Shown here piece by piece: positions 1-64,000 of a DNA stretch of 64,000 nt. Each line of letters starts with the position of its first letter. Positions within the stretch are counted from its first letter, which is position 1. The notes under the pieces are model-generated. The model made no database searches and had not been told where the DNA came from. It was given only the letters and a program-made list of their open reading frames with translations. Where the stretch lies: positions 229,772,001-229,836,000 of the forward strand of contig NC_091472.1 of NCBI RefSeq assembly GCF_036971445.1, in the 5' to 3' direction. Both the position numbers and the translations under genes were made by a program. The stretch is from Narcine bancroftii. Lineage: Eukaryota.

Positions 1-526
1 CAGGATGAAGAGCCGGTGGATGCCGCTCATCGTTGGGATAACTCTCTTAAAGTATCTCCTTATCCGTGCTTTATTAGAATATAATTAAGTATACAGTATT
101 AGTAAGGCTTTATCTGAAAACTTGGGGGAGTGGGGGTTAATTATGATGGCAACACAGTTACAGCATGGCTGTTAAAGCACCAGGGACTAGGGTTCGAATT
201 TCATTTTTAATTAAAATTACGGGAATTACCTGATCAAAGTGACTACAATACTGATTTTTTTAAAAATTCATTTACATTTTGCACTGTCTTTTAAACTGTT
301 CTTCTTAATGGTGGTGTATTAGTTAGGCATTGTAAAAGTGAGTCTCAAGCAATCGGAAAACTCACTTTTCCAGAATCTACTAATCCCCATAGGTGCCAGA
401 TACCAGGGGTTTTACTATATTAGTCTCCCTCTCAATGGGGGTTCAGCCAACACAATTTGTGTGATATCACATTAGAAATTTGGAATATTTAATCATGAAG
501 CAACCTCTCCTTCAGGACACACTTAC

Positions 527-810
527 ATTCGTTACTCTTCTCCCAGTTATGGCACACAGGTTGGTGATCTCGGTGATTTCGTTCAGCTTTACAACTGAGG
601 CTCTCAGAGCGTCCTTGGTGCTGGGCACTCCTGCAGAGAGAGAGAGGGGGTGACAGTTGTACCAGACATTCCAACCAAGAATTATTTCTGCACAACATGG
701 AATGGAGTTAATTCCAATCACCCCTTGCTCTGAAAGATTCCCATTCTCCTGGACCTACCTGAACAGTGGAGAATCTGCACTGCAGCGATAGCGAGCAGGA
801 AGAACTGCAT
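527..810 (-). CDS. spp2: SPP2-like secreted cystatin-domain protein, copy A (5' part only, exons 1-2; the rest lies left of the window)
   Basis: Exon 1 810-759 encodes MQFFLLAIAAVQILHCS+G (52 nt, donor GTAGGT, phase 1). Exon 2 630-527 encodes (G)VPSTKDALRASVVKLNEITEITNLCAITGRRVTN (104 nt, acceptor ctgcag, donor GTAAGT). DALRASVVKLN resembles SPP24 DALSASVVKVN. Exon sizes match the other four copies. Confidence 0.8.
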
Positions 811-906
811 TCTGCCACTTGTGGGATCAGTCGCTGGTTGCTCAGAGTAAAGGAGCTGCTTCTCTCTTTCTTTCTCTCGATCTGTCCTCTCCTCATTCAC
901 CTCGGT

Positions 907-931
907 CTTTATATCTTGCACCTCCACCACA
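907..931 (-). promoter_or_regulatory. Core promoter of copy A: TATA box plus RUNX-like site
   Basis: TATAAAG (minus strand) at 907-913, ~100 bp upstream of the ATG. ACCACA at 926-931. The same arrangement occurs in all five copies. Confidence 0.6.
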
Positions 932-1734
932 TCCAAACATTGACACGTTTGCTCAGCTTGAAAGTCGTGGGCTCCGGAACAAGGTGGGCACTAACATGGG
1001 CAGAGCTTCCTCCAAGTAGGGTCATCGTGTTTGGATTTGGTGGGAAGCTGGTGAGATAGTGCTTTATTATTCCGTAGGATACTAAATCAAACACTGGTGG
1101 AAGAAAGGAAATGGTTATTGAGAGGAGCACAAAATCACTCTGTCCATGCAATGAGCTCCTGGAATTATTCAGCCATGCACTGATGATGTCAATTTGGATA
1201 ACTTACCACACCAAGGTGTGGTTTGGAGTTTGTGAATTAGACTGTCCCTTCCCATTGAATTGAAAAAAAATGTTTCCTGCAAAGATCAAACACATGAGTG
1301 GGAAACAGATTCTCTTTTCTGGAGCCATCTGCTGCCAGGCTTAACATGATGAAGGGCTCAGGTCCGAAGCATTGCTTTCCCTTCACTTCTTCTGGATGCT
1401 GTGTATCCCGCTGAGTTTCTCCAGCACGTTTGTGCACTGCACTTGACCCCAGCATCCACAGACCTTCTTGCTTAACTTGACTCCAAGAAGATCTCAATTG
1501 CCATTAATATGATTGGACAGCCAATCAGTCACACTCTTTTGAAGACAGAATATCATTTGAACATTTTTATATTATGCAATGTGGCATTAATATACAATGT
1601 AAATAAAAGGTAAATGTAGCGGTTAGTACAACACTCTCGCACCCCCACAAACACAGGTTTAAATCCGGAGCTGTCTGTAAGCACTTTGTACATTTTCCCC
1701 AAGTCTGCATGGATTTCCTCTAGGCAGTCCGGTT

Positions 1735-3520
1735 TCAGGTTCAGATTCCAGATTTATAGTCGGAGCATATATATGACATCACATACAACCCTGAGATTCT
1801 TTTCCCGCCAGGTAAGGCAGAATTACCGCTTAATGGTAGTGCAAAAAAAAGTACTCAATGTACACATGTAAACAAATAAGAAAATGTAAACAAATTGACT
1901 GTGCAGTACAGAGAGAAAAAAATCAACAAAGTGGAAAAGTAAGAGTCCTTAAATGAGTCCCTGATTGAGTTTGAGTCTAGGGTGGAGGAGCAGCAGCTGT
2001 TCCTGAACCTGGTGGTGGACACAGCCCAGGACATGACGGGAAAAACCCTCCCTACCATCAAGAACAACTGTAGGGCATCACTATCTCAAAGGATCTTTCC
2101 TGGATGCAACGCACTAATGGCATCATGAAGAAATCACGCCAGCATCTCTGCTTCCTCAGGTATTTGTGGAGGTTTAGTATGACACCAAAAACCCTGGAAA
2201 ATTTCCTGAACCTGGTGGTGTGATCATTGTGGCACCTCTACTCCTTTCCTAATGGTAGCAGTGAGAACAAAGCATGTGCTGGGTGGTGTGGATCCTTGGT
2301 GATTGCTGATGTTCTCAATATTGGGGAGGGTTTTGCCTCTCATGTCCTGGGCTGTGTCCACTAACTTTTGTAGGATTTATGCTCAGGGGCATTGGTGTCC
2401 CCATACCGGACTGTAATGCACCCAGTCAGCACACTTTACACCACACGTCTATAGAAATTTGCCAGGGTTTCCAGTATCATACCAAACCTCCGCAAACTCC
2501 TGAGGAAGTAGAGGTGTTGGCATTCATTCTTCACAATGCCATTAGTGTGTTGGGTCAAGGAAAGAGCTTTCGAAGATAGAGATGCCCAAGAACTTAAATT
2601 TACCCACCATCTCCACCTCTGATCCCCTAATGATCACTAGATCTCAACCTCTGGTTTTCCCTTCCTGAAGTCAATAATCAGCTCCTTCACTGAATGTAAG
2701 GTTGTTATTGGGGCATCATTCAGCCAAGTTTTGTATCTCCCTCCTGTATGCTGACATATCGCCCCTTTTTATACAACTGACTACTGTGGAATCAGCAGTA
2801 AATTTCTAGGTGGTTTTATTGTTCTGAGCCATGCAGTCAAACATGTACAGCAAATAGAGCAGGGGACTAAGGACACAGGCCCTGTGTTGCCCTGGTACTG
2901 ATGGCGATTGAGGAAATATTCTTAACATCTTTACTGGAGGTGAGGAAATTGCACAATATTGTGTTGTGTCCCAGGTTTTGGAGTTCGCTGATCAGTTTTG
3001 AGGGGATGATGGTGTTAAATGCCGAACTGTTGTTGATAAAGAGCATCTTGATATCCAGGTGTTCCAGGGCTTTGTGTAGAGCCGGTGAGATGGCATCTGC
3101 CATAGACCTGTTGCTATGACAGGCGAATTGGAACAGACCCATATTGCTGCTCAGACAGGAGCTGATGTGCTTCAACACCAGCCTTTCAAAACACTTCCTC
3201 ACTGTTGACGTGAGTGTCACTAGTCAATAGTCATTAAGACAGGTTACGACACTCTTTTTGAGCACTGGTATGATTGATGCCTGTTTGAAACAGGTGGGTA
3301 CTATGCCCTGCTGAGTGAGATATTGAAGGTATCTGTGAATACTTTGGTAAGTTGGTTAGCACAGATTTTTAATACTTGGTTGAAATACTCAGTCTGGACT
3401 GGATGCTTCACTCGGATTCACTCTCTCTGCATGTCATCCAGAGGATCATCAGGGAACATGGAAGTACGGTAGTGGTTCTTCCTTGTTCTTGTGGTTGAAT
3501 CAGGCAGAGAATTCCTCCCA
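1735..3520 (-). mobile_element. Decayed non-LTR retrotransposon (Rex1/Babar-L2-like RT)
   Basis: ORF 2867-3220 contains LTSTVRKCFERLV and LFINNSSAFNTIIPSKLI, RT motifs typical of this clade. Many stops. Confidence 0.7.
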
Positions 3521-3675
3521 TATTTCAAAGACATACAGGGTTAGTTGGTTAATTGTGATCTTTTGATGATCCTCTGTATTGACTGTATTGTCTGATGTTT
3601 TGCAGCTACCGTCCTACACAATGAAGCAGTCAGACAGGACCCTCTGATTTGTGCTCCTTTATAAGGTTGTCAAGT

Positions 3676-3941
3676 TGATGGTGCAGCAAGCAAACCCAAA
3701 ACACGAGGAGACTGTCTTAATTAGCTCAGACTCTTTGCAGGCTCCACGTGAGCCTGACTGTCCTTTGCTGGCTCCACGTGTCTGACTGATCCCAGGAGGG
3801 GCTGTTTCAAGTCTATATACAGGGTGATTGACAGCCGACCAGGTGGGGCCAGCCTCCCAGGTTGCCTACCTGCAGGTATAATGGTTGCTCCCTGCAGTAG
3901 GCTGGTAGGAGTGTGGCCAGTGTTGTGGTTGTATCACCACA
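3676..3941 (-). mobile_element. Solo LTR-like element (family shared with 55767-56053 and 61194-61491)
   Basis: Ends in gtggttgtatcaccaca, the reverse complement of the start of the 61194 element. Internal sequence is similar. Confidence 0.55.
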
Positions 3942-4855
3942 GAGTACTGGGGCCTTACCCTCCTCAAAAAGAGATCAATTGGTATGGAGCCAAGGCAACA
4001 TAATTTTAATCATCTAAGGTTCATTTATGTGTCTGATTACGCACCTTCAATCTGGTGGTGCGTGATCTTGCACTGATGAATCTTCTGCACAACAGGAGTA
4101 CGGTCAGGAGGTTGGCCAGTGAAGTGTGGGGGGTGGGGCGTGGGGTATGGTGAAATGAATGTGGACAGGGTGGGATGAATCTTTTAAAATGTTAGCAGCA
4201 TCTCAAAGGCAGTGTGAGGTATAGATGGAATGTCCGGATGATTTAGAATAAGGCTGAAAGGCCACCCCCTTTTCCAGGAGCATAATTCTAGCTGCATCAT
4301 TGTGTAAGATTGGTAGCTGCAAAGCATTGGACCAGAAGTCAATACAGACAATCAAAATGGCGAAGAAGATCACTGCAATCTCCCCTCCTTGACAACATTT
4401 ACTGGAAGTATTGCTTTAAATGGGATCAAAGATTCATTTAGGACCCTGTCCATCCAATGCACAGTTTCTTTGACCCACTACCATCAGGAAGGAGGTACAG
4501 GAGGATCAAAATCAGGACTGCCAGGCTGGGAAATAGCTTCTTCCCATCGGCTGTGAGATTGATGAGCATTTTCCTGTAACCAAGTAAATCATCCCAAAAT
4601 ATTTATCTACATTTATTTTACAATTTTTTTGTATATATGTTGACAATCAATGGTGGATCACAAAGGAAAGCTCTGAGATCTCTGCACCTCGTTATCAATG
4701 TATGAACATCATTAAGTAGCCATAGGTTACATGGAAGGTTAACACAAGTAATTACACTCTCTCTGTTATTCAAAAACATTTAGGACATTTTCTCCAAGGC
4801 ATGTAAAGGAAAACACTTGAAGCCATCATTAAGGAAAACAAACTGTCCCACTTCT

Positions 4856-5393
4856 TTTTTTTAAACTTTATTTAAGATTTTATAACATGAATAACATATA
4901 GGATTACATTAAAAAAAATTAAGAATAAAATAATAAAATTACAATACAGAATCAGTAATCTAAATAAACTATACCCTCCCCAATAATTATTACACATTAA
5001 TAACCCAACTCAAATTAGTCCAACCCCCCCTTTACCCCCCAAAATAAAGAGTGAAGAATTAATAAAGTTAATAACATATGTGAGAAAAAAACCCACTTAC
5101 AAAAAAAAACAAAAACATAAACGATTAAAATACTAACAAAAAGAGAGTAATTAATACTAAGATATCAGACTTAAAAAACATATTTAAATCAAACTTAAAT
5201 GCATATATTTAACAAACAGAGTTAAGATGAAACATATATTTAACTCAAACTTAATATAAAAAATTAGTAAAGTTAGTAACATTGTCTATCAAAAATTCTT
5301 AAACAATAATCAATTCTTTAAAAAAAATTGTAGCATGAGAAAAAAAAGATGAAAAAAAAACTTTCTCTATAGAGATAAACCTTCACCAAATAT
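4856..5393 (-). mobile_element. 5'-truncated L1-type 3' end with target-site duplication, inserted in a CR1 RT fragment
   Basis: Poly-T tail at ~4856. Flanking direct repeat gtcccacttct at 4845-4855 and 5399-5409. The host continues as DVVSLDFQRAFDKVP (CR1 RT). Confidence 0.65.
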
Positions 5394-7869
5394 AAACAGT
5401 CCCACTTCTGAACAGAAATTATTCCACCAGGAAGATGCAGTATGCATTCAGGAAGGACATGCCATGTTTAACTTGTTTATTGGATTTCTTTGAATGGATG
5501 GAGGGGAACAGATAGATGTTGTGTCCTTGGATTTCCAGAGGGCATTCGATAAGGTGCCGAATAAAATAGTTCTGAATGGAGATGGGGGTTAACAATTACT
5601 TTGGGTAGAAGATTGGCTAATCCCCATTGGCCCCAAACTACAAGCAGTTAAATCTGCATTGGTGACTTCTGGATGGGAGGTAGGGCCTTGCAGTAGGACT
5701 GAAGGGCTGTGACACTGCTCTTCCTGGCCCAGAGCAACAACAAGGACAGAGTAGCCTTACAAGAACAAGTGCAACTGTTAGAACATCGCTACCAGTCATC
5801 ATTACAATCGAATTTACAACAGAAACGGCCCTGAAACAACAATGCCACTGTTACAGATGTTATATAGTCAGGAAAATGTGAACGATTTTGCTACCGTGTA
5901 AGAATGCACCCTTCTCACTGCAGTAACTGTAGTGCACCACTATGGCACGTATATGAGTGTGTGTGAACAGTTTCCTGAGATGGTGGAAGACATCAATAAG
6001 TAAAATCTCTTCTGTTATTTGAATCTTGCATCTCTACGTTATTTAAGAAGCCTCCCAAGTAATCCAAAGACATAACAACAGAAAATAGTAACTATGCAAC
6101 CATTGCAGCAGCATTCACAGGTACAACATAAATAGAACCCCCATTAGGGTCAGTCCCCAGGGGTGTGAAAGAAATATAACCCCCATTAGTGGTAATTCCC
6201 AGGTATGATGCAATATAACTGTAAAGAGTTTGTATGTTCTCCCTGTATCTGCTTGGGTTTTCCCCGTGTGCTCCAGTTTCCTCCCACCATTGAAGCACAC
6301 TGGGGATTGTAGGTCATTTAAGAGTAATTGGGCAGCATGGGGTTGTGGGCTGAAAAGGCCTGTTACTGTGCCGAATGTCTAAATTTAAATTTAATAGCCT
6401 ACATTAGCAATTGGAGATTTGAGTCCAAGGTTCTGTAGGCATTTTAGTTCTGCTCTCATGGCAGGGCTACGTTCTGTTTCACTTAAGTGACCTGGACAAC
6501 TCTTCCCCCTCAGCTCTGCATTCCCCTCGCTGTCAGCTGACCAGAGAAAGCATTGGGAGGAACCAGAGCAAACACCAGCGGCTTTCTCTGCTCCACGTCA
6601 CTGACAGGGGCCAGTCATCAGTGAACGTGGGAGCTGCGTCCACAGGTTTACTTTGGACCCAAGTCTTGTTGACAGCTGTGGAGAGGTTTGTGTTTGTGGC
6701 TTCCTGCTGGCCCAGTTTATGGGGCACTGTGTGGACTGAGGCCTGAGGTGGAGGGGAACAGCTAAGGCAAGAATGTGGAGGAGGTGGGAGAGGGTCATTA
6801 GTGGAATAAATAAGTGCTGAAGGAAAATATTTGTCCTATTTCCATCGGAAATTCCTGATGTCCCAAGGAAAGCTTGGAATGTTCAGGACGAGTGTTCTGA
6901 AAGCTGATGGGGATTGGTTCTTCTTCTCTGCAATGGTCATTCAAATCAAAATGCATTTTGAAAAGGAAGCTGTATTGAAACATGTAAACCTTATAATTGA
7001 TTTGCCTCAAGAATTGTTTTTCTTCATCTGCACAACCCCTTGCCCATTGTCCAGGTAGAAGTCCGATGAAGGGGCCAGGCCTGAAATGTGGGTTACCCTT
7101 TACTTCCCCTGGTGGTACCTGATCATTTGTGTATTGCAGCTTCAGCAACAAGTGACCACATTTTTTTTCTGGCGACAGGGGATTATGTAAACACATAAGC
7201 AAGCATACAGAATGCTTGAACTATAACTGCACAGTAAGAACAAGAATTGGAACCTTAATCCAAAGCTAGGCTGTTTGGTCTTTAATTTCCCACCATGACT
7301 GGCAGCAAACTCTCAGCGACTCAACTACAAAATCGTCTGAACTTAATTAATCCCATTTTTCAGTGGAATCAGATTGTTCAAGCCTCCAACATCTGCCTCA
7401 CTGCTTTGTGACAGCTTTTACTGGTTCAGTGTAACAGCGTCATCTGTGAAATTATTGATGCACATCGATAATGATGAGAAGAGCTGTAATTTATATGTTA
7501 GAAGCACAGTTGTACAGCAGAGAAACTAGCCCTATGAACCATCTCATCAACTGTGATGTTTATGCACACTAATTGCATGAGCCTGCACCTTTCTGATCCA
7601 AGAACCCATCCTTTGAACGTGGGTGACATCTCCCCAAAACCTTCCTCCACTCACCTGATACAGATTTCCTACAGTATTTGCCTTTGTTGTCCAGGACCAA
7701 GGAGCTGGTTGTCCACCCTCTCTATGCCCCTCATATTCATATATACCTCTAATCAATCATCCTTTATTGCTCTGAAGAGAAGAGCCCAAGCTCTGTCAAT
7801 TGAAAGACAGAGAAGGACTGCGCTGGCCTCCATCAGAGTTTCCTCTGACTTCATCCTGCCTGAGCATAG

Positions 7870-8230
7870 TTCACCATCTTTTGATAGGATATCACACATG
7901 TACGTGATGGACATGCCTTCCAAAATAGGCTTTGGGGGGTGGGGGAATTAACTATTGGATTTTAAACTGCTCCACATGGACATGGTTCAAATCAATCAAC
8001 AGATAGCTTCCCCATCAAGTCTGGAGTCAGGCAGTGTCACCTGCTCTCTCCAGTCTTATTTGTGTGATTCATACATTGTTGAATTCACTGGGGAGAGCGA
8101 GGGCATAAGAAGGGTGACATTGGCAGGCAGTGGAGGAACTCAAGCTAAACTCTCCATGTACATGGGGAACTACTGTTCAGACACACTCTCAGTCTGCAGT
8201 CTGATCTGCATCTGTGGCCAATCTGAGGTG
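7870..8230 (+). mobile_element. Tx1/L1-clade RT fragment
   Basis: FDRISHMYVMDMPSKIGFG and VQINQQIASPSSLESG resemble RT motifs; the fragment is degraded. Confidence 0.5.
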
Positions 8231-9253
8231 ACAGTAGGCTTCTTCAAGTGCATTCTCCGCTAAGAATGTGCCTGCAGAAGCGGAAGCGAACCTGTGAATT
8301 ACTGTTCAGGTGGCAGCACTATAAGCGCAGCGCTGGCTGTCTGAAAGGGACAGCTGCACGGGAGGCACCTCAGAGCACACTCCAGCTCTTGTCCCTTTGG
8401 GCTGACAGGGTTGGGGCAACGGGCGGTCAGAGCTGGAGCGGCCGGCGCGAGCTGTCCCCATACTGATCCCACTTATGAGAGACAGATTAATTTGTTGCTT
8501 TCCAATGCAGGCACCAAGCACCAAATGTTTGTTGGTAATCTGCCCATAGCCACGCCAAACCTTGAGTGCTCAGAGAGAATTCAGACCAGCAGAGAGTTTG
8601 AACTAGCAGAGGCATTGGGAGAAATATATAACCACACAGGTCTCGGTGGTGCAGAACAATTTACACATGAACCAGTTAGCAAAAGACATGAGGGTGGCAA
8701 ATAAAAACCCAGGGAGTTTGTCACAGGGAAATGCAAACACCAATTATAATGAATATCTAAAACAAAGAATAGTACAGCACAGGAACAGCCCATTTGTCCA
8801 CAATGTCTGCACCAACCATTATCCCCCAATTAAACTAGCCCCATGTCAGTCCCCACACTGATCCCACTGCTGGTGAACAAGAATGGAGAATGATGGATCC
8901 CCTTTACTCGGTTGTGGTCTGTGTTTGGGACTGTTCTACCATGAATGTTACTTGTCTCTTATCATCCACATGCAGAAAGATGCTCTTACCCTTCTGCCTT
9001 TGGGCCCATTTGCCAAGAAGCTAAGGATAGACAGCCACACAGTACCATCTCCTCACCACAGGCAACATATGGAAGGCTGTGCATTGATAATCATTGAAGA
9101 TGGGTGGTCTTTGGACATGGACATGAGGATAGCTCTGTAATGATGGCCTGGAGCCAGGACGATTGCTCTACACAGAACCAATGAACACTATGGCACAGAA
9201 ATAAGTCAATTGGCCATCTTGTTTTTGCTATTATTCTGTCTAGTCCCATTGAT

Positions 9254-9381
9254 NNNNNNNNNNNNNNNNNNNNNNNNNNNNNNNNNNNNNNNNNNNNNNN
9301 NNNNNNNNNNNNNNNNNNNNNNNNNNNNNNNNNNNNNNNNNNNNNNNNNNNNNNNNNNNNNNNNNNNNNNNNNNNNNNNNN
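9254..9381. other. N-run (gap or masked); others at 20652-20809, 32952-33107 and 51748-51895
   Basis: Direct reading. The runs at 20652 and 32952 sit at equivalent CA-rich positions of the triplication. Confidence 0.95.
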
Positions 9382-9419
9382 GCAAACATACGCATTCACA
9401 CCTGAACAGTCGATACTGG

Positions 9420-9640
9420 GCAGCACAGTTAGCGTAGCAGTTAGTGAAACTCTCACTGCTCCAGTGATCCAGTTTGAATCCACTACTGTCTGTAAGGAGT
9501 TTGTACATTCTCACTGTAATCTCTATGGGTTTTTTCTGGGTGTTCCATTATCCTCTCACCCTCCAATAACGTATGGGGTGGTAGGTTAATTGTGTATAAT
9601 CAAGTGGCATGGAATTAAAGGACTGGAATGGGTTTTAAAA
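9420..9640 (+). mobile_element. tRNA-derived SINE (other copies near 1615-1735, 6220-6390, 55270-55500, 58975-59210, 60480-60660 and in introns)
   Basis: gttagcgtagcagttag...gtttgaatcc...ctgtctgtaaggagtttgtacattctc core repeated many times in the window. Confidence 0.65.
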
Positions 9641-10310
9641 TTTAAAAATAAAAGATTACTCGATGGGAATCAGATTTGGGAACTGAAATTAATCCTTATT
9701 GCTGGTCTGACATTTGTTGGGACAGTATGAGGGATATAATTAATGTTTTCTATAGATTTGTTAATTATAAATTTATTCATCCATTATATTTAACGCCACA
9801 TAAATTAAATAAATTTAATCCAAATTTTCCAAATTTATGTTTTAGATGTGGCACAGAAATTGGTATGTTTATGCATTCTACCTGGTCATGTACCAAAGTG
9901 ACATCATTTTGAAAAGATGTGGGCAAGTTTTTGGAACAAATCATAAAAATATATTTACCATTAAGACCTGAGCTTTTTCTTTTGGGAAAAATATATGATT
10001 TGAACCCCAATTGAAGCTGTCAAAAAATCAATTATAATTTATTAAAGTCAGTGGCCAGGAGATGTATAGCAATTACATGGAAATCTGAATCCCTTGTTAA
10101 GTTGATTGTTGGAAGAGGGAGATGCAAAATTGTATTCCCTTAGAGAAGATGACATAACATTAAAAATGGATATGATACATACTTAAAAATATCTAATATT
10201 TTCTCTTCTACACCCCACCACCACTTTTCTTTAATTTTAATGGTTGAACTTTATCATGCTGGTTTAACTCTATTTTATTAATATCCTGTCTTTCTTTTTG
10301 GGGGGGTAGT
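9640..10310 (+). mobile_element. L1 ORF2 C-terminal fragment
   Basis: YKFIHPLYLTPHKLNKFNPNFPNLCFRCGTEIGMFMHSTWSC matches the L1 C-terminal Cys-rich domain. Confidence 0.7.
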
Positions 10311-10470
10311 TATCTTCACCCCTTTAAAGGAAGGATATGGAGGCTTTGGATAGAGGGCGGAACACGTTTATCAGTTTCTAACTTACACCACTTCATATGT
10401 GTTTTGCGTCACATAAAGTAGTGGAAGGGGTTTCAGTGTGAAAACAGGGTTTTGTATCCACAAGGTCACT

Positions 10471-10956
10471 TCCTTCACCATCCTGAAGAGAGACATTGGT
10501 GACTGCTGGACGGGGAGGACGAGACAAGGAACCTTTATTCCTTATGTCAGCTCCTTCACCATCCTGAAGAGAGACATTGGTGACTGCTGGACGGGGAGGA
10601 CGAGACAAGGAACCTTTATTCCTTATGTCAGCTCCTTCACCATCCTGAAGAGAGACATTGGTGACTGCTGGACGGGGAGGACGAGACAAGGAACCTTTAT
10701 TCCTTATGTCAGCTCCTTCACCATCCTGAAGAGAGACATTGGTGACTGCTGGACGGGGAGGACGAGACAAGGAACCTTTATTCCTTATGTCAGCTCCTTC
10801 ACCATCCTGAAGAGAGACATTGGTGACTGCTGGACGGGGAGGACGAGGCAAGGAACCTTTATTCCTTATGTCAGCTCCTTCACCATCCTGAAGAGAGACA
10901 TTGGTGACTGCTGGACGGGGAGGACGAGACAAGGAACCTTTATTCCTTATGTCAGC
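10471..10956. repeat. 81-bp minisatellite, 6 near-identical copies
   Basis: Units begin tccttcaccatcctgaagagagac... at 10471, 10552, 10633, 10714, 10795 and 10876. Confidence 0.95.
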
Positions 10957-11888
10957 TCCTTCGTCACTGCCAAAGTCAAAGCAGGCAGTTATCTCTCTCA
11001 GAACTCAGGCATGAGTGTGACCGATCCATTCAATGATGGACAATGCAGTTTCCTCATCCAGAGTTCACTTTGTGTCCTTGTAGGTACTGAGTTGACTGAT
11101 TTGGAAGAATGCTGGCCCTTCACATGTAGTGATAAATGAGAGCTCCTTTCTTGTGCAACCTCTTTCCACAGAAACAGTTTTGAAGATTGTTAGGGGCCTC
11201 TTACATGAGTGTACAGCCTTTGTCATTATGGAGGAGCCTTGGTCATTGGCAATTACATCAGGCTGTTGATTGAGAAATCTGGGACCAGACCTTAACTTTC
11301 CTGAGAGAATGTTGCACTGTTGACTGGGGTCATGTCCGCATTTTGATGCATTCACCTTAAACTCCTCTCACTGCTGAAAATTTATAAGGTAATGGGTCAT
11401 TAAAGCTGATGACCCCTCAGAAAAAGTATTTTTAGATGAAGATTTTGCTTCCACTAATAAGAGATGGAAAATTATTAAAACTTTGAATGTTTTTGAATTG
11501 GAGCAGCAAAATAACAAACTTGTTTGGTCATGTGGACTCAAGGATCAATATTCGGTGCTGCCGCAATACCTCACCAAGCTACGTTGTTCATGTATCATTA
11601 TCTTTGCCTCAACAGTAGTTACAGCTCTGTGACTTGCTAAGTTTCTTCAGCATTTTTGTGTAAATTATATTCACAGAATCTTCAGATGCACTGAGCTACT
11701 GCTGGTGTTTGGATCAGGAAATGCATGGCTCTAAGTTCAGTCTGGATCACTCATGACCTTCTCCCCATGCTGTCACCAAAGCGTCTACACCCACCCAGAG
11801 AACGAAAGGGTGTATCAGTCAAATCCGAATGCAATTGGCAGAGGGAGAAACACATATCGTAGAAGGTCAGTAAATATTCATTTATCAT

Positions 11889-11894
11889 TTTAAT
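11889..11894 (-). terminator. Probable polyadenylation signal (ATTAAA) of copy B; equivalents at 23256-23261, 34047-34052 and 57442-57447
   Basis: ATTAAA on the minus strand, ~200 nt after the stop codon, within a block conserved even in diverged copy E. Confidence 0.5.
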
Positions 11895-12091
11895 TTGATT
11901 CACAGTAAACAAGACAACATCACATGTCAATATATAGAATATTTACAATCTATAGATATTCTGAGTTACATAAAATATACAGTCAGGAGCTCCAGTCCCC
12001 TTCTCCGAGTGTTAAAAATTGACAGCATCTTCTTCCATCTGGTTTTCTTATTTTCACGCTGAGCTTGGAGGTTTAGATGTTTAATTTATGA

Positions 12092-15000
12092 TTAATGTTG
12101 GTGCCTGGAATCCTCGTGTTCCTTGGAAGGACAGAATTAAGAGAACTGTTATTTTCCGGTCGGCTATCTTTGCTCCGAGTTCAGTATTTTATTCCTAGTG
12201 AAGGCAGCAATCAGACGACAACTATAGGGCACAGTTATACTTACATTTGAAAATTCTTCATGTGATAATTCTGTTGACTGACTTTTTGCCTGAATAAAAA
12301 TAGCAAAGACACAATTTTAGAATTATCCTCAAGTCAAAATGCAAAAACAATACTTCATTGTAAATCAGGAAGAGAGAACAAATAAAAGTTTGGGTTTCTA
12401 TTTGAAAGGGAGTTCAGTAAAGAACCCGAGTCCTCACTTTTTTAGTGTTACAATAATCGAGGAGTGTAGTGGGTTGAGGATCAATGGCCATTCTAATGTT
12501 GGAATAATGTCCCATCAACTGGCCTTCGTCAGCACCCAGAATCTCCGTCTGTGACAAGAAGAGATTATAATTTGCCAGATTAATCCATGGATTATATCTG
12601 TCCACTCACCATTGGAGTAGTGAGGGCGCACTGCTGCCTGCGATCTGGATCACTGCAAAGATCAGAGAGCAAACAGCAGTGATTTTGGAAAACCCAATAA
12701 CAACTGTGGCCCTATCTTTCATGAAGATGTAATATTATCTTCAGGTTCTATTCAATGCCTAATCCAAGTTTCCTTATTGTTTCAAGCTGCTCTTTTACAG
12801 AGAAGTCTGGTTCAACTTATTTGGGTTAGTGTCAGATATAACGGGGTAAAGTTAACTCCCCCACTCATCTTCCCATGAACCACCCCAGATTCCAACACTC
12901 ACCAGCAACAATTTACTGCCGTCTAACCCACAACTGTTTGGTGTGGAAGTGGGAACTGGGCCACCCTGAGGGAGCCCACCCAGACACAAGGAGAACATGC
13001 AATCTCCACACTGACTGCACCTAGTGTAGGATGGAAATTGGGAAACTAGAGCTGAGAAGCAGCAGCAACACCTGCTGTTCTCTCCCAAAATCTCTCTGTA
13101 AGAGAGATGAAACAGATAAAAATCTCTAATTAAACTTACATTTGAAGATTCCCGGACTTCTGTCTCTTCTGATTGACTTCTCACCTGTATAACAATATTG
13201 ATAATGTTATGTTCAGGACAAGGTAAATGACAACCAAATAAATTAATGTTGATCTCAAGATTATGAACATTTTATTGTTCAGTCTGGGCATGGCAAAAAC
13301 TGATTTAATGACTCAATAAGATGGTGATGAAGCCTCCACATACTCAGCACTTTACAGCAATGTTACTGCTACGTGGCCCTGGGTCAAAGGTAACCTAATG
13401 ACCAGGGACAATCCTCTCAACTGGTGCTTGTTGCATTGAACCTGCATCAGGAAGGGTGAGGACTTGGTGTTTTCTGTCGTAGAATGCAACACACTCTGTG
13501 TCTGATGCCACCCCTTCCTTCTACATTTAAAGCTATTCAGACAGGACCATGGATCAGAAAGATTTATGGGGATGTGGGAAAAATGATTTATATTTCAATG
13601 TACAGAACGGTCACAGGACCTTCTTCCCCACGAGCTTGTGCACCGTGAATACATCAATTTACTGTCAATCCCTGCACATTTTGGCAAATGGAGCCAGCTG
13701 AGGTAAACAACCTGGTTGGCCTGGATGAGATGGGCTGAAGGGACTTTATGATGCCATGAATCTCACAGGAGCTCGGCTCATTTCACCTTCAGAGAACCAA
13801 TTCAGGCTCTGTATTGGGATTAGATCATTTGACATGCAGTGGAAAGCCCACCTCTGAACCTCGTCATTCTTGTCATATTTTCATCTGGTACTTGTTTCCA
13901 ACCTGGCACAAATCAAGATCACGAAGATCGCGAACTCACAAGGCCTTTGTGAATACTCACATCTGATGTGTTCTCGAGGGATGTCTCCACGGATCTGGTT
14001 TTGACCTGTAAGCAAACATTAACAATTAAGCATTCGGCATAGGTCGTAAGGATTAACAGAGATCAGTTAATACAAAGGTAATTTACCACTGTGCTATTGT
14101 ATCATCTGGACATCAGGGGATCTTTGTTTAGAGCTCAGTCTTTGAGGGAGGTTCATTGCGAATATCTCAAAAATGTGCACTGCAGCAATGTTCAGTGGAG
14201 TTTGCTGCAATGGAGAACAGGGTCTGTGGGTCTGCTGCATTAACGTTCCACAGAATATCTCATTTAATTGAGGTGATTTGAAAGGTGTTGCTCTCCAGAA
14301 ATCATTGGTTGCATCTGTGCAGATTCCATGGTTGTGCTCACTCTCATTCTAGGTCACCCTAAATTCAGTGAAGAACAAACTCATCCTCGGAGAGCTCAGC
14401 GTTATGGCAGTGCTTGGTGTGCACACATTACAAGGATCTCTATTGACATGGGGTAATTATGTAACTAAATAGAATCCTCAAACCTGGCACAGCTTAACCT
14501 TAGTTATAGGCCTATTGTAGGTAAGAATTAGATGATAAAGCTCCTGGATTACATTTACCTTTAATGATGCTTCCAGTGACAAATCTTCTGACTGGCTTTG
14601 CCTCTGTATTAAAATAAATGCATATGTTTAGTTCAGAATTCACGGTTGCATAATGTAAATACTCTTTATTCACATATCTCCTAAAATGTTAAAATTTAAT
14701 TTACTTCATTAATAATGCGGTACAAAGCCCTTCTGGACCATGAAACCTGTCACAACCAGTGGGCCTACCAACCCCATCCGTTTTGTAGGTGAGAATATAC
14801 CGGAGTACGTGGGGAAAAGCAATGCAGGTCACGGGCAGAACGCACAAACTTCTCCCAGACGGTGATGGATTTGACAGTCACTGGGGCTGTAAGAGGGCTG
14901 CTTTACCAATGTGAAAGAGCTAATCATGGAACTTTTTACAGTTCTAATCAAAAGGTCAGAATTCAAGATCAATGAGAAAAGCATCTCCTAAATAGACGGC

Positions 15001-18000
15001 AGATCCTCTCCCACTGATTCCAATTCCCACCTGGCTTAGTCCCCGATGGAAACATCATTACTTTGATCTTCACCACGGAAGGCCAAAATCTCTTTTATTA
15101 CCTGATGCAATTTACTAACATGCACATGATATAGGTATTGGGGATTTGATAAACTGAGAGACTCTGGCTGAATTTTAGAGTGAGGAAGATCTCCTTAGTA
15201 TCACATGTTCTATAGTCATCACTCTCTGGAGGATGGAGAACTGTGGGGTCAAGGTATGGTGGGTGGGGGCAGCATGATGTTCACCATTAACTGGGTTGAC
15301 TTCCCTCAGAACTATTAAATTGTGCCAATTTCAGGAGGAAATTGCTATATGAGGTTGCCCCCAGGGATTGGCTTGATGTTGGCAGTGTTTTGAAAGTCCA
15401 GACTGTCGTCCGGGGCACCTCTGTCATTGAGATCCTCAGATTTGATCTTGTTGCTGAGAGTCAAAAAATTAAACTTACGTTTGAATGTTCCTCCAGTGAA
15501 GACTCTTCTGATCTGCTTTTCACCTATATTACAATATTAAGGTTTTTATGTTGAGCCCAGATTGCAGAATACACTTGATAATAATAAGCTTGTATTAAAC
15601 AACAAAGAACATTGCATGATAGACCATCAAAATTTCTTTCATTTATCATTATTGTGTTGAGCACAGTGCTACTGTTGGTGGTCCCTGACAACCGATGCTC
15701 TACAAATAATGTCGTCACCACAATCCCATTACTTTGGCATTCCTTCATCTTCAGGGGGAGAACCCATTCACCTTCCATATTGGGGGAAATTTTATTTTCC
15801 CTTGATGAATTTTTGAAATTTCTGACTGGAATCAGTCACCTGATTTCTCTCCCCTAATGCACTGAACTGAAATAATTTTGTAGCTCCGTTCTGGAAAAGC
15901 TGAGCATGGGATTTTACAACTTTATGAATAATTGAGACCAATGTGAAAATCATTTGTCAATACTCACATTTGAAATGTCCTCAAGTGATGACTCTGTCAA
16001 TTCTGTTAGATCCTGTTGGTAAAATGCAACGTTCACATCTTTAGTCCAGGAAATCAATAAAAATTTAACAAAAAACTCATGGGTTTCAAATCCCATTGAC
16101 TTGAAATGTATAACTGTGCGGTTACCTCAAATCTGGTTTCACTCGATTCCATGGAGTCACTCTCGCTGTCAACAGTCTTCAGACCTTCACACTCCACGTC
16201 AACGTATGCCACCTTATCAGCAAAATATTCCACCCGGCTTTTGCAAAACCCTCCTTCCTGTTGGAATAACATGTTGGGTCAAGTCACAAATTATTGCAGA
16301 GTCTGGACTGAAACAGGTTGTGATTTAGAATATAGAGCATTACTCCCTTGAGCCTATGATGTGGTACTAAACTATGGAAACACACTCCATAACAATCTAA
16401 ATTTTCGCCACCTCCCACCCATAACTCAATTTCCTGACATCCAAGTGCACATCTAAGAGCTTTTTGAATGTCCCTATTGTACCATTTATCCACCATCACC
16501 ACCAATGCATTCCAGGCACCCACCACTATCTGTGTGAAAATCTTACCTCTGATATCTCCCCAAACCTTTCTCCAATCACCTTCAACAGATGTTTCTATTA
16601 TAGTTGCTAACGTTGCTCCAGGAAAATGGTTCTGGCTGTCCACCCTATCTCAGCCCTTCAACAACTTAACGATGTACGTCGGTTAAGTTACCTCTCATTC
16701 TTCATCACTCCAAAGCGAAAAGCACTAGCTCTGCCAACCTTGCTTCATATGACATATTCTACAATTCAGGCAAAAGCCTGGTAAATCGCCTCTGCACCCT
16801 TTCAAAAACATTTACATCCGTCCTGTGATGACATGACCAGAACTGGTTTAATCTTCATTGTACATCATTTTGCAGCACATAATCCACAATGGCATGTGTT
16901 ATTTCAATCTTCATCAGTTTTTGAGGCTATTTATCAGCAGTCATGGCCTGCAAGTTATATGGAAAAGCACTCGTGGAGTCAAACAGCCCACTGGGTATGT
17001 ACTGACAAGTAAGTATTCATTTTACACTCATCCCATTGCCCCTATCCAATCTCCATTCTGTCACTTCCACCCCCAAGATTCCCTGGCCAGCAATCTACCC
17101 ACAGGGAAACTAACCAGTCCAAAGGATCTTTGGATTGGGAGGAAACCACACAGCCACAAAGAAAAGATGCAAACACCACAGGGGCAGTACCTGAGGTCAA
17201 TAAACTGGAGTTGTGGAGCCATTTCAATTCTATCTCTGCAACAACACTCTTTACTCAAGGTCACCTTTATTGTCATGTGAGAAAGTTTGTTTTTAAATAG
17301 TCCAGCAAGACGACCCAAACTTAGCACACACATAGTTTCCCTTGATATTACTAAGAACCCAGGGGTCTTTGTACCAGGTAACTTTAGGCTATGTTAATTT
17401 CAGGAGTTTTGTGCTGTGGTCCAATACACTACTCACAGCGGATTCTGATGCCACATGATGCTCAGGACTCACCGCGATCTTTCTGGGGCGGAAGTAGCAG
17501 CTGGGATCATCAAATTCCAGTCCGGAATTCTTGGAGCAGACGGTTTCTTTCACGGAGAATGTTAAATCCACGTTGTAGGACAGTTTGCCCGTGCGATAAG
17601 TCTATTAACAGGAAACAGGTCATGAACGTTAGCCATTGCAAATTGGTCAGATAAATCTTGGAGCAAACCATCTGAATGTTCCCTGTCAGTGGTTACAATG
17701 GGCCATCGGAATGACAGGGCAAGACAGACTAGAGATTAAACTCAGCCCAGCAACTATTTAACCCTTTGTCCGTCAGTGTGAAGATATTTAATTTGAAGGG
17801 GATATGAATGAATAAGTCTCCGACAATCAGGATTTGGAAATATATTTAAGAAGAAATATATATCAGACTATGGATGAAATTTGAAACAACAGTTTCACAT
17901 GTGGCTCCAATCTCCAAAGATAAAGACAGATTTAGAATTTCAATTCTTGAACTAAGACAGACACAAATTTAGATATAGACAGAGAGCATTACAGCACAGG

Positions 18001-18453
18001 CCCTTCAGCCCACAATGTTGTGCCAAACTATGTCAACCTTCTCCTCAACAATCTACTTTATCCTTATCCAACACCCATTCTCCTCTGTTTTGTTCCTGGT
18101 CACTGAACTGTGTTGATATGTGCTGTTCCTGCAGACCCCATCTGCGAAATCCACCTAAACCAGGAGACACTTACATTGGTCATTCTCCTCCCAGTGATGC
18201 CACACAAGTTGGGGATCTCAGTGATATAATTCAGTTTCAGAACTGAGGCTCTCAGAGCATCCTCAGGAACAGGCACCGCTGTAGAGAGAGAAGGAATATT
18301 TTACCAGCTGATTCCTTTACACAGGAGAACGTTATCACGGACTGAATCCCATTGCCAATCAGCCCATGCTCTGTGTAATTCCCACTCTCCCCTAAACCTA
18401 CCTGAGCAGTGGAGGATCTGCACTGCAGCGAGAGCGAGCAAAAGGTATGGCAT
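12092..18453 (-). CDS. spp2: SPP2-like secreted phosphoprotein, copy B (11 coding exons, ~238 aa, six 15-aa acidic Ser-rich modules)
   Basis: Exons: 18453-18402 MPYLLLALAAVQILHCS; 18278-18175 AVPVPEDALRASVLKLNYITEIPNLCGITGRRMTN; 17601-17473 TYRTGKLSYNVDLTFSVKETVCSKNSGLEFDDPSCYFRPRKIA; 16257-16126 EGGFCKSRVEYFADKVAYVDVECEGLKTVDSESDSMESSETRFE; 16012-15968 DLTELTESSLEDISN; 15523-15479 VKSRSEESSLEEHSN; 14603-14559 RQSQSEDLSLEASLK; 14005-13961 VKTRSVETSLENTSD; 13184-13140 VRSQSEETEVRESSN; 12289-12245 AKSQSTELSHEEFSN; 12121-12092 EHEDSRHQH*. All introns are GT-AG and the frame is open. The last acceptor (AAG) is the least certain. Confidence 0.85.
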
Positions 18454-18500
18454 TCTACCTCTCGTAGGGTTAGGCGCTAGTTTCTCAGAGTAAAGGAGCT

Positions 18501-18502
<2 letters not shown>

Positions 18503-18569
<67 letters not shown>
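18503..18569. repeat. (CT/GA)n microsatellite between TATA and ATG of copy B (also ~40654-40716 in D and ~62355-62386 in E)
   Basis: Direct reading. The tract is short in copies A and C. Confidence 0.9.
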
Positions 18570-18571
<2 letters not shown>

Positions 18572-18592
18572 GATCTTCCCTCACTTTTCAGT

Positions 18593-18633
18593 CTTTATAT
18601 CTTGAACCTCAACCACATGCAAACACTGACTCA
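18593..18633 (-). promoter_or_regulatory. Core promoter of copy B: TATA, RUNX (AACCACA), FOX-like (GCAAACA), AP-1 (TGACTCA)
   Basis: TATAAAG 18593-18599, AACCACA 18611-18617, TGACTCA 18627-18633. Conserved in copies C, D and E. Confidence 0.6.
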
Positions 18634-21600
18634 TGTTTGTCGAGCTTGTTGGCCGTGGGCAGAGGAATCAGATGAAAGGAGAACTCTAATATGGGTAGAA
18701 CTTCCTGCGGGCTGCGTCATCATGTTTGGAATTGGTGGGAGAAGTGTGAAATCAGGGTTTATTCCTGTTCATGTGAAATAATAAACTAACGGATTCAAGG
18801 AGATGATGATCTCTGATCTGAACAGCACAGCTCTTAATGCAGTGGAATTTCCCTCCACATTTTACAGGTTGTGGATCATTTTTACAGCCTCAGCATTTTC
18901 CTACATGCTTCCAGAATCAAAGATTAATCAGTTGTACTCTGTTGCCAGCAAGATTTTCCCCAAGATTCCAGATTCCATTTAATTCCAAAAATTTCTCCTA
19001 TGCTTTAGCTTGCAAAGGGGTAAATATTGAATTGATCGGCTAGAACAGCGTTTCATTTTCAGTGAGCTTTGTCTTTCATATTTAGATTGTTATTGGTCAT
19101 ATGAGATGTAGAGGGAATTTGGTGGGTAGGATATCCGAATCACAGTCAGAAATGATTGTTATGAACTTATGGTGAAATTTATTGTTTTGTGACATCGTTA
19201 CAGAATCAAAATCGCCATATATTATACATTTAAAATAAGTTAGTGAAAAGCAGAGAAAGTGTGGTAATGTCTGTGGTTCATTGACCATTAAGGAATCTGA
19301 TGGTGGAGGGGAAGAAGCTGTTTTTGTTTTCAGCCTCCTGTTTCTCGTTCCTGATGGCAGCAGTGAGAAGAGGGCATAGTCTGCATGGTGAGGGTCCTTG
19401 ATAATGGAGGCTGCTTTCTTAAGGCACAGGCTCTTGTAGACGTCCTGAATGGAGTAAAGTCTGATAACCATTAATGTGCGGGTAAGTTGACAGCCTTTCA
19501 TAGCCTTTTCCTGTACTGTGCAATTGCACAATCAGATTAGACAGTGATGCTACAGTCAGAATACTCTCCATGGTAGGAAATTTTCGAGAGTCTTGGTTGA
19601 CGTACAAAATCTCTTCAAACTCCTCACGAGGTATAAGTGCTGGTGAATCTTTTCATGATTCATGGAGACTGCAGGATAGATCTTCAGAGACGTTAACACC
19701 CAGGAACTTGCAGTTCTTCACACTTACTACTGCTGATCCATCGATGAGGGCAGTTTGTGTTAAACTTGCTGGAAAATGGCCGAGTTGTGTTTGAAGATCC
19801 CTGGTTTAACAGAGCAATGTTGTTGATTCGTTGCTTTCTGCAGCAGCAACTTTGGTGCTTTCTCTGGCAAATCACTGTCCATGATATATTCACATGTAAG
19901 CCTTGCCTGCGACAGGCTTTCCTCATAAATCAGATCCTCTCCCCAACCTCGATAACTTGTCGCAATTGATGGAATTTACAGTACTGTCACTTCTTGCAGG
20001 ATTTCCAAGGTCCTGCAGTGTCGATCCAACTGTCCAGTTGTCAGTCACTGAGCAACAATGGAAACAAGGCTGTTGACTGCAGTTGGCAGCAGTGGTTTGT
20101 CAGGACCTCTGACATTTCCTCCAAACTTACCTCCACTCACTTTTTCAGCCACAACGCACGTAGTCTCCAGATGACTACGTCGGAGTGGACTCAGTCGCCC
20201 ACCTCTTTGCAGAATGTACTTTATCCAGGAGTGTGTGCAGAAACATACAAGGGTCCTTGTCACAGTTCATCCCCAGCAGCAAAATGTCAGAGAACTCTCT
20301 GCTTTCCAGGCTGTTCCCAGGACCCATGCAGACTCAGACATCCGAACTGCTGCAAGATCATTAACTCGGTGAAAGACGCCCTTTGGTGTGCCCGAAACAT
20401 GTTAGTCTTCCTGCAGGTGGAGATGTCGGTGAAGATATCCTGTGGAGAATTTTCCATGCTGCTGGGAGAGTGCCGGGGAGGAATATTAGAGAAAGTAGCC
20501 TTGGTTATAGATTTTGGCATTTGGAACCTGTTGCTGGTGAAGGCATGAGTTATCCAGACTGAACTTAGAGCTTTGCATTTCCTGATCCAAACACCAGCAG
20601 TAGCTCAGTGCATCTGCAGTCAAAAAAATTTGCACATCTCACACACTTTTANNNNNNNNNNNNNNNNNNNNNNNNNNNNNNNNNNNNNNNNNNNNNNNNN
20701 NNNNNNNNNNNNNNNNNNNNNNNNNNNNNNNNNNNNNNNNNNNNNNNNNNNNNNNNNNNNNNNNNNNNNNNNNNNNNNNNNNNNNNNNNNNNNNNNNNNN
20801 NNNNNNNNNCACTCACGCACATATATAATTCAGATACACATTGAGTCTTAAACTGAATCCAAATTAGTCTTGGACATCAATGTTCGATGGTAGAGGTGGA
20901 GGTGTTTCTCTGACTTGCGGTCTGTGTCCAATGGTGTCCTGCAGGGATCAGTGCTGGGACATCAATTGTCTGTGATATATATTAATGCTGTATATTTAAA
21001 TGTAATGATCTGATCAGTAAGTTAGCAGATGACATGAAAAGTTGCTCCATTCAAAATATCCTGTGTGGGACAAGAATACTCCACCTGAGACCACAAAAAA
21101 CTGCAGAGGGATGTGAATGTGGCTCTGACCATCACACACAACCCTTCCCTTCATTTATTCCATGTATTCTTCTCACTGCCTTGGGAAAGCAGCCAACATA
21201 TTAAAAGGCACGCCCCACCCTGACACACACTCCCCCTCCTGTCAGTAGGATTCACGAGATTGAGATCACATACCATCAGATTCAAGCAGAGTTTCTTTCC
21301 GTCTGTTATTATCATCCCGAACGAACCTCGTATACAACTTGTTTAATGTGCACTAACTTCAATTTTGAAAAATTGTTGAGGATAGTGAGGAAGGGTGAAA
21401 TTTGTGTGGAGAAATGACAGATAGAGTTTAATCTCATCATGTTTAATTTTGAATTTAAAATGTAATTTGCAGGAGGAGAGTATACAGCAAATGGCAGGAT
21501 CTCGGTATAATTTAATGTATAGAGGGATTGTGCGTGCAAGACCATAGCTCCCAAAAATGGCCATACAGGTAGATAGTATTGCAAAGAAGGCGGCTTTACT

Positions 21601-21979
21601 GGTTGGGACAATGTGTGTTTACAACGGGAAGTCATGTTGCTGCTATTTAAAACTTTGATTAGGCATCGGTTCAAATCGTTTGTGCTGTTTTGCTCACTTC
21701 ATTACAGGAAGGATGTGGTGTCTTTGGAGAGAGTGCAGAAGAGATTTTTCAGTTCTGAATTTATTCCACTTCACATGGATTTATTGTCACGTGGATCAGT
21801 GAGAGGGGTTTTCAGGGTGAAAAGAGAGTTTTTAATCTATAATGTAACTTCTACCATCACCATCCGAAGAGAGTCTTTGGAGATTGGTGGACTGGGAGGA
21901 GAAGACGAGGAACCTTTGTTCCTTATGTTAGCTCCGTCACCATTGGTAAATCCAAGCAGGCAGTTATGTCTCTCAGAAC

Positions 21980-22344
21980 TGTTAGGTAAAAACATCATGA
22001 GCTGGGAATGTAGAGGGAGTCACCCAGTGCTGGGCCGTAACAAGATGCAGTTGTGACCTTGTACTCTCAAAATAAGAGTGGGGATGACAAATTGATGTGC
22101 AGGAGGCTAGCAGAGAGGGACAGCAACAGTTTATTCATTGGACAATGTCATGGTATGATAATTTACTAAGTACGTATCCTAAGGTATATAAAAAACACCA
22201 CTTGCTGATAACGGCAGAATGCGCCTTCTCCAACTAACACTGTTAGTTGCAAGTGTTACAATCCGGCAATAAAGAACAAAGAACCTTGATTTCGACTCAG
22301 TCTGGTGTTTGACTCACTCATTCATGAACAAAGCAGACCTAACA
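21980..22344 (+). mobile_element. Solo LTR (365 bp) with 4-bp TSD
   Basis: Termini TGTTAGGT...ACCTAACA. TSD GAAC at 21976-21979 and 22345-22348. Internal TATA and AATAAA. The paralogous site near 11,000 is empty. Confidence 0.85.
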
Positions 22345-23458
22345 GAACTCAGTCATCTGAGTTAACATGAGCACGACTAATCCATTCAATGATGGACAAT
22401 GCAGTTTCCTCACCCGGAGTTCACAATGTCATCTTACATGAACTTAGTTGGCTGATTTGGAAGAATGCTCGTCTGTTACATGTGGTGATAAATGAGAGCT
22501 CTTTGCTTGTGCGACCTCTTTCCACAGACTTGGTTACAAAGACTGTCATGGCCTTCTCACATGAGTATAGTCTTTATCATGCTACTTATACAGGATCTAC
22601 CCAGTGATCATTATGGATGAACCTCAAGCTGCTTCTTGATTATCCTCGGACCAGACCTTAACTTTCCCTGTAGGATCTTGCAGTGTTGACTTGGTTGTGT
22701 CCACATTGTGACATATTGTTCTGAAAGTCTTCTCACTGCTGTCAATTTATACGGTCATGGGTCATTAATTCTGATGACCCCTCAGAAAAACTATTTTTCG
22801 ATGAAGATTTTGCTTCCACTAATAAGAGATGGAAAATTATTAAAACCTTGAATGTGTTTAACTTGGAATAGTGAAATAACAACCTTGTTTGGTCATGTGG
22901 ACTCAAGGATCAATATTCGGTGCTGCCCTAATACCTCACCAAGCTACATTGTTCATGTATCATTATCTTTGCTACATAGGGTAGTTGCAGCTCTGTGACT
23001 TGCTAAGTTTCTTCAGCATTTTTGTGTAAATTACATTCACAGAATCTTCAGATGCACTGAGCTACTGCTGGCATTTGGATCAGGAAATGCAAGGCTCTAA
23101 GTTCAGTCTGGATCACTCATGACCTTCTTCCCATGCCTTCACCAGAAGTATCCACACCCACCAAGAGAACGAAAGGGTGTATCAGTTAAAACCGAATGTA
23201 ATTAGCGGAGGGAGAAACACACGTCGTAGAAGGTCAGTAAATATTCATTTATCATTTTAATTTGATTCACAGTAAACAAGACGACAACACATGTCAATAT
23301 ACAGAATATTTACAATCTATAGATATTCTGAGTTTCATAAAATATACAATCAGGAGCTCCAGTCCCCTTCTCCGAGTGATGAACATCGACAGCATCTTCT
23401 TCCATCTGGTTTACCACTGTTCATGCTGAGCTTGGAGTTTCAGATGTTTAATCTATGA

Positions 23459-26400
23459 TTAGTGTTGGTGCCTGGAATCCTCGTGTTCCTTGGAAGGACA
23501 GAATTAAAAGAACTGTTATTTTCAGGTGGGCTATCTTTGCTCCGAGTTCAGTATTTTATTCCTAGTGAAGGCAGCAATCAGAGGACAACTGTCGGGCACA
23601 GTTATACTTACATTTGAAAATTCTTCATGTGATAATTCTGTTGACTGACTTTTTGCCTGAATAAAAATAGCAACGTCACAATTTTAGAATTATCGCCAAG
23701 ACACAAAGCAAAAACAATACTTCATTGTAAATCAGGAAGAGAGAACAAATAAAAGTTTGGGTTTCTATTTGAAAGGGAGTTCAGTAAAGAACCCGAGTCC
23801 TCACTTTTTTAGTGTTACAATAATCGAGGAGTTGAGGATCAATGGCCATTCTAACGTTGGAATAATGTCCCATCAATTGGCCTTCGTCAACACCCAGAAT
23901 CTCTGTCTATGACAAGAGAGATTATCATTTGCCAGACTAATCCATGGATTATGTCTGTCCACTCTCCATTGGAGTAGTGAGGGCGCACTGCTGCCTGCGA
24001 TCTCGATCACTGCAAAGATCAGAGAGCAAGCAGCAGTGATTTTGGAAAACCCACTAACAACTATGGCCCTATGTTTCATTAGGATGTAATATTATGTTCA
24101 GGTTCTATTCAATGCCTAATCCAAGTTTCCTTATTGGTTCATGCTGCTCTTTTCCAGCGTAGGCTGGTTCAGCTTATTTGGGTTAGTGTCAGATATAACG
24201 GGGTAAAGTTAACTCCCCCACTCATCTTCCCATGAACCACCCCAGATTCCAACACTCACCAGCAACAAATTACTGCCGTCTAACCCACAACTGTTTGGTG
24301 TTGAAATGGGAACTGGGCCAGCCTGAGGGAGCTCACCCAGACACAAGGAGAACATGCAAACTCCACACTGACTGCACCTAGTGTAGGATGGAAATTGGGA
24401 AACTGGAGCTGAGAAGCAGCAGCAACACCTGCTGTTCTCTCCCAAAATCTCTCTGTAAGAGAGATGAAACAGATAAAAATCTCTAATTAAACTTACATTT
24501 GAAGATTCCCGGACTTCTGTCTCTTCTGATTGACTTCTCACCTGTATAACAATATTGATAATGTTATGTTCAGGACAGGGTAAGTGACAACCAAATAAAT
24601 TAATGTTGATCTCAAGATTATGAACATTGTATTGTTCAGTCTGGGCATGGCAAAAACTGATTTAATGACTCAATAAGATGGTGATGAAGCCTCCACATAC
24701 TCAGCACTGTACAGCAATGTTACTGATACGTGGCCCTGGGTCAAAGGTAACCTAATGACCAGGGACAATCCTATCAACTGGTGCTTGTTGCATTGAACCT
24801 GCATCAGGAAGGGGGAGGACTTGGTGTTTTTTGTCGTAGAATGCAACACACTCTGTGTCTGATGCCACCCCTTCCTTCTACATTTAAAGCTATTCAGACA
24901 GGACCATTGATCAGAAAGATTTATGTGGATGTGGGAAAAATGATTTATATTTCAATGTACAGAACAGTCACAGGACCTTCTTCCCCACGAACCTGTGCAC
25001 CTTGAATACATCAATTTGCTGTCAATCCCTGCACGTTTTGGCAAATGGAGCCAGCTGAGGTAAACAACCTGGTTGGCCTGGATGAGATGGGCTGAAGGGA
25101 CTTTATGATGCCATGAATCTCACAGAAGCTCGGCTCATTTCACCTTCAGAGAACTAATTCAGACTCTGTATTGGGATTAGATCGTTTGACATGCAGTAGA
25201 AAGCCCACGTCTGAACCACGTCAGTCTTGTCATATTTTCATCTGGTACTTGTTTCCAACCTGGCACAAATCAAGATCACGAAGATCGCGAACTCACAAGG
25301 CCTTTGTGAATGCTCACATCTGATGTGTTCTCGAGGGATGCCTCCACAGATCTGGTTTCGACCTGTAAGCAAACATTAACAATTAAGCATTCAGCATAGG
25401 TCATAATGATTAACAGAGATCAATTAATGCAAAGGTAATTTACCACTGAGCTATTGTATCATCTGGACATCAGGGGATTTTGTTTAGAGCTCAGTCTTTG
25501 AGGAAGGTTCACTGCGAATATCTCAACAATGTGCACTGCAGCAATGTTCAGTGGAGTTTGCTGCAATGGAGAACAGGGTCTGTGGGTCTGCTGCATTGAC
25601 CTTCCACAGAATATCTCATTTAATTGAGGTGATTTGAAAGGTGTTGCTCTCCAGAAATCATTGGTTGCATCTGTGCAGATACCACGGTTGTGCTCACTCT
25701 CATTCTAGGTCACCCTAAATTCAGTGAAGAACAAACTCATCCTCGGAGAGCTCAGTGTTCTGGCAGTGCTTGGTGTGCACACAGTACAAGGATCTCTATT
25801 GACATGGGGTAATTATGTAACTAAATAGAATCCTCAAACCTGGCACAGCTTAACCTTAGTTATAGGCCTATTGTAGGTAAGAATTAGATGATAAAGCTCC
25901 TGGATTACATTTACCTTTAATGATGCTTCCAGTGACAAATCTTCTGACTGGCTTTGCCTCTGTATTAATATAAATGCATATGTTTAGTTCAGAATTCACG
26001 GTTGCATAATATAAATACTCTCTATTCACATATCTCCTAAAATGTTGAAATTTAAATTACTTCATTTTTAATGCAATAGAAAGCCTTTCTGGACCATGAA
26101 ACCTGTCACAACCAATGGGCCTACCAACCCCATCCGTTTTGTAGGTGAGAATATACCGGAGTACGTGGGGAAAAGCAATGCAGGTCACGGGCAGAACGAA
26201 CAAACTTCTCCCAGACGGTGATGGATTTGACAGTCACTGGGGCTGTAAGAGGGCTGCTTTACCAATGTGGAAGAGCTAATCGTGGAACTTTTTACAGTCT
26301 TAATCAAAAGGTCAGAATTCAAGATCAATGAGAAAAGCATCTCCTAAATAGACAGCAGATCCTCTCCCATTGATTCCAATTCCCACCTGGCTTAGTCCCC

Positions 26401-29400
26401 GATGGAAACATCATGACTTTGATCTTCACCACGGAAGGCCAAAATCCCTTTTATTACCTGATGCAATTTACTAACATGCACATGATATAGGTATTGGGGA
26501 TTTGATAAACTGAGAGACTATGGCTGAAATTTAGAGTGAGGAAGATCTCCTTAGTATCACATGTTCTATAGTCATCACTCCCTGGAGGATGGAGAACTGT
26601 GGGGTCAAGGTATGGTGGGTGGGGGCAGCGTGATATTCACCATTAACTGGGTTGACTTCCCTCAGAACTATTAAATTGTGCCATTTTCAGGAGGAAATTG
26701 CTATATGAGGTTGCCCCCAGGGATTGGATTGATGTTTTGAAAGTCCAGAGTGTCCTCCGGGGCAACTCCGTCATTGAGATCCTCAGATTCGATCTTGTTG
26801 CTGAGAGTCAATAAATTAAACTTACGTTTGAATGCTCCTCCAGTGAAGACTCTTCTGATCTGCTTTCCACCTATATTATAATATTAAGATTTGTATTTTG
26901 AACACAGATTCCAGAATACACTTCATCATTATAAGCTTGTATTAAACAACAAAGAACATTACATGATTAACATAAAATAGATGACCATCAAAATTTCTTT
27001 CATTTATCATTATTGTGTTGAGCACAGTGCTACTGTTGGTGGTCCCTGACAACCGGCGCTCTACAAATAATGTCGTCACCACAATCCCATTACTTAGGCA
27101 TTCCTTCATCTTCAGGGGGAGAACCCATTCACCTTCCATATTGGGGGAAATTTTACTATCCCTTGATGAATTTTTGAAATTTCTGACTGCAATCAGACAC
27201 CTGATTTCTCTTCCCTAATGCACTGAACTGAAATAATTTTGTTGCTCCGTTCTGGAAAAGCTGAGCACAGGGTTTTACAAATTTATGGATAATTGAGACC
27301 AATGTGAAAATAATTTGTCAATACTCACATTTGAAATGTCCTCAAGTGATGACTCTGTCGATTCTGTTAGATCCTGTTGGAAAAATGCAATGTTCACATG
27401 TTTAGTCCAGGATATAAATAAGAATTTAGCAAAAAACTCATGGGTTTCAAATCCCATTGACTTGAAATGTATAACTGTGCGGTTACCTCAAATCTGGTTT
27501 CACTCGATTCCATGGAGTCACTCTCGCTGTCAACAGTCTTCAGACCTTCACACTCCACATCAACGTATGCCACCTTATCAGCAAAATATTCCACCCGGCT
27601 TTTGCAAAACCCTCCTTCCTGTTGGAATAACATGTTGGGTCAAATCACAAATTATTGCAGAGTCTGGATTGAAACAGGATGTGATTTAGAATATAGAGCA
27701 TTACTCCCTTCAGCGTATGCTGTGGTATTAACCTATGGAAACACATTCCATAACAATCTAAATTTTCCCCACCTCCCACCCATAACTCAATTTCCCGACA
27801 TCCAAGTGCACATCTAAGATCTTTTTGAATGTCCCTATTGTACCATTTATCCACCATCACCACCAATGCATTCCAGGCACCCACCACTATCTGTGTGAAA
27901 ATCTTACCTCTGATATCTCCCCAAACCTTTCTCCAATCACCTTCAACAGATGTTCTATTATAGTTGCTAACGTTGCTCCAGGAAAATGGTTCTGGCTGTC
28001 CACCCTATCTCAGCCCTTCAACATCTTAACTATGTATGTCAGTTAAGTTACCTCTCATTCTTCATCACTCCAAAGAGAAAAGCACTAGCTCTGCCATCCT
28101 TGATTCATATGACATATTCTACAATTCAGGCAACATCCTGATAAATCGCCTCAGCACCCTCTCAAAAGCATTTACATCCGTCCTGTGATGACGTGACCAG
28201 AACTGGTTTAATCTTCATTGTTCATCATTTTGCAGCTCCTAATCCACAATGGCAGGTGTTATTGCAATCTTCATCAGTTTTTGAGGCTCTTTATCAGCAG
28301 TCATTGCCTGCAAGTTATATGGAAAAGCACTCGTGGAGTCAAACAGCCCACTGGGTATGTGCTGACAAGTAAGTATTCATTTTACACTCATCCCATTGCC
28401 CCTCTCCAATCTCCATTCCGTCAGCTCCACCCCCACAATTCCCTGGCCAACAATCTACCCACAGCGGAACTAACTAGACCAAAGGATCTTTGGATTGGGA
28501 GGAAACCACACAGCCACAGGGAGAAGATGCATACTCCACTGGCAGTACCTGAGGTCAATAAACTGGAGCTGTGGAGCCACTTCAATGCTATCTCTGCAAC
28601 AACACTCTTTACTCAAGGTCACCTTTATTGTCATGTGAGAAAGTTTGTTTTTAAATAGTCCAGCAAGACGACCCAAACTTAGCACACACATAGTTTCCCT
28701 TGATATTACTAAGAACCCAGGGGTCTTTGTACCAGGTAACTTTAGGCTCTGTTAATTTCAAGAGTTTTGTGCTGTGGTTCAATACACTGCTCACAGCGGA
28801 TTCTGATGCCACATGATGCTCAGGACTCACCGCGATCTTTCTGGGGCGGAAGTAGCAGCTGGGATCATCAAATTCCAGTCCGGAATTCTTGGAACAGACG
28901 GTTTCTTTCACGGAGAATGTTAAATCCACATTGTAGGACAGTTTGCCCGTGCGATAAGTCTATTAACAGGAAACAGGTCATGAACGTTAGCCATTGCAAA
29001 TTGGTCAGATAAATCTTGGAACAAAACATCTGAGTGTTTCTTGTCTGTTATTACAATGGGCCATCAGAATGACAGGGCAAGACAGACTAGAGATTAAACT
29101 CAGCCCAGCAACTATTTAACCCTTTGTCTGTCAGTGTGAAGATGTATTGGATCCTTTAATTTTAAGGGGATATGAATGAATAAGTCTCCGACAATCAGGA
29201 TTTGGAAATATATTTAAGAAGAAATATATATAAGAAGAGTATGGATGAATTTCAAACAACAGTTTCACATGTGGCTCCAATCTCCAAAGATAAAGACAGA
29301 TTCAGAATTTCAATTCTTGAACTGAGACAGACACAAATTTAGATATAGACAGAAAGCATTACAGCACAGGCCCTTCAGTCCACAATGTTGTGCCAAACTA

Positions 29401-29822
29401 TGTCAACCTTCTCCTCAACAATCTACTTTATCCTTATCCAAACCCATTCTCCTCTGTTTTGTTCCTGGTCACTGACCAGTGTTGATATGTGCTGTTCCTG
29501 CAGACCCCATCTGCAAAATCCACCTAAACCAGGAGACACTTACATTGGTCATTCTCCTCCCAGTGATGCCACACAGGTTGGGAATCTCAGTGATATCATT
29601 CAGTTTCAGAACTGAGGCTCTCAGAGCATCCTCAGGATCAGGCACCGCTGTAGAGAGAGAAGGAATATTTTACCAGCTGATTCCTTTACACAGGAGAACG
29701 TTATCACGGACTGAATCCCATTGCCAATCAGCCCTTGCTCTGTGTGATTCCCACTATCCCCTAAACCTACCTGAGCAGTGGAGGATCTGCATTGCAGCGA
29801 GGGCGAGAAAAAAGTATGCCAT
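23459..29822 (-). CDS. spp2: SPP2-like secreted phosphoprotein, copy C (11 coding exons, ~238 aa)
   Basis: Exons: 29822-29771 MAYFFLALAAMQILHCS; 29647-29544 AVPDPEDALRASVLKLNDITEIPNLCGITGRRMTN; 28959-28831; 27618-27487; 27373-27329 DLTESTESSLEDISN; 26870-26826 VESRSEESSLEEHSN; 25959-25915 RQSQSEDLSLEASLK; 25362-25318 VETRSVEASLENTSD; 24541-24497 VRSQSEETEVRESSN; 23656-23612 AKSQSTELSHEEFSN; 23488-23459 EHEDSRHQH*. Splice sites are intact. Exons 3-4 encode the same protein as copy B. Confidence 0.85.
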
Positions 29823-29916
29823 TCTACCTCTCGTAGGGTTAGTCGCTTGTTTCTCAGAGTAAAGGAGCTACTTTTCTCTCTCTTTCTTGATCTTCCCTCA
29901 CCTCTCTGCCTTCAGT

Positions 29917-29957
29917 CTTTATATCTTGAAACTCAACCACATGCAAACACTGACTCA
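29917..29957 (-). promoter_or_regulatory. Core promoter of copy C
   Basis: TATAAAG 29917-29923, AACCACA 29935-29941, TGACTCA 29951-29957. Confidence 0.6.
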
Positions 29958-32900
29958 CGTTTGTCCAGCTTTTTGACCGTGGGCAGAGGAATCAGATGAA
30001 ATGAGAACTTTAATTTGGGCAGAACTTCCTGAGGGTTGCATCATCATGTTTGGAATTGGTGGGAGAAGTGTGAAATCAGGGTTTATTCCTGTTCATGTGA
30101 AATAATAAACTAACGGATTCAAGGAGATGATGATCTCTGATCTGAACAGCACAGCTCTTAATGCAGTGGAATTTCCCTCCACATTTTATAGGTTGTGGAT
30201 CATTTTTACAGCCTCAGCATTTTCCTACATGCTTCAAGATTAATCAGTTGATCTCTGTTGCCAGCAAGATTTTCCCCAAGATTCCAGATTCCATTTAATT
30301 CCAAAAATTTCTCCTATGCTTTAGCCTGCAAAGAGGTGAATGTTGAATGGATCGGCTAGAACAGCATCTCGTTTTCAAAGAGCTTTGTCTTTCATATTTA
30401 GATTGTTATTGGTCATATGAGATGTAGAGGGAATTTGGTGGGTAGGATATCTGAATCACAGTCAGAAATGATTGTTATGAACATGTTATGAAATTTATTG
30501 TTTTGTGGCATCGTTACAGAATCAAAATCGCTATATATTATATATTTAAAAAATAAGTTAGTGAAAAGCAGAGAAAGTGAGGTAGTGTCTGTGGTTCATT
30601 GACCATTAAGGAACCTGATGGTGGAGGGGAAGAAGTTGTTTTTGTTTTCAGGCTCCTGTATCTCGTTCCTGATGGCAGCAGTGAGAAGAGGGCATAGTCT
30701 GCATGGTGAGGGTCCTTGATAATGGACGCTGCTTTCTTAAGGCACAGGCTCTTGTAGACGTCCTGAATGGAGTAAAGTCTGATGACCATTAATGTACGGG
30801 TAAGTTGACAACCTTTCATAGCCTTTTCCTGTCCTGTGCAATTGCACCTCCGGATTAGACAGTGATGCTCTATTCAGAATACTCTCCATGGTAGGAAACT
30901 TTCGAGAGTCTTGGGTGACCTACAAAATCTCTTCAAACTCCTCACGAGGTATAAGTGCTGGTGAATCTTTTCATGATTCATGGAGACTGCAGGATAGATC
31001 TTCAGAGATGTTAACACCCAGGAACTTGCAGTTCTTTATACTTACTACTGCTGATCATTTGATGAGGGCAGTTTATGTTAAACTTGCTGGAAAATGGCCG
31101 AGTTGTGTTTGATGATCCCTGGTTTAACAGAGCAATGTTGTTGATTCGTTGCTTTCTGCACCAGGAACTTTGGTGCTTTCTCTGGCAAATCACTGTCCAT
31201 GATATATTCACATGTAAGCCTTGCCTGCGACAGGCTTTCCTCATAAATCAGATCCTCTCCCCAACCTCGATAACTTGTCGCAATTGATGGAATTTACAGT
31301 ACTGTCACTTCTTGCAGGATTTCCAAGGTCCTGCAGTGTCGATCCAACTGTCCAGTTGTCAGTCACTGAGCAACAATGGAAACAAGGCTGTTGACTGCAG
31401 TTGGCAGCAGTGGTTTGTCAGGACCTCTGACATTTCCTCCAAACTTACCTCCACTCACTTTTTCAGCCACAACGCACGTAGTCTCCAGATGACTACATCG
31501 GAGTGGACTCAGTCGCCCACCTCTTTGCAGAATGTACTTTATCCAGGAGCGTGTGCATAAACATACAAGGGTCCTTGTCACAGTTCATCCCCAGCAGCAG
31601 CATGTCTGAGAACTCTGCTTTCCAGGCTGTTCCCAGGACCCATGCAGACTCAGACATCCGAACTGCTGCAAGATCACCAACTTGGTGAAAGACGCAAGAC
31701 GCCCGAAACATGTTAGTCTTCCTGCACATGGAGATGTCGGTGAGAGAATGCTGTCATCTGACATATTCCAGTTTGCAGAAGGGACACTCTAAGGGTTGGA
31801 GCTGGCAATGAGAGGGTGGTGTTGGGAAGGACCAAAGTCTAGAGTCCATCCCTTACCGGGTACTGAGGCGCTGAGTCCCAGCGGAATGTCCCTCAAACAA
31901 CAGAGGGAGAACAACAAGAGGTCGCAGAATTGACAATCGAGCAAATTCACTGAAATATACCATATTTTTATTGACTTGTAGCCAGATCATATCTGTCCAC
32001 ACTTTCCCATCCCAAGACCCTGTCCAAAACTTTTTTTTAATGTCAAAATTGAGCACGTATTCATCACATCATGTGGCAACTCATTCTATGCCTTCACCAC
32101 TCTCTGCATGAAGAAGATCCCCCTAAAGTTCCCTTTAAACCCCACTGATTTCATCCTAAACCCATGCCCTCTAGTTCTTGTATCAGCAAACCTCAGTGGG
32201 AAAAACCTAATTGCATTTTGTCTATCCACATCCTTCATACAATTGTATATCTCTATCTAATCTCCCCTTATTCCTCTATGCTCCAGAAAAAAAAATTCTT
32301 TCATGTTTAATCTTTTCCTATAACTCAGTTCCTCAAGACCCGGCAACATCCTTGTAAATGGGTACAATTTCATAATGTGAGGCACAAGTCCAGCTGGTCA
32401 GGAATTTTCACCTGAATCTCATTCATGTTCTTTTAGGTGCCTTGCCAGCAATCTGAGCCAAAAGCTAGTTTAATAGCAATCAGAGCCTCGAATCTCAGTT
32501 CTGGGTGACAATTTCATTTTTTCTCGGCTGGACCAAGGACACATTGTCATTGGGATGGGTGAGCTGGTTACCGAAAGGTGCCATTGAATAACGAGGCCCA
32601 TAGACTCTTAATCCGATGCTGATGTTGATCACCTATGTGCTCGACAGGAGGAAAGTGACAGATCTGGACTTTTCTTGCTCTCTTTTGAGAGGATGTTCTG
32701 TGGACAATTTTCCATGTTGCTGGGAGAATGTCAGGGGGAGCAATATTAGAGGAAGTAGCCTTGGTTATAGATATTGGCATTGGAAACCTGTTGCTGGATC
32801 CCATGCAGATAACAGTCAAAAAAATGCACACACATCTCTCTCTCTCTTTCACACACACACATTACACACATTTAGAGATACACACACATACATACACACA

Positions 32901-34249
32901 CACTCTCACACTCACACACATTTAGAGATACACACTTATTCAAACACACCCNNNNNNNNNNNNNNNNNNNNNNNNNNNNNNNNNNNNNNNNNNNNNNNNN
33001 NNNNNNNNNNNNNNNNNNNNNNNNNNNNNNNNNNNNNNNNNNNNNNNNNNNNNNNNNNNNNNNNNNNNNNNNNNNNNNNNNNNNNNNNNNNNNNNNNNNN
33101 NNNNNNNTGAGTCATAAATTGTATCCAGATCAGTCTTGCACATCAATGTTCAATGGTAGAGTTGAAGCCATTTCTCTGAATGGAGATCTGTGTCCAATGG
33201 TGTACTGCAGGGATCAATGCTGGGACCTCGGTTGTCTGTGATATATATATTAATATTGTATATTTAAATGTGGCAATAATTGAGAGCTCCTTGCTTGTGT
33301 GTCCTCTTTCCACCAGAACCAACATGCACGGTCACAAAGACTGTTGTGGCCTTCTCACATAACTATAGTCTTTGTCATGCTAATTTTCGAGGACCTACTT
33401 TGTGATCATTATGGATGAACCTCAGGCTGCTACTTGAGAAACCTGGGTCCAGACTAACTTTCCCTGGAGGATCTTGCAGTGTTGATTTGGTTGTGTCCAC
33501 ATTGTGACACATTGTTCTGAAAGTCTTCTCACTGCTGTCAATTTATACGGTCATGGGTCATTAATTCTGATGACCCTCAGAAAAAGTATTTTTAGATGAA
33601 GATTTTGCTTCCACTAATAAGAGATGGAAAATGATTAAAACCTTGAATGTGTTTGACTTGGAACAGTGAAATAACAACCTTGTTTGGTCACTTGGACTCA
33701 AGGAGCAATATTGCTGCCCCCATACCTCACCAAGCTACATTGTTCATGTATCATTATCTTTGGTACATACAGTAGTTACAGCTCTGTGACTTGCTAAGTT
33801 TCTCCAGCATTTTCGTGTAAATTACATTCACAGAATCTGCAGATGCACTGAGCTACTGCTGGTGTTTGGATCAGGAAATGCATGGCTCTAAGTTCAGTCT
33901 GGATCACTCATGGCCTTCTCCCCATGCCTTCACAAGAAGTGTCCACATCCACCCAGTGAACGAAAGGGTGTATCAGTTAAATCCGAATGCAATTAGCGGA
34001 GGGAGAAACACACGTCGTAGAAGGTCAGTAAATATTCATTTATCATTTTAATTTGATTCACAGTAAACAAGACGTCAACACATGTCAATATACAGAATAT
34101 TTACAATCTATAGATATTCTGAGTTACATAAAATATACAGTCAGGAGCTCCAGTCCCCTTCTCCGAGTGATGAACATCGACAGCATCTTCTTCCATCTGG
34201 TTTACCACTGTTCACGCTGAGTTTGGAGTTTCAGATGTTTAATCTATGA

Positions 34250-37200
34250 TTAGTGTTGGTGCCTGGAATCCTCGTATTCCTTGGAAGGACAGAATTAAGA
34301 GAACTGTTATTTTCAGGTGGGCTATCTTTGCTCCGAGTTCAGTATTTTATTCCTAGTGAAGGCAGCAATCAGAGGACAACTGTCGGGCACAGTTATACTT
34401 ACATTTGAAAATTCTTCATGTGATAATTCTGTTGACTGACTTTTTGCCTGAATAAAAATAGCAAAGACACAATTTTGGAATTATCGCCAAGACAAAAAGC
34501 AAAAACAATACTTCGTTGTAAATCAGGAAGAGAGAACAAATAAAAGTTTGGGTTTCTATTTGAAAGGGAGTTCAGTAAAGAACCCGAGTCCTCACTTTTT
34601 TAGTGTTACAATAATCGAGGAGTGTAGTGGATTGAGGATCAATGGCCATTCTAACGTTGGAATAATGTCCCATCAACTAGCTTTCCTCAGGTCCCAGAAT
34701 CTCTGTCTGTGACAAGAAGAGATAATAATTTGCCAGACTAATCCATGGATTATGTCCATGGAGTAGTGAGGGCGCACTGCTGCCTGTGATCTGGATCACT
34801 GCAAAGATCAGAGAGCAAGCAGCAGTGATTTTGGAAAACCCACTAACAACTATGGCCCTATCTCTCATGAGGATGTAATATTATCTTCAGGTTCTATTCA
34901 ATGCCTAATCCAAGTTTCCTTATTGGTTCATGCTGCTCTTTTACAGAGGATGCTGGTTCAGCTTATTTGGGTTTGTGTCAGATATAACGGAGTAAACCTA
35001 ACCCCACAATCATTTTCCCATGAACCACCCCAGATTCCAACACTCACCAGCAACAATTTACTGGCGTCTAACCCACAACTGTTTGGTGTGGAAATGGTAA
35101 CCGGACCATCCTAAGGGAGCCCACCCAAACACAAGGAGAACATGCAAACTCCACATTAACTGCACCTAGTGTTGGATGGAAAAAGAGTAACTGGAGCTGA
35201 GAAGCAACAGCACCACCTGCTGTTCTCTCCCAAAATCCCACTGTAAGAGAGATGAAACAGATAAAAATCTCTAATTAAACTTTCATTTGAAGATTCCCGG
35301 ATTTCTGTCTCTTCTGATTGACTTCTCACCTGTATAACAATATTGATAAGGTTATGTTCAGGACAGGGTAATTGACAACGAAATTAATTAATGCTGATCT
35401 AAAGATTATGAACATTGCATTGTTCAATCTGGGCATGGCAAGAACTGATTCAATGACTCAGTAAGGTAGTGATGAAGCCTCCACATGCTCAACACTGCAC
35501 AGCAATATTCATGCTACGTGGCCCAGGGTCAAAGGTCATCTAATGACCAGGGACAATCCTCTCAAATGATGATTGTTGTATTGAACCTGCATCAGGAAGG
35601 TGAGGTCTTGGTGTTTATTCTTGTAGAATGTAACACACTCCGTGTCTGATGCCACCCCTTCCTTCTACATTTAAAGCTATCCAGTCAGGATCATGGATCA
35701 GAAAGATTTATGGGGATGTGTGAAAAATGATTTATATTTCAATGAACAGAACGGTCACAGGACCTTCTGGCCCACGAGCTTGTGCACCGTGAATACATCA
35801 ATTTACCATCAATCCTTGCATGTTTTGGCAAATGGAGCCAGCTGAGGTAAACAACCTGGTTGGCCTGGATGAGATGGGCTTAAGGAACTTTATGATGCCA
35901 TGAATCTCACATGGGCTCGGCTCATTTCACCTTCAGAGAACCAATTCAGGCTTTGTATTGGGATTAGATCGTTTGACATGCAGTGGAAAGCCCACGTCTG
36001 AACCACGTCAGTCTTGTCATATTTTCGTCTGGTACTTGTTTCCCTCCTGGCACAAATCAAGATCACGAAGATCGTGAACTCACAAGGCCCTGGTGAATAC
36101 TCACATCTGATGTGTTCTCGAGGGATGCCTCCACAGGTCTGGTTTTGACCTGTAAGCAAACATTAACAATTAAGCATTCGGCATAGGTCATAAAGATTAA
36201 CAGAGATCAATTAATGCAAAGGTCATTTACCACTGAGCTATTGTATCATCTGGACATCAGGGGATCTTTGTTTATAGCTCAGTATCTGAGGGAGGTTCAC
36301 TGCGAATATCTCAACAATGTGCACTGCAGCAATGTTCAGTGGAGTTTGCTGCAATGGAGAACAGGGTCTGTGGGTCTGCTGCATTGACCTTCCACAGAAT
36401 ATCTCATTTAATTGAGGTGATTTGAAATGTGTTGCTCTCCAGAAATCATTGGTTGCATCTGTGCAGATACCACGGTTGTGTTTACTCTCATTTTAGGTCA
36501 CCCTAAATTCAGTGAAGAACAAACTCATCCTCGGAGAGCTCAGCGTTCTGGCAGTGGTTGGTGTGCACACAGTACAAGGATCTCTATTGACATGGGTTAA
36601 TTATGTAACTAAATAGAATCCTCAAACCTGGCACAGCTTAACCTTAGTTATAGGCCTATTGTAGGTAAGAATTAGATGATAAAGCTCCTGGATTACATTT
36701 ACCTTTAATGATGCTTCCAGTGACAAATCTTCTGACTGGCTTTGCCTCTGTATTAATATAAATGCATATGTTTAGTTCAGAATTCACGGTTGCATAATGC
36801 AAATACTCTCTATTCACATATCTCCTAAAATGTTAAAATTTAAATTACTTCATTTTTAATGCAATAGAAAGCCCTTCTGGACCATGAAACCTGTCACAAC
36901 TAGTCGGCCTACCATCCCCATCCGTTTTGTAGGTGAGAATATACCGGAGTACGTGGGGAAAAGCAATGCAGGTCACGGGCAGAACGTACAAACTTCTCCC
37001 AGACGGTGATGAATTTGACGGTCACTAGGGCTGTAAGAGGGCTGTTTACCAATGTGGAAGAGCTAATCGTGGAACATTTTACAGTTCTAATCAAAAGTTC
37101 AGAACTCAAGATCAATGAAAAAAACATCTCCTAAATCGACAGCAGATCCTCTCCCACTGATTCCAATTCCCACCTGGATTAGTTCCCGATGGAAACATCA

Positions 37201-40200
37201 TTACTTAGATCTTCACCACGGATGGCCAAAATCCCTTTTTTTGCCTGATGCAATTTACTAACGTGCACATGATATAGGTATTGGGGATTTGATAAACTGA
37301 GAGACTGTGGCTGAATTTTAGAGTGAGGAAGATCTCCTTTGTATCACATGTTCTATAGTCATCACTCCCTGGAGGATGGAGAACTGTGAGGTCAATGTAT
37401 GGTGGGTGGGGGCAGCGTGATGTACACCATTATTTGGGTTGACTTCCCTCAGAACTATTAATTCGTTCCAATTTTAGGAGGAATTGCTATATGAGGTTAC
37501 CCTCATGGATTGGCTTAATGTTGCTATTGTTTTGAAAGTCCAAGACTGTCATCCGGCGAACCTCAATCATTGAGATCCTCATATTCGATCTTGTTGCTGA
37601 GAGGCAATAAATTAAACTTACCTTTGAATGCTCCTCCAGTGAAGACTCTTCTGATCTGCTTTTCACCTATATGATAATATTAAGATATGTATGTTGAACA
37701 CATTGCAGAATACACTTGATAATAATAAGCTTGTATTAAAGAACAAACAACATTGCATGATAGACATAAAATTGATGACCATCAAAATTTCTTTCATTTA
37801 TAATTATTGTGTTGAGCACTGTGCAACTGTTGGTGGATCCTGACGACCGATGCTCTACAAATAATGTCGTCACCACAATCCCATTACTTAGATATTCCTT
37901 CATCTTCAGGGGAGAAAACATTCACCTTCCATATTGAGGACAATTTTATTATCCCTTGATGAATTTTTGAAATATTTGTCTGCAATCAGGCACCTGATTT
38001 CTCTCCCCTAATGCACTGAACTGAAATAACTTCATAGCTCCGTTCTGGAAAAGCTGAATACGAGATTTTACAACTTTATGGATAATTGAGAAAATCATTT
38101 GTCAATACTCACATTTGAAATGTCCTCAAGTGATGACTCTATCGATTCTGTTAAATCCTGTTGGAAAAATGCAATATTCACATGTTTAGTCCAGGAAATC
38201 AATAAGAATTTAGCAAAAAAAAACTCATGGGGTTTCAAATCCCATTGACTTGAAATGTATAACTGTGCGGTTACCTCAAAGCTAGTTTCAATCGATTCCA
38301 TGGAGTCACTCTCGCTGTCAACAGTCTTCAGACCTTCACACTCCACATCAACGTATGCCACCTTATCAGCAAAATATTCCACCCGGCTTTTGCAAAACCC
38401 TCCTTCCTGTTGGAATAACATGTTGGGTCAAGTCACAAATTATTGCAGAGTCTGGACTGAAACAGGATGTGATTTAGAATATAGAGCATTACTGCCCTTC
38501 AGCCTATGCTGTGGTACTAACCTATGGAAACACACACCATAACAATCTGAATTTTCCCCACCTCCCACCCATAACTCTATTTTCCCGACATCCAAGTGCA
38601 CATCTAAGAGCTTTTTGAATGTCCCTATTGTACCATTTATCCAGCATCACCACCAATGCATTCCAGGCACCCACCACTATCTGTGTGAAAAACTTACCTC
38701 TGATATCTCCCCAAACCTTTCTCCAATCACCTTCAATATATGTTCTATTATAGTTGCTGATGTTGCCCCTGGAAAATGGTTCTGGCTGCCCACCCTATCT
38801 CAGTCCTTCAACATTTTAACTGTGTACCTCAGTTAAGTGACCTCTCATCTTTCGTCACTCCAAAGAGAAAAGCACTAGCTCTGCCAACCTTGCTTCATAT
38901 GACATATTCTACAATTCAGGCAACATCCTGGTAAATCTCCTCTTCACCCTCTCAAAAGCATTTACATCCGTCCTGTGATGACGTGACCAGAACTGGTTTA
39001 ATCTTCATTGTTCATCATTTTGCAGCTCCTAATCCACAATGGCAGGTGTTATTGCAATCTTCATCAGTTTTCGAGGCAGTCATGGCCTTCTTGTTATATC
39101 GTCAGAATTCGTGGAGTCATACAGCCCATTGGGTATGTACTAACAATTAAGCATTTATTTTACACTGATCCCATTGCTCCTCTCCAATCTCCATTCTGTC
39201 ACCTTCACCCCCACGATTCCCTGGCCAGCAATCTACCCACAGGGAAACTAACCAGTCCAAAGGATCTTTGGATTGGGAGGAAACCACACAGCCACAGGGA
39301 GAAGATGCAAACTCCACACAGGTAGTACCTGAGGTCAATAAACTGGAGCTGTGGAGCCACTTCAATGCTATCTCAACAGCAACACTCTTTACTCAAGGTC
39401 ACCTTTATTGTCATGTGAGAAAGTTTGTTTTTAAATAGTCCAGCAAGACGACCCAAACTTAGCACACACATAGTTTCTTTTGATATAACTCAGAACCCAG
39501 GGGTCTTTGAACCAGGTAATTTTATGCACTTTTAATTTCAGGAGTTTTGTGCTGTGGTCCAATACACTCCTCACAGAGGATTCTGGTACCATATGATGCT
39601 CAGGACTCACCGCGATCTTTCTGGGGCGGAAGTAGCAGCTGGGATCATCAAATTCCAGTCCGGAATTCTTGGAACAGACGGTTTCTTTCACGGAGAATGT
39701 TAAATCCACGTTGTAGGACAGTTTGCCCGTGCGATAAGTCTATTAACAGGAAACAGGTCATGAATGTTAGCCATTGTAAATTGGTCAGATAAAGCTTAGA
39801 ACAAAAATCTGAATGTTCCCTGTCAGTGGTTACAATGGGCCATCGGAATGACAGGGCAAGACAGACTAGAGATTAAACTCAACTCAGCAACTATTTAACC
39901 CTTTGTCCTTCAGTGTGAAGATGTATTGGAGCCTTTAATTTTAAGGGGATATGAATGAATAAGTCTCCGACAATCAGGATTTGGAAATATATTTAAGAAG
40001 AAATATATATAAGAAGAATATGGATGATTTTCAAACAACAGTTTCACATGTGGCTCCAATCTCCAAGGATAATGAAAGATTCAGAATTTCAATTCTTGAA
40101 CTGAGACAGACACAAATTTATATATAGAGAGAGAGCATTACAGCACGGGCCCTTCAGCTCACTATGTTGTGCCAAACTATGTCAACCTTTTCCTCAACAA

Positions 40201-40605
40201 TCTACTTTATCCTTATCCAACACCCATTCTCCTCTGTTTTGTTCCTGGTCACTGAACAGTGTTGTAATGTGCTGTTCCTGCAGACCCCATCTGCGAAATC
40301 CACCTAAACCAGGAGACACAAACCAGGAGACACTTACATTGGTCATTCTCCTCCCAGTGATGCCACACAGGTTGGGGATCCCAGTGATATCATTCAATTT
40401 CAGAACTGAGGCTCTCAGAGCATCCTCAGGTACGGGCACCCCTGTAGAGAGAGAAGGAACATTTTACCAGCTGATTCCTTTACACAGGAGAACGTTATCA
40501 CGGACTGAAGCCCATTGACAATCTGTGAGATTCCCACTCTCCCCTGAACCTACCTGAGCAGTGGAGGATCTGCACTGCAGCAAGGGCGAGCAAAAAGGAC
40601 AGCAT
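34250..40605 (-). CDS. spp2: SPP2-like secreted phosphoprotein, copy D (module exon 9 has a broken donor)
   Basis: Exons: 40605-40554 MLSFLLALAAVQILHCS; 40441-40338 GVPVPEDALRASVLKLNDITGIPNLCGITGRRMTN; 39739-39611; 38406-38275 ...SMESIETSFE; 38157-38113 DLTESIESSLEDISN; 37666-37622 VKSRSEESSLEEHSK; 36747-36703; 36149-36105 VKTRPVEASLENTSD; [35329-35285 VRSQSEETEIRESSN, donor GAAAGT]; 34447-34403; 34279-34250 EYEDSRHQH*. Confidence 0.8.
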
Positions 40606-40666
40606 TCTCCGCTCGTAGGGTTAGTTGCTGGTTTCTCAGAGTAAAAGAGCTACTTCTCTCTCTCTC

Positions 40667-40719
<53 letters not shown>

Positions 40720-40744
40720 CTTCCCTCACCTCTCTGCCTTCAGT

Positions 40745-40785
40745 CTTTATATCTTGCACCTCAACCACATGCAAACACTGACTCA
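40745..40785 (-). promoter_or_regulatory. Core promoter of copy D
   Basis: TATAAAG 40745-40751, AACCACA 40763-40769, TGACTCA 40779-40785. Confidence 0.6.
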
Positions 40786-42287
40786 TGTTTATCCAGCTTG
40801 TTGACCGTGGGCAGAGGAATCAGATGAAAGGAGGGAGAACTCTTATATGGGCAGAACTTCCTCCAGGTTGCGTCATCATGTTTGGAATTGGTGGGAGAAG
40901 TGTGAAATCAGGGTTTATTCCTGTTCATGTGAAATAATAAACTAACGGATTCAAGGAGATGATGATCTCTGATCTGAACAGCACAGCTCTTAATGCAGTG
41001 GAATTTCCCTCCACATTTTACAGGTTGTGGATCATTTTTACAGCCTCAGCATTTTCCTACATGCTTCCAGAATCAAAGATTAATCAGTTGATCTCTGTTG
41101 CCAGCAAGATTTTCCCCAAGATTCCAGATTCCATTTTATTCCCAAAAATCTCTCCTATGCTTTGCTTTGGCCTCAAAAGGGGTGAATGACGAATGGATCG
41201 ACTAGGACAGCGTCTCGATTTCAATCAGCTTTGTCTTTTATATTTAGATCGTTATTGGCCATACAAGCTGGAGAGTGAGTGATTTTGGGGTGGGGGGGGG
41301 GTGCGGTCTGTGTGGTGGATATCGGAATCAGAGTCCAAATTTATTGTCATGGACATATTATGAAATTTGTTGTTTTGTGGCATTGTTACAGAATCAAAAT
41401 CGCTATAGATTATACATTTAAAAAATAAGTTAGTGAAAAGCAGAGAAAGTGAGGTAGTGTCTGGGGTTCATTGACCATTAAGGAAACTGATGGTGGAGGG
41501 GAAGAAGCTGTTTTTGTGCTATTGGGTGTTTGTTTTCAGACACCTGTATCTCATTCCTACTGGTAGCAGTGAGGTGAGGACCCTTGATGATGGAGGCTGC
41601 TTTCTTGAGACACCACCTCTTTGAAGTGTCCTTAATGGAGTGAAGACTGATGTCCATGATGTCATTGTGCAAGTTCACATCTCTGTGGCCTTTTCCAGTT
41701 CTGTGCATTGACATCTCCATAGCAGATTGTGATGCAACCAGACAGAATGCTCTACATGTTACCTCAGTAAAAATTTGCAAGAGACCTTGGTGACATAACA
41801 GTTCTCCTCAAACTGTTCACAATGTATAGCTGTTTGTGTGACCACTTCATGATTGTATCAGGACGGAGCTGCAGGATAGATCTTTAGGGACGTTGACAAC
41901 CAGGAACTTGAAGTTCTTCACCATTTCCATTGCTGATTCCTCAATGAGGACAAGTTTATGTTGAAACCCTCTGGAACTCCGATTATCCAATATGGTCAGG
42001 ACCAGGCCTATTTCAGATAAATGATATTTTCAGATATCTGGTACTTTTTAAAAACATCCCAGTAACACCAGAAAATCATTTTAAACAATGTTTAAACAAC
42101 AACATTCAATGGGGGAAGGCTTTTAAAGCATGAAATAGTGTATAATTCTCACCAAAAACAACCTGAACAAAGTAAGATAAATCCAATACCAAAAACTCAA
42201 AATTCTACTCAGAGGTTTTTCCAAATTTTTAAAATTTATTTAATCTGTGTCGTATGTTTGGCTCCAAAAAGATTTCGGATAGCTGAG

Positions 42288-42518
42288 TGTGATAGTACAG
42301 ATTCTATCACCAATGTGTATATGTATAGATTGTAGTGTAGGATGACTGTGATTGGCTGAGAGCGTAGCCACGCCTACTGGCAGGTCTTAAAGGGTTCCTC
42401 CTAGCCAGACCAGGTCATTCTGCACTGGTTGACCTACATGTGATGCGCTCCAGTCTTCTAGTTAATAAAAGCCTTGGTTTGGATCAACAAGCCTTTGATT
42501 CTTTTGACACGCTCTATA
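42288..42518 (+). mobile_element. Solo LTR-like element (related copy at 63510-63749, opposite strand), nested in a Tc1/mariner-like element ~41970-42752
   Basis: Termini tgtgatagtacag...gctctata, near-TSD ctgag/ctgac, and an AATAAA. The 63510 copy is the reverse complement. Confidence 0.6.
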
Positions 42519-42999
42519 CTGACAATTTCTTATTGTTTCGGATATCCTCATTTATCCGAAAAATTTTGGAGGTGAAATGACACCATTTTGGCTTTAAATT
42601 TTCGGGATAAATGAGGATTTCTGATTTTTCTGAAATCCTCAATTTTCCAAAAAGATTTTTAGAGCCAAATAGACGTTACTTCCGGGTCCAAAAATTTTTT
42701 GAAAAACTGAGGATTTAGGATAATCTGATTTTGGATAATTGGAGTTTTACTGTATGTCAGGTTTGATTGTCCTTGGTGATGCTGTTTCTTCATTGTTCTG
42801 TCACTTCCTGGAGCTTGTCCAAGGTCTTGCTGTGTCGATCCATTTTTCAGTCATTGAACAACAATAGACACCAGGCTGTTAACTGCAGCTGGCATCAGTG
42901 TTCACACTGATTTCATTCCCAAATGTTCCTCTGAGCAGAAGAGATGGAGTTTAGTTTGGGGATTGATGTTGTGGGCTGAAGGGCTTGTTCCTGTGTAGC

Positions 43000-43960
43000 A
43001 AAAACACAGCAGGTCAAACAGCAAACTTTATATAGCAAAGAATAAGTTACATCACCCCTGTTTTGTGTTTGAGTCCTTCATCAAAGTAAGTACCTGAATA
43101 ATTGGATAAGGAAGGGTGAGCACAACATCAACCAGGCGGAGGAGGGTTGGCTCTGGGAATGGAGGGGGAAAGGAGTAGAGAGCTGGAGGAAAGGAATCAA
43201 AAGGATAGGGTAGAGAGGGAGAACGTGGAGAGGTCTCGCAGAAACCGGAGATATTAATGTTAATGCCATCTGGTTGGAAAGAGCCCAGACGGAATATTAG
43301 GAGTTGCTCCTTCAATTTACAGGTGGCCTTGGTTCGGCAGTGCATGAGACCAGGGCCAGATATATCGGTGTGGGAGTGGGGCGCAGAATTAAAATGGTTG
43401 GCCTTTTTGAGTTCTCTATCATTGATGTGGGCAGAGTTCTCCTCTGCTCCCTGAAGGGAGTTCCGCAGGAATCTTTCCTCACTTCTTCCCATCAATGACA
43501 GGTGGCCAACCATTTAAATTCTGCAACCCACTCCCGTGTCTACATGTTGCTCCATGGCCTTATGCACTCCCAGACCAACACCACCCGCAAATTGGAAAAG
43601 CAACATCTAATATTCCGTATGGGCTCCCTTCAACTGATGCCATTAACATCAATTTGTCCAGTGACTGCTAGGCCATTCCTGTTTCTACCTCTCTTCCCTA
43701 CCTTTCTGGCTCCTTTCCTCCAGCTCTCCACCTTCTTCCCTTTCCATTGACAAAGCTATCCACCCTCCCCTGCCCACTCTTCCTTCCCCCCCATTTTATT
43801 CAGGCGCCTGCCTGCATTTTTCCAATTCCATGATAAAGACATTAAGACCAAAATGTTGGTTATGCATCTTTATCTTTGATATATAAATAATTCTGTTTGA
43901 CCTGCTGAGTTTGTCCAACATTGTGCTTTTACTTCAATCACTGAATCCTCGGACTTTTGT
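43000..43960. mobile_element. Penelope-like element remnants in inverted arrangement
   Basis: GIY-YIG C-terminal-like peptides HFNSAPHSH...KLKEQLLIFRLGSFQPDGINI (minus, 43052-43513) and HLNSATHS...RKLEKQHLIFRMGSLQ (plus, 43502-43750). Confidence 0.7.
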
Positions 43961-46900
43961 GTCTTACCTGTACTATGATCTGTATATCCAACAAGGTGAA
44001 TAGCCACAGCAGTTTTCCCAGGGTAGGGGAATCTAAAATGAAAGGGCATAGATTTTGGGTGAAGATTTAAAAGGGATCCAAGGGGCACCTACTTTGCAGA
44101 GAGGATGGTGGCGATATGGGGAGCCATTAGTGGAAAAGACCGAAGCAGGTTCAATTGCAATGTTCAAAAGACATCTTGAGAGGAAAGAAAATGTTTAGAG
44201 GGATGCAGGTAAATGGAACGGCCTTGGTCAGCATGGACAAGATGGGCTGAAGGGTCTGTTTCTGTGGTGGAGCACTCTATGATTAAGATCAACCTTGCTC
44301 TTACTGAATGGAGAGTAGGAACAGGTTTCTTCCTTTTTCTGCTCTTCATGTTTTGTGTCCTCATTTTCACCCTGTCAGAGCATAATATTTTTTTAAGTTC
44401 CGATTAAATTCATCCTCCCCTGCACCAGTGCAAATACTTCAGAGTTTTAAATTTAACTTTCATCCTCAACGTGCCAGTGACTGTGTCCGATTCATATTGC
44501 GTGGTTCAACATCCTCTCTGCATCTCTGGCAGGACAAGTTGAGCACAGGCACAGGATGTACCAGGAGCTGGTGGCAAGCTTCATTTGAAGTTGAGACTCA
44601 ACCCTGGAATCTCCCTTCTGTCACCTCCTTGCCCAGGTGAAGTGCAACATCAGGGAAGAGATCAGAGACCAGCAGCCATGTCATTCCATTCCATCTGCAG
44701 GGTCTTCCAGTGACAGTGGCGGGACGGACCCAGTTCCTCCTGTGCCCCACATCTCTCAGCACGGCCACGATTTTCAAGGCATCGCTCCAACAATGACAAC
44801 CTTTGTTTCTTCATTATCGATGGCTACACTTGGAGCCAGCGTGGCAGTGTTTGGATGATCCAATAGGAGCTGATGCTTCTGAACAGTGAGCCCTATGTGG
44901 GTGTACCTGGTCAGTGCTGAACGTGGGGCAATGGGTTCATGTTGGCCCAGTCCAAGGTGGTTTGGTGGGCAGCTCATAAACTGACGCTCTGTCTCTCTGC
45001 CAACCTGGTTTGTGTGGGATGCATTTCCCAGATCACTGCCAGGAACACATCATCACAGTTTGCTGACGTATAAACTTGCAGCCTGCAGATAAACAGTTGG
45101 TAAAGACTGCAAGCAATTGAGCCTGCAGGAAACCAACACCATCATACCGGTGCCACCAAATCCCAGAGCGGCCCCTGAGACAAATGATACCAGAATGGGC
45201 CGTTCTAGTCAAGTCGTGTCCTGCTAAACCCCGCAGTGGTGCAGTAAACAGCTGAGGTGTTGATTGACCTGTGCTCACTATTCCCCTAATGTACATGGTC
45301 ACAGGGAGTGATCACAGGCCCTGTGGTCACTGCACACCATGAAAACGAGTAGATCCTCATGACTGCCAGATGCCCCTTTGTTCCATTCTCTCCGCCCACA
45401 ATGAGTTCTGGTTGCCCTATTTCCAGCTAAATGGCACCTGGAAAGAACCATCAGCCCCGCTGATAAACTTTCTCTGCTACGTGCTCCCAATCACAGAAAT
45501 ATTCGGCACTCCAAGTGTAGATGCTCCACCTATGTATCGGATTTGGACTGGGAATTGTTGACAGGGGTACCAAACACCTGTGGTCAGGCTTCTTGGCTCC
45601 TGGGATGTGTGTGGGAGAGAGAGGGGAAGAGGAGAAATGAGAACATCAAAACAATTAGAGGAGGTAAACAGCTGACCAGAAGGATAAACTGTCCAGGGAA
45701 ACAGGAGTCAACATCTGCACCAAAATATCCACCGTATTTTGAACAAGTTTATGTTATTGCCATTTTAATGATAAACATTGAATTTTTTTTAGCACTGGCC
45801 AATTATTTGTAGGGAGGTGTTTCCCAACTTCATTTTTTATGGTTTGAATTTACCCTTTCCGCCACAGCATCAGTTAGAACCAAGAACACTGCAACACACT
45901 ACAGGCCCTTCAGCCCTTGATATTTTGCTGACTTGTGACCAATGTTGATCTTGGGAAGAGAAGAAGCATTTGGACAGGGGCAGGAGGTCTGTTGAAGGCC
46001 TGCACTCTGTGCACCCAAACAAGGAGTAGACACGAGGAAGATGTGTCCTGTAGTGGGAGAGTCTAGGACCAGAGGGCTCAATCTCAGAATGAAAGGATAT
46101 CCCGAGAACACAGATGAGGAAAACTTTCTTCAGCTAGAGGGTGGTGACTCTGTGAGATTCATCGGAGGCTTTAAGTCACTGGGGAGATTTAAAGTAGAGG
46201 TTGACATATTCTTGATTAGTAAGAGCTTTAAAGGTAATTCAAACTTTAGATTTATTGTCAGAATACATACAACTCTGAGATTCCTTTCTCCCTGTGGGTG
46301 AGGCAGGAGTACCACTTATTGGCAGAGCAAAAAAGAACTGACTCAATGTACACATTTGAACAAAGAAAAATAGCGACTTTCAAGAACTTATCATGCACTC
46401 CACCTCTGTTTCCCCAATGATCACTGGATCGTACACCTCTGGTTTTCCCTTCCTGAAGTCAACAATCATGGGGAGAATGGGAGAAGGTAGGAGAATGGAG
46501 ATGAGAGCAAAAATACATCAGCCCTCAGAATGCAATAGAAAGACAGAGAAGACCCAATGGGCAGAATAGCCTGATTCTGCTCCTCCATCTTATGTTTTCA
46601 TGTGGAGATAATATTAAACCATGACTAGCATCAGCTCTTCATCCTATTCACCAGTTATCTTCTCTGATCCACCGTGCAAAGCCAATTATAAACAAATAAA
46701 TCAGTTTATCATTGTGACTGAGAGTTTATTGTAATGTACATAATCTTCCTTAAATCTTCGTCCGCGAAGCCAAGCCAAAGAAGATTACATAATGTACAGA
46801 TGTAATGAATTCTGCTTCTCCAGCTTTCCAGTTACATAAAACACATGAACAACAATTGAAGTATCATTGAGATGCCACAGAGTTAAAAAAATTCAAAATA

Positions 46901-46975
46901 AATATAAGAGGAAGAGAAAAGCTGGCCAGCAGTGCAACGAGTAGGTATGTCAGCAGAACGGACAGTACCATAAGT

Positions 46976-49093
46976 ATGTATAGATTCCTGCAATTATTGA
47001 ATATCCCTAAAATTTCTTCTAATGATCAACTTTTATTGGAAGTTCCAATATCAGAAATGGAATTTTTTAAAGCTATTTCCTCTCTTCAATCTGCCAAAGT
47101 TCCAGGCCCGGATGGTTATACTATTGAGCATTTAAAAATCTTTTGCGAACATACTAATGCCTTGATTGTGTAGGGTGTTTAATGATTCTGTATCTCTTGG
47201 AACTTTGCCACAGACATTTTATGAAGCATCAATTTTGTTAATTCCTTAGAAAGATAAGGTCTCTTTAGGTTGTGATCCCTATAGATCAATATCGTTGTTG
47301 AATGTTGATTCCAAAATTCTTTCCAAGATTTTAGTTTTTAGATTGGAAAATATTCTTCATCAGATAATTTCTATAGACCAAACAGGATTTATAAAGAATT
47401 GTTATTCACATTTTAATATTCCTAGGTTACTGCATCGACTAATATTCCAGAATGTATAGTGTTGTTAGATGCACAAAAGGTTTTTGATAGAGTGGAATGG
47501 AAATATCTGTTTGAAGTTTGGAAAAGATTCAATTTCGGTCCTGGTTTTATTTCATGGATTAATTTGATCTATCATGCTCCAGTAATTAATCAAATTTCCT
47601 CTTTTTTAATCTGTTTCGAGGAACTAGATGGGGTTGTCTATTAAGTCCTTTATTATTTAACCTAGCCTCGGAACCTTTATCGATAGTACTTCTTGATTCC
47701 AGAGGTATTCAGGGTATTAACAGAGGAGATGCAATCCATAAGGTATTTTTATACGCAGATTATATTTTAGTATATATTTCAGATCCTGAAAAATCTATTC
47801 CTTCAATGCTGTCTTTGCTTTCCCTGTATTTTTCAGTCCTTTCATTCTGAGATTTTTCAGTATATTTTCCAGGATATATATTGAATCTCCACAAGAGTGA
47901 ATGGAATATGCATGGACCTCTCTATGAGAATATACCTTTTAGAGTGGTTAAAGAACACTTTACATATCTTGGAGTCAAGATCACTAAAGGATTTAAAGAT
48001 TTATATAAATTTAATTTTCTCTCTTTGATTGAATATGTAAAACAAACACTTTCTAGATCATCTCCATTGGCCATAACTTTAATAGGTTGTATAAATGCAA
48101 TCAAGATAATAATTTTACCCAAATTTTTGTACATATATCCTGTTTTTATTCCTAAATCATTTTTTGATAATATTGGCTCCAAAATTTTCTCTTATATATT
48201 GAATAATAAGAATGCTAAGTTGAGTAAATTTCATTGCAGAAATTAAAGAATGATAGTGGCATGGCTTTACCTAATCTTAGATTTGATTATTGGGCAGTTA
48301 ATATTCGATGTATAATTTTCTGGGTATATTATTCTGACGAACATGAATGCCGTCATTGGAATTGAAATCTGTACAGAGGTATTCATTAGCTTCCTCATTG
48401 GGAGTTGCTCTTCTTTTTACAATTTCTAAGTTTGTCAACATACCTTTAACTCAATTCTTAAAAATACCTCACAGATTTGGTTTCAATTTCACAAATATTT
48501 TGATTAAATTTTTTTAAGTTTATGCAGTACTATTTATCTCAACTATTTTTTCCCATCGGCTATAATGGATCAAGCCTTTTCTTTTTGAAAAAGCAAAAGA
48601 TTTGTCTATTTCCTGTTTCCAGGTGGATTTTTTGGATCTGTTTATTGATCGATGTGTAATGTCTTTTGATACAATATCTAACAAATGTAATGTACCTCAG
48701 TCACATTTTTTTAAATATTTCCAAGATAGAAGTTTTTTTGAATAAGCTATACCTAACTATCCTGTATCATATCAACCTGATTTGGTTGATACTATTTTTC
48801 ATTTGAATCATTTCCATAAGGGTTTAATTGGTAATATTTACAATAATTTATTAAAATTTCAATTGATCTCCAATGATAAAATTAGAGGATCTTGGCAATT
48901 GGAACTTCAGCCACTTCTCCCAGAGGAACTTTGGGAAAAGATTTTTGAAATGGTTAATACCTCTTCATTATGTGTCCAACACTCATTGATTCAGTTTAAA
49001 GTGGTACATTGGGCTCATAGGTCGAAAGATAAATTAGCCCGTATCTTTCCTAATGTTAGTCCTATATGTGATCGATGTAAATCACATGATCAT
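46976..49093 (+). mobile_element. Decayed L1 ORF2 (RT to C-terminal domain)
   Basis: KVPGPDGY, LDAQKVFDRVEW, FTYLGVKIT, ILPKFLY and IQFKVVH...CDRC motifs, with frameshifts. Confidence 0.85.
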
Positions 49094-49529
49094 TGTTATG
49101 AGCCCAGAGGACTCCAAAATCCAGTAGCAATAGATATTCACCAAGACAAATGATTACTTAAACAAAAGTTGCTTTTAATTATCTTTAAACATGAAAACAG
49201 GATCAAACTCAAACTTATTACTATTAACTTACCTAACCTAACTTAACCCCCTTCTAATTCTAAGCACACGTGTATGTAATGTGTGTGTAAGTTCAGAAAA
49301 GTTCTTTAATTCACAGTCCAATCTCACTTCTCATTCCTCGTTCACTGGTTGCAGCCAATTGTTATACTGCGAACAAAATTTAACATTTATGAATCTTCAC
49401 CAGGCTTTGGTGTTTGAAAGGTAAATGGTTACCATTCAGAAACCGCCCAGTTTTCAGAGAAAGATTTGTTATTCGCTGGATACAAACTGATCTCCTCTAA
49501 TCAGCCACTTCAGTGTCTTGCCAAGAAAC

Positions 49530-52500
49530 TTTTTCCATAAAAATTTTCTTAACAATTTATTCAATTTTTGATAAAATTCCCCTGTTATGGGAATAGGTAT
49601 CATTTGAAATAAATATTGTAACCATGAAAATATATTCATTTTGATACAGTTTACTCTCCCTATTAGAGTTATCGGCAAGTCTGATGCCTAAATAATGTAT
49701 TGCCTGTACCTGCCATTTAAAAGGGAATTCTTTTTTACATTGTGTATAGTTTGCCGTGTTCATTAGCATCACTTCACTTTTATCAATATTAACTTTATAC
49801 CCTGAAATTGACCCATATTCTTTCAATTTGATATGTAACCTCTTTATTGATTCCTTGGGATGCGTTAAATATACTATAATGTCCTCTGCAAATAAAATGA
49901 TTTTAAATTCTTCCTCTTTAATCCTCATTCACTTTATCATTCTATCTGTTCTTATCATTTCTGCCAATGGTTCTATTGCCATGGCAAAAAGGGAAGGTGA
50001 CAGTGGGCATTCCTGTCTTGTTGACCTCCTCAATTAGAAATAATCTGAAATATAACTATCGGTTAGCATTCTTGCCTTGGGATTATTATATATGGCTTTG
50101 ATCCAATTAATAATTTTTTTCTGGTATTTTAAATTTCTGAAGTACTTTAAAGAGAAAGCTCCATGCCAGCCTATCAAAGGCCTTCTCTACACCTAGAGCT
50201 ACTGCTATTGTTGGTTCTTCATTTTCTTGTCCTTTATGTATCAGATTGATAAATTTGCATACATTATCTGCTGCCCTTCTGATTGATCTGATTTCACCAA
50301 CCACGGTAAACAATTTGCTAATCTATTTGCTAGTAATTTTGCTATTAATTTATGATCAGTATTTAATTAGGAAATTGGTCTGTATGAAGATGGTGACAAC
50401 GGGTCTTTCCCTATTTTCAGGATTGCTGTGATTATTATCATCTTATAAGATCCAGATAAATTCTGAGTTTCTTCCACTTGTTTTATTACATCTAAAAAGG
50501 GTGAAATTAATAAGTTATTACAAGTTTTGTAAAATACTGTAGGGAATCCGTCCTCACTTGGTGCTTTATTATTTGGTAGAGTCATTAATGTGTTGTATAC
50601 TTGTGTAATTGTCTGGGGATTTGCTAATTTATCTTGTTCTTCTGTATTTAACTGGGATAACTCAATATTTGTCAAAAATGTATCTATTTCCTTGTTCTTC
50701 TTTAGGACCTCTGATTGGTATCATTGTTTATAAAAACTCCTGAAATTTTCATTAATCTCTTGTGGTTTATATGAAATCGGATTATTTCCTTTCGTTGTTG
50801 CTATAATAGTTCTTGTTACTTGCTCTGTCTTCAACTGCCAAGCCAAGATTTTGAGTTTTCTCACCTAATTCAAAGCATCTTTGTTTTGTTTTCATTATGC
50901 TTTTTCCACTTGGTAAGTTTGTAACATATCCTATTTCAATTTTTCCTCCGTCAATTGTCTTTTTTCCTTTTTATCTTCTCCTTTCATTAATTCTTTCTCT
51001 AAATTTACTATATCTTTTTCTAATTGTTCTATTTCTTGGTAATGTTCTTTTGTTATTTTAGTTGTATAACTTATTATTTGCCCTCTAATAAAGGCTTTCG
51101 TTGCACCCCATAATATATCTGTTACTGAATTTGTATTCATATCAAAATCTATTTTAATTTGTTGTTTTACAAATTGCCTAAAATCTTGTCTTTTCAGCAA
51201 GATTGGATTAAATCTCCAGCTATATCCTTTATTAGGAGTATCCTCCAGAACAATTGTTAGCCGTAAGGGTGAATGATCTGATAACAATCTTGCTTTATAC
51301 AGGTACACAATCTTTTATCAGGAACCCTTGGGGGACAGTACATCTTCCGAATTTCAGATTTTTCCAGATTTCAGAACAAAAGCCAGCTGCCCCAGATTTA
51401 AGCCCACCCAAATTGGGCTGCCTTATTCATCCCCTTCCAGTCACGCTGCCGTCTCTCTCTCCTCCCCTGCCCACCCGAGTTGCACTGCCATCTCTCTCTC
51501 CCCCTTGCCCACCCAAGTCACACTGCTGTCTCTCTCTCCCACCCCACCCACCCGAGTCACGCTGTTCTCCTGTCGTCTTTCTCCCCCTTGCCCACCCGAG
51601 TCATGCTGGCGTCTCTCTCCCCCCCACCGCCAACCCACCCAAGTAGCGCTATCGTCTCTCACCCCCTGCCCACCTGAGTTGTGCTGCCGTCTCTCTCCCC
51701 CTCGCCCACCCCAGTCGCCCTGCCATCTCTCCCCCCTTACTCTTCCANNNNNNNNNNNNNNNNNNNNNNNNNNNNNNNNNNNNNNNNNNNNNNNNNNNNN
51801 NNNNNNNNNNNNNNNNNNNNNNNNNNNNNNNNNNNNNNNNNNNNNNNNNNNNNNNNNNNNNNNNNNNNNNNNNNNNNNNNNNNNNNNNNNNNNNNAAAAA
51901 ATGCTGGTTTTTGGAGCTTTCCGGATTTTAGATGTCCGGATAAAGGATTGTGTACCTGTACTCAACATCTTGGACTCTCCCTTGCATTTGGACAGAAAGT
52001 AAAAACATATCAATCCTGGAGTAAGTCTTATATCTGTTAGAATAATATAAGTAATCTCTATCTTTCAGTGTTGTTTTCTCCATTTGTCTATTATCTTCAC
52101 ATCTTGCATTGAGCTTAATGTAAATTTAGCTGTTTTTTGTATTTTTTCTGGTTTTATCTAATAACAGATCAAAGCTAAAATTAAAATCACCACCTAGTAA
52201 GATATGTCCTTGTGTATCTGCTAATTGTAAAAAAAAATTGCATAAATTCCTGATCATCCTCATTAACTGTAAATGTATTGAATAAGTTCCAGGATTCTGA
52301 GTAGATCTGGCATACTATCATAACATACCTCCCAGCCAGGTCTATAACTACTTTTTCTATTTTAATAGGCAATTTTTATTAATTAAGATAGCCAACCCCC
52401 TGGCCTTTGAGTTGTAAGATGAAACTACCACATGACCCACCCAATCTCTCTTCAATTTATGATGCTCTTCTGTTAAATGAGTTTTCTGTACAAATGCTAT

Positions 52501-54300
52501 AACTATTTTTTCCATTTTTATTGATGTCAGTAATATTTTTCTCTTGATTTGGTTATGTATTCCATTAATATTAATAGTCATAAACTTCAACATATTCATT
52601 CTGTTAGCCCGTATTTTTTACATACCACCCCCTCAGACCCTTCAACTCTCTTTCTCCCACCACATCTTGAAATTTAACATATCTTTGTATATGTGTTGAC
52701 ACAAACACTCTGAGAAAATGAAGAACCAAAAAAAGACTAAGGAACTGTAAAAAAGAAAACATAGAGAAAACCCCCCTTATTGAGTTGCCCTTGCTGACCT
52801 GCAGGACAACCATAACACCTTTAACCTTTTACAGGCTGCAGTATAAACCGCAGTTGTCATCTGATTTTGTAGCAGACCATCCCTCCCCAGCCTCAGCCCT
52901 CCCCCGGAGAATTTATAATTTTCTAAACTCTTAACCAAAGCTCTCATATAATCCAACTATTAAATCACTGGTTAACCTCCAAACCTATTTACATATATAT
53001 TGCCTTTAACTGTCTCTTAGTTCTGTCCATCACTCTCATCATTGTTAAATATTTGTCAGTTGTTCAGCGAAGACTCGAGCTTTTCTTGGGTCATCATTTT
53101 TAACACTGTTGGGTGCCGCAAGACAAAACTGTAACCTTCTCTCCATAATGTGTCTTTTATTGGGTTAAATTTCTTGTGTTTCTTTAAAAATTCTAAACTT
53201 ATTCCCATTATGTTCCAACGGACCTTTAATTTCTTTTGTTCTTCTGGCCACCAGCCCTAATATTTTTTCCTTTGTCGGATACCTTTATAATTTGACCAGG
53301 ATGGAATGTGGTCTTTACTGCACCTGCGACTTCGGTGCCAAAGCTCTGTGAGCTCTTTCAATTTCTATTTCTTCCTGGAGTTGTGGAATCCATTGTTTTA
53401 GAAATCCTTTTATGTCCTTACCTTCCACACCTTCTTTCAGGCCAACTATTTTAATATTATTATGCCTACTAAAATTTTCAAGGTTGTCAATTTTCTGGGC
53501 CAATAAATCTTGTGTCTTCGTGACCCCTTTACTCCTTGCTTCTGTTTTTTCCTTTAAGACAGTCATGTCAATTTCCACACCTTTCACTCTCTCCTCTACT
53601 TGTTCACATTGCTTTTTCATATCCCTTCTTACATTTTCCATATGTTGAATTTTAATATCTGTTTCAAGCACATATTCTCTATTAACTCTGATTTCTGACA
53701 TTGATGTTTCTGTCATCACTCTCATCTGATGGTCAAAGTATTTTATGTCTATTGTTTGGTTTTGGCTTTTACCTTTAATTTTCTTCTGTATCTTCTTTGT
53801 CACTTCCAACTCTTGATCCATATCCTCACTTGAAGTAGAATTAGTTTCCAAGGCCATTTCTCCTGCTTTGTTTGCCTTTGGGCTTACAGAAACTTGCTAC
53901 TGATGACTGTTCTCTTCAGTGGCCTGACTGGAATGTGTTCTGTGCATTGGTGATGAGTGGCATGTGCGCATTACTGTTCCACTTTCTTTTTCGGACAGCC
54001 AACACTGGAGCCCACCCCGCGACATCTTGCCCTGATGTTGCTCACCTGCCGGCTTTGCAGCTCGGGCTGCCTTACCCAGGAGATCTCCCAGTTCCGGCGT
54101 GCAGGTAAGGCCTTCTTTTTCGTCTTCTGGAGATTTCCTCAGCTCGTCTTTGCTGTTCGTTGTGACTCTTTCTTTCTTCAGAGTCATTTTCTTTCTTTTC
54201 TTTCAATGTTTATCTCCAGTTTCCTGTATTTTTTAAGTTGCAACTTTGTTTTTTTTCCCACTTTTTGAGTTATTCTCCGAAGAGGCCTGGTTTGACCTGA
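49530..54300 (-). mobile_element. Decayed L1 retaining ORF1, endonuclease and RT
   Basis: ORF1: LENFSRHNNIKIVGLKEG...IEIERAHRAL (53315-53857). EN: KFMTININGI, GRYVMI, LSDHSPL. RT: PSSYRPIS, EKAFDRLAW, LFAEDII. Confidence 0.9.
51300..51958. mobile_element. Tc1/mariner (Tigger-like) non-autonomous element inserted in the L1, with an internal degenerate C-rich tandem repeat
   Basis: TIRs CAGGTACACAATC...GATTGTGTACCTG flanked by TA on both sides. ccacccgagt-containing units at 51440-51747. Confidence 0.8.
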
Positions 54301-55766
54301 CCAGCTGCTGGTCCATCATGTGATACCCCACTCTTTATTTTTTCTGATATCCATGTTCCTATCGAAGGTTTTTTTTTAATGTCCCTATTGTGCCAGGCTC
54401 CACCATCAGCCCCTGCAATGCATTCAAGGTGCCCACCGGTCCCTGTGTTAAAAAAAATTACCTCTGGCATTGCCCCCAAATTTCCCTCCAACTACTGACT
54501 CACCCCTCTTCACCCAAGTCATTTCTAAAAATCACTAAGATCCAGATCAGATCCCCGCAGAACGCAACTCCTCACTGACCACCAGGCATTTCACCTCTCC
54601 TGCTACAGATGGAAGGCAGGTCTGGGCTGGAAGAGCAGTCAGAGCAATCAACCTTGTCTCACCCTCTGAATGGACCATTGCCTCTCCTTTCCACAATGAA
54701 CAAGTATATGGCCAGCCCAGTGACTCAGCTCCAACCATCACATGGAAGGATCTACACAGGTGCACCCAATGGCCACGTGATGAGTCACGTTTCCAGGACC
54801 CTACCATGACAGATTCAACCTGATGGACAAGAGACAGCAAATCACACCCTTAATGCGTCCTTGGACCCTGGTGCTGATATAACAGGGCAGCGTGTGAGTT
54901 TAGTTTCTCTTACACTGTGCCTACTGCATATTGTCATTGGCTGTACATTTTTTTTGAAGCATCAAGAGGGATGCTGGTACTGTGAGGATAGGAAATCCAG
55001 GCCACAAAAACAGGAAGTGCCAGAGGAATCTGAGGTGGCCACTGCGGTCAGGCAATGAAGCAATAACTATTTGTTTTGGGCCACAGTTAACACTGATTGC
55101 TGCACGAGACTTTGGAATGTTATTTGACCATGAGACTGGGGGTCACCTAAGGATCAGGATAAAATCAAAACGTTTCTTCTGATCTCAGAAACTGTTCTCT
55201 GCTAACACACCAGTTTGCTCACTTCCATTCAAGATGCAATGTTTCATTCTCACAGTGCAGTTTGCGCAGCACGGTTCGCATTGCAGTTAGCACAACACTT
55301 TTACAGCGACCCAGGATCGATCCTGGCTCTGTCTGTAAGGAGTTTGCCCATTCTCCCTGTGACAGTGTGGGTTTTTCCTCAGGTGCTTTGGTTTCCTCCC
55401 ACATTCCAACGAATGGAGCTTAGGAGGTTAATTGATCGCAGGGTGAATTTGAGTGGCCTGGGCTCATATGCCGTAATGGCCTGTTACCCTGCTGTATTTT
55501 TAAAGAAGCAAAAACCATAGAAAACTACAGCACAGAAATTGGCCCATTGGCCCTTCTAATCTGTCCTGGATTATTTAGTCTGCCTACCCCCATCGCCCTG
55601 CACCCAGACCATAGCCCATATATCTCCCATCCTTGCACCTATCTTTGAAACATCAAAATTGAACCCACTTCCACCATCACTGCTGGCATCCCATCCCACA
55701 TTCTTGCTACCCTCTGAGTGATGAAGTCCCCCCTCATGTACTTCTTAAACATTTCACCTTTCACCC

Positions 55767-56053
55767 TGTGATGCACTGCAGCATGAACAAACAAGTTCAA
55801 ACTATGAAGGCTGTACTAGAGGCTTTAATTAGCTTAAAACTTCCATACAAGGTTCAATATCCCTTCTGGCTTCGTGTGCTCTGCTCCTACACAAGGGCCG
55901 AAGTGAGCCTTTATATGGGGCCGGTGATTGGCAGGGAGTAGGTGAAGCCAGTCTCCCAAGTTACCTTCCTGCAGGTACAGTGGGTTGCCCCCTGCAGTAA
56001 GCAGGTAGGAATGCAGCCAGGCACAGGCAATCACAGACAGTCCAGTGGTTGTA
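55767..56053 (-). mobile_element. Solo LTR-like element
   Basis: Reverse-complement homologue of 61194-61491. Flanking CACCC direct repeat. Confidence 0.6.
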
Positions 56054-56308
56054 CACCCTTAACCCATATCCTCCTGTTCTGGTCTCACCCAACCTCAGTT
56101 TAAAAACCTTGTTTGCATTAATCTCATCTGTACCTCTCTGTCAAATCTCCCCTCATTTTTTGATGCTACAGGAAATAAAGTCCTAACCTGTTCTACATTT
56201 CCCTATAACTCAGCTTGTAAATTCCTGACAGCATCTTTGCAAGCCTTTTCTGCACTTGACAAATTCTACGTGGTTTGGAAATGAGGACCGACATATCTTT
56301 AAGGTGTA

Positions 56309-56744
56309 ATTGGGATTGTACTCGCTGGAGTTTAGAAGATTGAGAGGGGATCTCATAGAGACCTATAAAATTCTGGCAGGACTGGACAGAATGGATGCAG
56401 ATGGGATGGTTCCAATGATGGGAAAATCCAGAACCCGGGGCCATGGTTTGAGGATAATAGGCAAACCATTTAGGACCGAGATGAGGAGGAATTTCTTTAC
56501 CCAGAGGGTGGTGAATCTGTGGAATTCATTGCCACAGAAGGCAGTAGAGGCAGGTTCATTAAATATATTTAAGAGGGAATTAGATCTATTTCTTCAGTAT
56601 AAGGGTATTAAAGGTTACGGAGAGAAGGAGGGGACGGGGTACTGAACTTTAAGATCAACCATGATCTCGTTGAATGGCGGAGCAGGCTCGAAGGGTCGAA
56701 TGACCTACTCCTGCTCCTATCTTCTATGTTTCTATGTTTCTATG
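56309..56744 (+). mobile_element. Young 5'-truncated CR1 LINE
   Basis: Uninterrupted ORF LGLYSLEFRRLRGDLIETYKIL...FFTQRVVNLWNSLP. (TTTCTATG)n tail. 9-bp TSD TAAGGTGTA at 56300-56308 and 56745-56753. Confidence 0.9.
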
Positions 56745-57834
56745 TAAGGTGTATTTAAGGGAGAGATTGATAGGGGTTCTGATTAGCCATTGCATCAAAG
56801 GTTATGGGGAAGAGGTGGGCAGTGGGGCTGAGTGGGAAAATGGATCAGCTCATGATTGAAAGATGGGACAGACTCGATCAACTGAATAGCCTATTTCTGC
56901 TACTATGTCTTATGGTCTTATCTGCTAAAGAGCAAAACCAGCCACAGAAATAATTAGTAACCTGGTGTTATTAACTCTACAAGGTACCTAGCAGCCAAAC
57001 AAATCCAACCCACACCAGGGTCCAGGGAGCGGGTGGCTTGTGCCGATTGAACTACTTTTAGCTGATTCTACTGTCAAGATCATGTGTTGCTCATCCCTCA
57101 TTGTCCTTCAACTCCGAATTTCCTCATTTCTTTTGGGGAGCTATGAGGAGCTATTTCCACCACAGGGTGTGGATTCCCACTAAGGGCGGCCAAGTCAAGA
57201 GGCCCGAGTGACAATAGTCAGGTGCTGTTTTTTTTTTAGCTCTATTTAGTGCTGCTAACATTTTATTCTGGACGAATTAACTTTGGTGACTTTAAATATC
57301 CCATGGCTGTGGTTGCCTTGAAGCCCATCATCAGTCCAGGGCTTAGAATGTCTTTTTCAATTACAATATCGCAATGTTTGGCCATCATGCCACATGTGAA
57401 TTGCCACACTTGGAAGAATAAGTGAATATTTTTCTTGTACTTTTAATTTGATCCACAGAACAAAAGACACAACCAAAGGATAGATCATTTACAAACTATA
57501 GAATCTCTCAGTTATAGTGAAATGTACAGTCAGAGATCTGCAGAAACCCCTCCTTCCCCCCCCCCCCACCACTCCCTTATATGAACAATGAATAACAACA
57601 GATTAACAGCTTCTTCAATTTGATCGAGGCCTTCCGTGTCCACAAAAAGCCACTCATTTTTATTCACGGTCAATGTCTTGATTCCTTCTGGATTGGATTT
57701 CTGGAACCAACACAATGAATAGAGGTGTCATTTTTATGATCATCTAAGATGAGTTTGAACTCAATATTATTGTTGTACAGAAGGATCAAGAGGCAAGTGT
57801 CTAGCCTAAAGTCCTACTTACATCTGCAAGTTCC

Positions 57835-60800
57835 TCAGCCAATTATCCTTTTGACCTGCTTTACACCTGGAAGGAGACAATATTTCTCAGTAGCCTGAGT
57901 ATATCAAAGCTTTTGCATATCTTTGCAATGCATAAATGTAACTGAGAAACAGTTTGTGCATTACACTCGACTTCAGCATCTGCCGACTATCTTCCTTAAC
58001 TCTATTTGTATAGAATTATTTTTTGTTTTATGCAGTTAGTTACATAAATAAGATAAACAATATCAAATAAATGCATTTATAAAGGGTTAATTGCTTGAAT
58101 TTCAAAGTTGGAATCAAATGATTCCTCTCAAACATTTCCTGTTCAGTAGACAATGGACTCTCTGCCCCTATTGGTCAGAGACAATGGATTAACCGGCAAG
58201 TTGTTGAGATTATTGATCAGGTTGCCATTGTTGTAAGTATGGGGTTAATGGTTATAATCTGGGAGCTGGAGTGAATGTCATCAGCTCTCTCTTTGATGCC
58301 ATGAGGCGAAGAGAAGCGTTTGACCCCTCTTGGCCTGAACTCATTAAAATTTATGAGAATGAGGGAGGATCTCATTGAAACTTTTTGAATGTTGAAAGGC
58401 ATGGACAGTGTAGATCAGTGGATCCCTACTTACCACTTTAAGTATTCCCTATGTCATAGGTGGCCTGTGATTAGTAGGGTATGTGGATGGAGAGAAAAAG
58501 TTTGAAAACCAGTTTTAATTGTACCTAATTGACTCGTTATGTGCACGGTTTCATAACTCCAAAGGAAATGGGCCAATGACCATTTTTCTCAAGCAAAATA
58601 TTTCATTAACAATTGGGTCTAGAGCAGTGGTTCTCAACCTTCCCTTTCCACCCACATACCACCTTAAGCAATCCCTTACTAATCACAGAGCACTGATGGC
58701 AGAGGGATTACTTAAAATGGAAAGAAAAAGGTTGAGAACCACTGGATTAGATGTAGGAAGGTTTCATTTCTTCCAAGATTTACACAAATCCCATCCTCAC
58801 TCACTGCATCAGATGGAGCCCAAAATCAATGCATCTTAACAAGTCCAGCTAGTACCCTTTTACTCTTACCAATAATCTCCTGATTTACACTTACGTTTGT
58901 AGGCTCCTTGACGAGGCCTTCTCTTGAAGTTTATCTGTGTTTAAAAAAATGCATGTATTTAGTGCAAAGGAGCCAATGGTTAGTGTAGCAGTTAGTGCAA
59001 TGGTATAACAGTGCCAGTGACCTGTCAAATGCGCCACTGTCTGTAAGCAGTTTGCATGTTCTCCCTGTGTCTGCTTGGGTTTCTTCCAGGTGCTTCGGTT
59101 TCCTGCCACATTCCATAGACATATGGAGGGAGTAGGTTAATTTGGTGCATTTGGGGAGCATGGGTTTGTAGGCCGGAAGGGTCCGTTGCTATGCTATATC
59201 TCTAAATTAAAATTCAATTAAATATCAAAAAAATGTCGTTCTTAGCTCTTTCTAGGAAGTGCATCCCATTACTTGGAAATCAGATATGGATTTAGGGATG
59301 GAGAGGTGGCAAGTTGAATTGTGTTCTTATATTCCACGAGAAAATAACTTTTTTTTTTAAATATGGAGCCCATATTTACAGTATGTTGGTTTGAAGGTGT
59401 GAGGGGCTCTTGAAGGCCCGTCTCGTTGGTAACCCCTTAACTCTATTATTGTCTGTATTGAGAATAAATAATTCTTTCTGGCACTCTCCTAGTTTCTTTT
59501 TCTGTTTTCTTTCTATATTAGCCTAGGGTTGATGGGTGGGAGGGATAAGAGGTGTTTTTTAAATGCATATACTACATATATAATTTTTTATATACCTTTA
59601 TTGTACATAAAATTCTTAAATATAATGTTAAAAAAGTCAATGTTCTGAAGCCCTAAATATAAAGAGGAACTGTTCTCATAAATAATAGCAAAATGAATAA
59701 AGATTAGAAATCTGTTCCATGTACATGCATCAAGGTTCAATGATTTCAATAAATGTCAGAAAAGAGATACAAAGTACATTGGGTGATTGACACATGCGAC
59801 CAATGTTTCTAATATCACTGTCAATGAACCAATCAGGTGGGTTCAGGTCAGGCTTCCGTTTGGGGTGTCAGCAGAACATGAAGTTAAAAATAGAGGAAAA
59901 TTCTGATTCAAAGCACAAAATGCCCATGGCCCTGATCTGCAGGATGGCGGACTAACCTCAATACTGTTTTCACTCGATTCCATAGATCTACTTCTGTTGT
60001 CAATCGTCCTCAAGCCCCGGCACTCCACATCAATGTCAACAATCTTGCCAGCAAAGTATTCAACACGGCTTTTGCAGAAACCTTTTGCCTGTAGAAGTGA
60101 ATTATTTATTGAAATTGCTGCATGTCGACAGTAGACTCCAAGATACCTCAATGTTACACCCTTTGCGCTGCGTTCTGCTTTATCTCAGTACACCCAAGAG
60201 CTTCAACGCTAGAGTAAAACACAGGGCTCACCGCATTCTTTTTGGAGCGGAAGCGGCATCTGGGATGATCAAACTGCAGTCGGGACTTTTTGGAGCAGAC
60301 GGTTTCTTTCACGTTGAAAGCTAAATCCACGTTGTATGAAAATTTGCCTGTGCGATAAACCTAATGAAGGGAAAGGTTGCATTATTATATACTTTTATAA
60401 CTCTAACACAGGCACAGTAAAACTTGGAGTGATGTAGATATTTACATTCAAAGGAGGCCTCGATGCCACATTCAGCATTAGTGATTGGCGCAATGCGAAT
60501 ACAGCACCAGTGACCGGGTTAGAATCTGTCGCTATCAGTCAGGAGTTTGTACGTTCTCCCCACGGTCTGCGTGGGTTTCTCTGGGTGCTCCAGTTTCCTC
60601 CCACCCTTCAAAATGTACAAGGTTGGTGGATTAATTGGTGGCCAGAATCAGCTTCCACCAAATTGTAAACAAATTAAAATGATCATATCACGTGACTTGA
60701 AGCTTTAATTTGTTAAACAGAAAATTATGCCTTTAACTGTCACGATGATAAAGTACTGGAATCTTCCACAACAGGTGAGAGGTAAACAGGATCTGAAAAT

Positions 60801-62304
60801 ATTTTGGACTGAGTCTCGTGGCATGGTTCCTTGACAACACCTTCTCCTTTTTAATGTCAATAGGACAAGGGAGATGATCATTGAGTTCAGGAGAAGGGAG
60901 AGACCACACCCCTGTCCACATTAACAAGGCTGAAATTTCTTCCAGTTCCTCAAATAAATATCTCCACTGACCTGATCTGGGAGAAACTGAAAGTACACCG
61001 ATGTCTCTACTCTCTTGGGTTGATGATAAAGTTCACCAATCCCCACCCCATCCTGCAACAACCTCTCCAGGTGCACCACTGTAAGCATGCTTGCTGGTAA
61101 GGGAGCTGCTCTGCTCAAGATCGGGAGAGCCATCACTGTTGCTCAGACCATCACACAAACTTCCCTGTTCTCCATGGACTCCATTCATATCCCTGTGGTG
61201 ATACAACCACTGGACCGTCTGTGACTGCCTGCGCTCTCCGCACTCCTACCTGCCTACTGCAGGGGGAAACCCACTGTACCTGCAGTGATGTCACCTGGGA
61301 GACTGGGTCCACCTACTCCCTGCCAATCACCGTCCTCATATAAAGGCTCACACTGGCCCTTGGGCTGGAGCAGAGCACACGGTGCCAGAAAGGATACAGA
61401 ACCTGGTGTGCAAGTTTTAAGCTAATTAAAGCCTGGTGGAGTACAGCCTTTTGTTGTTTGTGCTTGGTTGTTCGCACTGCAGTGCACCAGAATCCCCCAT
61501 TGCCTCGGAAAGCAGCCAACGTACTGAAGGATTCATTACATTTCAGACACACTCCCTTCTCCTTCTTCCCATTGGGGAGAATGTCTATATAAGTGTAAAA
61601 CCGCTCACTAATAGGTTTAAAGGCATTTCTTCCCTCCAGCCATTGGACTTCTGAATGACCCCCATAACGGTGCATCCATGCAGCCCTTGCTTGATGCTAA
61701 TTGGTCTTCCTTTTCATTGCAACCCTCTACTCTGTAAATTGTGCTCTTTACATGGCTGTATTAATGTTAGAGATAACCTATTAGTCTGCTTGCAGAAGAA
61801 CCCTTCTCATTTTACAAGGTATTTTTGTGATAAATAAACTTCTAACTTCAGAAATAAATTACATATCGAAAGGTCAGATGTTTCACATTTTAGCATCCAA
61901 TCAAAATCACTCAAACCATTTGTCATTAAATATATTAAATCTGATTAATCAATATAATACTCTGCTCATGTTGGAATGAAGCCGGCGCTATTTTTTACAC
62001 TGTTGACAGTGGAACTGTTTATAGGCGGGCAAACTTACATCTTTCATGCTTCTCCCAGCCACATTGCTGAGATTGGGAATCCGGGTGATCTTATTCAGTT
62101 TTATCAGTGATGCTCTCAGAGCAGCCTTGGGGTTTGGTGCTCCTGCAGAGAAAAGAAAGGCCTTCAGTCCTCTGCACACATGTCAGTGAGCCATCATAGA
62201 CTAAAGCTCATATTCCATGCTCCATGAGGTCTCCACTCTCCCCTGGACCTACCTGAGCAGTGGAGGACCTGCACTGCAGCGAGGGCAAGCAGGAAGAACT
62301 TCAT
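57835..62304 (-). CDS. spp2: Diverged basic SPP2-like paralogue, copy E (~162 aa, frameshifted cationic C-terminus)
   Basis: Exons: 62304-62253 MKFFLLALAAVQVLHCS; 62142-62039 GAPNPKAALRASLIKLNKITRIPNLSNVAGRSMKD; 60360-60232 VYRTGKFSYNVDLAFNVKETVCSKKSRLQFDHPRCRFRSKKNA; 60088-59957 AKGFCKSRVEYFAGKIVDIDVECRGLRTIDNRSRSMESSENSIE; 58934-58895 (40 nt) INFKRRPRQGAYK; 57866-57822 RVKQVKRIIG* (stop 57837-57835). A terminal non-coding exon starts at 57700 and its 3' end is homologous to the B-D 3'UTR. Exons 1-4 are secure; the tail model is inferred. Confidence 0.72.
58416..58744. mobile_element. hAT/Charlie-like MITE in a copy E intron
   Basis: Inverted termini CAGTGGTTCTCAACCT (58625) and AGGTTGAGAACCACTG (ending 58744). 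An outer CAGTGG at 58416 has an imperfect 8-bp TSD. Confidence 0.6.
61194..61491 (+). mobile_element. Solo LTR-like element in copy E intron 2
   Basis: Termini TGTGGTG...CACCAGA, 5-bp TSD ATCCC, internal TATAAA and ATTAAA. Confidence 0.7.
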
Positions 62305-62352
62305 TCTGCCACTCGTGGGATCAGCCGCTGGTCTCTCAGAGTAAAGGAGCCT

Positions 62353-62389
<37 letters not shown>

Positions 62390-62414
62390 CTACCCTCACC
62401 CCGCTGCCCCTGGT

Positions 62415-62455
62415 CTTTATATTCTGCACCTCCACCACATCCAAACACTGACTCA
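62415..62455 (-). promoter_or_regulatory. Core promoter of copy E
   Basis: TATAAAG 62415-62421, ACCACA 62434-62439, TGACTCA 62449-62455. Confidence 0.6.
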
Positions 62456-63509
62456 TGTTTGTCCAGCTTGTTGACCGTGGGCAGAGGAACCAGCTGACAG
62501 GTGGGCTGTAAAACTTAATCCAAGTCTCATCATCATGTTTAGATTTGGTGGGTACGTGGTGAGATCAGGTTTCATTCTTTGGAATGTGAAATAATGAACT
62601 GACAGAGCTCAAGAAGTGATCTTCAGTAATTAGGAACACTCAAGTCAACTGAAAAAATTCTGGAATTCTTCAGCTTCAGCACATCACCAAATTTACAGGA
62701 ATATTCGGGTGTTTCCTGCAAGGTGCTGTTGGCAGACTAGCTAACAGGTCTTTGTGAAAGAAAAATATTGAGAGATTTAAACCATAAAATGTAGCAGCGA
62801 AAGTAGGCCATTCAGCCCATTAAGCCTGCCCTGCTATTTCATCATGGGCTGATCCATACTCCCACTTAGCTCAACTCCCCTACCTTCTTGCCGTAACCTT
62901 TGATACCTTGATTATTCAGACACATATCAATCTCTGCCTTAAATACACTTAACTAGTTGTGATGTGATTGATGATGGGGCAATGAGCGATTCAAGCAGTT
63001 GGATTGGATATGGGATGACAACTCCCGAATGTTCACAGCTGAGCTGGCGTTCCCATGCATTGAGGGCAGCATTGTTGTCAGAATCAGAATCTATTGTTGT
63101 TTTACAGCAGCATTATTGTGCCTTACAGATGCAAAAATTGTGAATTATATTAAGCAATGAAATTAGTGCAAAAGAAGAGAAAAAGCGAGGTCGTGCCTGT
63201 GTCCATTCAGAAGGTTGATGGTGCTCGTCTTCAGGCTCCTGTACCTCCTTCCTGATGGTAGCAGTGAGAAGAGGGCACGATCTGGGAGGGTCCTTGATGA
63301 TAGAGGCTGTTTTCTTGATTCACCACCTCTTGTCGATGTCCTTAATGGAGTGGACTGATGCACATATTGGCACTGGGCAAGTTCACAACCCTCTGTAGCC
63401 TTTTACTGTCCTGGGCATCGGCACCTCCACACCAAAACAGTTACGCCACCAGTCAGAATGCTCTCCACGGTACATCTGTAGAAATTTGCAAGCGTCTTTG
63501 GTGACGTAC

Positions 63510-63749
63510 TGTAGAGCTCGTCGAAAGAACCAAAGACTTGTTGATTCAAACCAAGGCTTTTATTAGCAAAAGACAGGAGCTCTTCACAGGTGGCCGACCA
63601 GTCCGGAATGATCTGACCTGGCTAGGGACACAACCCTTTAAGGCCCAGACAATAGGCGTGGCTTAGCTCTCAGCCAATCGCTGTAAGCACAGTCTAGATA
63701 CAGTAACTATATACACTATGTACATTGGTGATAGATCTGTACTATCACA
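63510..63749 (-). mobile_element. Solo LTR-like element
   Basis: TG...CA termini, near-TSD cgtac/cgtcc. Homologous to 42288-42518. Confidence 0.65.
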
Positions 63750-64000
63750 CGTCCCAAATCTCCTCACAAAATACAGAAATTCCCTGGGTTACGAACATTC
63801 GACTTACGGACAACTCGCACCTACGAACAAATTGTGTGCCCATTTCGTGCATGCGCATAATGTTACCTCATGGATGCCCATTCCTCTACATTGAGTAAGT
63901 GTTAACTTTAAATGACAATCATTTTTTATTTTTAATTTGTTTGCGTAGAAAGGTAAAATATATACTAGATACTAAGTGTTTGTACTATGACTAACTGATG

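Follow-up and report, generated by a model that had tools for sequence, protein, structure and literature searches.

The DNA analysed here, a stretch of 64,000 nucleotides from the genome of Narcine bancroftii (the window), is best explained as a segment of the elasmobranch spp2 tandem array that belongs to the spp2.3 clade and encodes two types of product, a reading to which we give a probability of about 70%. Five paralogues (A-E) were identified, all on the minus strand. Three of these (B-D) were found to end in acidic tails rich in Ser-x-Glu (S-x-E), while gene E was found to end in a basic tail that is read from a shifted frame.

The five paralogues possess a 52-nt phase 1 exon 1 (ATG at 810, 18453, 29822, 40605 and 62304, minus strand) and a 104-nt exon 2, with exons of 129 nt and 132 nt found in four copies each (genes B-E) and with AG/GT ends on these shared core exons. 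Profile searches of the whole window returned 5, 5, 4 and 4 copies of these exons, respectively, each with E ≤ 5e-22, and no further core-exon copy below an E of 0.2. The coordinates and these searches thus bore out the five same-strand paralogues described in a previous reading of the sequence only. A possible exon 2 relic near 54879 and hidden gene copies within the A-B and D-E gaps were unsupported by the profile searches. For gene A only exon 1, encoding the signal peptide (759..810, 52 nt), and exon 2 (527..630, 104 nt), both on the minus strand, lie within the window (52 residues). As intron 2 of genes B-E has a length of 573-1678 nt, exon 3 of gene A is expected to the left of base 1 along with the remainder of the gene, in agreement with the earlier proposal that the cluster continues leftwards.

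A signal peptide was recognised in the cluster genes, as judged from sequence and alignment. The cystatin cysteines of B-E are at positions 74, 87, 100 and 118, with a second loop of C-x17-C, and the motifs and the two disulfide loops previously reported are present; the loop sequence then quoted is that of B-D, with the second loop of E differing from it. Core dN/dS values of 0.24-0.43 in all six pairs indicate purifying selection.

Genes B-E almost certainly belong to the SPP2 family and to its spp2.3 clade. The best 120 of 124 database matches were all from sharks and rays, and 116 of these carry the name secreted phosphoprotein 24(-like) in one or more sources. The product of gene B is identical to the NCBI Narcine bancroftii protein 'secreted phosphoprotein 24-like' X2 (P0003), which passes the Pfam Spp-24 model (32.9 bits, cut-off 26), as does the closest relative of E (P0123, 34.1 bits). 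When E was scanned exon by exon, its exon 3 scored 19, below the cut-off as a fragment. The assignments to SPP2 and to a chondrichthyan made by the sequence-only reading were thereby upheld. The cathelicidin model (PF00666, cut-off 21) gave no match for P0003 or P0098, and P0123 and the third exons of B and E reached 13.4-17 bits. Fetuins and kininogens carry two or three tandem cystatin domains, whereas each gene here has one. Members of the SCPP family are recognised by SPARC-like 5' exons and phase 0 first introns, whereas a phase 1 first intron and a cystatin domain were found here.

In phylogenetic analysis, B, D and E fell within a 56-row group opposite six spp2.2-type rows with support of 100/100, the clade types being assigned by eye from the probe table of PMC13188829 and the trees containing no spp2.1 protein. 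Gene C joined B and D at 99 in a quick tree, and spp2.Like-type rows lay outside. The placement by phylogeny that the earlier reading had proposed as a check thus puts B-E within spp2.3. The quick tree comprised 110 rows, with 25 of 123 named matches omitted (23 with unparsable cores, P0003 and the isoform P0035), while a careful tree and the approximately unbiased (AU) test used 62 of these rows and only 118 columns.

The expansion of spp2 across cartilaginous fish was described by Debiais-Thibaud et al. (BMC Biol 2026, PMC13188829), with nine genes on N. bancroftii chr4 given in their Table S14. The cluster itself is consequently already in print for this species, and is ordinary as reported. 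The lineage-specific tandem expansion previously suggested is indeed tandem, but it is elasmobranch-wide and published with the genes of this species included. None of the neighbouring genes sh3bp4, arl4c, nme9, vps8 and cops8 lies within the window. The window genes resemble the spp2.3 clade of that study in their tandem array, signal peptide, four-cysteine cystatin-like domain and S-x-E-rich tail. Its main text makes no mention of exon, splicing, frameshift, conversion or concerted; figures and alignments aside, it gives no description of the arrayed mini-exons, the frame-shifted gene type or the signs of conversion presented below. In the literature searched, again aside from the figures of that study, neither a basic tail in spp2.3s2 nor a conversion signal was found.

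Genes B-D are whole-unit duplicates with a spacing of ~11 kb and an identity of 92-95%, introns included. Their tails are formed by five or six 45-nt phase 0 S-x-E exons, resulting in 12-13 S-x-E sites, a net charge of -17 to -25 and a mature pI of 4.5-4.7. Gene B (12092..18453, minus strand) consists of 11 exons for 238 aa, namely four core exons (18453-18402, 18278-18175, 17601-17473 and 16257-16126), an array of six mini-exons spanning 12245..16012 (16012-15968, 15523-15479, 14603-14559, 14005-13961, 13184-13140 and 12289-12245) and a terminal coding exon (12121-12092), with 12 S-x-E sites and a mature pI of 4.7. Gene C (23459..29822, minus strand) has the same 11 exons and a product of 238 aa with 13 S-x-E sites and a mature pI of 4.5. 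Gene D (34250..40605, minus strand) has five usable mini-exons, with a predicted product of 223 aa, 12 S-x-E sites and a mature pI of 4.7. Its fifth mini-exon (35285..35329, minus strand) possesses GA in place of the GT donor, and an in-frame skip of this exon is predicted. The sequence-only reading did not include the tail exons of B-E.

Gene E (57835..62304, minus strand) encodes a basic-tail spp2.3 type of 162 aa. Its four core exons (62304-62253, 62142-62039, 60360-60232 and 60088-59957) are followed by a frame-shifting exon 5 of 40 nt (58895..58934), five short of the 45-nt module, and by exon 6 (57822..57866), a 45-nt S-x-E module in the shifted frame that contains the motif KRVKQVKR. 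Exon 6 holds two stops in the old frame, with the new stop lying 13 nt before the last junction. The last exon (57421..57700, with ATTAAA at 57447), on the minus strand like the others, is non-coding and corresponds by homology to the terminal exon plus 3' UTR in B-D. The mature protein has three S-x-E sites, a pI of 10.7 and a net charge of +23, its tail of 23 residues (net +9) following a core that is itself basic.

It is very probable that this tail is homologous with the S-x-E module by way of a frameshift. On a matrix built from the six mini-exons of B, exon 6 of E scored 21.1, a value reached by none of 100,000 shuffles, and among 63,189 45-mers it ranked directly behind the 18 true modules. 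The homology of exon 5 to the module was weaker, with 79 of 5,000 shuffles reaching its score. When the exons of B were read in the shifted frame and compared with seven shark basic tails, a mean score of 16.2 was obtained, versus -7.8 and -6.0 in the other frames and a best of -3.4 among 3,001 shuffles. That E might be a spp2.1 member keeping an ancestral arginine-rich tail was considered and rejected, as in the probe table of PMC13188829 spp2.1 proved much more divergent, with the basic tail located in spp2.3s2.

Gene E could be either decaying or specialised, as it lacks Cys43, which is absent from only one other among 102 cores, and lies on a long branch of the tree, grouping with Hemitrygon P0123. 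Its being a decaying pseudogene, or its basic tail an annotation artefact, appears very unlikely. The loss of Cys43 would suit such a history, as would the fact that its protein was not among the seven candidates from a protein search with its own exon 4, and the tails of its relatives are mostly computer-predicted gene models. Against this, the frame of E is open with AG/GT at all six introns, its upstream block (described below) is intact and its dN/dS against B-D is 0.32-0.36. Moreover, as stops close the old frame, skipping of exon 5 would end the protein after one residue, and 13 species have kept the new frame. The stop of E is also too close to the last junction for nonsense-mediated decay by the usual rule.

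A basic-tail protein was identified in at least 13 of the 22 shark and ray species among the matches listed, a lower bound; when the P0076 tail was used as query, only four proteins were returned, all of them already among these matches, and an Atlas search with the tail region gave no usable match. The first tail exon encodes 13 residues in all 14 basic tails, and 13 of these share a valine (the exception being Heptranchias) for which the old frame must have had a stop, Ser or Leu at that position, and none of 197 acidic modules carries such a residue. Monophyly of the 14 basic-type cores was rejected (p-AU 6.3e-7). The six batoid cores, drawn from four orders, make up a single clade (100/97), and the shark cores group with acidic copies of the same lineage. 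This grouping by lineage in sharks, together with the AU test, therefore suggests gene conversion. The frameshift would have arisen once, before the shark-ray split, with conversion continuing to homogenise the core in sharks, and such a single origin with conversion is likely from these comparisons.

Alternatively, independent frameshifts in each lineage, following recent duplications, may have made the basic tails with no need of conversion. Any S-x-E module is by its nature rich in K/R when read in the shifted frame, and the grouping of shark cores by lineage is what a model of recent independent duplications (PMC13188829) predicts. Such a history is nevertheless unlikely, since it calls for approximately eight events, each needing the same exon length and, in all but one tail, the same valine, for which the acidic modules do not supply the precursor, and since the batoid cores are a single clade.

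In the catshark, spp2.3 genes are expressed in mineralising chondrocytes, with values for spp2.3s2 of 2692 TPM (Meckel's cartilage) and 2378 TPM (vertebrae), as compared to 2 TPM for gill, 0 for both liver and blood and near zero for denticles (PMC13188829), although these values come from paralogues 95-99% alike, between which reads may consequently be shared. That study described the catshark proteins, except spp2.1 and spp2.L2, as having no obvious arginine-rich tail. By our reading of the probe table, the spp2.3s2 highly expressed in cartilage is of the basic-tail type. Its probe (XM_038790375), read by eye, shares with E the 13-residue exon, the motif KRVKQ(I/V)KR and the same old-frame TAA, and an acidic end reading remains in its 3' UTR. 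It differs in carrying the basic module twice and in its stop being in the last exon, whereas E has one module, a stop in exon 6, a more basic core and no Cys43.

From family knowledge, the products of B-D are likely to act in the control of cartilage mineralisation. Mineralising chondrocytes would secrete them, Fam20C would phosphorylate their S-x-E sites, and both calcium and calcium-phosphate would be bound, with dose possibly tuned by the number of genes and exons. As acidic S-x-E-rich secreted proteins with phase 0 introns that are Fam20C targets, SCPPs are similar to B-D (PMC9122587). However, SCPPs derive from SPARC-like genes, and with the cystatin domain and phase 1 first intron of the window genes this likeness is a convergent design rather than membership.

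Gene E would represent the cationic counterpart of B-D. Its XBBXBX-type tail, a motif that is a weak predictor (PMC8007983), may bind polyanions of the same matrix, whether these are sulphated glycosaminoglycans or its sister proteins in phosphorylated form, and so anchor the cystatin domain in the matrix. For this predicted role the chances appear about even.

An improbable alternative is that E is a convergent cathelicidin-like defence protein, in which a cathelin-fold prodomain precedes a cleaved, cationic, amphipathic and antimicrobial C-terminal peptide. E alone among these genes shares this architecture, basic tails have a net charge of +7 to +12 and, in 13 of 14, a helical hydrophobic moment of 0.64-0.71, and a passage of a review on shark antimicrobial peptides names no cathelicidin (PMC6795676). 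An AlphaFold model of P0123, in line with the cystatin fold of SPP2, gave a long helix (22-36) and four strands with pLDDT of ~90 or more over 21-120 and an unstructured tail (pLDDT < 50). Its best Foldseek matches were cathelin, chemerin, cystatins and fetuin-B, while a PDB profile search gave cathelin domains as best matches. This may only reflect the nearest solved fold, as no chain named SPP2 was returned by the profile search. Furthermore, P0123 passes Spp-24 while falling short of the cathelicidin model (17 against 21), the E type is nested in spp2.3, no cleavage site was identified, and the catshark counterpart is a cartilage transcript almost absent from gill, blood and denticles.

Mammalian SPP2/Spp24 shares with the window genes the cystatin-like domain, the 19-residue disulfide loop and the serine-rich region, with its basic C-terminus having a counterpart in E only, and it differs from the cluster in being single copy, liver-expressed and circulating. 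As spp2.2 and P0127, which is likely the elephant-shark protein, use the acidic frame, the tail of E would be an analogue of the mammalian one rather than a retained homologue. BMP binding had been proposed by the sequence-only reading from the C-x17-C spacing. The spacing holds, and equals that of the 19-residue bovine TRH1 peptide, but the proposal is weak: PMC3753320 reports that BMP-2 is bound by the peptide of the loop, but that in the full protein replacing loop residues by alanine, cysteines included, has little effect, and that the C-terminus matters. All copies might still mainly sequester BMP/TGF-beta through this loop, with tails that merely tune affinity; mammalian Spp24 binds BMP-2 and TGF-beta more tightly by virtue of its arginine-rich C-terminus (PMC3753320), and E may have rebuilt a tail of that type. 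This is not exclusive of the array reading but has a rather low probability as the main role, with multiplied S-x-E exons and thousands of TPM being more in keeping with a component of the matrix than with a trap for ligands.

Taken jointly, these observations raise the possibility, held tentatively and at slightly less than even odds, that a charge pair made from one exon module serves elasmobranch cartilage mineralisation. Polyanionic phospho-S-x-E spp2.3 proteins would be accompanied by a polycationic sister that one 5-nt frameshift produced before sharks and rays diverged, and whose tail is kept by selection while conversion erases the age of the cystatin domain. Part of the supposed recent independent duplication would then be an old, concertedly evolving array. 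In batoids the cationic copy would have escaped conversion and been duplicated a further time (E/P0123 beside P0098/P0076). If true, one of the most highly expressed spp2.3 genes has a charge opposite to that of the current family model, changing the predicted chemistry, which would matter to the study of cartilage mineralisation in the boneless sharks and rays. E would also be a clean case of a frameshift yielding a conserved new protein tail, and gene conversion would undercut the use of spp2.3 trees for dating duplications and for relating copy number to skeletal mineralisation.

Upstream of gene E, a conserved block of the form TGAGTCA..TGTGGT, which may represent AP-1 and RUNX sites, was found at 62434..62455 (minus strand), 18 nt before TATAAA. 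Copies of this block, on the same strand, were located at 18612-18633, 29936-29957 and 40764-40785, with a degenerate copy at 926-947.

A protein search with exon 3 of gene B matched 124 proteins, of which the 120 listed all come from sharks or rays, almost every one under the name secreted phosphoprotein 24-like. The predicted product of gene B was identical, letter for letter, to P0003 (238 residues, NCBI, Narcine bancroftii), which makes this electric ray the most probable source of the window. P0003 scored 32.9 bits against Pfam Spp-24 (cut-off 26) and showed no cathelicidin match in the Pfam scan, bearing out the SPP2 membership proposed in the sequence-only reading. For P0123, to which gene E is most closely related, AlphaFold gives a cystatin fold whose best structural matches were cathelin, chemerin, cystatins and fetuin-B. 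With spp2.2 as outgroup, genes B, D and E fell inside the chondrichthyan clade spp2.3 (support 100/100), and gene C grouped with B and D in a separate tree. Clades were assigned by comparing the probe sequences given in PMC13188829 by eye; the spp2.2 probe corresponds to a divergent six-protein group here, and the spp2.1 probe is far more distant.

The chondrichthyan tandem expansion, likewise proposed from sequence, has already been described in PMC13188829 (BMC Biol, April 2026), where the family in cartilaginous fish is divided into four clades. The spp2.3 copies number seven in catshark and as many as fifteen in one skate, and are expressed in mineralising chondrocytes. Table S14 of that paper places nine N. 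bancroftii genes on chr4, and the cluster itself is already known.

On the minus strand of the window, five paralogues were found, lettered A to E in order of rising position, A being truncated by the left edge. The sequence-only description of this cluster proved accurate, as exon sizes and splice ends were recovered for all five: exon 1 (52 nt) and exon 2 (104 nt) in every gene, exon 3 (129 nt) and exon 4 (132 nt) in B to E, with AG/GT ends throughout and phases 1, 0, 0 and 0. Profile searches of the entire window gave five, five, four and four copies of exons 1 to 4, respectively, and no relics of them. Genes B, C and D are copies of an 11-kb unit (92-95% identity, introns included), and dN/dS of the core was 0.24-0.43 in all six pairs among B to E.

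The tail exons had been overlooked in the sequence-only reading. After exon 4, genes B and C carry six 45-nt phase-0 exons, closed by a short terminal exon; in D all six are present, the fifth without its GT donor. Every 45-nt exon translates into 15 residues, a module holding one or two S-x-E motifs, giving proteins with 12-13 such sites, a net charge of -17 to -25 and a pI of 4.5-4.7. S-x-E is given in PMC9122587 as the Fam20C consensus, and the tails share the design described there for the SCPP mineralisation genes, namely acidic S-x-E proteins with phase-0 introns. The build-up of S-x-E is noted in PMC13188829, the available text of which never mentions exons. On the family model, B to D would be secreted, phosphorylated by Fam20C and bind calcium-phosphate in mineralising cartilage, a course of events that we regard as likely.

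Gene E ends differently, its tail comprising exon 5 (40 nt) and exon 6 (45 nt). The 45-nt module recurs as exon 6, which scores 21.1 on a matrix built from the six exons of B (equalled by none of 100,000 shuffles) and, of 63,189 windows, is outscored only by the 18 true modules. This exon contains two stops in the acidic frame and is read shifted owing to the five bases missing from exon 5, resulting in a 23-residue tail of net charge +9 and a protein whose pI is 10.7. Exon 5 itself shows weaker homology to the module (79 of 5,000 shuffles reach its score), and its skipping is predicted to terminate the protein at once. When the acidic exons of B were read in the shifted frame, their mean BLOSUM62 score against seven shark basic tails was 16.2, compared to -7.8 and -6.0 in the remaining frames and -3.4 for the best of 3,001 shuffles. 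Of the two frames the acidic one came first: proteins of the sister clade spp2.2 end in it and so, judging by its repeats, does P0127, an unnamed protein that we take to be of elephant-shark type. The protein of E was absent from the database matches to its own exon 4, and it is missing a cysteine that 100 of 102 cores retain.

The basic type is widespread. The motif R(V/E)KQ(I/V)(K/R)R was present in at least 13 proteins among 123 named matches, and in at least 13 of 22 species (eight sharks, five batoids) among the matches listed. In all 14 basic types (13 proteins and E) the first tail exon encodes 13 residues and the tail has a net charge of +7 to +12, with valine at position 2 in 13. A valine here implies that the old frame reads stop, Ser or Leu; Ser or Leu stands at the corresponding position in none of 197 acidic modules. 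By eye, the catshark spp2.3s2 probe of PMC13188829 has the same 13-residue exon and old-frame TAA, its acidic ending left stranded in the 3' UTR. A single origin predating the shark-ray split would be the simplest reading. A second basic-type gene of N. bancroftii (P0098) lies outside the window and E is sister to P0123 of Hemitrygon (100/98), indicating two batoid sub-lineages.

The cores group otherwise. In a tree of residues 1-118 (118 columns) built on 62 of 110 rows, all six batoid basic-type cores formed one clade (100/97), and each of the eight from sharks lay beside acidic copies from the same species or the same order (e.g. 99/98, 100/98, 100/99). Constraining the 14 together, a grouping fixed before the tree was seen, cost 124 log-likelihood units (p-AU 6.3e-7). 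Such a combination, an old common tail joined to cores homogenised locally, suggests gene conversion in sharks. In PMC13188829, species-specific grouping is taken as recent independent duplication, with no mention of gene conversion in the portions available. Neither the frameshifted cationic type nor the signal of conversion was found in the main text of that paper (Fig. 9 or the alignments may show the tail) or in searches of open PubMed Central and bioRxiv papers.

Two database model pairs, P0033/P0035 (Narcine) and P0013/P0015 (Pristiophorus), have identical or 95% identical cores, one tail of each pair being read in the acidic frame and the other in the shifted one; tail charge might be switched by alternative splicing or by partial conversion. 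P0044 (Hemitrygon) and P0103 (Rhinoraja) have net positive tails without the frameshift motif, seemingly a second route to basic spp2.3.

For E, the favoured reading is that its basic tail would bind matrix polyanions (probability about 0.5). The tail matches the XBBXBX heparin-binding pattern; such motifs are described as not sufficient for binding (PMC8007983). Catshark spp2.3s2 reached 2692 TPM in Meckel's cartilage and 2378 in vertebrae, with 2 in gill and 0 in blood (PMC13188829), values that may include reads common to near-identical paralogues. Its embryonic values (266 and 1205) were the highest of six spp2.3 rows in Table 1 of that paper, the others being 17-123 and 140-774, in columns that we infer to be the 5-cm and 8-cm stages. 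A cathelicidin-like defence role, suggested by the architecture, is possible and fits this expression poorly. Polyanion binding is not exclusive of a BMP-trap role: the arginine-rich end of mammalian Spp24 increases affinity, and the loop alone is an uncertain site (PMC3753320).

Upstream of all five genes, a 22-nt minus-strand block with TGAGTCA and TGTGGT (926-947, 18612-18633, 29936-29957, 40764-40785, 62434-62455) sits 18 nt before TATAAA, in four exact copies and one with three mismatches (chance expectation 0). In form it resembles paired AP-1 and RUNX sites, an arrangement that would fit expression in chondrocytes. A 21/21-base match to the catshark spp2 forward primer of PMC13188829 (40845-40865, minus strand) lies about 95 nt upstream of the TATAAA of D; the upstream region is conserved from shark to ray, and transcription may begin ahead of the apparent TATA box.

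Four N runs of 128-158 nt (9254-9381, 20652-20809, 32952-33107, 51748-51895) touch no exon, three being intergenic beside simple repeats and one within a LINE. The interval between D and E (46900-54300) holds a pair of decayed LINE-type retroelements, one per strand. Their reverse-transcriptase fragments, at 49560-49928 (minus) and 47590-47847 (plus), both score below Pfam's cut-off; a 39-bp tandem array (51439-51731) interrupts the minus-strand element. Downstream of gene B, an 81-bp tandem array of six near-perfect copies (99%; 10471-10962) is either a recent expansion or an assembly artefact, and gene C has one diverged copy on its downstream side (near 21854-21980). The 5' leaders of B, D and E contain a (GA)n microsatellite (18504-18569, 40655-40716, 62355-62386) that is short in A and C; in the NCBI model of P0098 a repeat of this kind is translated into an 88-residue N-terminal extension, which is probably spurious.

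Follow-up and report, generated by a model that had tools for sequence, protein, structure and literature searches.

Tandem spp2.3 genes of Narcine bancroftii carry a tail built from one repeated 45-nt exon, which sister genes read in the +1 frame

Results

spp2.3 genes in the window

The window is a stretch of 64,000 nucleotides from contig NC_091472.1 of Narcine bancroftii, and all positions below are its own unless another system is given. It holds an elasmobranch spp2.3 paralogue, listed as LOC138760056 in Table S14 of PMC13188829 and one of at least 10 members of a tandem cluster. The features are as follows.

18402..18453, minus strand: copy A exon 1, signal peptide (assigned by eye and from the family alignment), 52 nt, ends in phase 1
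18175..18278, minus strand: copy A exon 2, start of the cystatin-like domain, contains the extra Cys43
17473..17601, minus strand: copy A exon 3, Spp-24 domain, Cys74 and Cys87
16126..16257, minus strand: copy A exon 4, 19-residue Cys100-Cys118 loop (TRH1/BBP-equivalent) and Ser cluster
15968..16012, minus strand: copy A module 1, 45 nt, phase 0-0
15479..15523, minus strand: copy A module 2, 45 nt, phase 0-0
14559..14603, minus strand: copy A module 3, 45 nt, phase 0-0
13961..14005, minus strand: copy A module 4, 45 nt, phase 0-0
13140..13184, minus strand: copy A module 5 (exon 9), 45 nt, phase 0-0, present in one X3 contig and skipped in others
12245..12289, minus strand: copy A module 6, 45 nt, phase 0-0
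12092..12121, minus strand: copy A last coding exon, 30 nt, with the stop
23459..29822, minus strand: copy B, same 11 exons, six modules, 13 S-x-E
34250..40605, minus strand: copy C, six modules, source of the best-covered RNA contigs
35285-35329, minus strand: copy C module 5, GA donor
59957..62304, minus strand: copy D exons 1-4 (62253-62304, 62039-62142, 60232-60360, 59957-60088), intact frame
58895..58934, minus strand: copy D 40-nt exon, a module minus 5 nt, phase 0 to 1, frame-shifting
57822..57866, minus strand: copy D 45-nt module in the +1 frame, a basic peptide and then a stop; its acidic frame has two stops
527..810, minus strand: copy E exons 1-2, approximate ends, gene extends beyond the window
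G000:C9:229770088 and 229769428: the two modules of copy E

On the minus strand, 3' of exon 4, copy A carries six exons of exactly 45 nt, all in phase 0 and all bounded by AG/GT, as the original prediction had stated; its coordinates for the array are real, but they belong to copy A, the first of three near-identical copies. The spliced frame encodes 238 aa and agrees with the database protein P0002 (XP_069786579.1), and nine of the ten coding introns are in phase 0, intron 1 being in phase 1. The copy A tail contains 32 D/E among 120 aa and has a net charge of -20, or a calculated -44 when all S-x-E sites are phosphorylated. After the last cysteine, the number of S-x-E was 12 for copy A and 13 for copy B, where the original prediction had counted about 12; shuffled tails averaged 6.0 and 6.7 (p = 0.003). 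Copy D was also considered as a pseudogene, which its intact frame rules out.

Joints for all ten introns were found in RNA contigs from three runs of one study (X1-X3, presumed to be RNA). Module 5 occurred in both included and skipped forms, and no contig of these three presumed-RNA runs held all six modules. No contig covered the 111-nt cassette of RefSeq isoform X1 (12438-12548), across which contigs were joined. Module 5 is not constitutive, which corrects the original prediction.

Relation to SPP2/Spp24

P0002 matched the Pfam Spp-24 domain with 32.9 bits (cut-off 26) and gave no match to the Cathelicidins domain; the scan of exon 3 of copy A gave Spp-24 with an E of 5e-5 and Cathelicidins with an E of 0.1. 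Among solved structures, cathelicidin and protegrin prodomains came closest to the family profile. C74, C87, C100 and C118 were invariant among 33 sequences. In a quick IQ-TREE analysis (122 rows and only 102 columns, support by SH-aLRT), a group of 112 rows that includes the window gene and the catshark spp2.3 proteins stood apart from spp2.2, spp2.1 and Callorhinchus (SH-aLRT 93). spp2.2 has a single module, in frame 0.

Mammalian SPP2/Spp24 is alike in its signal peptide, Spp-24 domain, four domain cysteines, 19-residue loop and Ser cluster, the Ser-rich region of copy A lying at the end of exon 4. It differs in being a single liver-expressed gene with 2-4 S-x-E, an Arg-rich end and no 15-aa modules, whereas copy A has a fifth mature cysteine and, with its tail at net -20, no Arg-rich C-terminus; a basic tail was present only in the copy D type. 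Within the SPP2/Spp24 family, the Arg-rich C-terminus belongs mainly to members from sarcopterygians and lamprey. Removal of the Arg-rich C-terminus lowers growth-factor affinity in mammals, and for putative BMP/TGF-beta binding the copy A sequence offers the 19-residue loop and lacks the Arg-rich end.

The tail is an array of one exon module

Pairwise identity among the six module exons of copy A was 20-30 of 45 nt. The proposed serial duplication of a symmetric exon is supported. A profile built from the six scored the acidic modules of the cluster at 23-71 bits, while no score in 200 kb of shuffled DNA exceeded 12 bits, and the module pattern with at most one mismatch occurred at five places in 3.3 Gb, every one within the spp2.3 cluster. 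Tails and modules were counted in a set of the 120 best hits and a number of further cluster members, from 22 species; in this set the length was an exact multiple of 15 aa in 52 of 74 complete tails and was not in the other 22. The number of modules per gene ranged from 0 to 7, varying between and within species, and the modules of Mustelus were near-identical and recent. Over 141 distinct modules, conservation reached 97% at S5, 94% at E7, 89% at S9 and 83% at E11. Of the 19 acidic modules of this genome, none contained a stop in frame 0, six did in +1 and eight in +2, and third codon positions were the most variable. Modules 2, 4, 5 and 6 each found their best match in the same-position module of Hypanus and Amblyraja. 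Between copies A, B and C, modules differed by 2-3% and whole units by 6-10%; the module differences were mostly non-synonymous (4/6, 6/8 and 6/7 codons), and thus no purifying selection was seen at this depth.

Block duplication of modules 1-3 into 4-6 was considered and is not backed by the intron flanks, among which just two pairs stood out, m2/m3 on the upstream side (z 3.3) and m3/m6 on the downstream side (z 3.7). When the module was compared with the end of exon 4 in three spp2.3 genes as a test of origin, shuffles did as well in 0/60, 5/60 and 25/60 cases. Bony-vertebrate tails contained 15-aa modules in 0/17 cases and 2-4 S-x-E in 17/17, in keeping with the premise that such a tail is not standard in bony-fish SPP2. 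The Callorhinchus tail has as many as 22 S-x-E, but owes them to repeats of 5 and 10 aa and not to 15-aa modules. The spp2.3 tail is an array of one repeated exon module, a description that we have not found in print.

A 5-nt loss places the same exon in the +1 frame

In copy D the first module is 5 nt shorter, so that the next 45-nt exon falls into the +1 frame and encodes a Lys/Arg tail. This basic form occurred in at least 16 of the 22 species in the set of 120 best hits and further cluster members; three skates, two Mobula and Carcharodon had no basic-frame protein in this set, which consists of best hits and not of full genomes. The basic tails carried a charge of +6 to +16 after exon 4, with one extended model at +3. 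In two basic genes, 30 and 35 positions of the 45-nt exon agreed with the module majority, and their 40-nt exons aligned to the module profile once a single 5-nt gap was allowed (p = 0.002 each). Five codons of the 45-nt exon had changed between these two genes, four of them synonymously in the +1 frame and one in frame 0, a pattern that favours the new frame; in the 40-nt exon, 9 of 10 changed codons were non-synonymous. The 40-nt exon also resembled spp2.1 exon 5 (p = 0.001 and 0.04), and only 6 of 15 distinct 13-aa exons passed a back-translation test at 2%. The hydrophobic moment of the basic tails was not above that of shuffles (p = 0.14-0.61), and the basic tail sequence had no match in the Atlas. 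On the domain tree the basic genes were not one clade and grouped by lineage, so that a single origin of the form requires gene conversion. Catshark XP_038646303 (Spp2.3s2) and XP_038646306 (Spp2.3s1) are both of the basic-frame form. Identification of the basic genes as gill-expressed spp2.1 was ruled out by Table S14 of PMC13188829. This +1-frame reading of the same exon in sister genes was missed by the original prediction, and we have not found it in print.

Published expression of spp2.3

The text and tables of PMC13188829 (2026) describe how the family expanded and became enriched in SxE, document its expression in mineralising chondrocytes, draw the analogy with SCPPs and propose a role of spp2.3 in cartilage mineralisation; family, tandem cluster and SxE-rich tail of its chondrichthyan spp2.3 clade agree with those described here. 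Its main text does not contain 'exon', 'intron' or 'splic', and 'frame' only within 'framework'. SxE is there said to accumulate in all duplicates, the Arg-rich end being found only in catshark spp2.1 (and L2) and its loss taken as usual in spp2.2 and spp2.3. In contrast, the RefSeq catshark s1 and s2 proteins have 3 S-x-E and tails of +10/+14, and by the TPMs of Table 2 of PMC13188829 these two genes supply 42-45% of catshark skeletal spp2.3 mRNA. According to the same source, the catshark spp2.3 genes are on in mineralising chondrocytes and not in liver; s1 and s2 reach TPM 370-2700 in cartilage and are barely expressed in gill, blood and spleen, and spp2.3 transcripts are all but absent from denticles and dental lamina (TPM 0.05-1.3), as from liver. 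Teeth and denticles, named as sites in the original prediction, are therefore unlikely, while the link to mineralised cartilage holds on the expression of the catshark orthologues. The biology of the proposed candidate mineralisation regulator is largely published already in PMC13188829.

Likeness to SCPPs without common descent

Acidic SCPPs, caseins and the elasmobranch scpp (PMC9122587) are likewise secreted and D/E-rich, with S-x-E sites, and SCPP genes also grow through exon duplication; copy A has the S-x-E sites and D/E-rich region of this group. Introns of SCPP genes are mostly of phase 0, as are nine of the ten in copy A. SCPPs, however, arose from sparc-L 5' exons, lack another folded domain and adjoin sparc-L (PMC9122587). 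The spp2.3 gene, in contrast, retains its folded cystatin-like domain, the first of its introns is in phase 1, and it sits on a different contig. The seven SPARC-family matches in the genome fell on C5, C8, C15, C21 and C27, and none (0/7) on C9, the cluster contig. The window gene is not an SCPP by descent, and convergence, as originally proposed, is supported by the known origin of SCPPs, by the lack of a SPARC-family match on C9 and by the confinement of the module pattern to the cluster. The accompanying claim of a reduced classical SCPP repertoire in the lineage was overstated or unsupported, elasmobranchs owning an scpp gene.

Discussion

We consider it probable that spp2.3 provides a modular phospho-polyanion secreted by chondrocytes together with a basic +1-frame paralogue, and we propose a division of labour between them. 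By analogy with catshark expression, the acidic protein is likely secreted by mineralising chondrocytes. Its sequence predicts FAM20C phosphorylation at two serines per module, and the phosphorylated tail would serve as a matrix polyanion that binds calcium phosphate. Since the exon is of phase 0-0, the frame stays intact and only the charge changes when a copy is duplicated, lost or skipped. The loss of 5 nt in the first module of one spp2.3 lineage likely happened once, before the shark-ray split, and the frame switch likely re-created the ancestral Spp24 layout of a cystatin domain, a short Ser cluster and a basic tail. Within one tissue, acidic paralogues would handle mineral and basic ones would bind polyanions, possibly glycosaminoglycans, BMP/TGF-beta or the acidic tails. 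A stronger version, which we hold only tentatively, is that one exon yields a charge-complementary pair by which cartilage is mineralised in sharks and rays, a tunable phospho-polyanion in frame 0 and a polycation after the 5-nt deletion, similarly co-expressed and acting together; the two would complex each other, or the polycation would neutralise sulphated proteoglycans while the polyanion delivers mineral.

Module number could instead simply drift, the cluster mattering only for dosage and extra modules being tolerated because the frame is kept. The range of 0-7 modules, the recent modules of Mustelus, the lack of a synonymous excess among copies A, B and C and the broken module-5 donor of copy C would fit this, but S and E positions conserved at 83-97% over 141 modules, position-conserved modules 2, 4, 5 and 6 in three ray genera, and module DNA that differs by 2-3% against 6-10% for whole units make it unlikely. 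That the tail is SCPP by descent, with a module acquired by shuffling from scpp or sparc-L, is very improbable: phase 0, S-x-E and D/E richness are held in common, yet the module pattern is confined to the spp2.3 cluster, which lies apart from every SPARC-family match, and the repeat of elasmobranch scpp is an 8-aa motif (PMC9122587).

Two further readings concern the basic genes. The basic paralogue might be a cathelicidin-like antimicrobial precursor, since cathelicidin precursors share with the copy D type a cathelin-like domain, here with an acidic spacer, followed by a cationic C-terminal peptide. The nearest solved structures and the charge of the tails agree with this, and the basic tails of rays end in Gly, a possible amidation signal. 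Pfam, however, gives Spp-24 (in the scan of copy A), the hydrophobic moment does not exceed that of shuffles, and expression of catshark s1/s2 is skeletal and barely seen in gill, blood and spleen (PMC13188829, Table 2), so that we give this reading little credence. We are similarly doubtful that the basic frame is ancestral, an Arg-rich Spp24 tail from which the acidic module arose by losing a frame-shifting exon. Arg-rich tails do occur in bony-vertebrate SPP2 and spp2.1, the 40-nt exon resembles spp2.1 exon 5, and exons 5-7 of human SPP2 have phases 0-1, 1-1 and 1-end. Against it, spp2.2 with its frame-0 module and the acidic Callorhinchus lie outside the group that holds all basic genes, the 40-nt exon begins in frame 0 as a module does, the Heptranchias exon back-translates to the acidic module end (0/300 shuffles), and spp2.1 exon 5 gives no match to the module profile (37/60 shuffles as good).

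Sharks and rays mineralise cartilage without the SCPP set of bony fish, and spp2.3 is the current main candidate for how they do so. The total of modules per genome is a countable variable to set against the degree of mineralisation. The frame switch also alters the reading of published expression, in that 42-45% of catshark skeletal spp2.3 mRNA in Table 2 of PMC13188829 encodes a basic tail instead of an S-x-E one. The switch is, moreover, a clean example of a frameshift that gave a lasting paralogue of opposite charge. In calreticulin exon 9 +1 frameshift mutants (PMC4740452), a small indel likewise turns an acidic tail positive, but those mutations are somatic, cause disease and affect an ER protein, whereas spp2.3 is a germline paralogue kept across sharks and rays. 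If the proposed pair is real, it would be the functional germline counterpart of the calreticulin frameshift.

Gene structure and splicing of the tail

Three tandem units of about 11 kb each (mutual identity 90–94%) lie in the window; the gene in each of them (copies A, B and C) has 11 exons and is read from the minus strand. The genes considered here are:

12092–18453, minus strand: copy A, in the first unit, the site of the original prediction
62304–57822, minus strand: copy D, a basic-frame gene with an intact frame

Downstream of exon 4, copy A has six phase-0 exons, each exactly 45 nt long, as originally described, and all flanked by AG and GT, and then a 30-nt last exon; the spliced frame of 238 aa (P0002) is RefSeq XP_069786579.1, the Narcine bancroftii ‘secreted phosphoprotein 24-like’. 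The 45-nt modules match one another at 20–30 of 45 nt and are therefore duplicates of a single exon, which bears out the proposed serial duplication. S-x-E, the FAM20C kinase motif, occurs 12 times in the tail of copy A and 13 times in that of copy B, compared to 6.0 in shuffled tails (p = 0.003). The feature is real, and the earlier description of it is correct.

Splicing was read, using two alignments, from contigs of three public runs of one study that were guessed to be RNA. Joints were present for all 10 introns; module 5 was also skipped in contigs from all three runs. One contig, from run X3 and with a depth of 82, does include module 5, and its difference counts are consistent with copy A. 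All 26 alleles tested in the aligned contigs agreed with copy C and 19 with copy B; the module 5 donor of copy C is GA. Inclusion of all six modules in one molecule is supported by pairwise joints and the RefSeq model; no single contig covers all six modules.

RefSeq isoform X1 has an in-frame 111-nt cassette between modules 5 and 6 (12438–12548), which the RNA contigs bridge. An 81-nt minisatellite at 10471–10962 (6.1 copies, 99% alike; a partial unit at 21854–21980) leaves one minus-strand frame open for 164 codons and is probably non-coding. A decayed minus-strand ORF at 53000–53900 was judged by eye to be LINE-1-type ORF1-like.

Family identity and the gene cluster

Pfam Spp-24 scored 32.9 bits on P0002 (cut-off 26), and the four domain cysteines were unchanged across 33 aligned relatives. 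In a quick, weakly resolved tree (122 domains, 102 columns), copy A grouped with catshark spp2.3 proteins, away from spp2.2, spp2.1 and Callorhinchus. Exon 3 matched the genome 10 times, always within 290 kb on contig C9; one more divergent, spp2.1-like gene lies inside the same cluster (229866439–229872572). Exon 5 of this gene is 51 nt, with no 45-nt module, and its last exon, likely Arg/Lys-rich (L008 near 7770–7920), is followed by a long simple-repeat array. The cluster has two arms of opposite orientation (229744–229836 kb and 229956–230046 kb), each with one basic-frame gene, an arrangement that points to inversion or to inverted duplication. The mature protein has a fifth cysteine, C43 (copy A exon 2, 18175–18278), which spp2.2, spp2.3 and Callorhinchus share, which spp2.1 and bony vertebrates lack, and which copy D has lost; if exposed, it could make inter-chain disulphides.

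The SCPP-likeness was predicted to be convergent, and the genome agrees: none of seven SPARC-family matches lies on C9, and a search for the module pattern found five places, all inside the gene cluster described above. SCPPs have their origin in the 5′ exons of sparc-L, which is also their neighbour in the genome (PMC9122587), and their exons duplicate readily (PMC13367325). The copy A gene is not an SCPP by descent; its predicted working would resemble that of an acidic SCPP.

The module array across species

Among the matches listed, 159 chondrichthyan proteins comprised 10 without the anchor motif, 48 without the usual last exon, 27 with a basic tail and 74 complete. Of the 74 complete tails, 52 were exact multiples of 15 aa and carried 0 to 7 modules. 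Across 141 distinct modules, S5 (97%), E7 (94%), S9 (89%) and E11 (83%) were conserved, giving two S-x-E per module. None of 17 bony-vertebrate-type tails (five named, the others assigned by resemblance) had modules, each holding 2–4 S-x-E. The 19 acidic modules of the N. bancroftii genome contained no stops in frame 0, six in +1 and eight in +2, and third codon positions were the most variable. Among copies A, B and C, changed module codons were mostly non-synonymous, which counts against strong constraint. Modules 2, 4, 5 and 6 found their best partners in positional counterparts of one Hypanus and one Amblyraja protein, so the array is older than these lineages. Mustelus has recent module duplicates, and Callorhinchus has 22 S-x-E from 5- and 10-aa repeats.

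A conserved basic reading frame

Copy D continues after exon 4 with a 40-nt exon; the 45-nt exon that follows contains two stops in frame 0 and encodes a basic peptide in +1. A second cluster gene (P0097) has the same construction. The 45-nt exons of the two genes agree with the module majority at 30 and 35 of 45 positions, and their 40-nt exons can be aligned to the module profile if a single 5-nt gap is allowed (p = 0.002). When six distinct basic 14-mers of other species were compared with the +1 translations of acidic modules, each scored better than 1000 shuffles. Between copy D and the P0097 gene, changed codons of the 45-nt exon were synonymous in 4/5 cases in +1 and 1/5 in frame 0; the 40-nt exon was much less conserved. 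A 13-residue first exon followed by KR(V/E)KQ(I/V)K occurred in at least 16 of 22 species among the matches listed, sharks and rays both, which argues against assembly error. Catshark Spp2.3s2 (XP_038646303) and Spp2.3s1 (XP_038646306) both carry the basic tail; in jaw, cranium and vertebrae the two together account for 42–45% of spp2.3 TPM (calculated from PMC13188829 Table 2; limited by mapping among close paralogues). The s2 probe in its supplement has the same layout; being synthesised from the gene model, it is not independent. The closest parallel to this reversal of charge is the +1 frameshift of calreticulin (PMC4740452). These results collectively demonstrate the exon structure, splicing, motif conservation and frame switch of the tail.

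In catshark Spp2.3s2 (P0130) the basic-frame 45-nt module is also duplicated, doubling the cationic peptide. In the P0032 gene (230033896–230045722), module 1 has a GC donor with a GT four bases further, and of the isoforms modelled by RefSeq, X2 is acidic and X1 and X3 follow the +1 frame; alternative splicing may therefore switch the frame within this gene. Its module 2 is 39 nt. A paralogue in three skates (P0102, P0158, P0159; P0102 is +10 after exon 4) has a basic tail in frame 0 from point changes rather than a frameshift, and no frame-shifted gene was found in skates among the matches listed.

The sequences are better read with the acidic frame first, because spp2.2 (one module, frame 0) and Callorhinchus (acidic tail) fall outside the group with all basic genes in the 122-domain tree, and the Heptranchias 13-aa exon back-translates to an acidic module end (0/300 shuffles as good), a test passed at 2% by 6 of 15 distinct 13-aa exons. 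The 40-nt exon also resembles spp2.1 exon 5, which leaves the reverse order as a less likely alternative. Basic genes cluster by lineage on the domain tree, so a single origin would need gene conversion.

Relation to published work and proposed mechanism

The copy A gene belongs to a family that was described in 2026: PMC13188829 reports chondrichthyan spp2 expansion with SxE accumulation, compares it with SCPP, includes this gene in Table S14, and describes spp2.3 expression in mineralising chondrocytes, absent from liver, with TPM of 0.05–1.3 in denticles and dental lamina (Table 2). Its main text has no use of ‘exon’, ‘intron’ or ‘splic’. In the literature outside subscription journals and theses, neither the exon-module construction nor the conserved reading of opposite charge turned up, nor did any further paper on the subject; both features are open to direct testing.

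Judging from the catshark orthologues, copy A is probably expressed in mineralising chondrocytes. FAM20C phosphorylation would shift the calculated tail charge from −20 to about −44, and the phosphorylated tail would be a calcium-phosphate-binding polyanion, variable in charge in 15-aa steps. The mammalian C-terminus is Arg-rich, and its truncation reduces BMP-2 and TGF-β affinity (PMC3753320); by analogy, growth-factor binding by copy A may be weak, and the basic paralogue probably restores the mammalian layout.

What the first reader, a model, noticed from the sequence alone, without database searches (positions are those of the whole stretch)
57822..60088. Copy E: a frameshift converts the acidic tail into a cationic Gly-ended peptide (cathelicidin-like layout)
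Seen: the first tail exon is 40 nt instead of 45 (58934-58895, good acceptor and GTAAGT donor). The next 45-nt exon has two stops in the ancestral frame (V*SRSKG*LAEELAD) but reads RVKQVKRIIG* in the shifted frame. The joined tail is INFKRRPRQGAYKRVKQVKRIIG: 23 aa, 9 K/R, no acidic residues, following the acidic linker SMESSENSIE. It has an R-x-x-R convertase-type site (RRPR) before Gln and a terminal Gly, a possible amidation donor. The stop is 13 nt from the last junction, so it should escape NMD. Established: cathelicidins consist of a cystatin-fold prodomain plus a cleaved cationic peptide. Inference: a host-defence or bioactive peptide precursor may have arisen independently from SPP2.
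Basis: partly seen in the sequence, partly recalled or inferred. Interest (0 to 1): 0.85.

Follow-up and report, generated by a model that had tools for sequence, protein, structure and literature searches.

The report
Charge-flipped shark and ray cartilage protein
An old frameshift turned the acidic tail of one SPP2 gene type in sharks and rays into a conserved, positively charged tail; this ray copy is spliced that way, and since its catshark counterparts are expressed almost only in cartilage it likely works in the skeletal matrix rather than in defence against microbes.

Summary
Spliced contigs in 2 of 3 runs join exon 4, the 40-nt exon, the 45-nt exon and the last exon, giving a 162-aa SPP2 with a +9 tail.

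The shift is not special to copy E. The same 13-codon-plus-shifted-exon tail occurs in 19 of 22 shark and ray species retrieved, and in a second copy in this genome. Exon 6 is a former Ser/Glu repeat exon. Between the two copies it shows 4 silent changes and 1 replacement in the new frame.

The gene belongs to the published elasmobranch spp2.3 cluster (PMC13188829); that paper's main text does not mention this tail. Its two catshark cationic-tail genes give 42-45% of spp2.3 transcripts in cartilage, and under 12 TPM in all 28 other samples, including gill, denticles, spleen and blood. A skeletal-matrix role is therefore likelier than host defence.

The RRPR site is not conserved, the terminal Gly is ray-only, and the cathelicidin membership tests fail. 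This scan noted the same frameshift before, in another genome (e1-9893528).

The parts
62253..62304 (-). Exon 1 coding part: signal peptide
62039..62142 (-). Exon 2: start of cystatin-like domain; Ser at residue 43 where relatives have Cys
   Evidence: covered with 0 other letters by a contig of X2
60232..60360 (-). Exon 3: cystatin-like domain, Spp-24 profile region
   Evidence: contig of X3 over 60241-60358
59957..60088 (-). Exon 4: end of cystatin-like domain and Ser/Glu linker
58895..58934 (-). Exon 5: 40-nt exon, a former 45-nt repeat exon short by 5 nt; basic pair, Pro/Arg hinge and start of the conserved core
57822..57866 (-). Exon 6: former 45-nt Ser/Glu repeat exon read in the shifted frame; conserved cationic core
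57835..57837 (-). Stop codon in the shifted frame, 13 nt before the last junction
57572..57700 (-). Last exon, now untranslated; by eye a decayed homologue of the coding last exon of an acidic copy; 57572 is where the X2 contig ends

Best explanation
Copy E is a spliced SPP2 (spp2.3) gene whose tail exons are read in a shifted frame shared by sharks and rays, and its positively charged tail likely binds the negatively charged polymers of mineralising cartilage. SHOWN: a 5-nt shortfall in the first repeat exon moves the following Ser/Glu repeat exon into its +1 frame. That frame is already Lys/Arg-rich in ordinary acidic copies, so one event flips the tail from acidic to basic. A 12-residue core has since been held nearly fixed, while the hinge before it drifts. 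TAKEN FROM A PAPER'S TABLES plus my accession mapping: the catshark genes with this tail are expressed with their acidic siblings in vertebrae, jaw and skull cartilage, at 42-45% of spp2.3 transcripts. INFERRED: one origin before the shark-ray split, with the cystatin domains later homogenised within shark lineages by gene conversion. INFERRED, UNTESTED: the secreted protein is held in the matrix by its tail, on sulphated proteoglycans or on the phosphorylated SxE tails of its acidic siblings, and so helps set where calcium phosphate forms. Clipping at the conserved basic pair would release the cystatin domain.
For: Splicing. Origin from repeat exons: exon 6 of E and of the second copy G score 29.8 and 44.5 bits on a profile of 18 distinct 45-nt exons, against a shuffle mean of -35 (0 of 10000 shuffles reach it); the 40-nt exons with the best 5-nt gap are reached by 10 and 15 of 5000 shuffles. 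The +1 frame of those 18 exons has net charge 0 to +6, against -1 to -6 in frame. Selection: E vs G exon 6 has 4 silent and 1 replacement change in the new frame (omega 0.04, Fisher p 0.006, 10 codons) and omega 0.84 in the old frame; 27 of 32 letters match up to the stop and 7 of 13 after it. Conservation: 36 of 159 proteins carry the core, from 19 of 22 named species. Position: the order cationic E, spp2.1, spp2.2, cationic G in this genome recurs as two cationic genes with two genes between them in the Table S14 rows of catshark, Hemiscyllium, Chiloscyllium plagiosum, Stegostoma and Hypanus. Expression: P0146 = XP_038646306.1 = spp2.3s1 and P0117 = XP_038646303.1 = spp2.3s2. Their TPM are 1109/373/1078 and 2692/877/2378 in Meckel's cartilage, chondrocranium and vertebrae, and at most 4.2 and 11.6 in the 28 other samples. 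s2 is the most abundant spp2 in the table of genes upregulated in mineralising embryo vertebrae (266 to 1205 TPM).
Against: No binding partner, cleavage or mineral effect was tested. No tissue is known for copy E itself; its contigs have depth 3-6 in unknown tissues. The expression data are from a shark and come from short reads over near-identical paralogues. The E type has diverged in rays: long branch, domain charge +14 to +15 against +2 to +10 in other cationic-tail copies, so it may have changed role. The skate E-type model P0001 lacks the core. No cationic-tail protein was retrieved from Carcharodon or the two Mobula species. Over the whole 23-codon tail omega is 0.58 and not significant (p 0.23), and exon 5 has 13 replacements to 2 silent changes; the exon-wise split was chosen after seeing the alignment. 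The cystatin-domain tree rejects one clade of cationic-tail copies (AU p 3e-6), so a single origin rests on the tail and on gene order, not on the tree. That Table S14 rows follow chromosome order is my inference.
Confidence: 0.5

Rival explanations
1. Growth-factor switch: the tail re-creates the Arg-rich C-terminus of mammalian Spp24, raising BMP/TGF-beta binding until it is clipped off; the target is a growth factor rather than mineral or matrix polymers.
For: [quoted passage not shown] The acidic spp2.3 siblings lack such a tail. tgfb2 rises in the same catshark vertebrae. A basic residue at tail position 5 is in 21 of 21 tails.
Against: The tail is not homologous to the Arg-rich tail of bony-vertebrate SPP2 or of spp2.1 (none of the 29 new representatives has the core). 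An abundance of thousands of TPM fits a structural matrix component better than a regulator (inference). Binding was not tested. This overlaps with the best explanation.
Confidence: 0.2
2. Host-defence precursor convergent on cathelicidins: the tail is released and kills microbes, perhaps guarding avascular cartilage, or newly at barrier tissues in the ray-specific E type.
For: Same layout as a cathelicidin; the top Foldseek match of the stingray orthologue's model is the human cathelin-like domain (E 1.6e-4). The core is half hydrophobic, with best helical periodicity at 110 degrees. The E type has a very basic domain (+14 to +15). No match over the cathelicidin cut-off was found in this genome (weak, as the search goes exon by exon).
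Against: Catshark s1/s2 TPM: gill 0.03/1.97, denticles 0.36/0.11, spleen 0/3.2, blood 0.02/0, spiral intestine 0/0.27; no infection challenge is in those data. The positive charge comes free with the shifted frame. The hydrophobic moment is not beyond shuffles (p 0.07-0.09 in 5 of 6 cores, 0.34 in the sixth). The core is nearly invariant, whereas antimicrobial peptides usually vary fast (recalled). Chemerin, fetuin-B and cystatins score almost as well as cathelin. Many cationic peptides kill bacteria in low salt, so a positive plate assay alone would not decide.
Confidence: 0.15
3. In rays the tail is released as a C-terminally amidated signalling peptide, as chemerin-type cystatin-fold proteins signal through a processed C-terminus (recalled).
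For: All 10 ray tails end in Gly at position 23, across both paralogues, and the Gly codon differs silently between E and G. Chemerin is the second fold match.
Against: Sharks keep the same core without a terminal Gly (0 of 26). A stop at this place also appears in the unused +1 frame of acidic exons. The core holds further Lys-Arg pairs that convertases might cut.
Confidence: 0.07
4. The tail type is functional in relatives, but copy E in this species is a drifting, lowly expressed spare.
For: E has Ser at a Cys kept in 152 of 152 matched relatives; contig depth is only 3-6; exon 5 has omega about 2; the skate E-type model lacks the core.
Against: The frame is open, splice sites are intact, and the message is spliced. 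Domain omega is 0.22 and the exon-6 core omega 0.04 against G. E-type orthologues with the full tail exist in two stingrays.
Confidence: 0.08

Closest known systems
Elasmobranch spp2.3 tandem cluster (Debiais-Thibaud et al. 2026, PMC13188829)
   Same: Same family and locus: signal peptide, four-Cys cystatin-like domain, Ser-rich linker; E nests among spp2.3-type domains away from spp2.2; the catshark cationic-tail proteins are the paper's spp2.3s1 and s2.
   Different: The paper states that all duplicates accumulate SxE motifs and that an Arg-rich end is obvious only in spp2.1, spp2.L2 and the elephant shark protein. s1 and s2 have 0 SxE in the tail and net charge +10 and +14, against -4 to -6 and 6-8 SxE for s3-s7. 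'Frameshift', 'cathelicidin' and 'antimicrobial' occur 0 times in its main text. I could not see its figures or alignment files.
Mammalian SPP24 (SPP2)
   Same: Cystatin-like domain, Ser-rich stretch, basic C-terminus; the mammalian one is clipped and tunes BMP/TGF-beta binding (PMC3753320).
   Different: Single-copy, mostly liver-made blood protein. Its basic tail is of other ancestry; here the tail is the +1 frame of acidic repeat exons.
Cathelicidins
   Same: Cystatin-fold prodomain, acidic linker, cationic C-terminal segment; nearest solved fold by a small margin.
   Different: Below the Pfam cut-off (17 vs 21 bits, while Spp-24 scores 34 vs 26); lies in the spp2 cluster; tail spread over exons 5-6 of 7; catshark counterparts not expressed in blood, spleen or barrier tissues.
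Frameshift-born C-terminal motifs after duplication, e.g. euAP3 of APETALA3 (PMC1513400)
   Same: A duplicate gains a new conserved C-terminal motif from another reading frame (search listing and start of abstract only).
   Different: Here the shift acts on exon-modular repeats and reverses the net charge; new-frame exons have even been duplicated further in catsharks.

Membership tests
Elasmobranch spp2.3 | [quoted passage not shown] | tested here: met
   E has the four Cys; its stingray orthologue P0002 scores 34.1 bits on PF07448, cut-off 26; E exon 3 alone scores 19 bits
Elasmobranch spp2.3 | Ser-rich stretch after the domain | tested here: met
   Ser/Glu linker at the end of exon 4
Elasmobranch spp2.3 | Tree position among spp2.3, apart from spp2.2 | tested here: met
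   70 spp2.3-type rows against 10 spp2.2 rows, support 100; spp2.1 is a separate gene 35 kb away
Elasmobranch spp2.3 | Tandem cluster at the arl4c-linked locus | tested here: inconclusive
   Ten related copies plus spp2.1 within 0.3 Mb; a single-exon Arf-family gene 0.3 Mb beyond the cluster. Its naming as ARL4C is recalled; one search returned only generic ARF structures
Elasmobranch spp2.3 | Many SxE motifs in the C-terminal tail | tested here: not met
   Tail has 0 acidic residues. This is the variant feature; the paper's own s1 and s2 fail it too
Elasmobranch spp2.3 | Expression in mineralising cartilage | not testable with these tools
   Tissue of runs X2, X3 not given; the catshark counterparts meet it in the paper's tables
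Cathelicidins | Cathelin domain above the PF00666 cut-off (21 bits) | tested here: not met
   17.0 (P0002), 13.7 (P0011), 12.9 (P0117), none listed for P0030; 16.4 for E exon 3
Cathelicidins | Cystatin-type fold of the prodomain | tested here: met
   Model of P0002; chemerin, fetuin-B and cystatins match about equally, so the test does not discriminate
Cathelicidins | Four exons with the peptide on the last (recalled) | tested here: not met
   Seven exons, tail on exons 5 and 6
Cathelicidins | Expression in leukocytes or barrier epithelia | tested here: not met
   By proxy only: catshark s1/s2 at most 3.2 TPM in spleen, blood, gill, denticles and intestine; E itself unknown
Cathelicidins | Proteolytic release of the peptide | not testable with these tools
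   A basic pair at tail positions 4-5 in 19 of 21 tails is compatible with it
Cathelicidins | Antimicrobial activity of the released peptide | not testable with these tools
   Needs assays
Amidated peptide precursors | Conserved C-terminal Gly after the peptide | tested here: inconclusive
   10 of 10 ray tails, 0 of 26 shark tails

The most novel reading that the evidence does not exclude
Sharks and rays mineralise their cartilage with a two-part polyelectrolyte system made by one gene family: phosphorylated acidic SPP2 tails and, from the other reading frame of the same repeat exons, polycationic tails. The two are expressed at a near-constant ratio (about 43:57 in three catshark cartilages) and co-assemble, possibly cross-linked through the near-invariant spare Cys, into a calcium-phosphate-loading phase. 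The ray E type would be a further, hyper-basic offshoot that may also release an amidated peptide.
Probability: 0.2. Interest if true: 0.85.

Novelty: new variant of a known kind. Interest (0 to 1): 0.6.

Why it matters
How elasmobranchs mineralise cartilage without bone is an open question, and the spp2.3 cluster has just been named its main lineage-specific component on the assumption that all members are acidic phosphoproteins. Nearly half of the catshark spp2.3 message in cartilage encodes a protein with the opposite tail charge, which changes the working model and gives direct tests: tail binding, mixing of the two types, knock-out of the cationic pair. It is also a clean animal example of a new conserved motif born from a latent reading frame, where the precursor frame can still be read in sibling exons. 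The cathelicidin-like layout is real convergence of architecture, but the present evidence points away from defence.

Tried and rejected
Reading the paper's gill-expressed, Arg-rich spp2.1 as this tail type: rejected. Accession mapping shows spp2.1 is another protein and that the cationic-core proteins are spp2.3s1 and s2.

Assembly error or exon skipping as the main form: rejected. Run X1 laid nothing on the 40-nt exon, which is no evidence either way. One search listed no holder on record as RNA.

One clade of cationic-tail cystatin domains: rejected by the AU test (30 rows against 47, three doubtful rows P0001, P0056, P0152 dropped). Several independent frameshifts: considered and judged unlikely, because all 21 tails share the 13-residue first segment, 20 of 21 share Tyr12 and 19 of 21 Val15, and gene order is shared; Heptranchias is the exception in residues.

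Placing the 5-nt deletion: unresolved, the scores are flat over the exon's first half. Amphipathic helix: not significant; AlphaFold leaves residues 127-162 of P0002 at pLDDT under 50 with no helix. A PDB sequence search with 14 cationic-tail proteins gave only cystatin F at E 0.09. A tail-only protein search found 5 shark proteins, all already in hand.

Paper searches: SPP24 + cathelicidin + shark gave 0; spp2 + shark + cationic + antimicrobial gave 0; shark cartilage + proteomic + secreted phosphoprotein gave 1 unrelated paper; ray terms gave no listed paper with 'secreted phosphoprotein' (20 of 123 shown). The tesserae + polyphosphate search was seen as a listing only and is not used. No complex prediction was run: the proposed contacts are between disordered charged tails.
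Full report
1. Observation. The window holds tandem SPP2-like genes on the minus strand. Copies B-D are 11-kb duplicates, 90-94% identical over the longest matched stretches. Their exons match proteins named from Narcine bancroftii nearly letter for letter, so the organism is that electric ray or a very close relative. Copy E has coding exons of 52, 104, 129, 132, 40 and 45 nt and a last exon from 57700, all with AG/GT ends. Joined, they give 162 aa with a 23-aa tail of 9 K/R and no D/E; the stop lies 13 nt before the last junction. Three runs of one study, guessed to be RNA, hold part of the stretch. In X2 and X3 a single contig each carries the 40-nt exon unchanged, between exon 4 and exon 6, and runs on into the last exon. 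X1 laid nothing on that exon.

2. The tail is a shifted repeat. I collected 29 45-nt Ser/Glu exons from 211 kb of the cluster, 18 after removing near-copies; one of the 18 is a false pick and was left in. Exon 6 of E and of a second cationic copy, G (G000:C9:229983300-229988195, + strand, same 40+45 layout), score like real repeat exons: 0 of 10000 shuffles reach them. The 40-nt exons fit with a 5-nt gap (10 and 15 of 5000 shuffles), whose place is not resolved. The +1 frame of ordinary acidic exons already has net charge 0 to +6 and resembles the tail. This explains how one event flips the charge, and it means that positive charge alone is no sign of selection. In sharks the shifted frame runs through the whole 45-nt exon and a few codons further; by inspection these are the +1 frame of the acidic last exon.

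3. It is old and selected. Of 158 proteins in hand plus E, 36 carry the core (21 distinct 23-residue tails), from 19 of 22 named shark and ray species. None was retrieved from Carcharodon or the two Mobula species, and the skate E-type model P0001 ends otherwise. The elephant shark protein P0161 and the other 28 new representatives from the 1.8-billion-protein search lack the core. Positions 11-22 are nearly fixed; positions 6-10 are a variable Pro-rich hinge; position 5 is basic in 21 of 21. Between E and G, exon 6 has 4 silent changes and 1 replacement in the new frame (omega 0.04, p 0.006) and omega 0.84 in the old. Exon 5 has 13 replacements and 2 silent changes, and the whole tail is not significant (omega 0.58, p 0.23). 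The shark-ray split is roughly 250-300 million years old (recalled).

4. One origin or several. A tree of 80 of 127 distinct cystatin domains (up to two per tail type per species, plus named rows) groups shark domains by lineage and not by tail. The AU test rejects one cationic clade (p 3e-6, three rows dropped). Ray cationic copies do form one group (support 95), with an E type (E, two stingrays, one skate; support 99) whose domain charge is +14 to +15. The tails and gene order point to one origin with conversion of exons 1-4. All tails share the 13-residue first segment; 20 of 21 share Tyr12 and 19 of 21 Val15. This genome has the order E, spp2.1, spp2.2, G. In Table S14 of PMC13188829 two cationic genes bracket two others in catshark (there named spp2.2 and spp2.1), Hemiscyllium, Chiloscyllium plagiosum, Stegostoma and Hypanus. 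If rows follow chromosome order (my inference), E stands where catshark spp2.3s1 stands and G where s2 stands. A bamboo shark gene model that fuses spp2.1 to a cationic gene agrees (P0130). E is probably the fourth N. bancroftii row of that table (unverified).

5. What is known. PMC13188829 describes this cluster as expressed by mineralising chondrocytes. I read its abstract, sections 5, 6, 7 and 10, part 1 of 2 of the methods, and found passages; Table S13 whole, parts 1-2 of 3 of the file with Table S14, and one found row of Table S18. Its figures and .fas alignments were not visible and may show the tail. The text says that all duplicates accumulate SxE motifs and that spp2.3 lacks an Arg-rich end in catshark; 'frameshift' occurs 0 times. 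Yet its s1 and s2 are the cationic proteins P0146 and P0117, with tail charge +10 and +14 and no SxE. Their TPM are 373-2692 in the three cartilages and at most 11.6 in the 28 other samples, including gill, denticles, gut, spleen and blood. They make 45%, 43% and 42% of spp2.3 TPM in jaw, skull and vertebrae. Limits: no infection challenge, one shark species, short reads over similar paralogues. PMC3753320 (abstract and passages) shows that the Arg-rich end of mammalian Spp24 is clipped and raises growth-factor binding. PMC2784779 (passages) treats Spp24 and cathelicidin as separate vertebrate cystatin families. PMC6795676 (passages) names no elasmobranch cathelicidin in the passages seen. The claim that this tail is not in print rests on searches of an open-access library. 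The scan itself reached the same reading on another genome (e1-9893528). I saw that note after forming my reading, and it is not independent support.

6. How it most likely works. Shown: a secreted-type cystatin-domain protein with a phosphorylatable-type Ser/Glu linker, a basic pair, a flexible hinge and a fixed 12-residue cationic core that includes a heparin-binding-type XBBXBX pattern (pattern recalled; match). The tail is unstructured in the model of the stingray orthologue. Inferred: it is made with its acidic siblings by mineralising chondrocytes, and the tail binds matrix polyanions (sulphated proteoglycans or the siblings' phospho-SxE tails), with clipping at the basic pair as a possible release step (0.5). 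Rivals: growth-factor switch (0.2), host defence (0.15), amidated signal in rays (0.07), drifting spare (0.08).

7. The convertase-type site with Arg at tail positions 5 and 8 is in 7 of 21 tails, and free of a following Pro in 2. The terminal Gly is in all 10 ray tails and no shark tail. Cathelicidin tests fail on profile score, exon layout, locus and proxy expression; the fold match is shared with chemerin, fetuin-B and cystatins. Defence stays open mainly for the ray E type, whose tissue is unknown.

8. Verdict. A real, expressed, ancient frameshift variant inside a recently published gene family, whose charge reversal that paper's text does not report; function inferred, untested. New variant of a known kind; interest 0.6.

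Noticed in passing
window 62039-62142 (exon 2, residue 43): E has Ser where 152 of 152 pattern-matched spp2.2/2.3-type relatives have a fifth, probably unpaired Cys; an X2 contig confirms the letters. The Cys may link chains in the other copies.
   Followed up: partly
window 59957-62142: The E-type cystatin domain is itself strongly basic (23 K/R, 8 D/E), as in stingray and skate orthologues; a ray-specific long branch.
   Followed up: partly
G000:C9:229.72-230.05 Mb: The cluster has two diverging arms: spp2.1, E and five further copies on the minus strand (eleven genes in all; B-D acidic, 45-nt acidic exons also seen at the other two); spp2.2, G and two acidic copies on the plus strand.
   Followed up: yes
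P0089 (isoform of the acidic copy near G000:C9:230033000-230046000): An annotated splice isoform of an acidic copy enters the same +1 frame and ends in a cationic stretch, so the latent frame may also be reached by alternative splicing.
   Followed up: no
P0008, P0117, P0118, P0119: Catshark s2-type proteins carry the shifted-frame 15-residue unit twice: exon duplication went on after the frameshift.
   Followed up: no
P0033 (Heptranchias): Its tail has residues closer to the unused +1 frame of acidic exons (Ile12, Glu15): an ancestral state, conversion from an acidic exon, or a separate event.
   Followed up: no
P0034, P0058: A skate copy with a Lys-rich in-frame tail and a stingray copy with an Arg-rich repeated end: other routes to basic tails in the same family.
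   Followed up: no
P0130: A fused spp2.1 + spp2.3 gene model passes the Pfam cathelicidin cut-off (27.9 bits over two stretches), so automatic 'cathelicidin' calls in sharks may be SPP2.
   Followed up: partly
window about 49600-54300, minus strand: By eye a decayed LINE-type element between copies D and E; not tested.
   Followed up: no
window 10465-10962: 81-bp tandem repeat, about six copies, 98-99% identical.
   Followed up: no
window 59984-61757: Run X1 has unspliced contigs across E's exons 3-4 and introns: pre-mRNA or DNA in the run.
   Followed up: no
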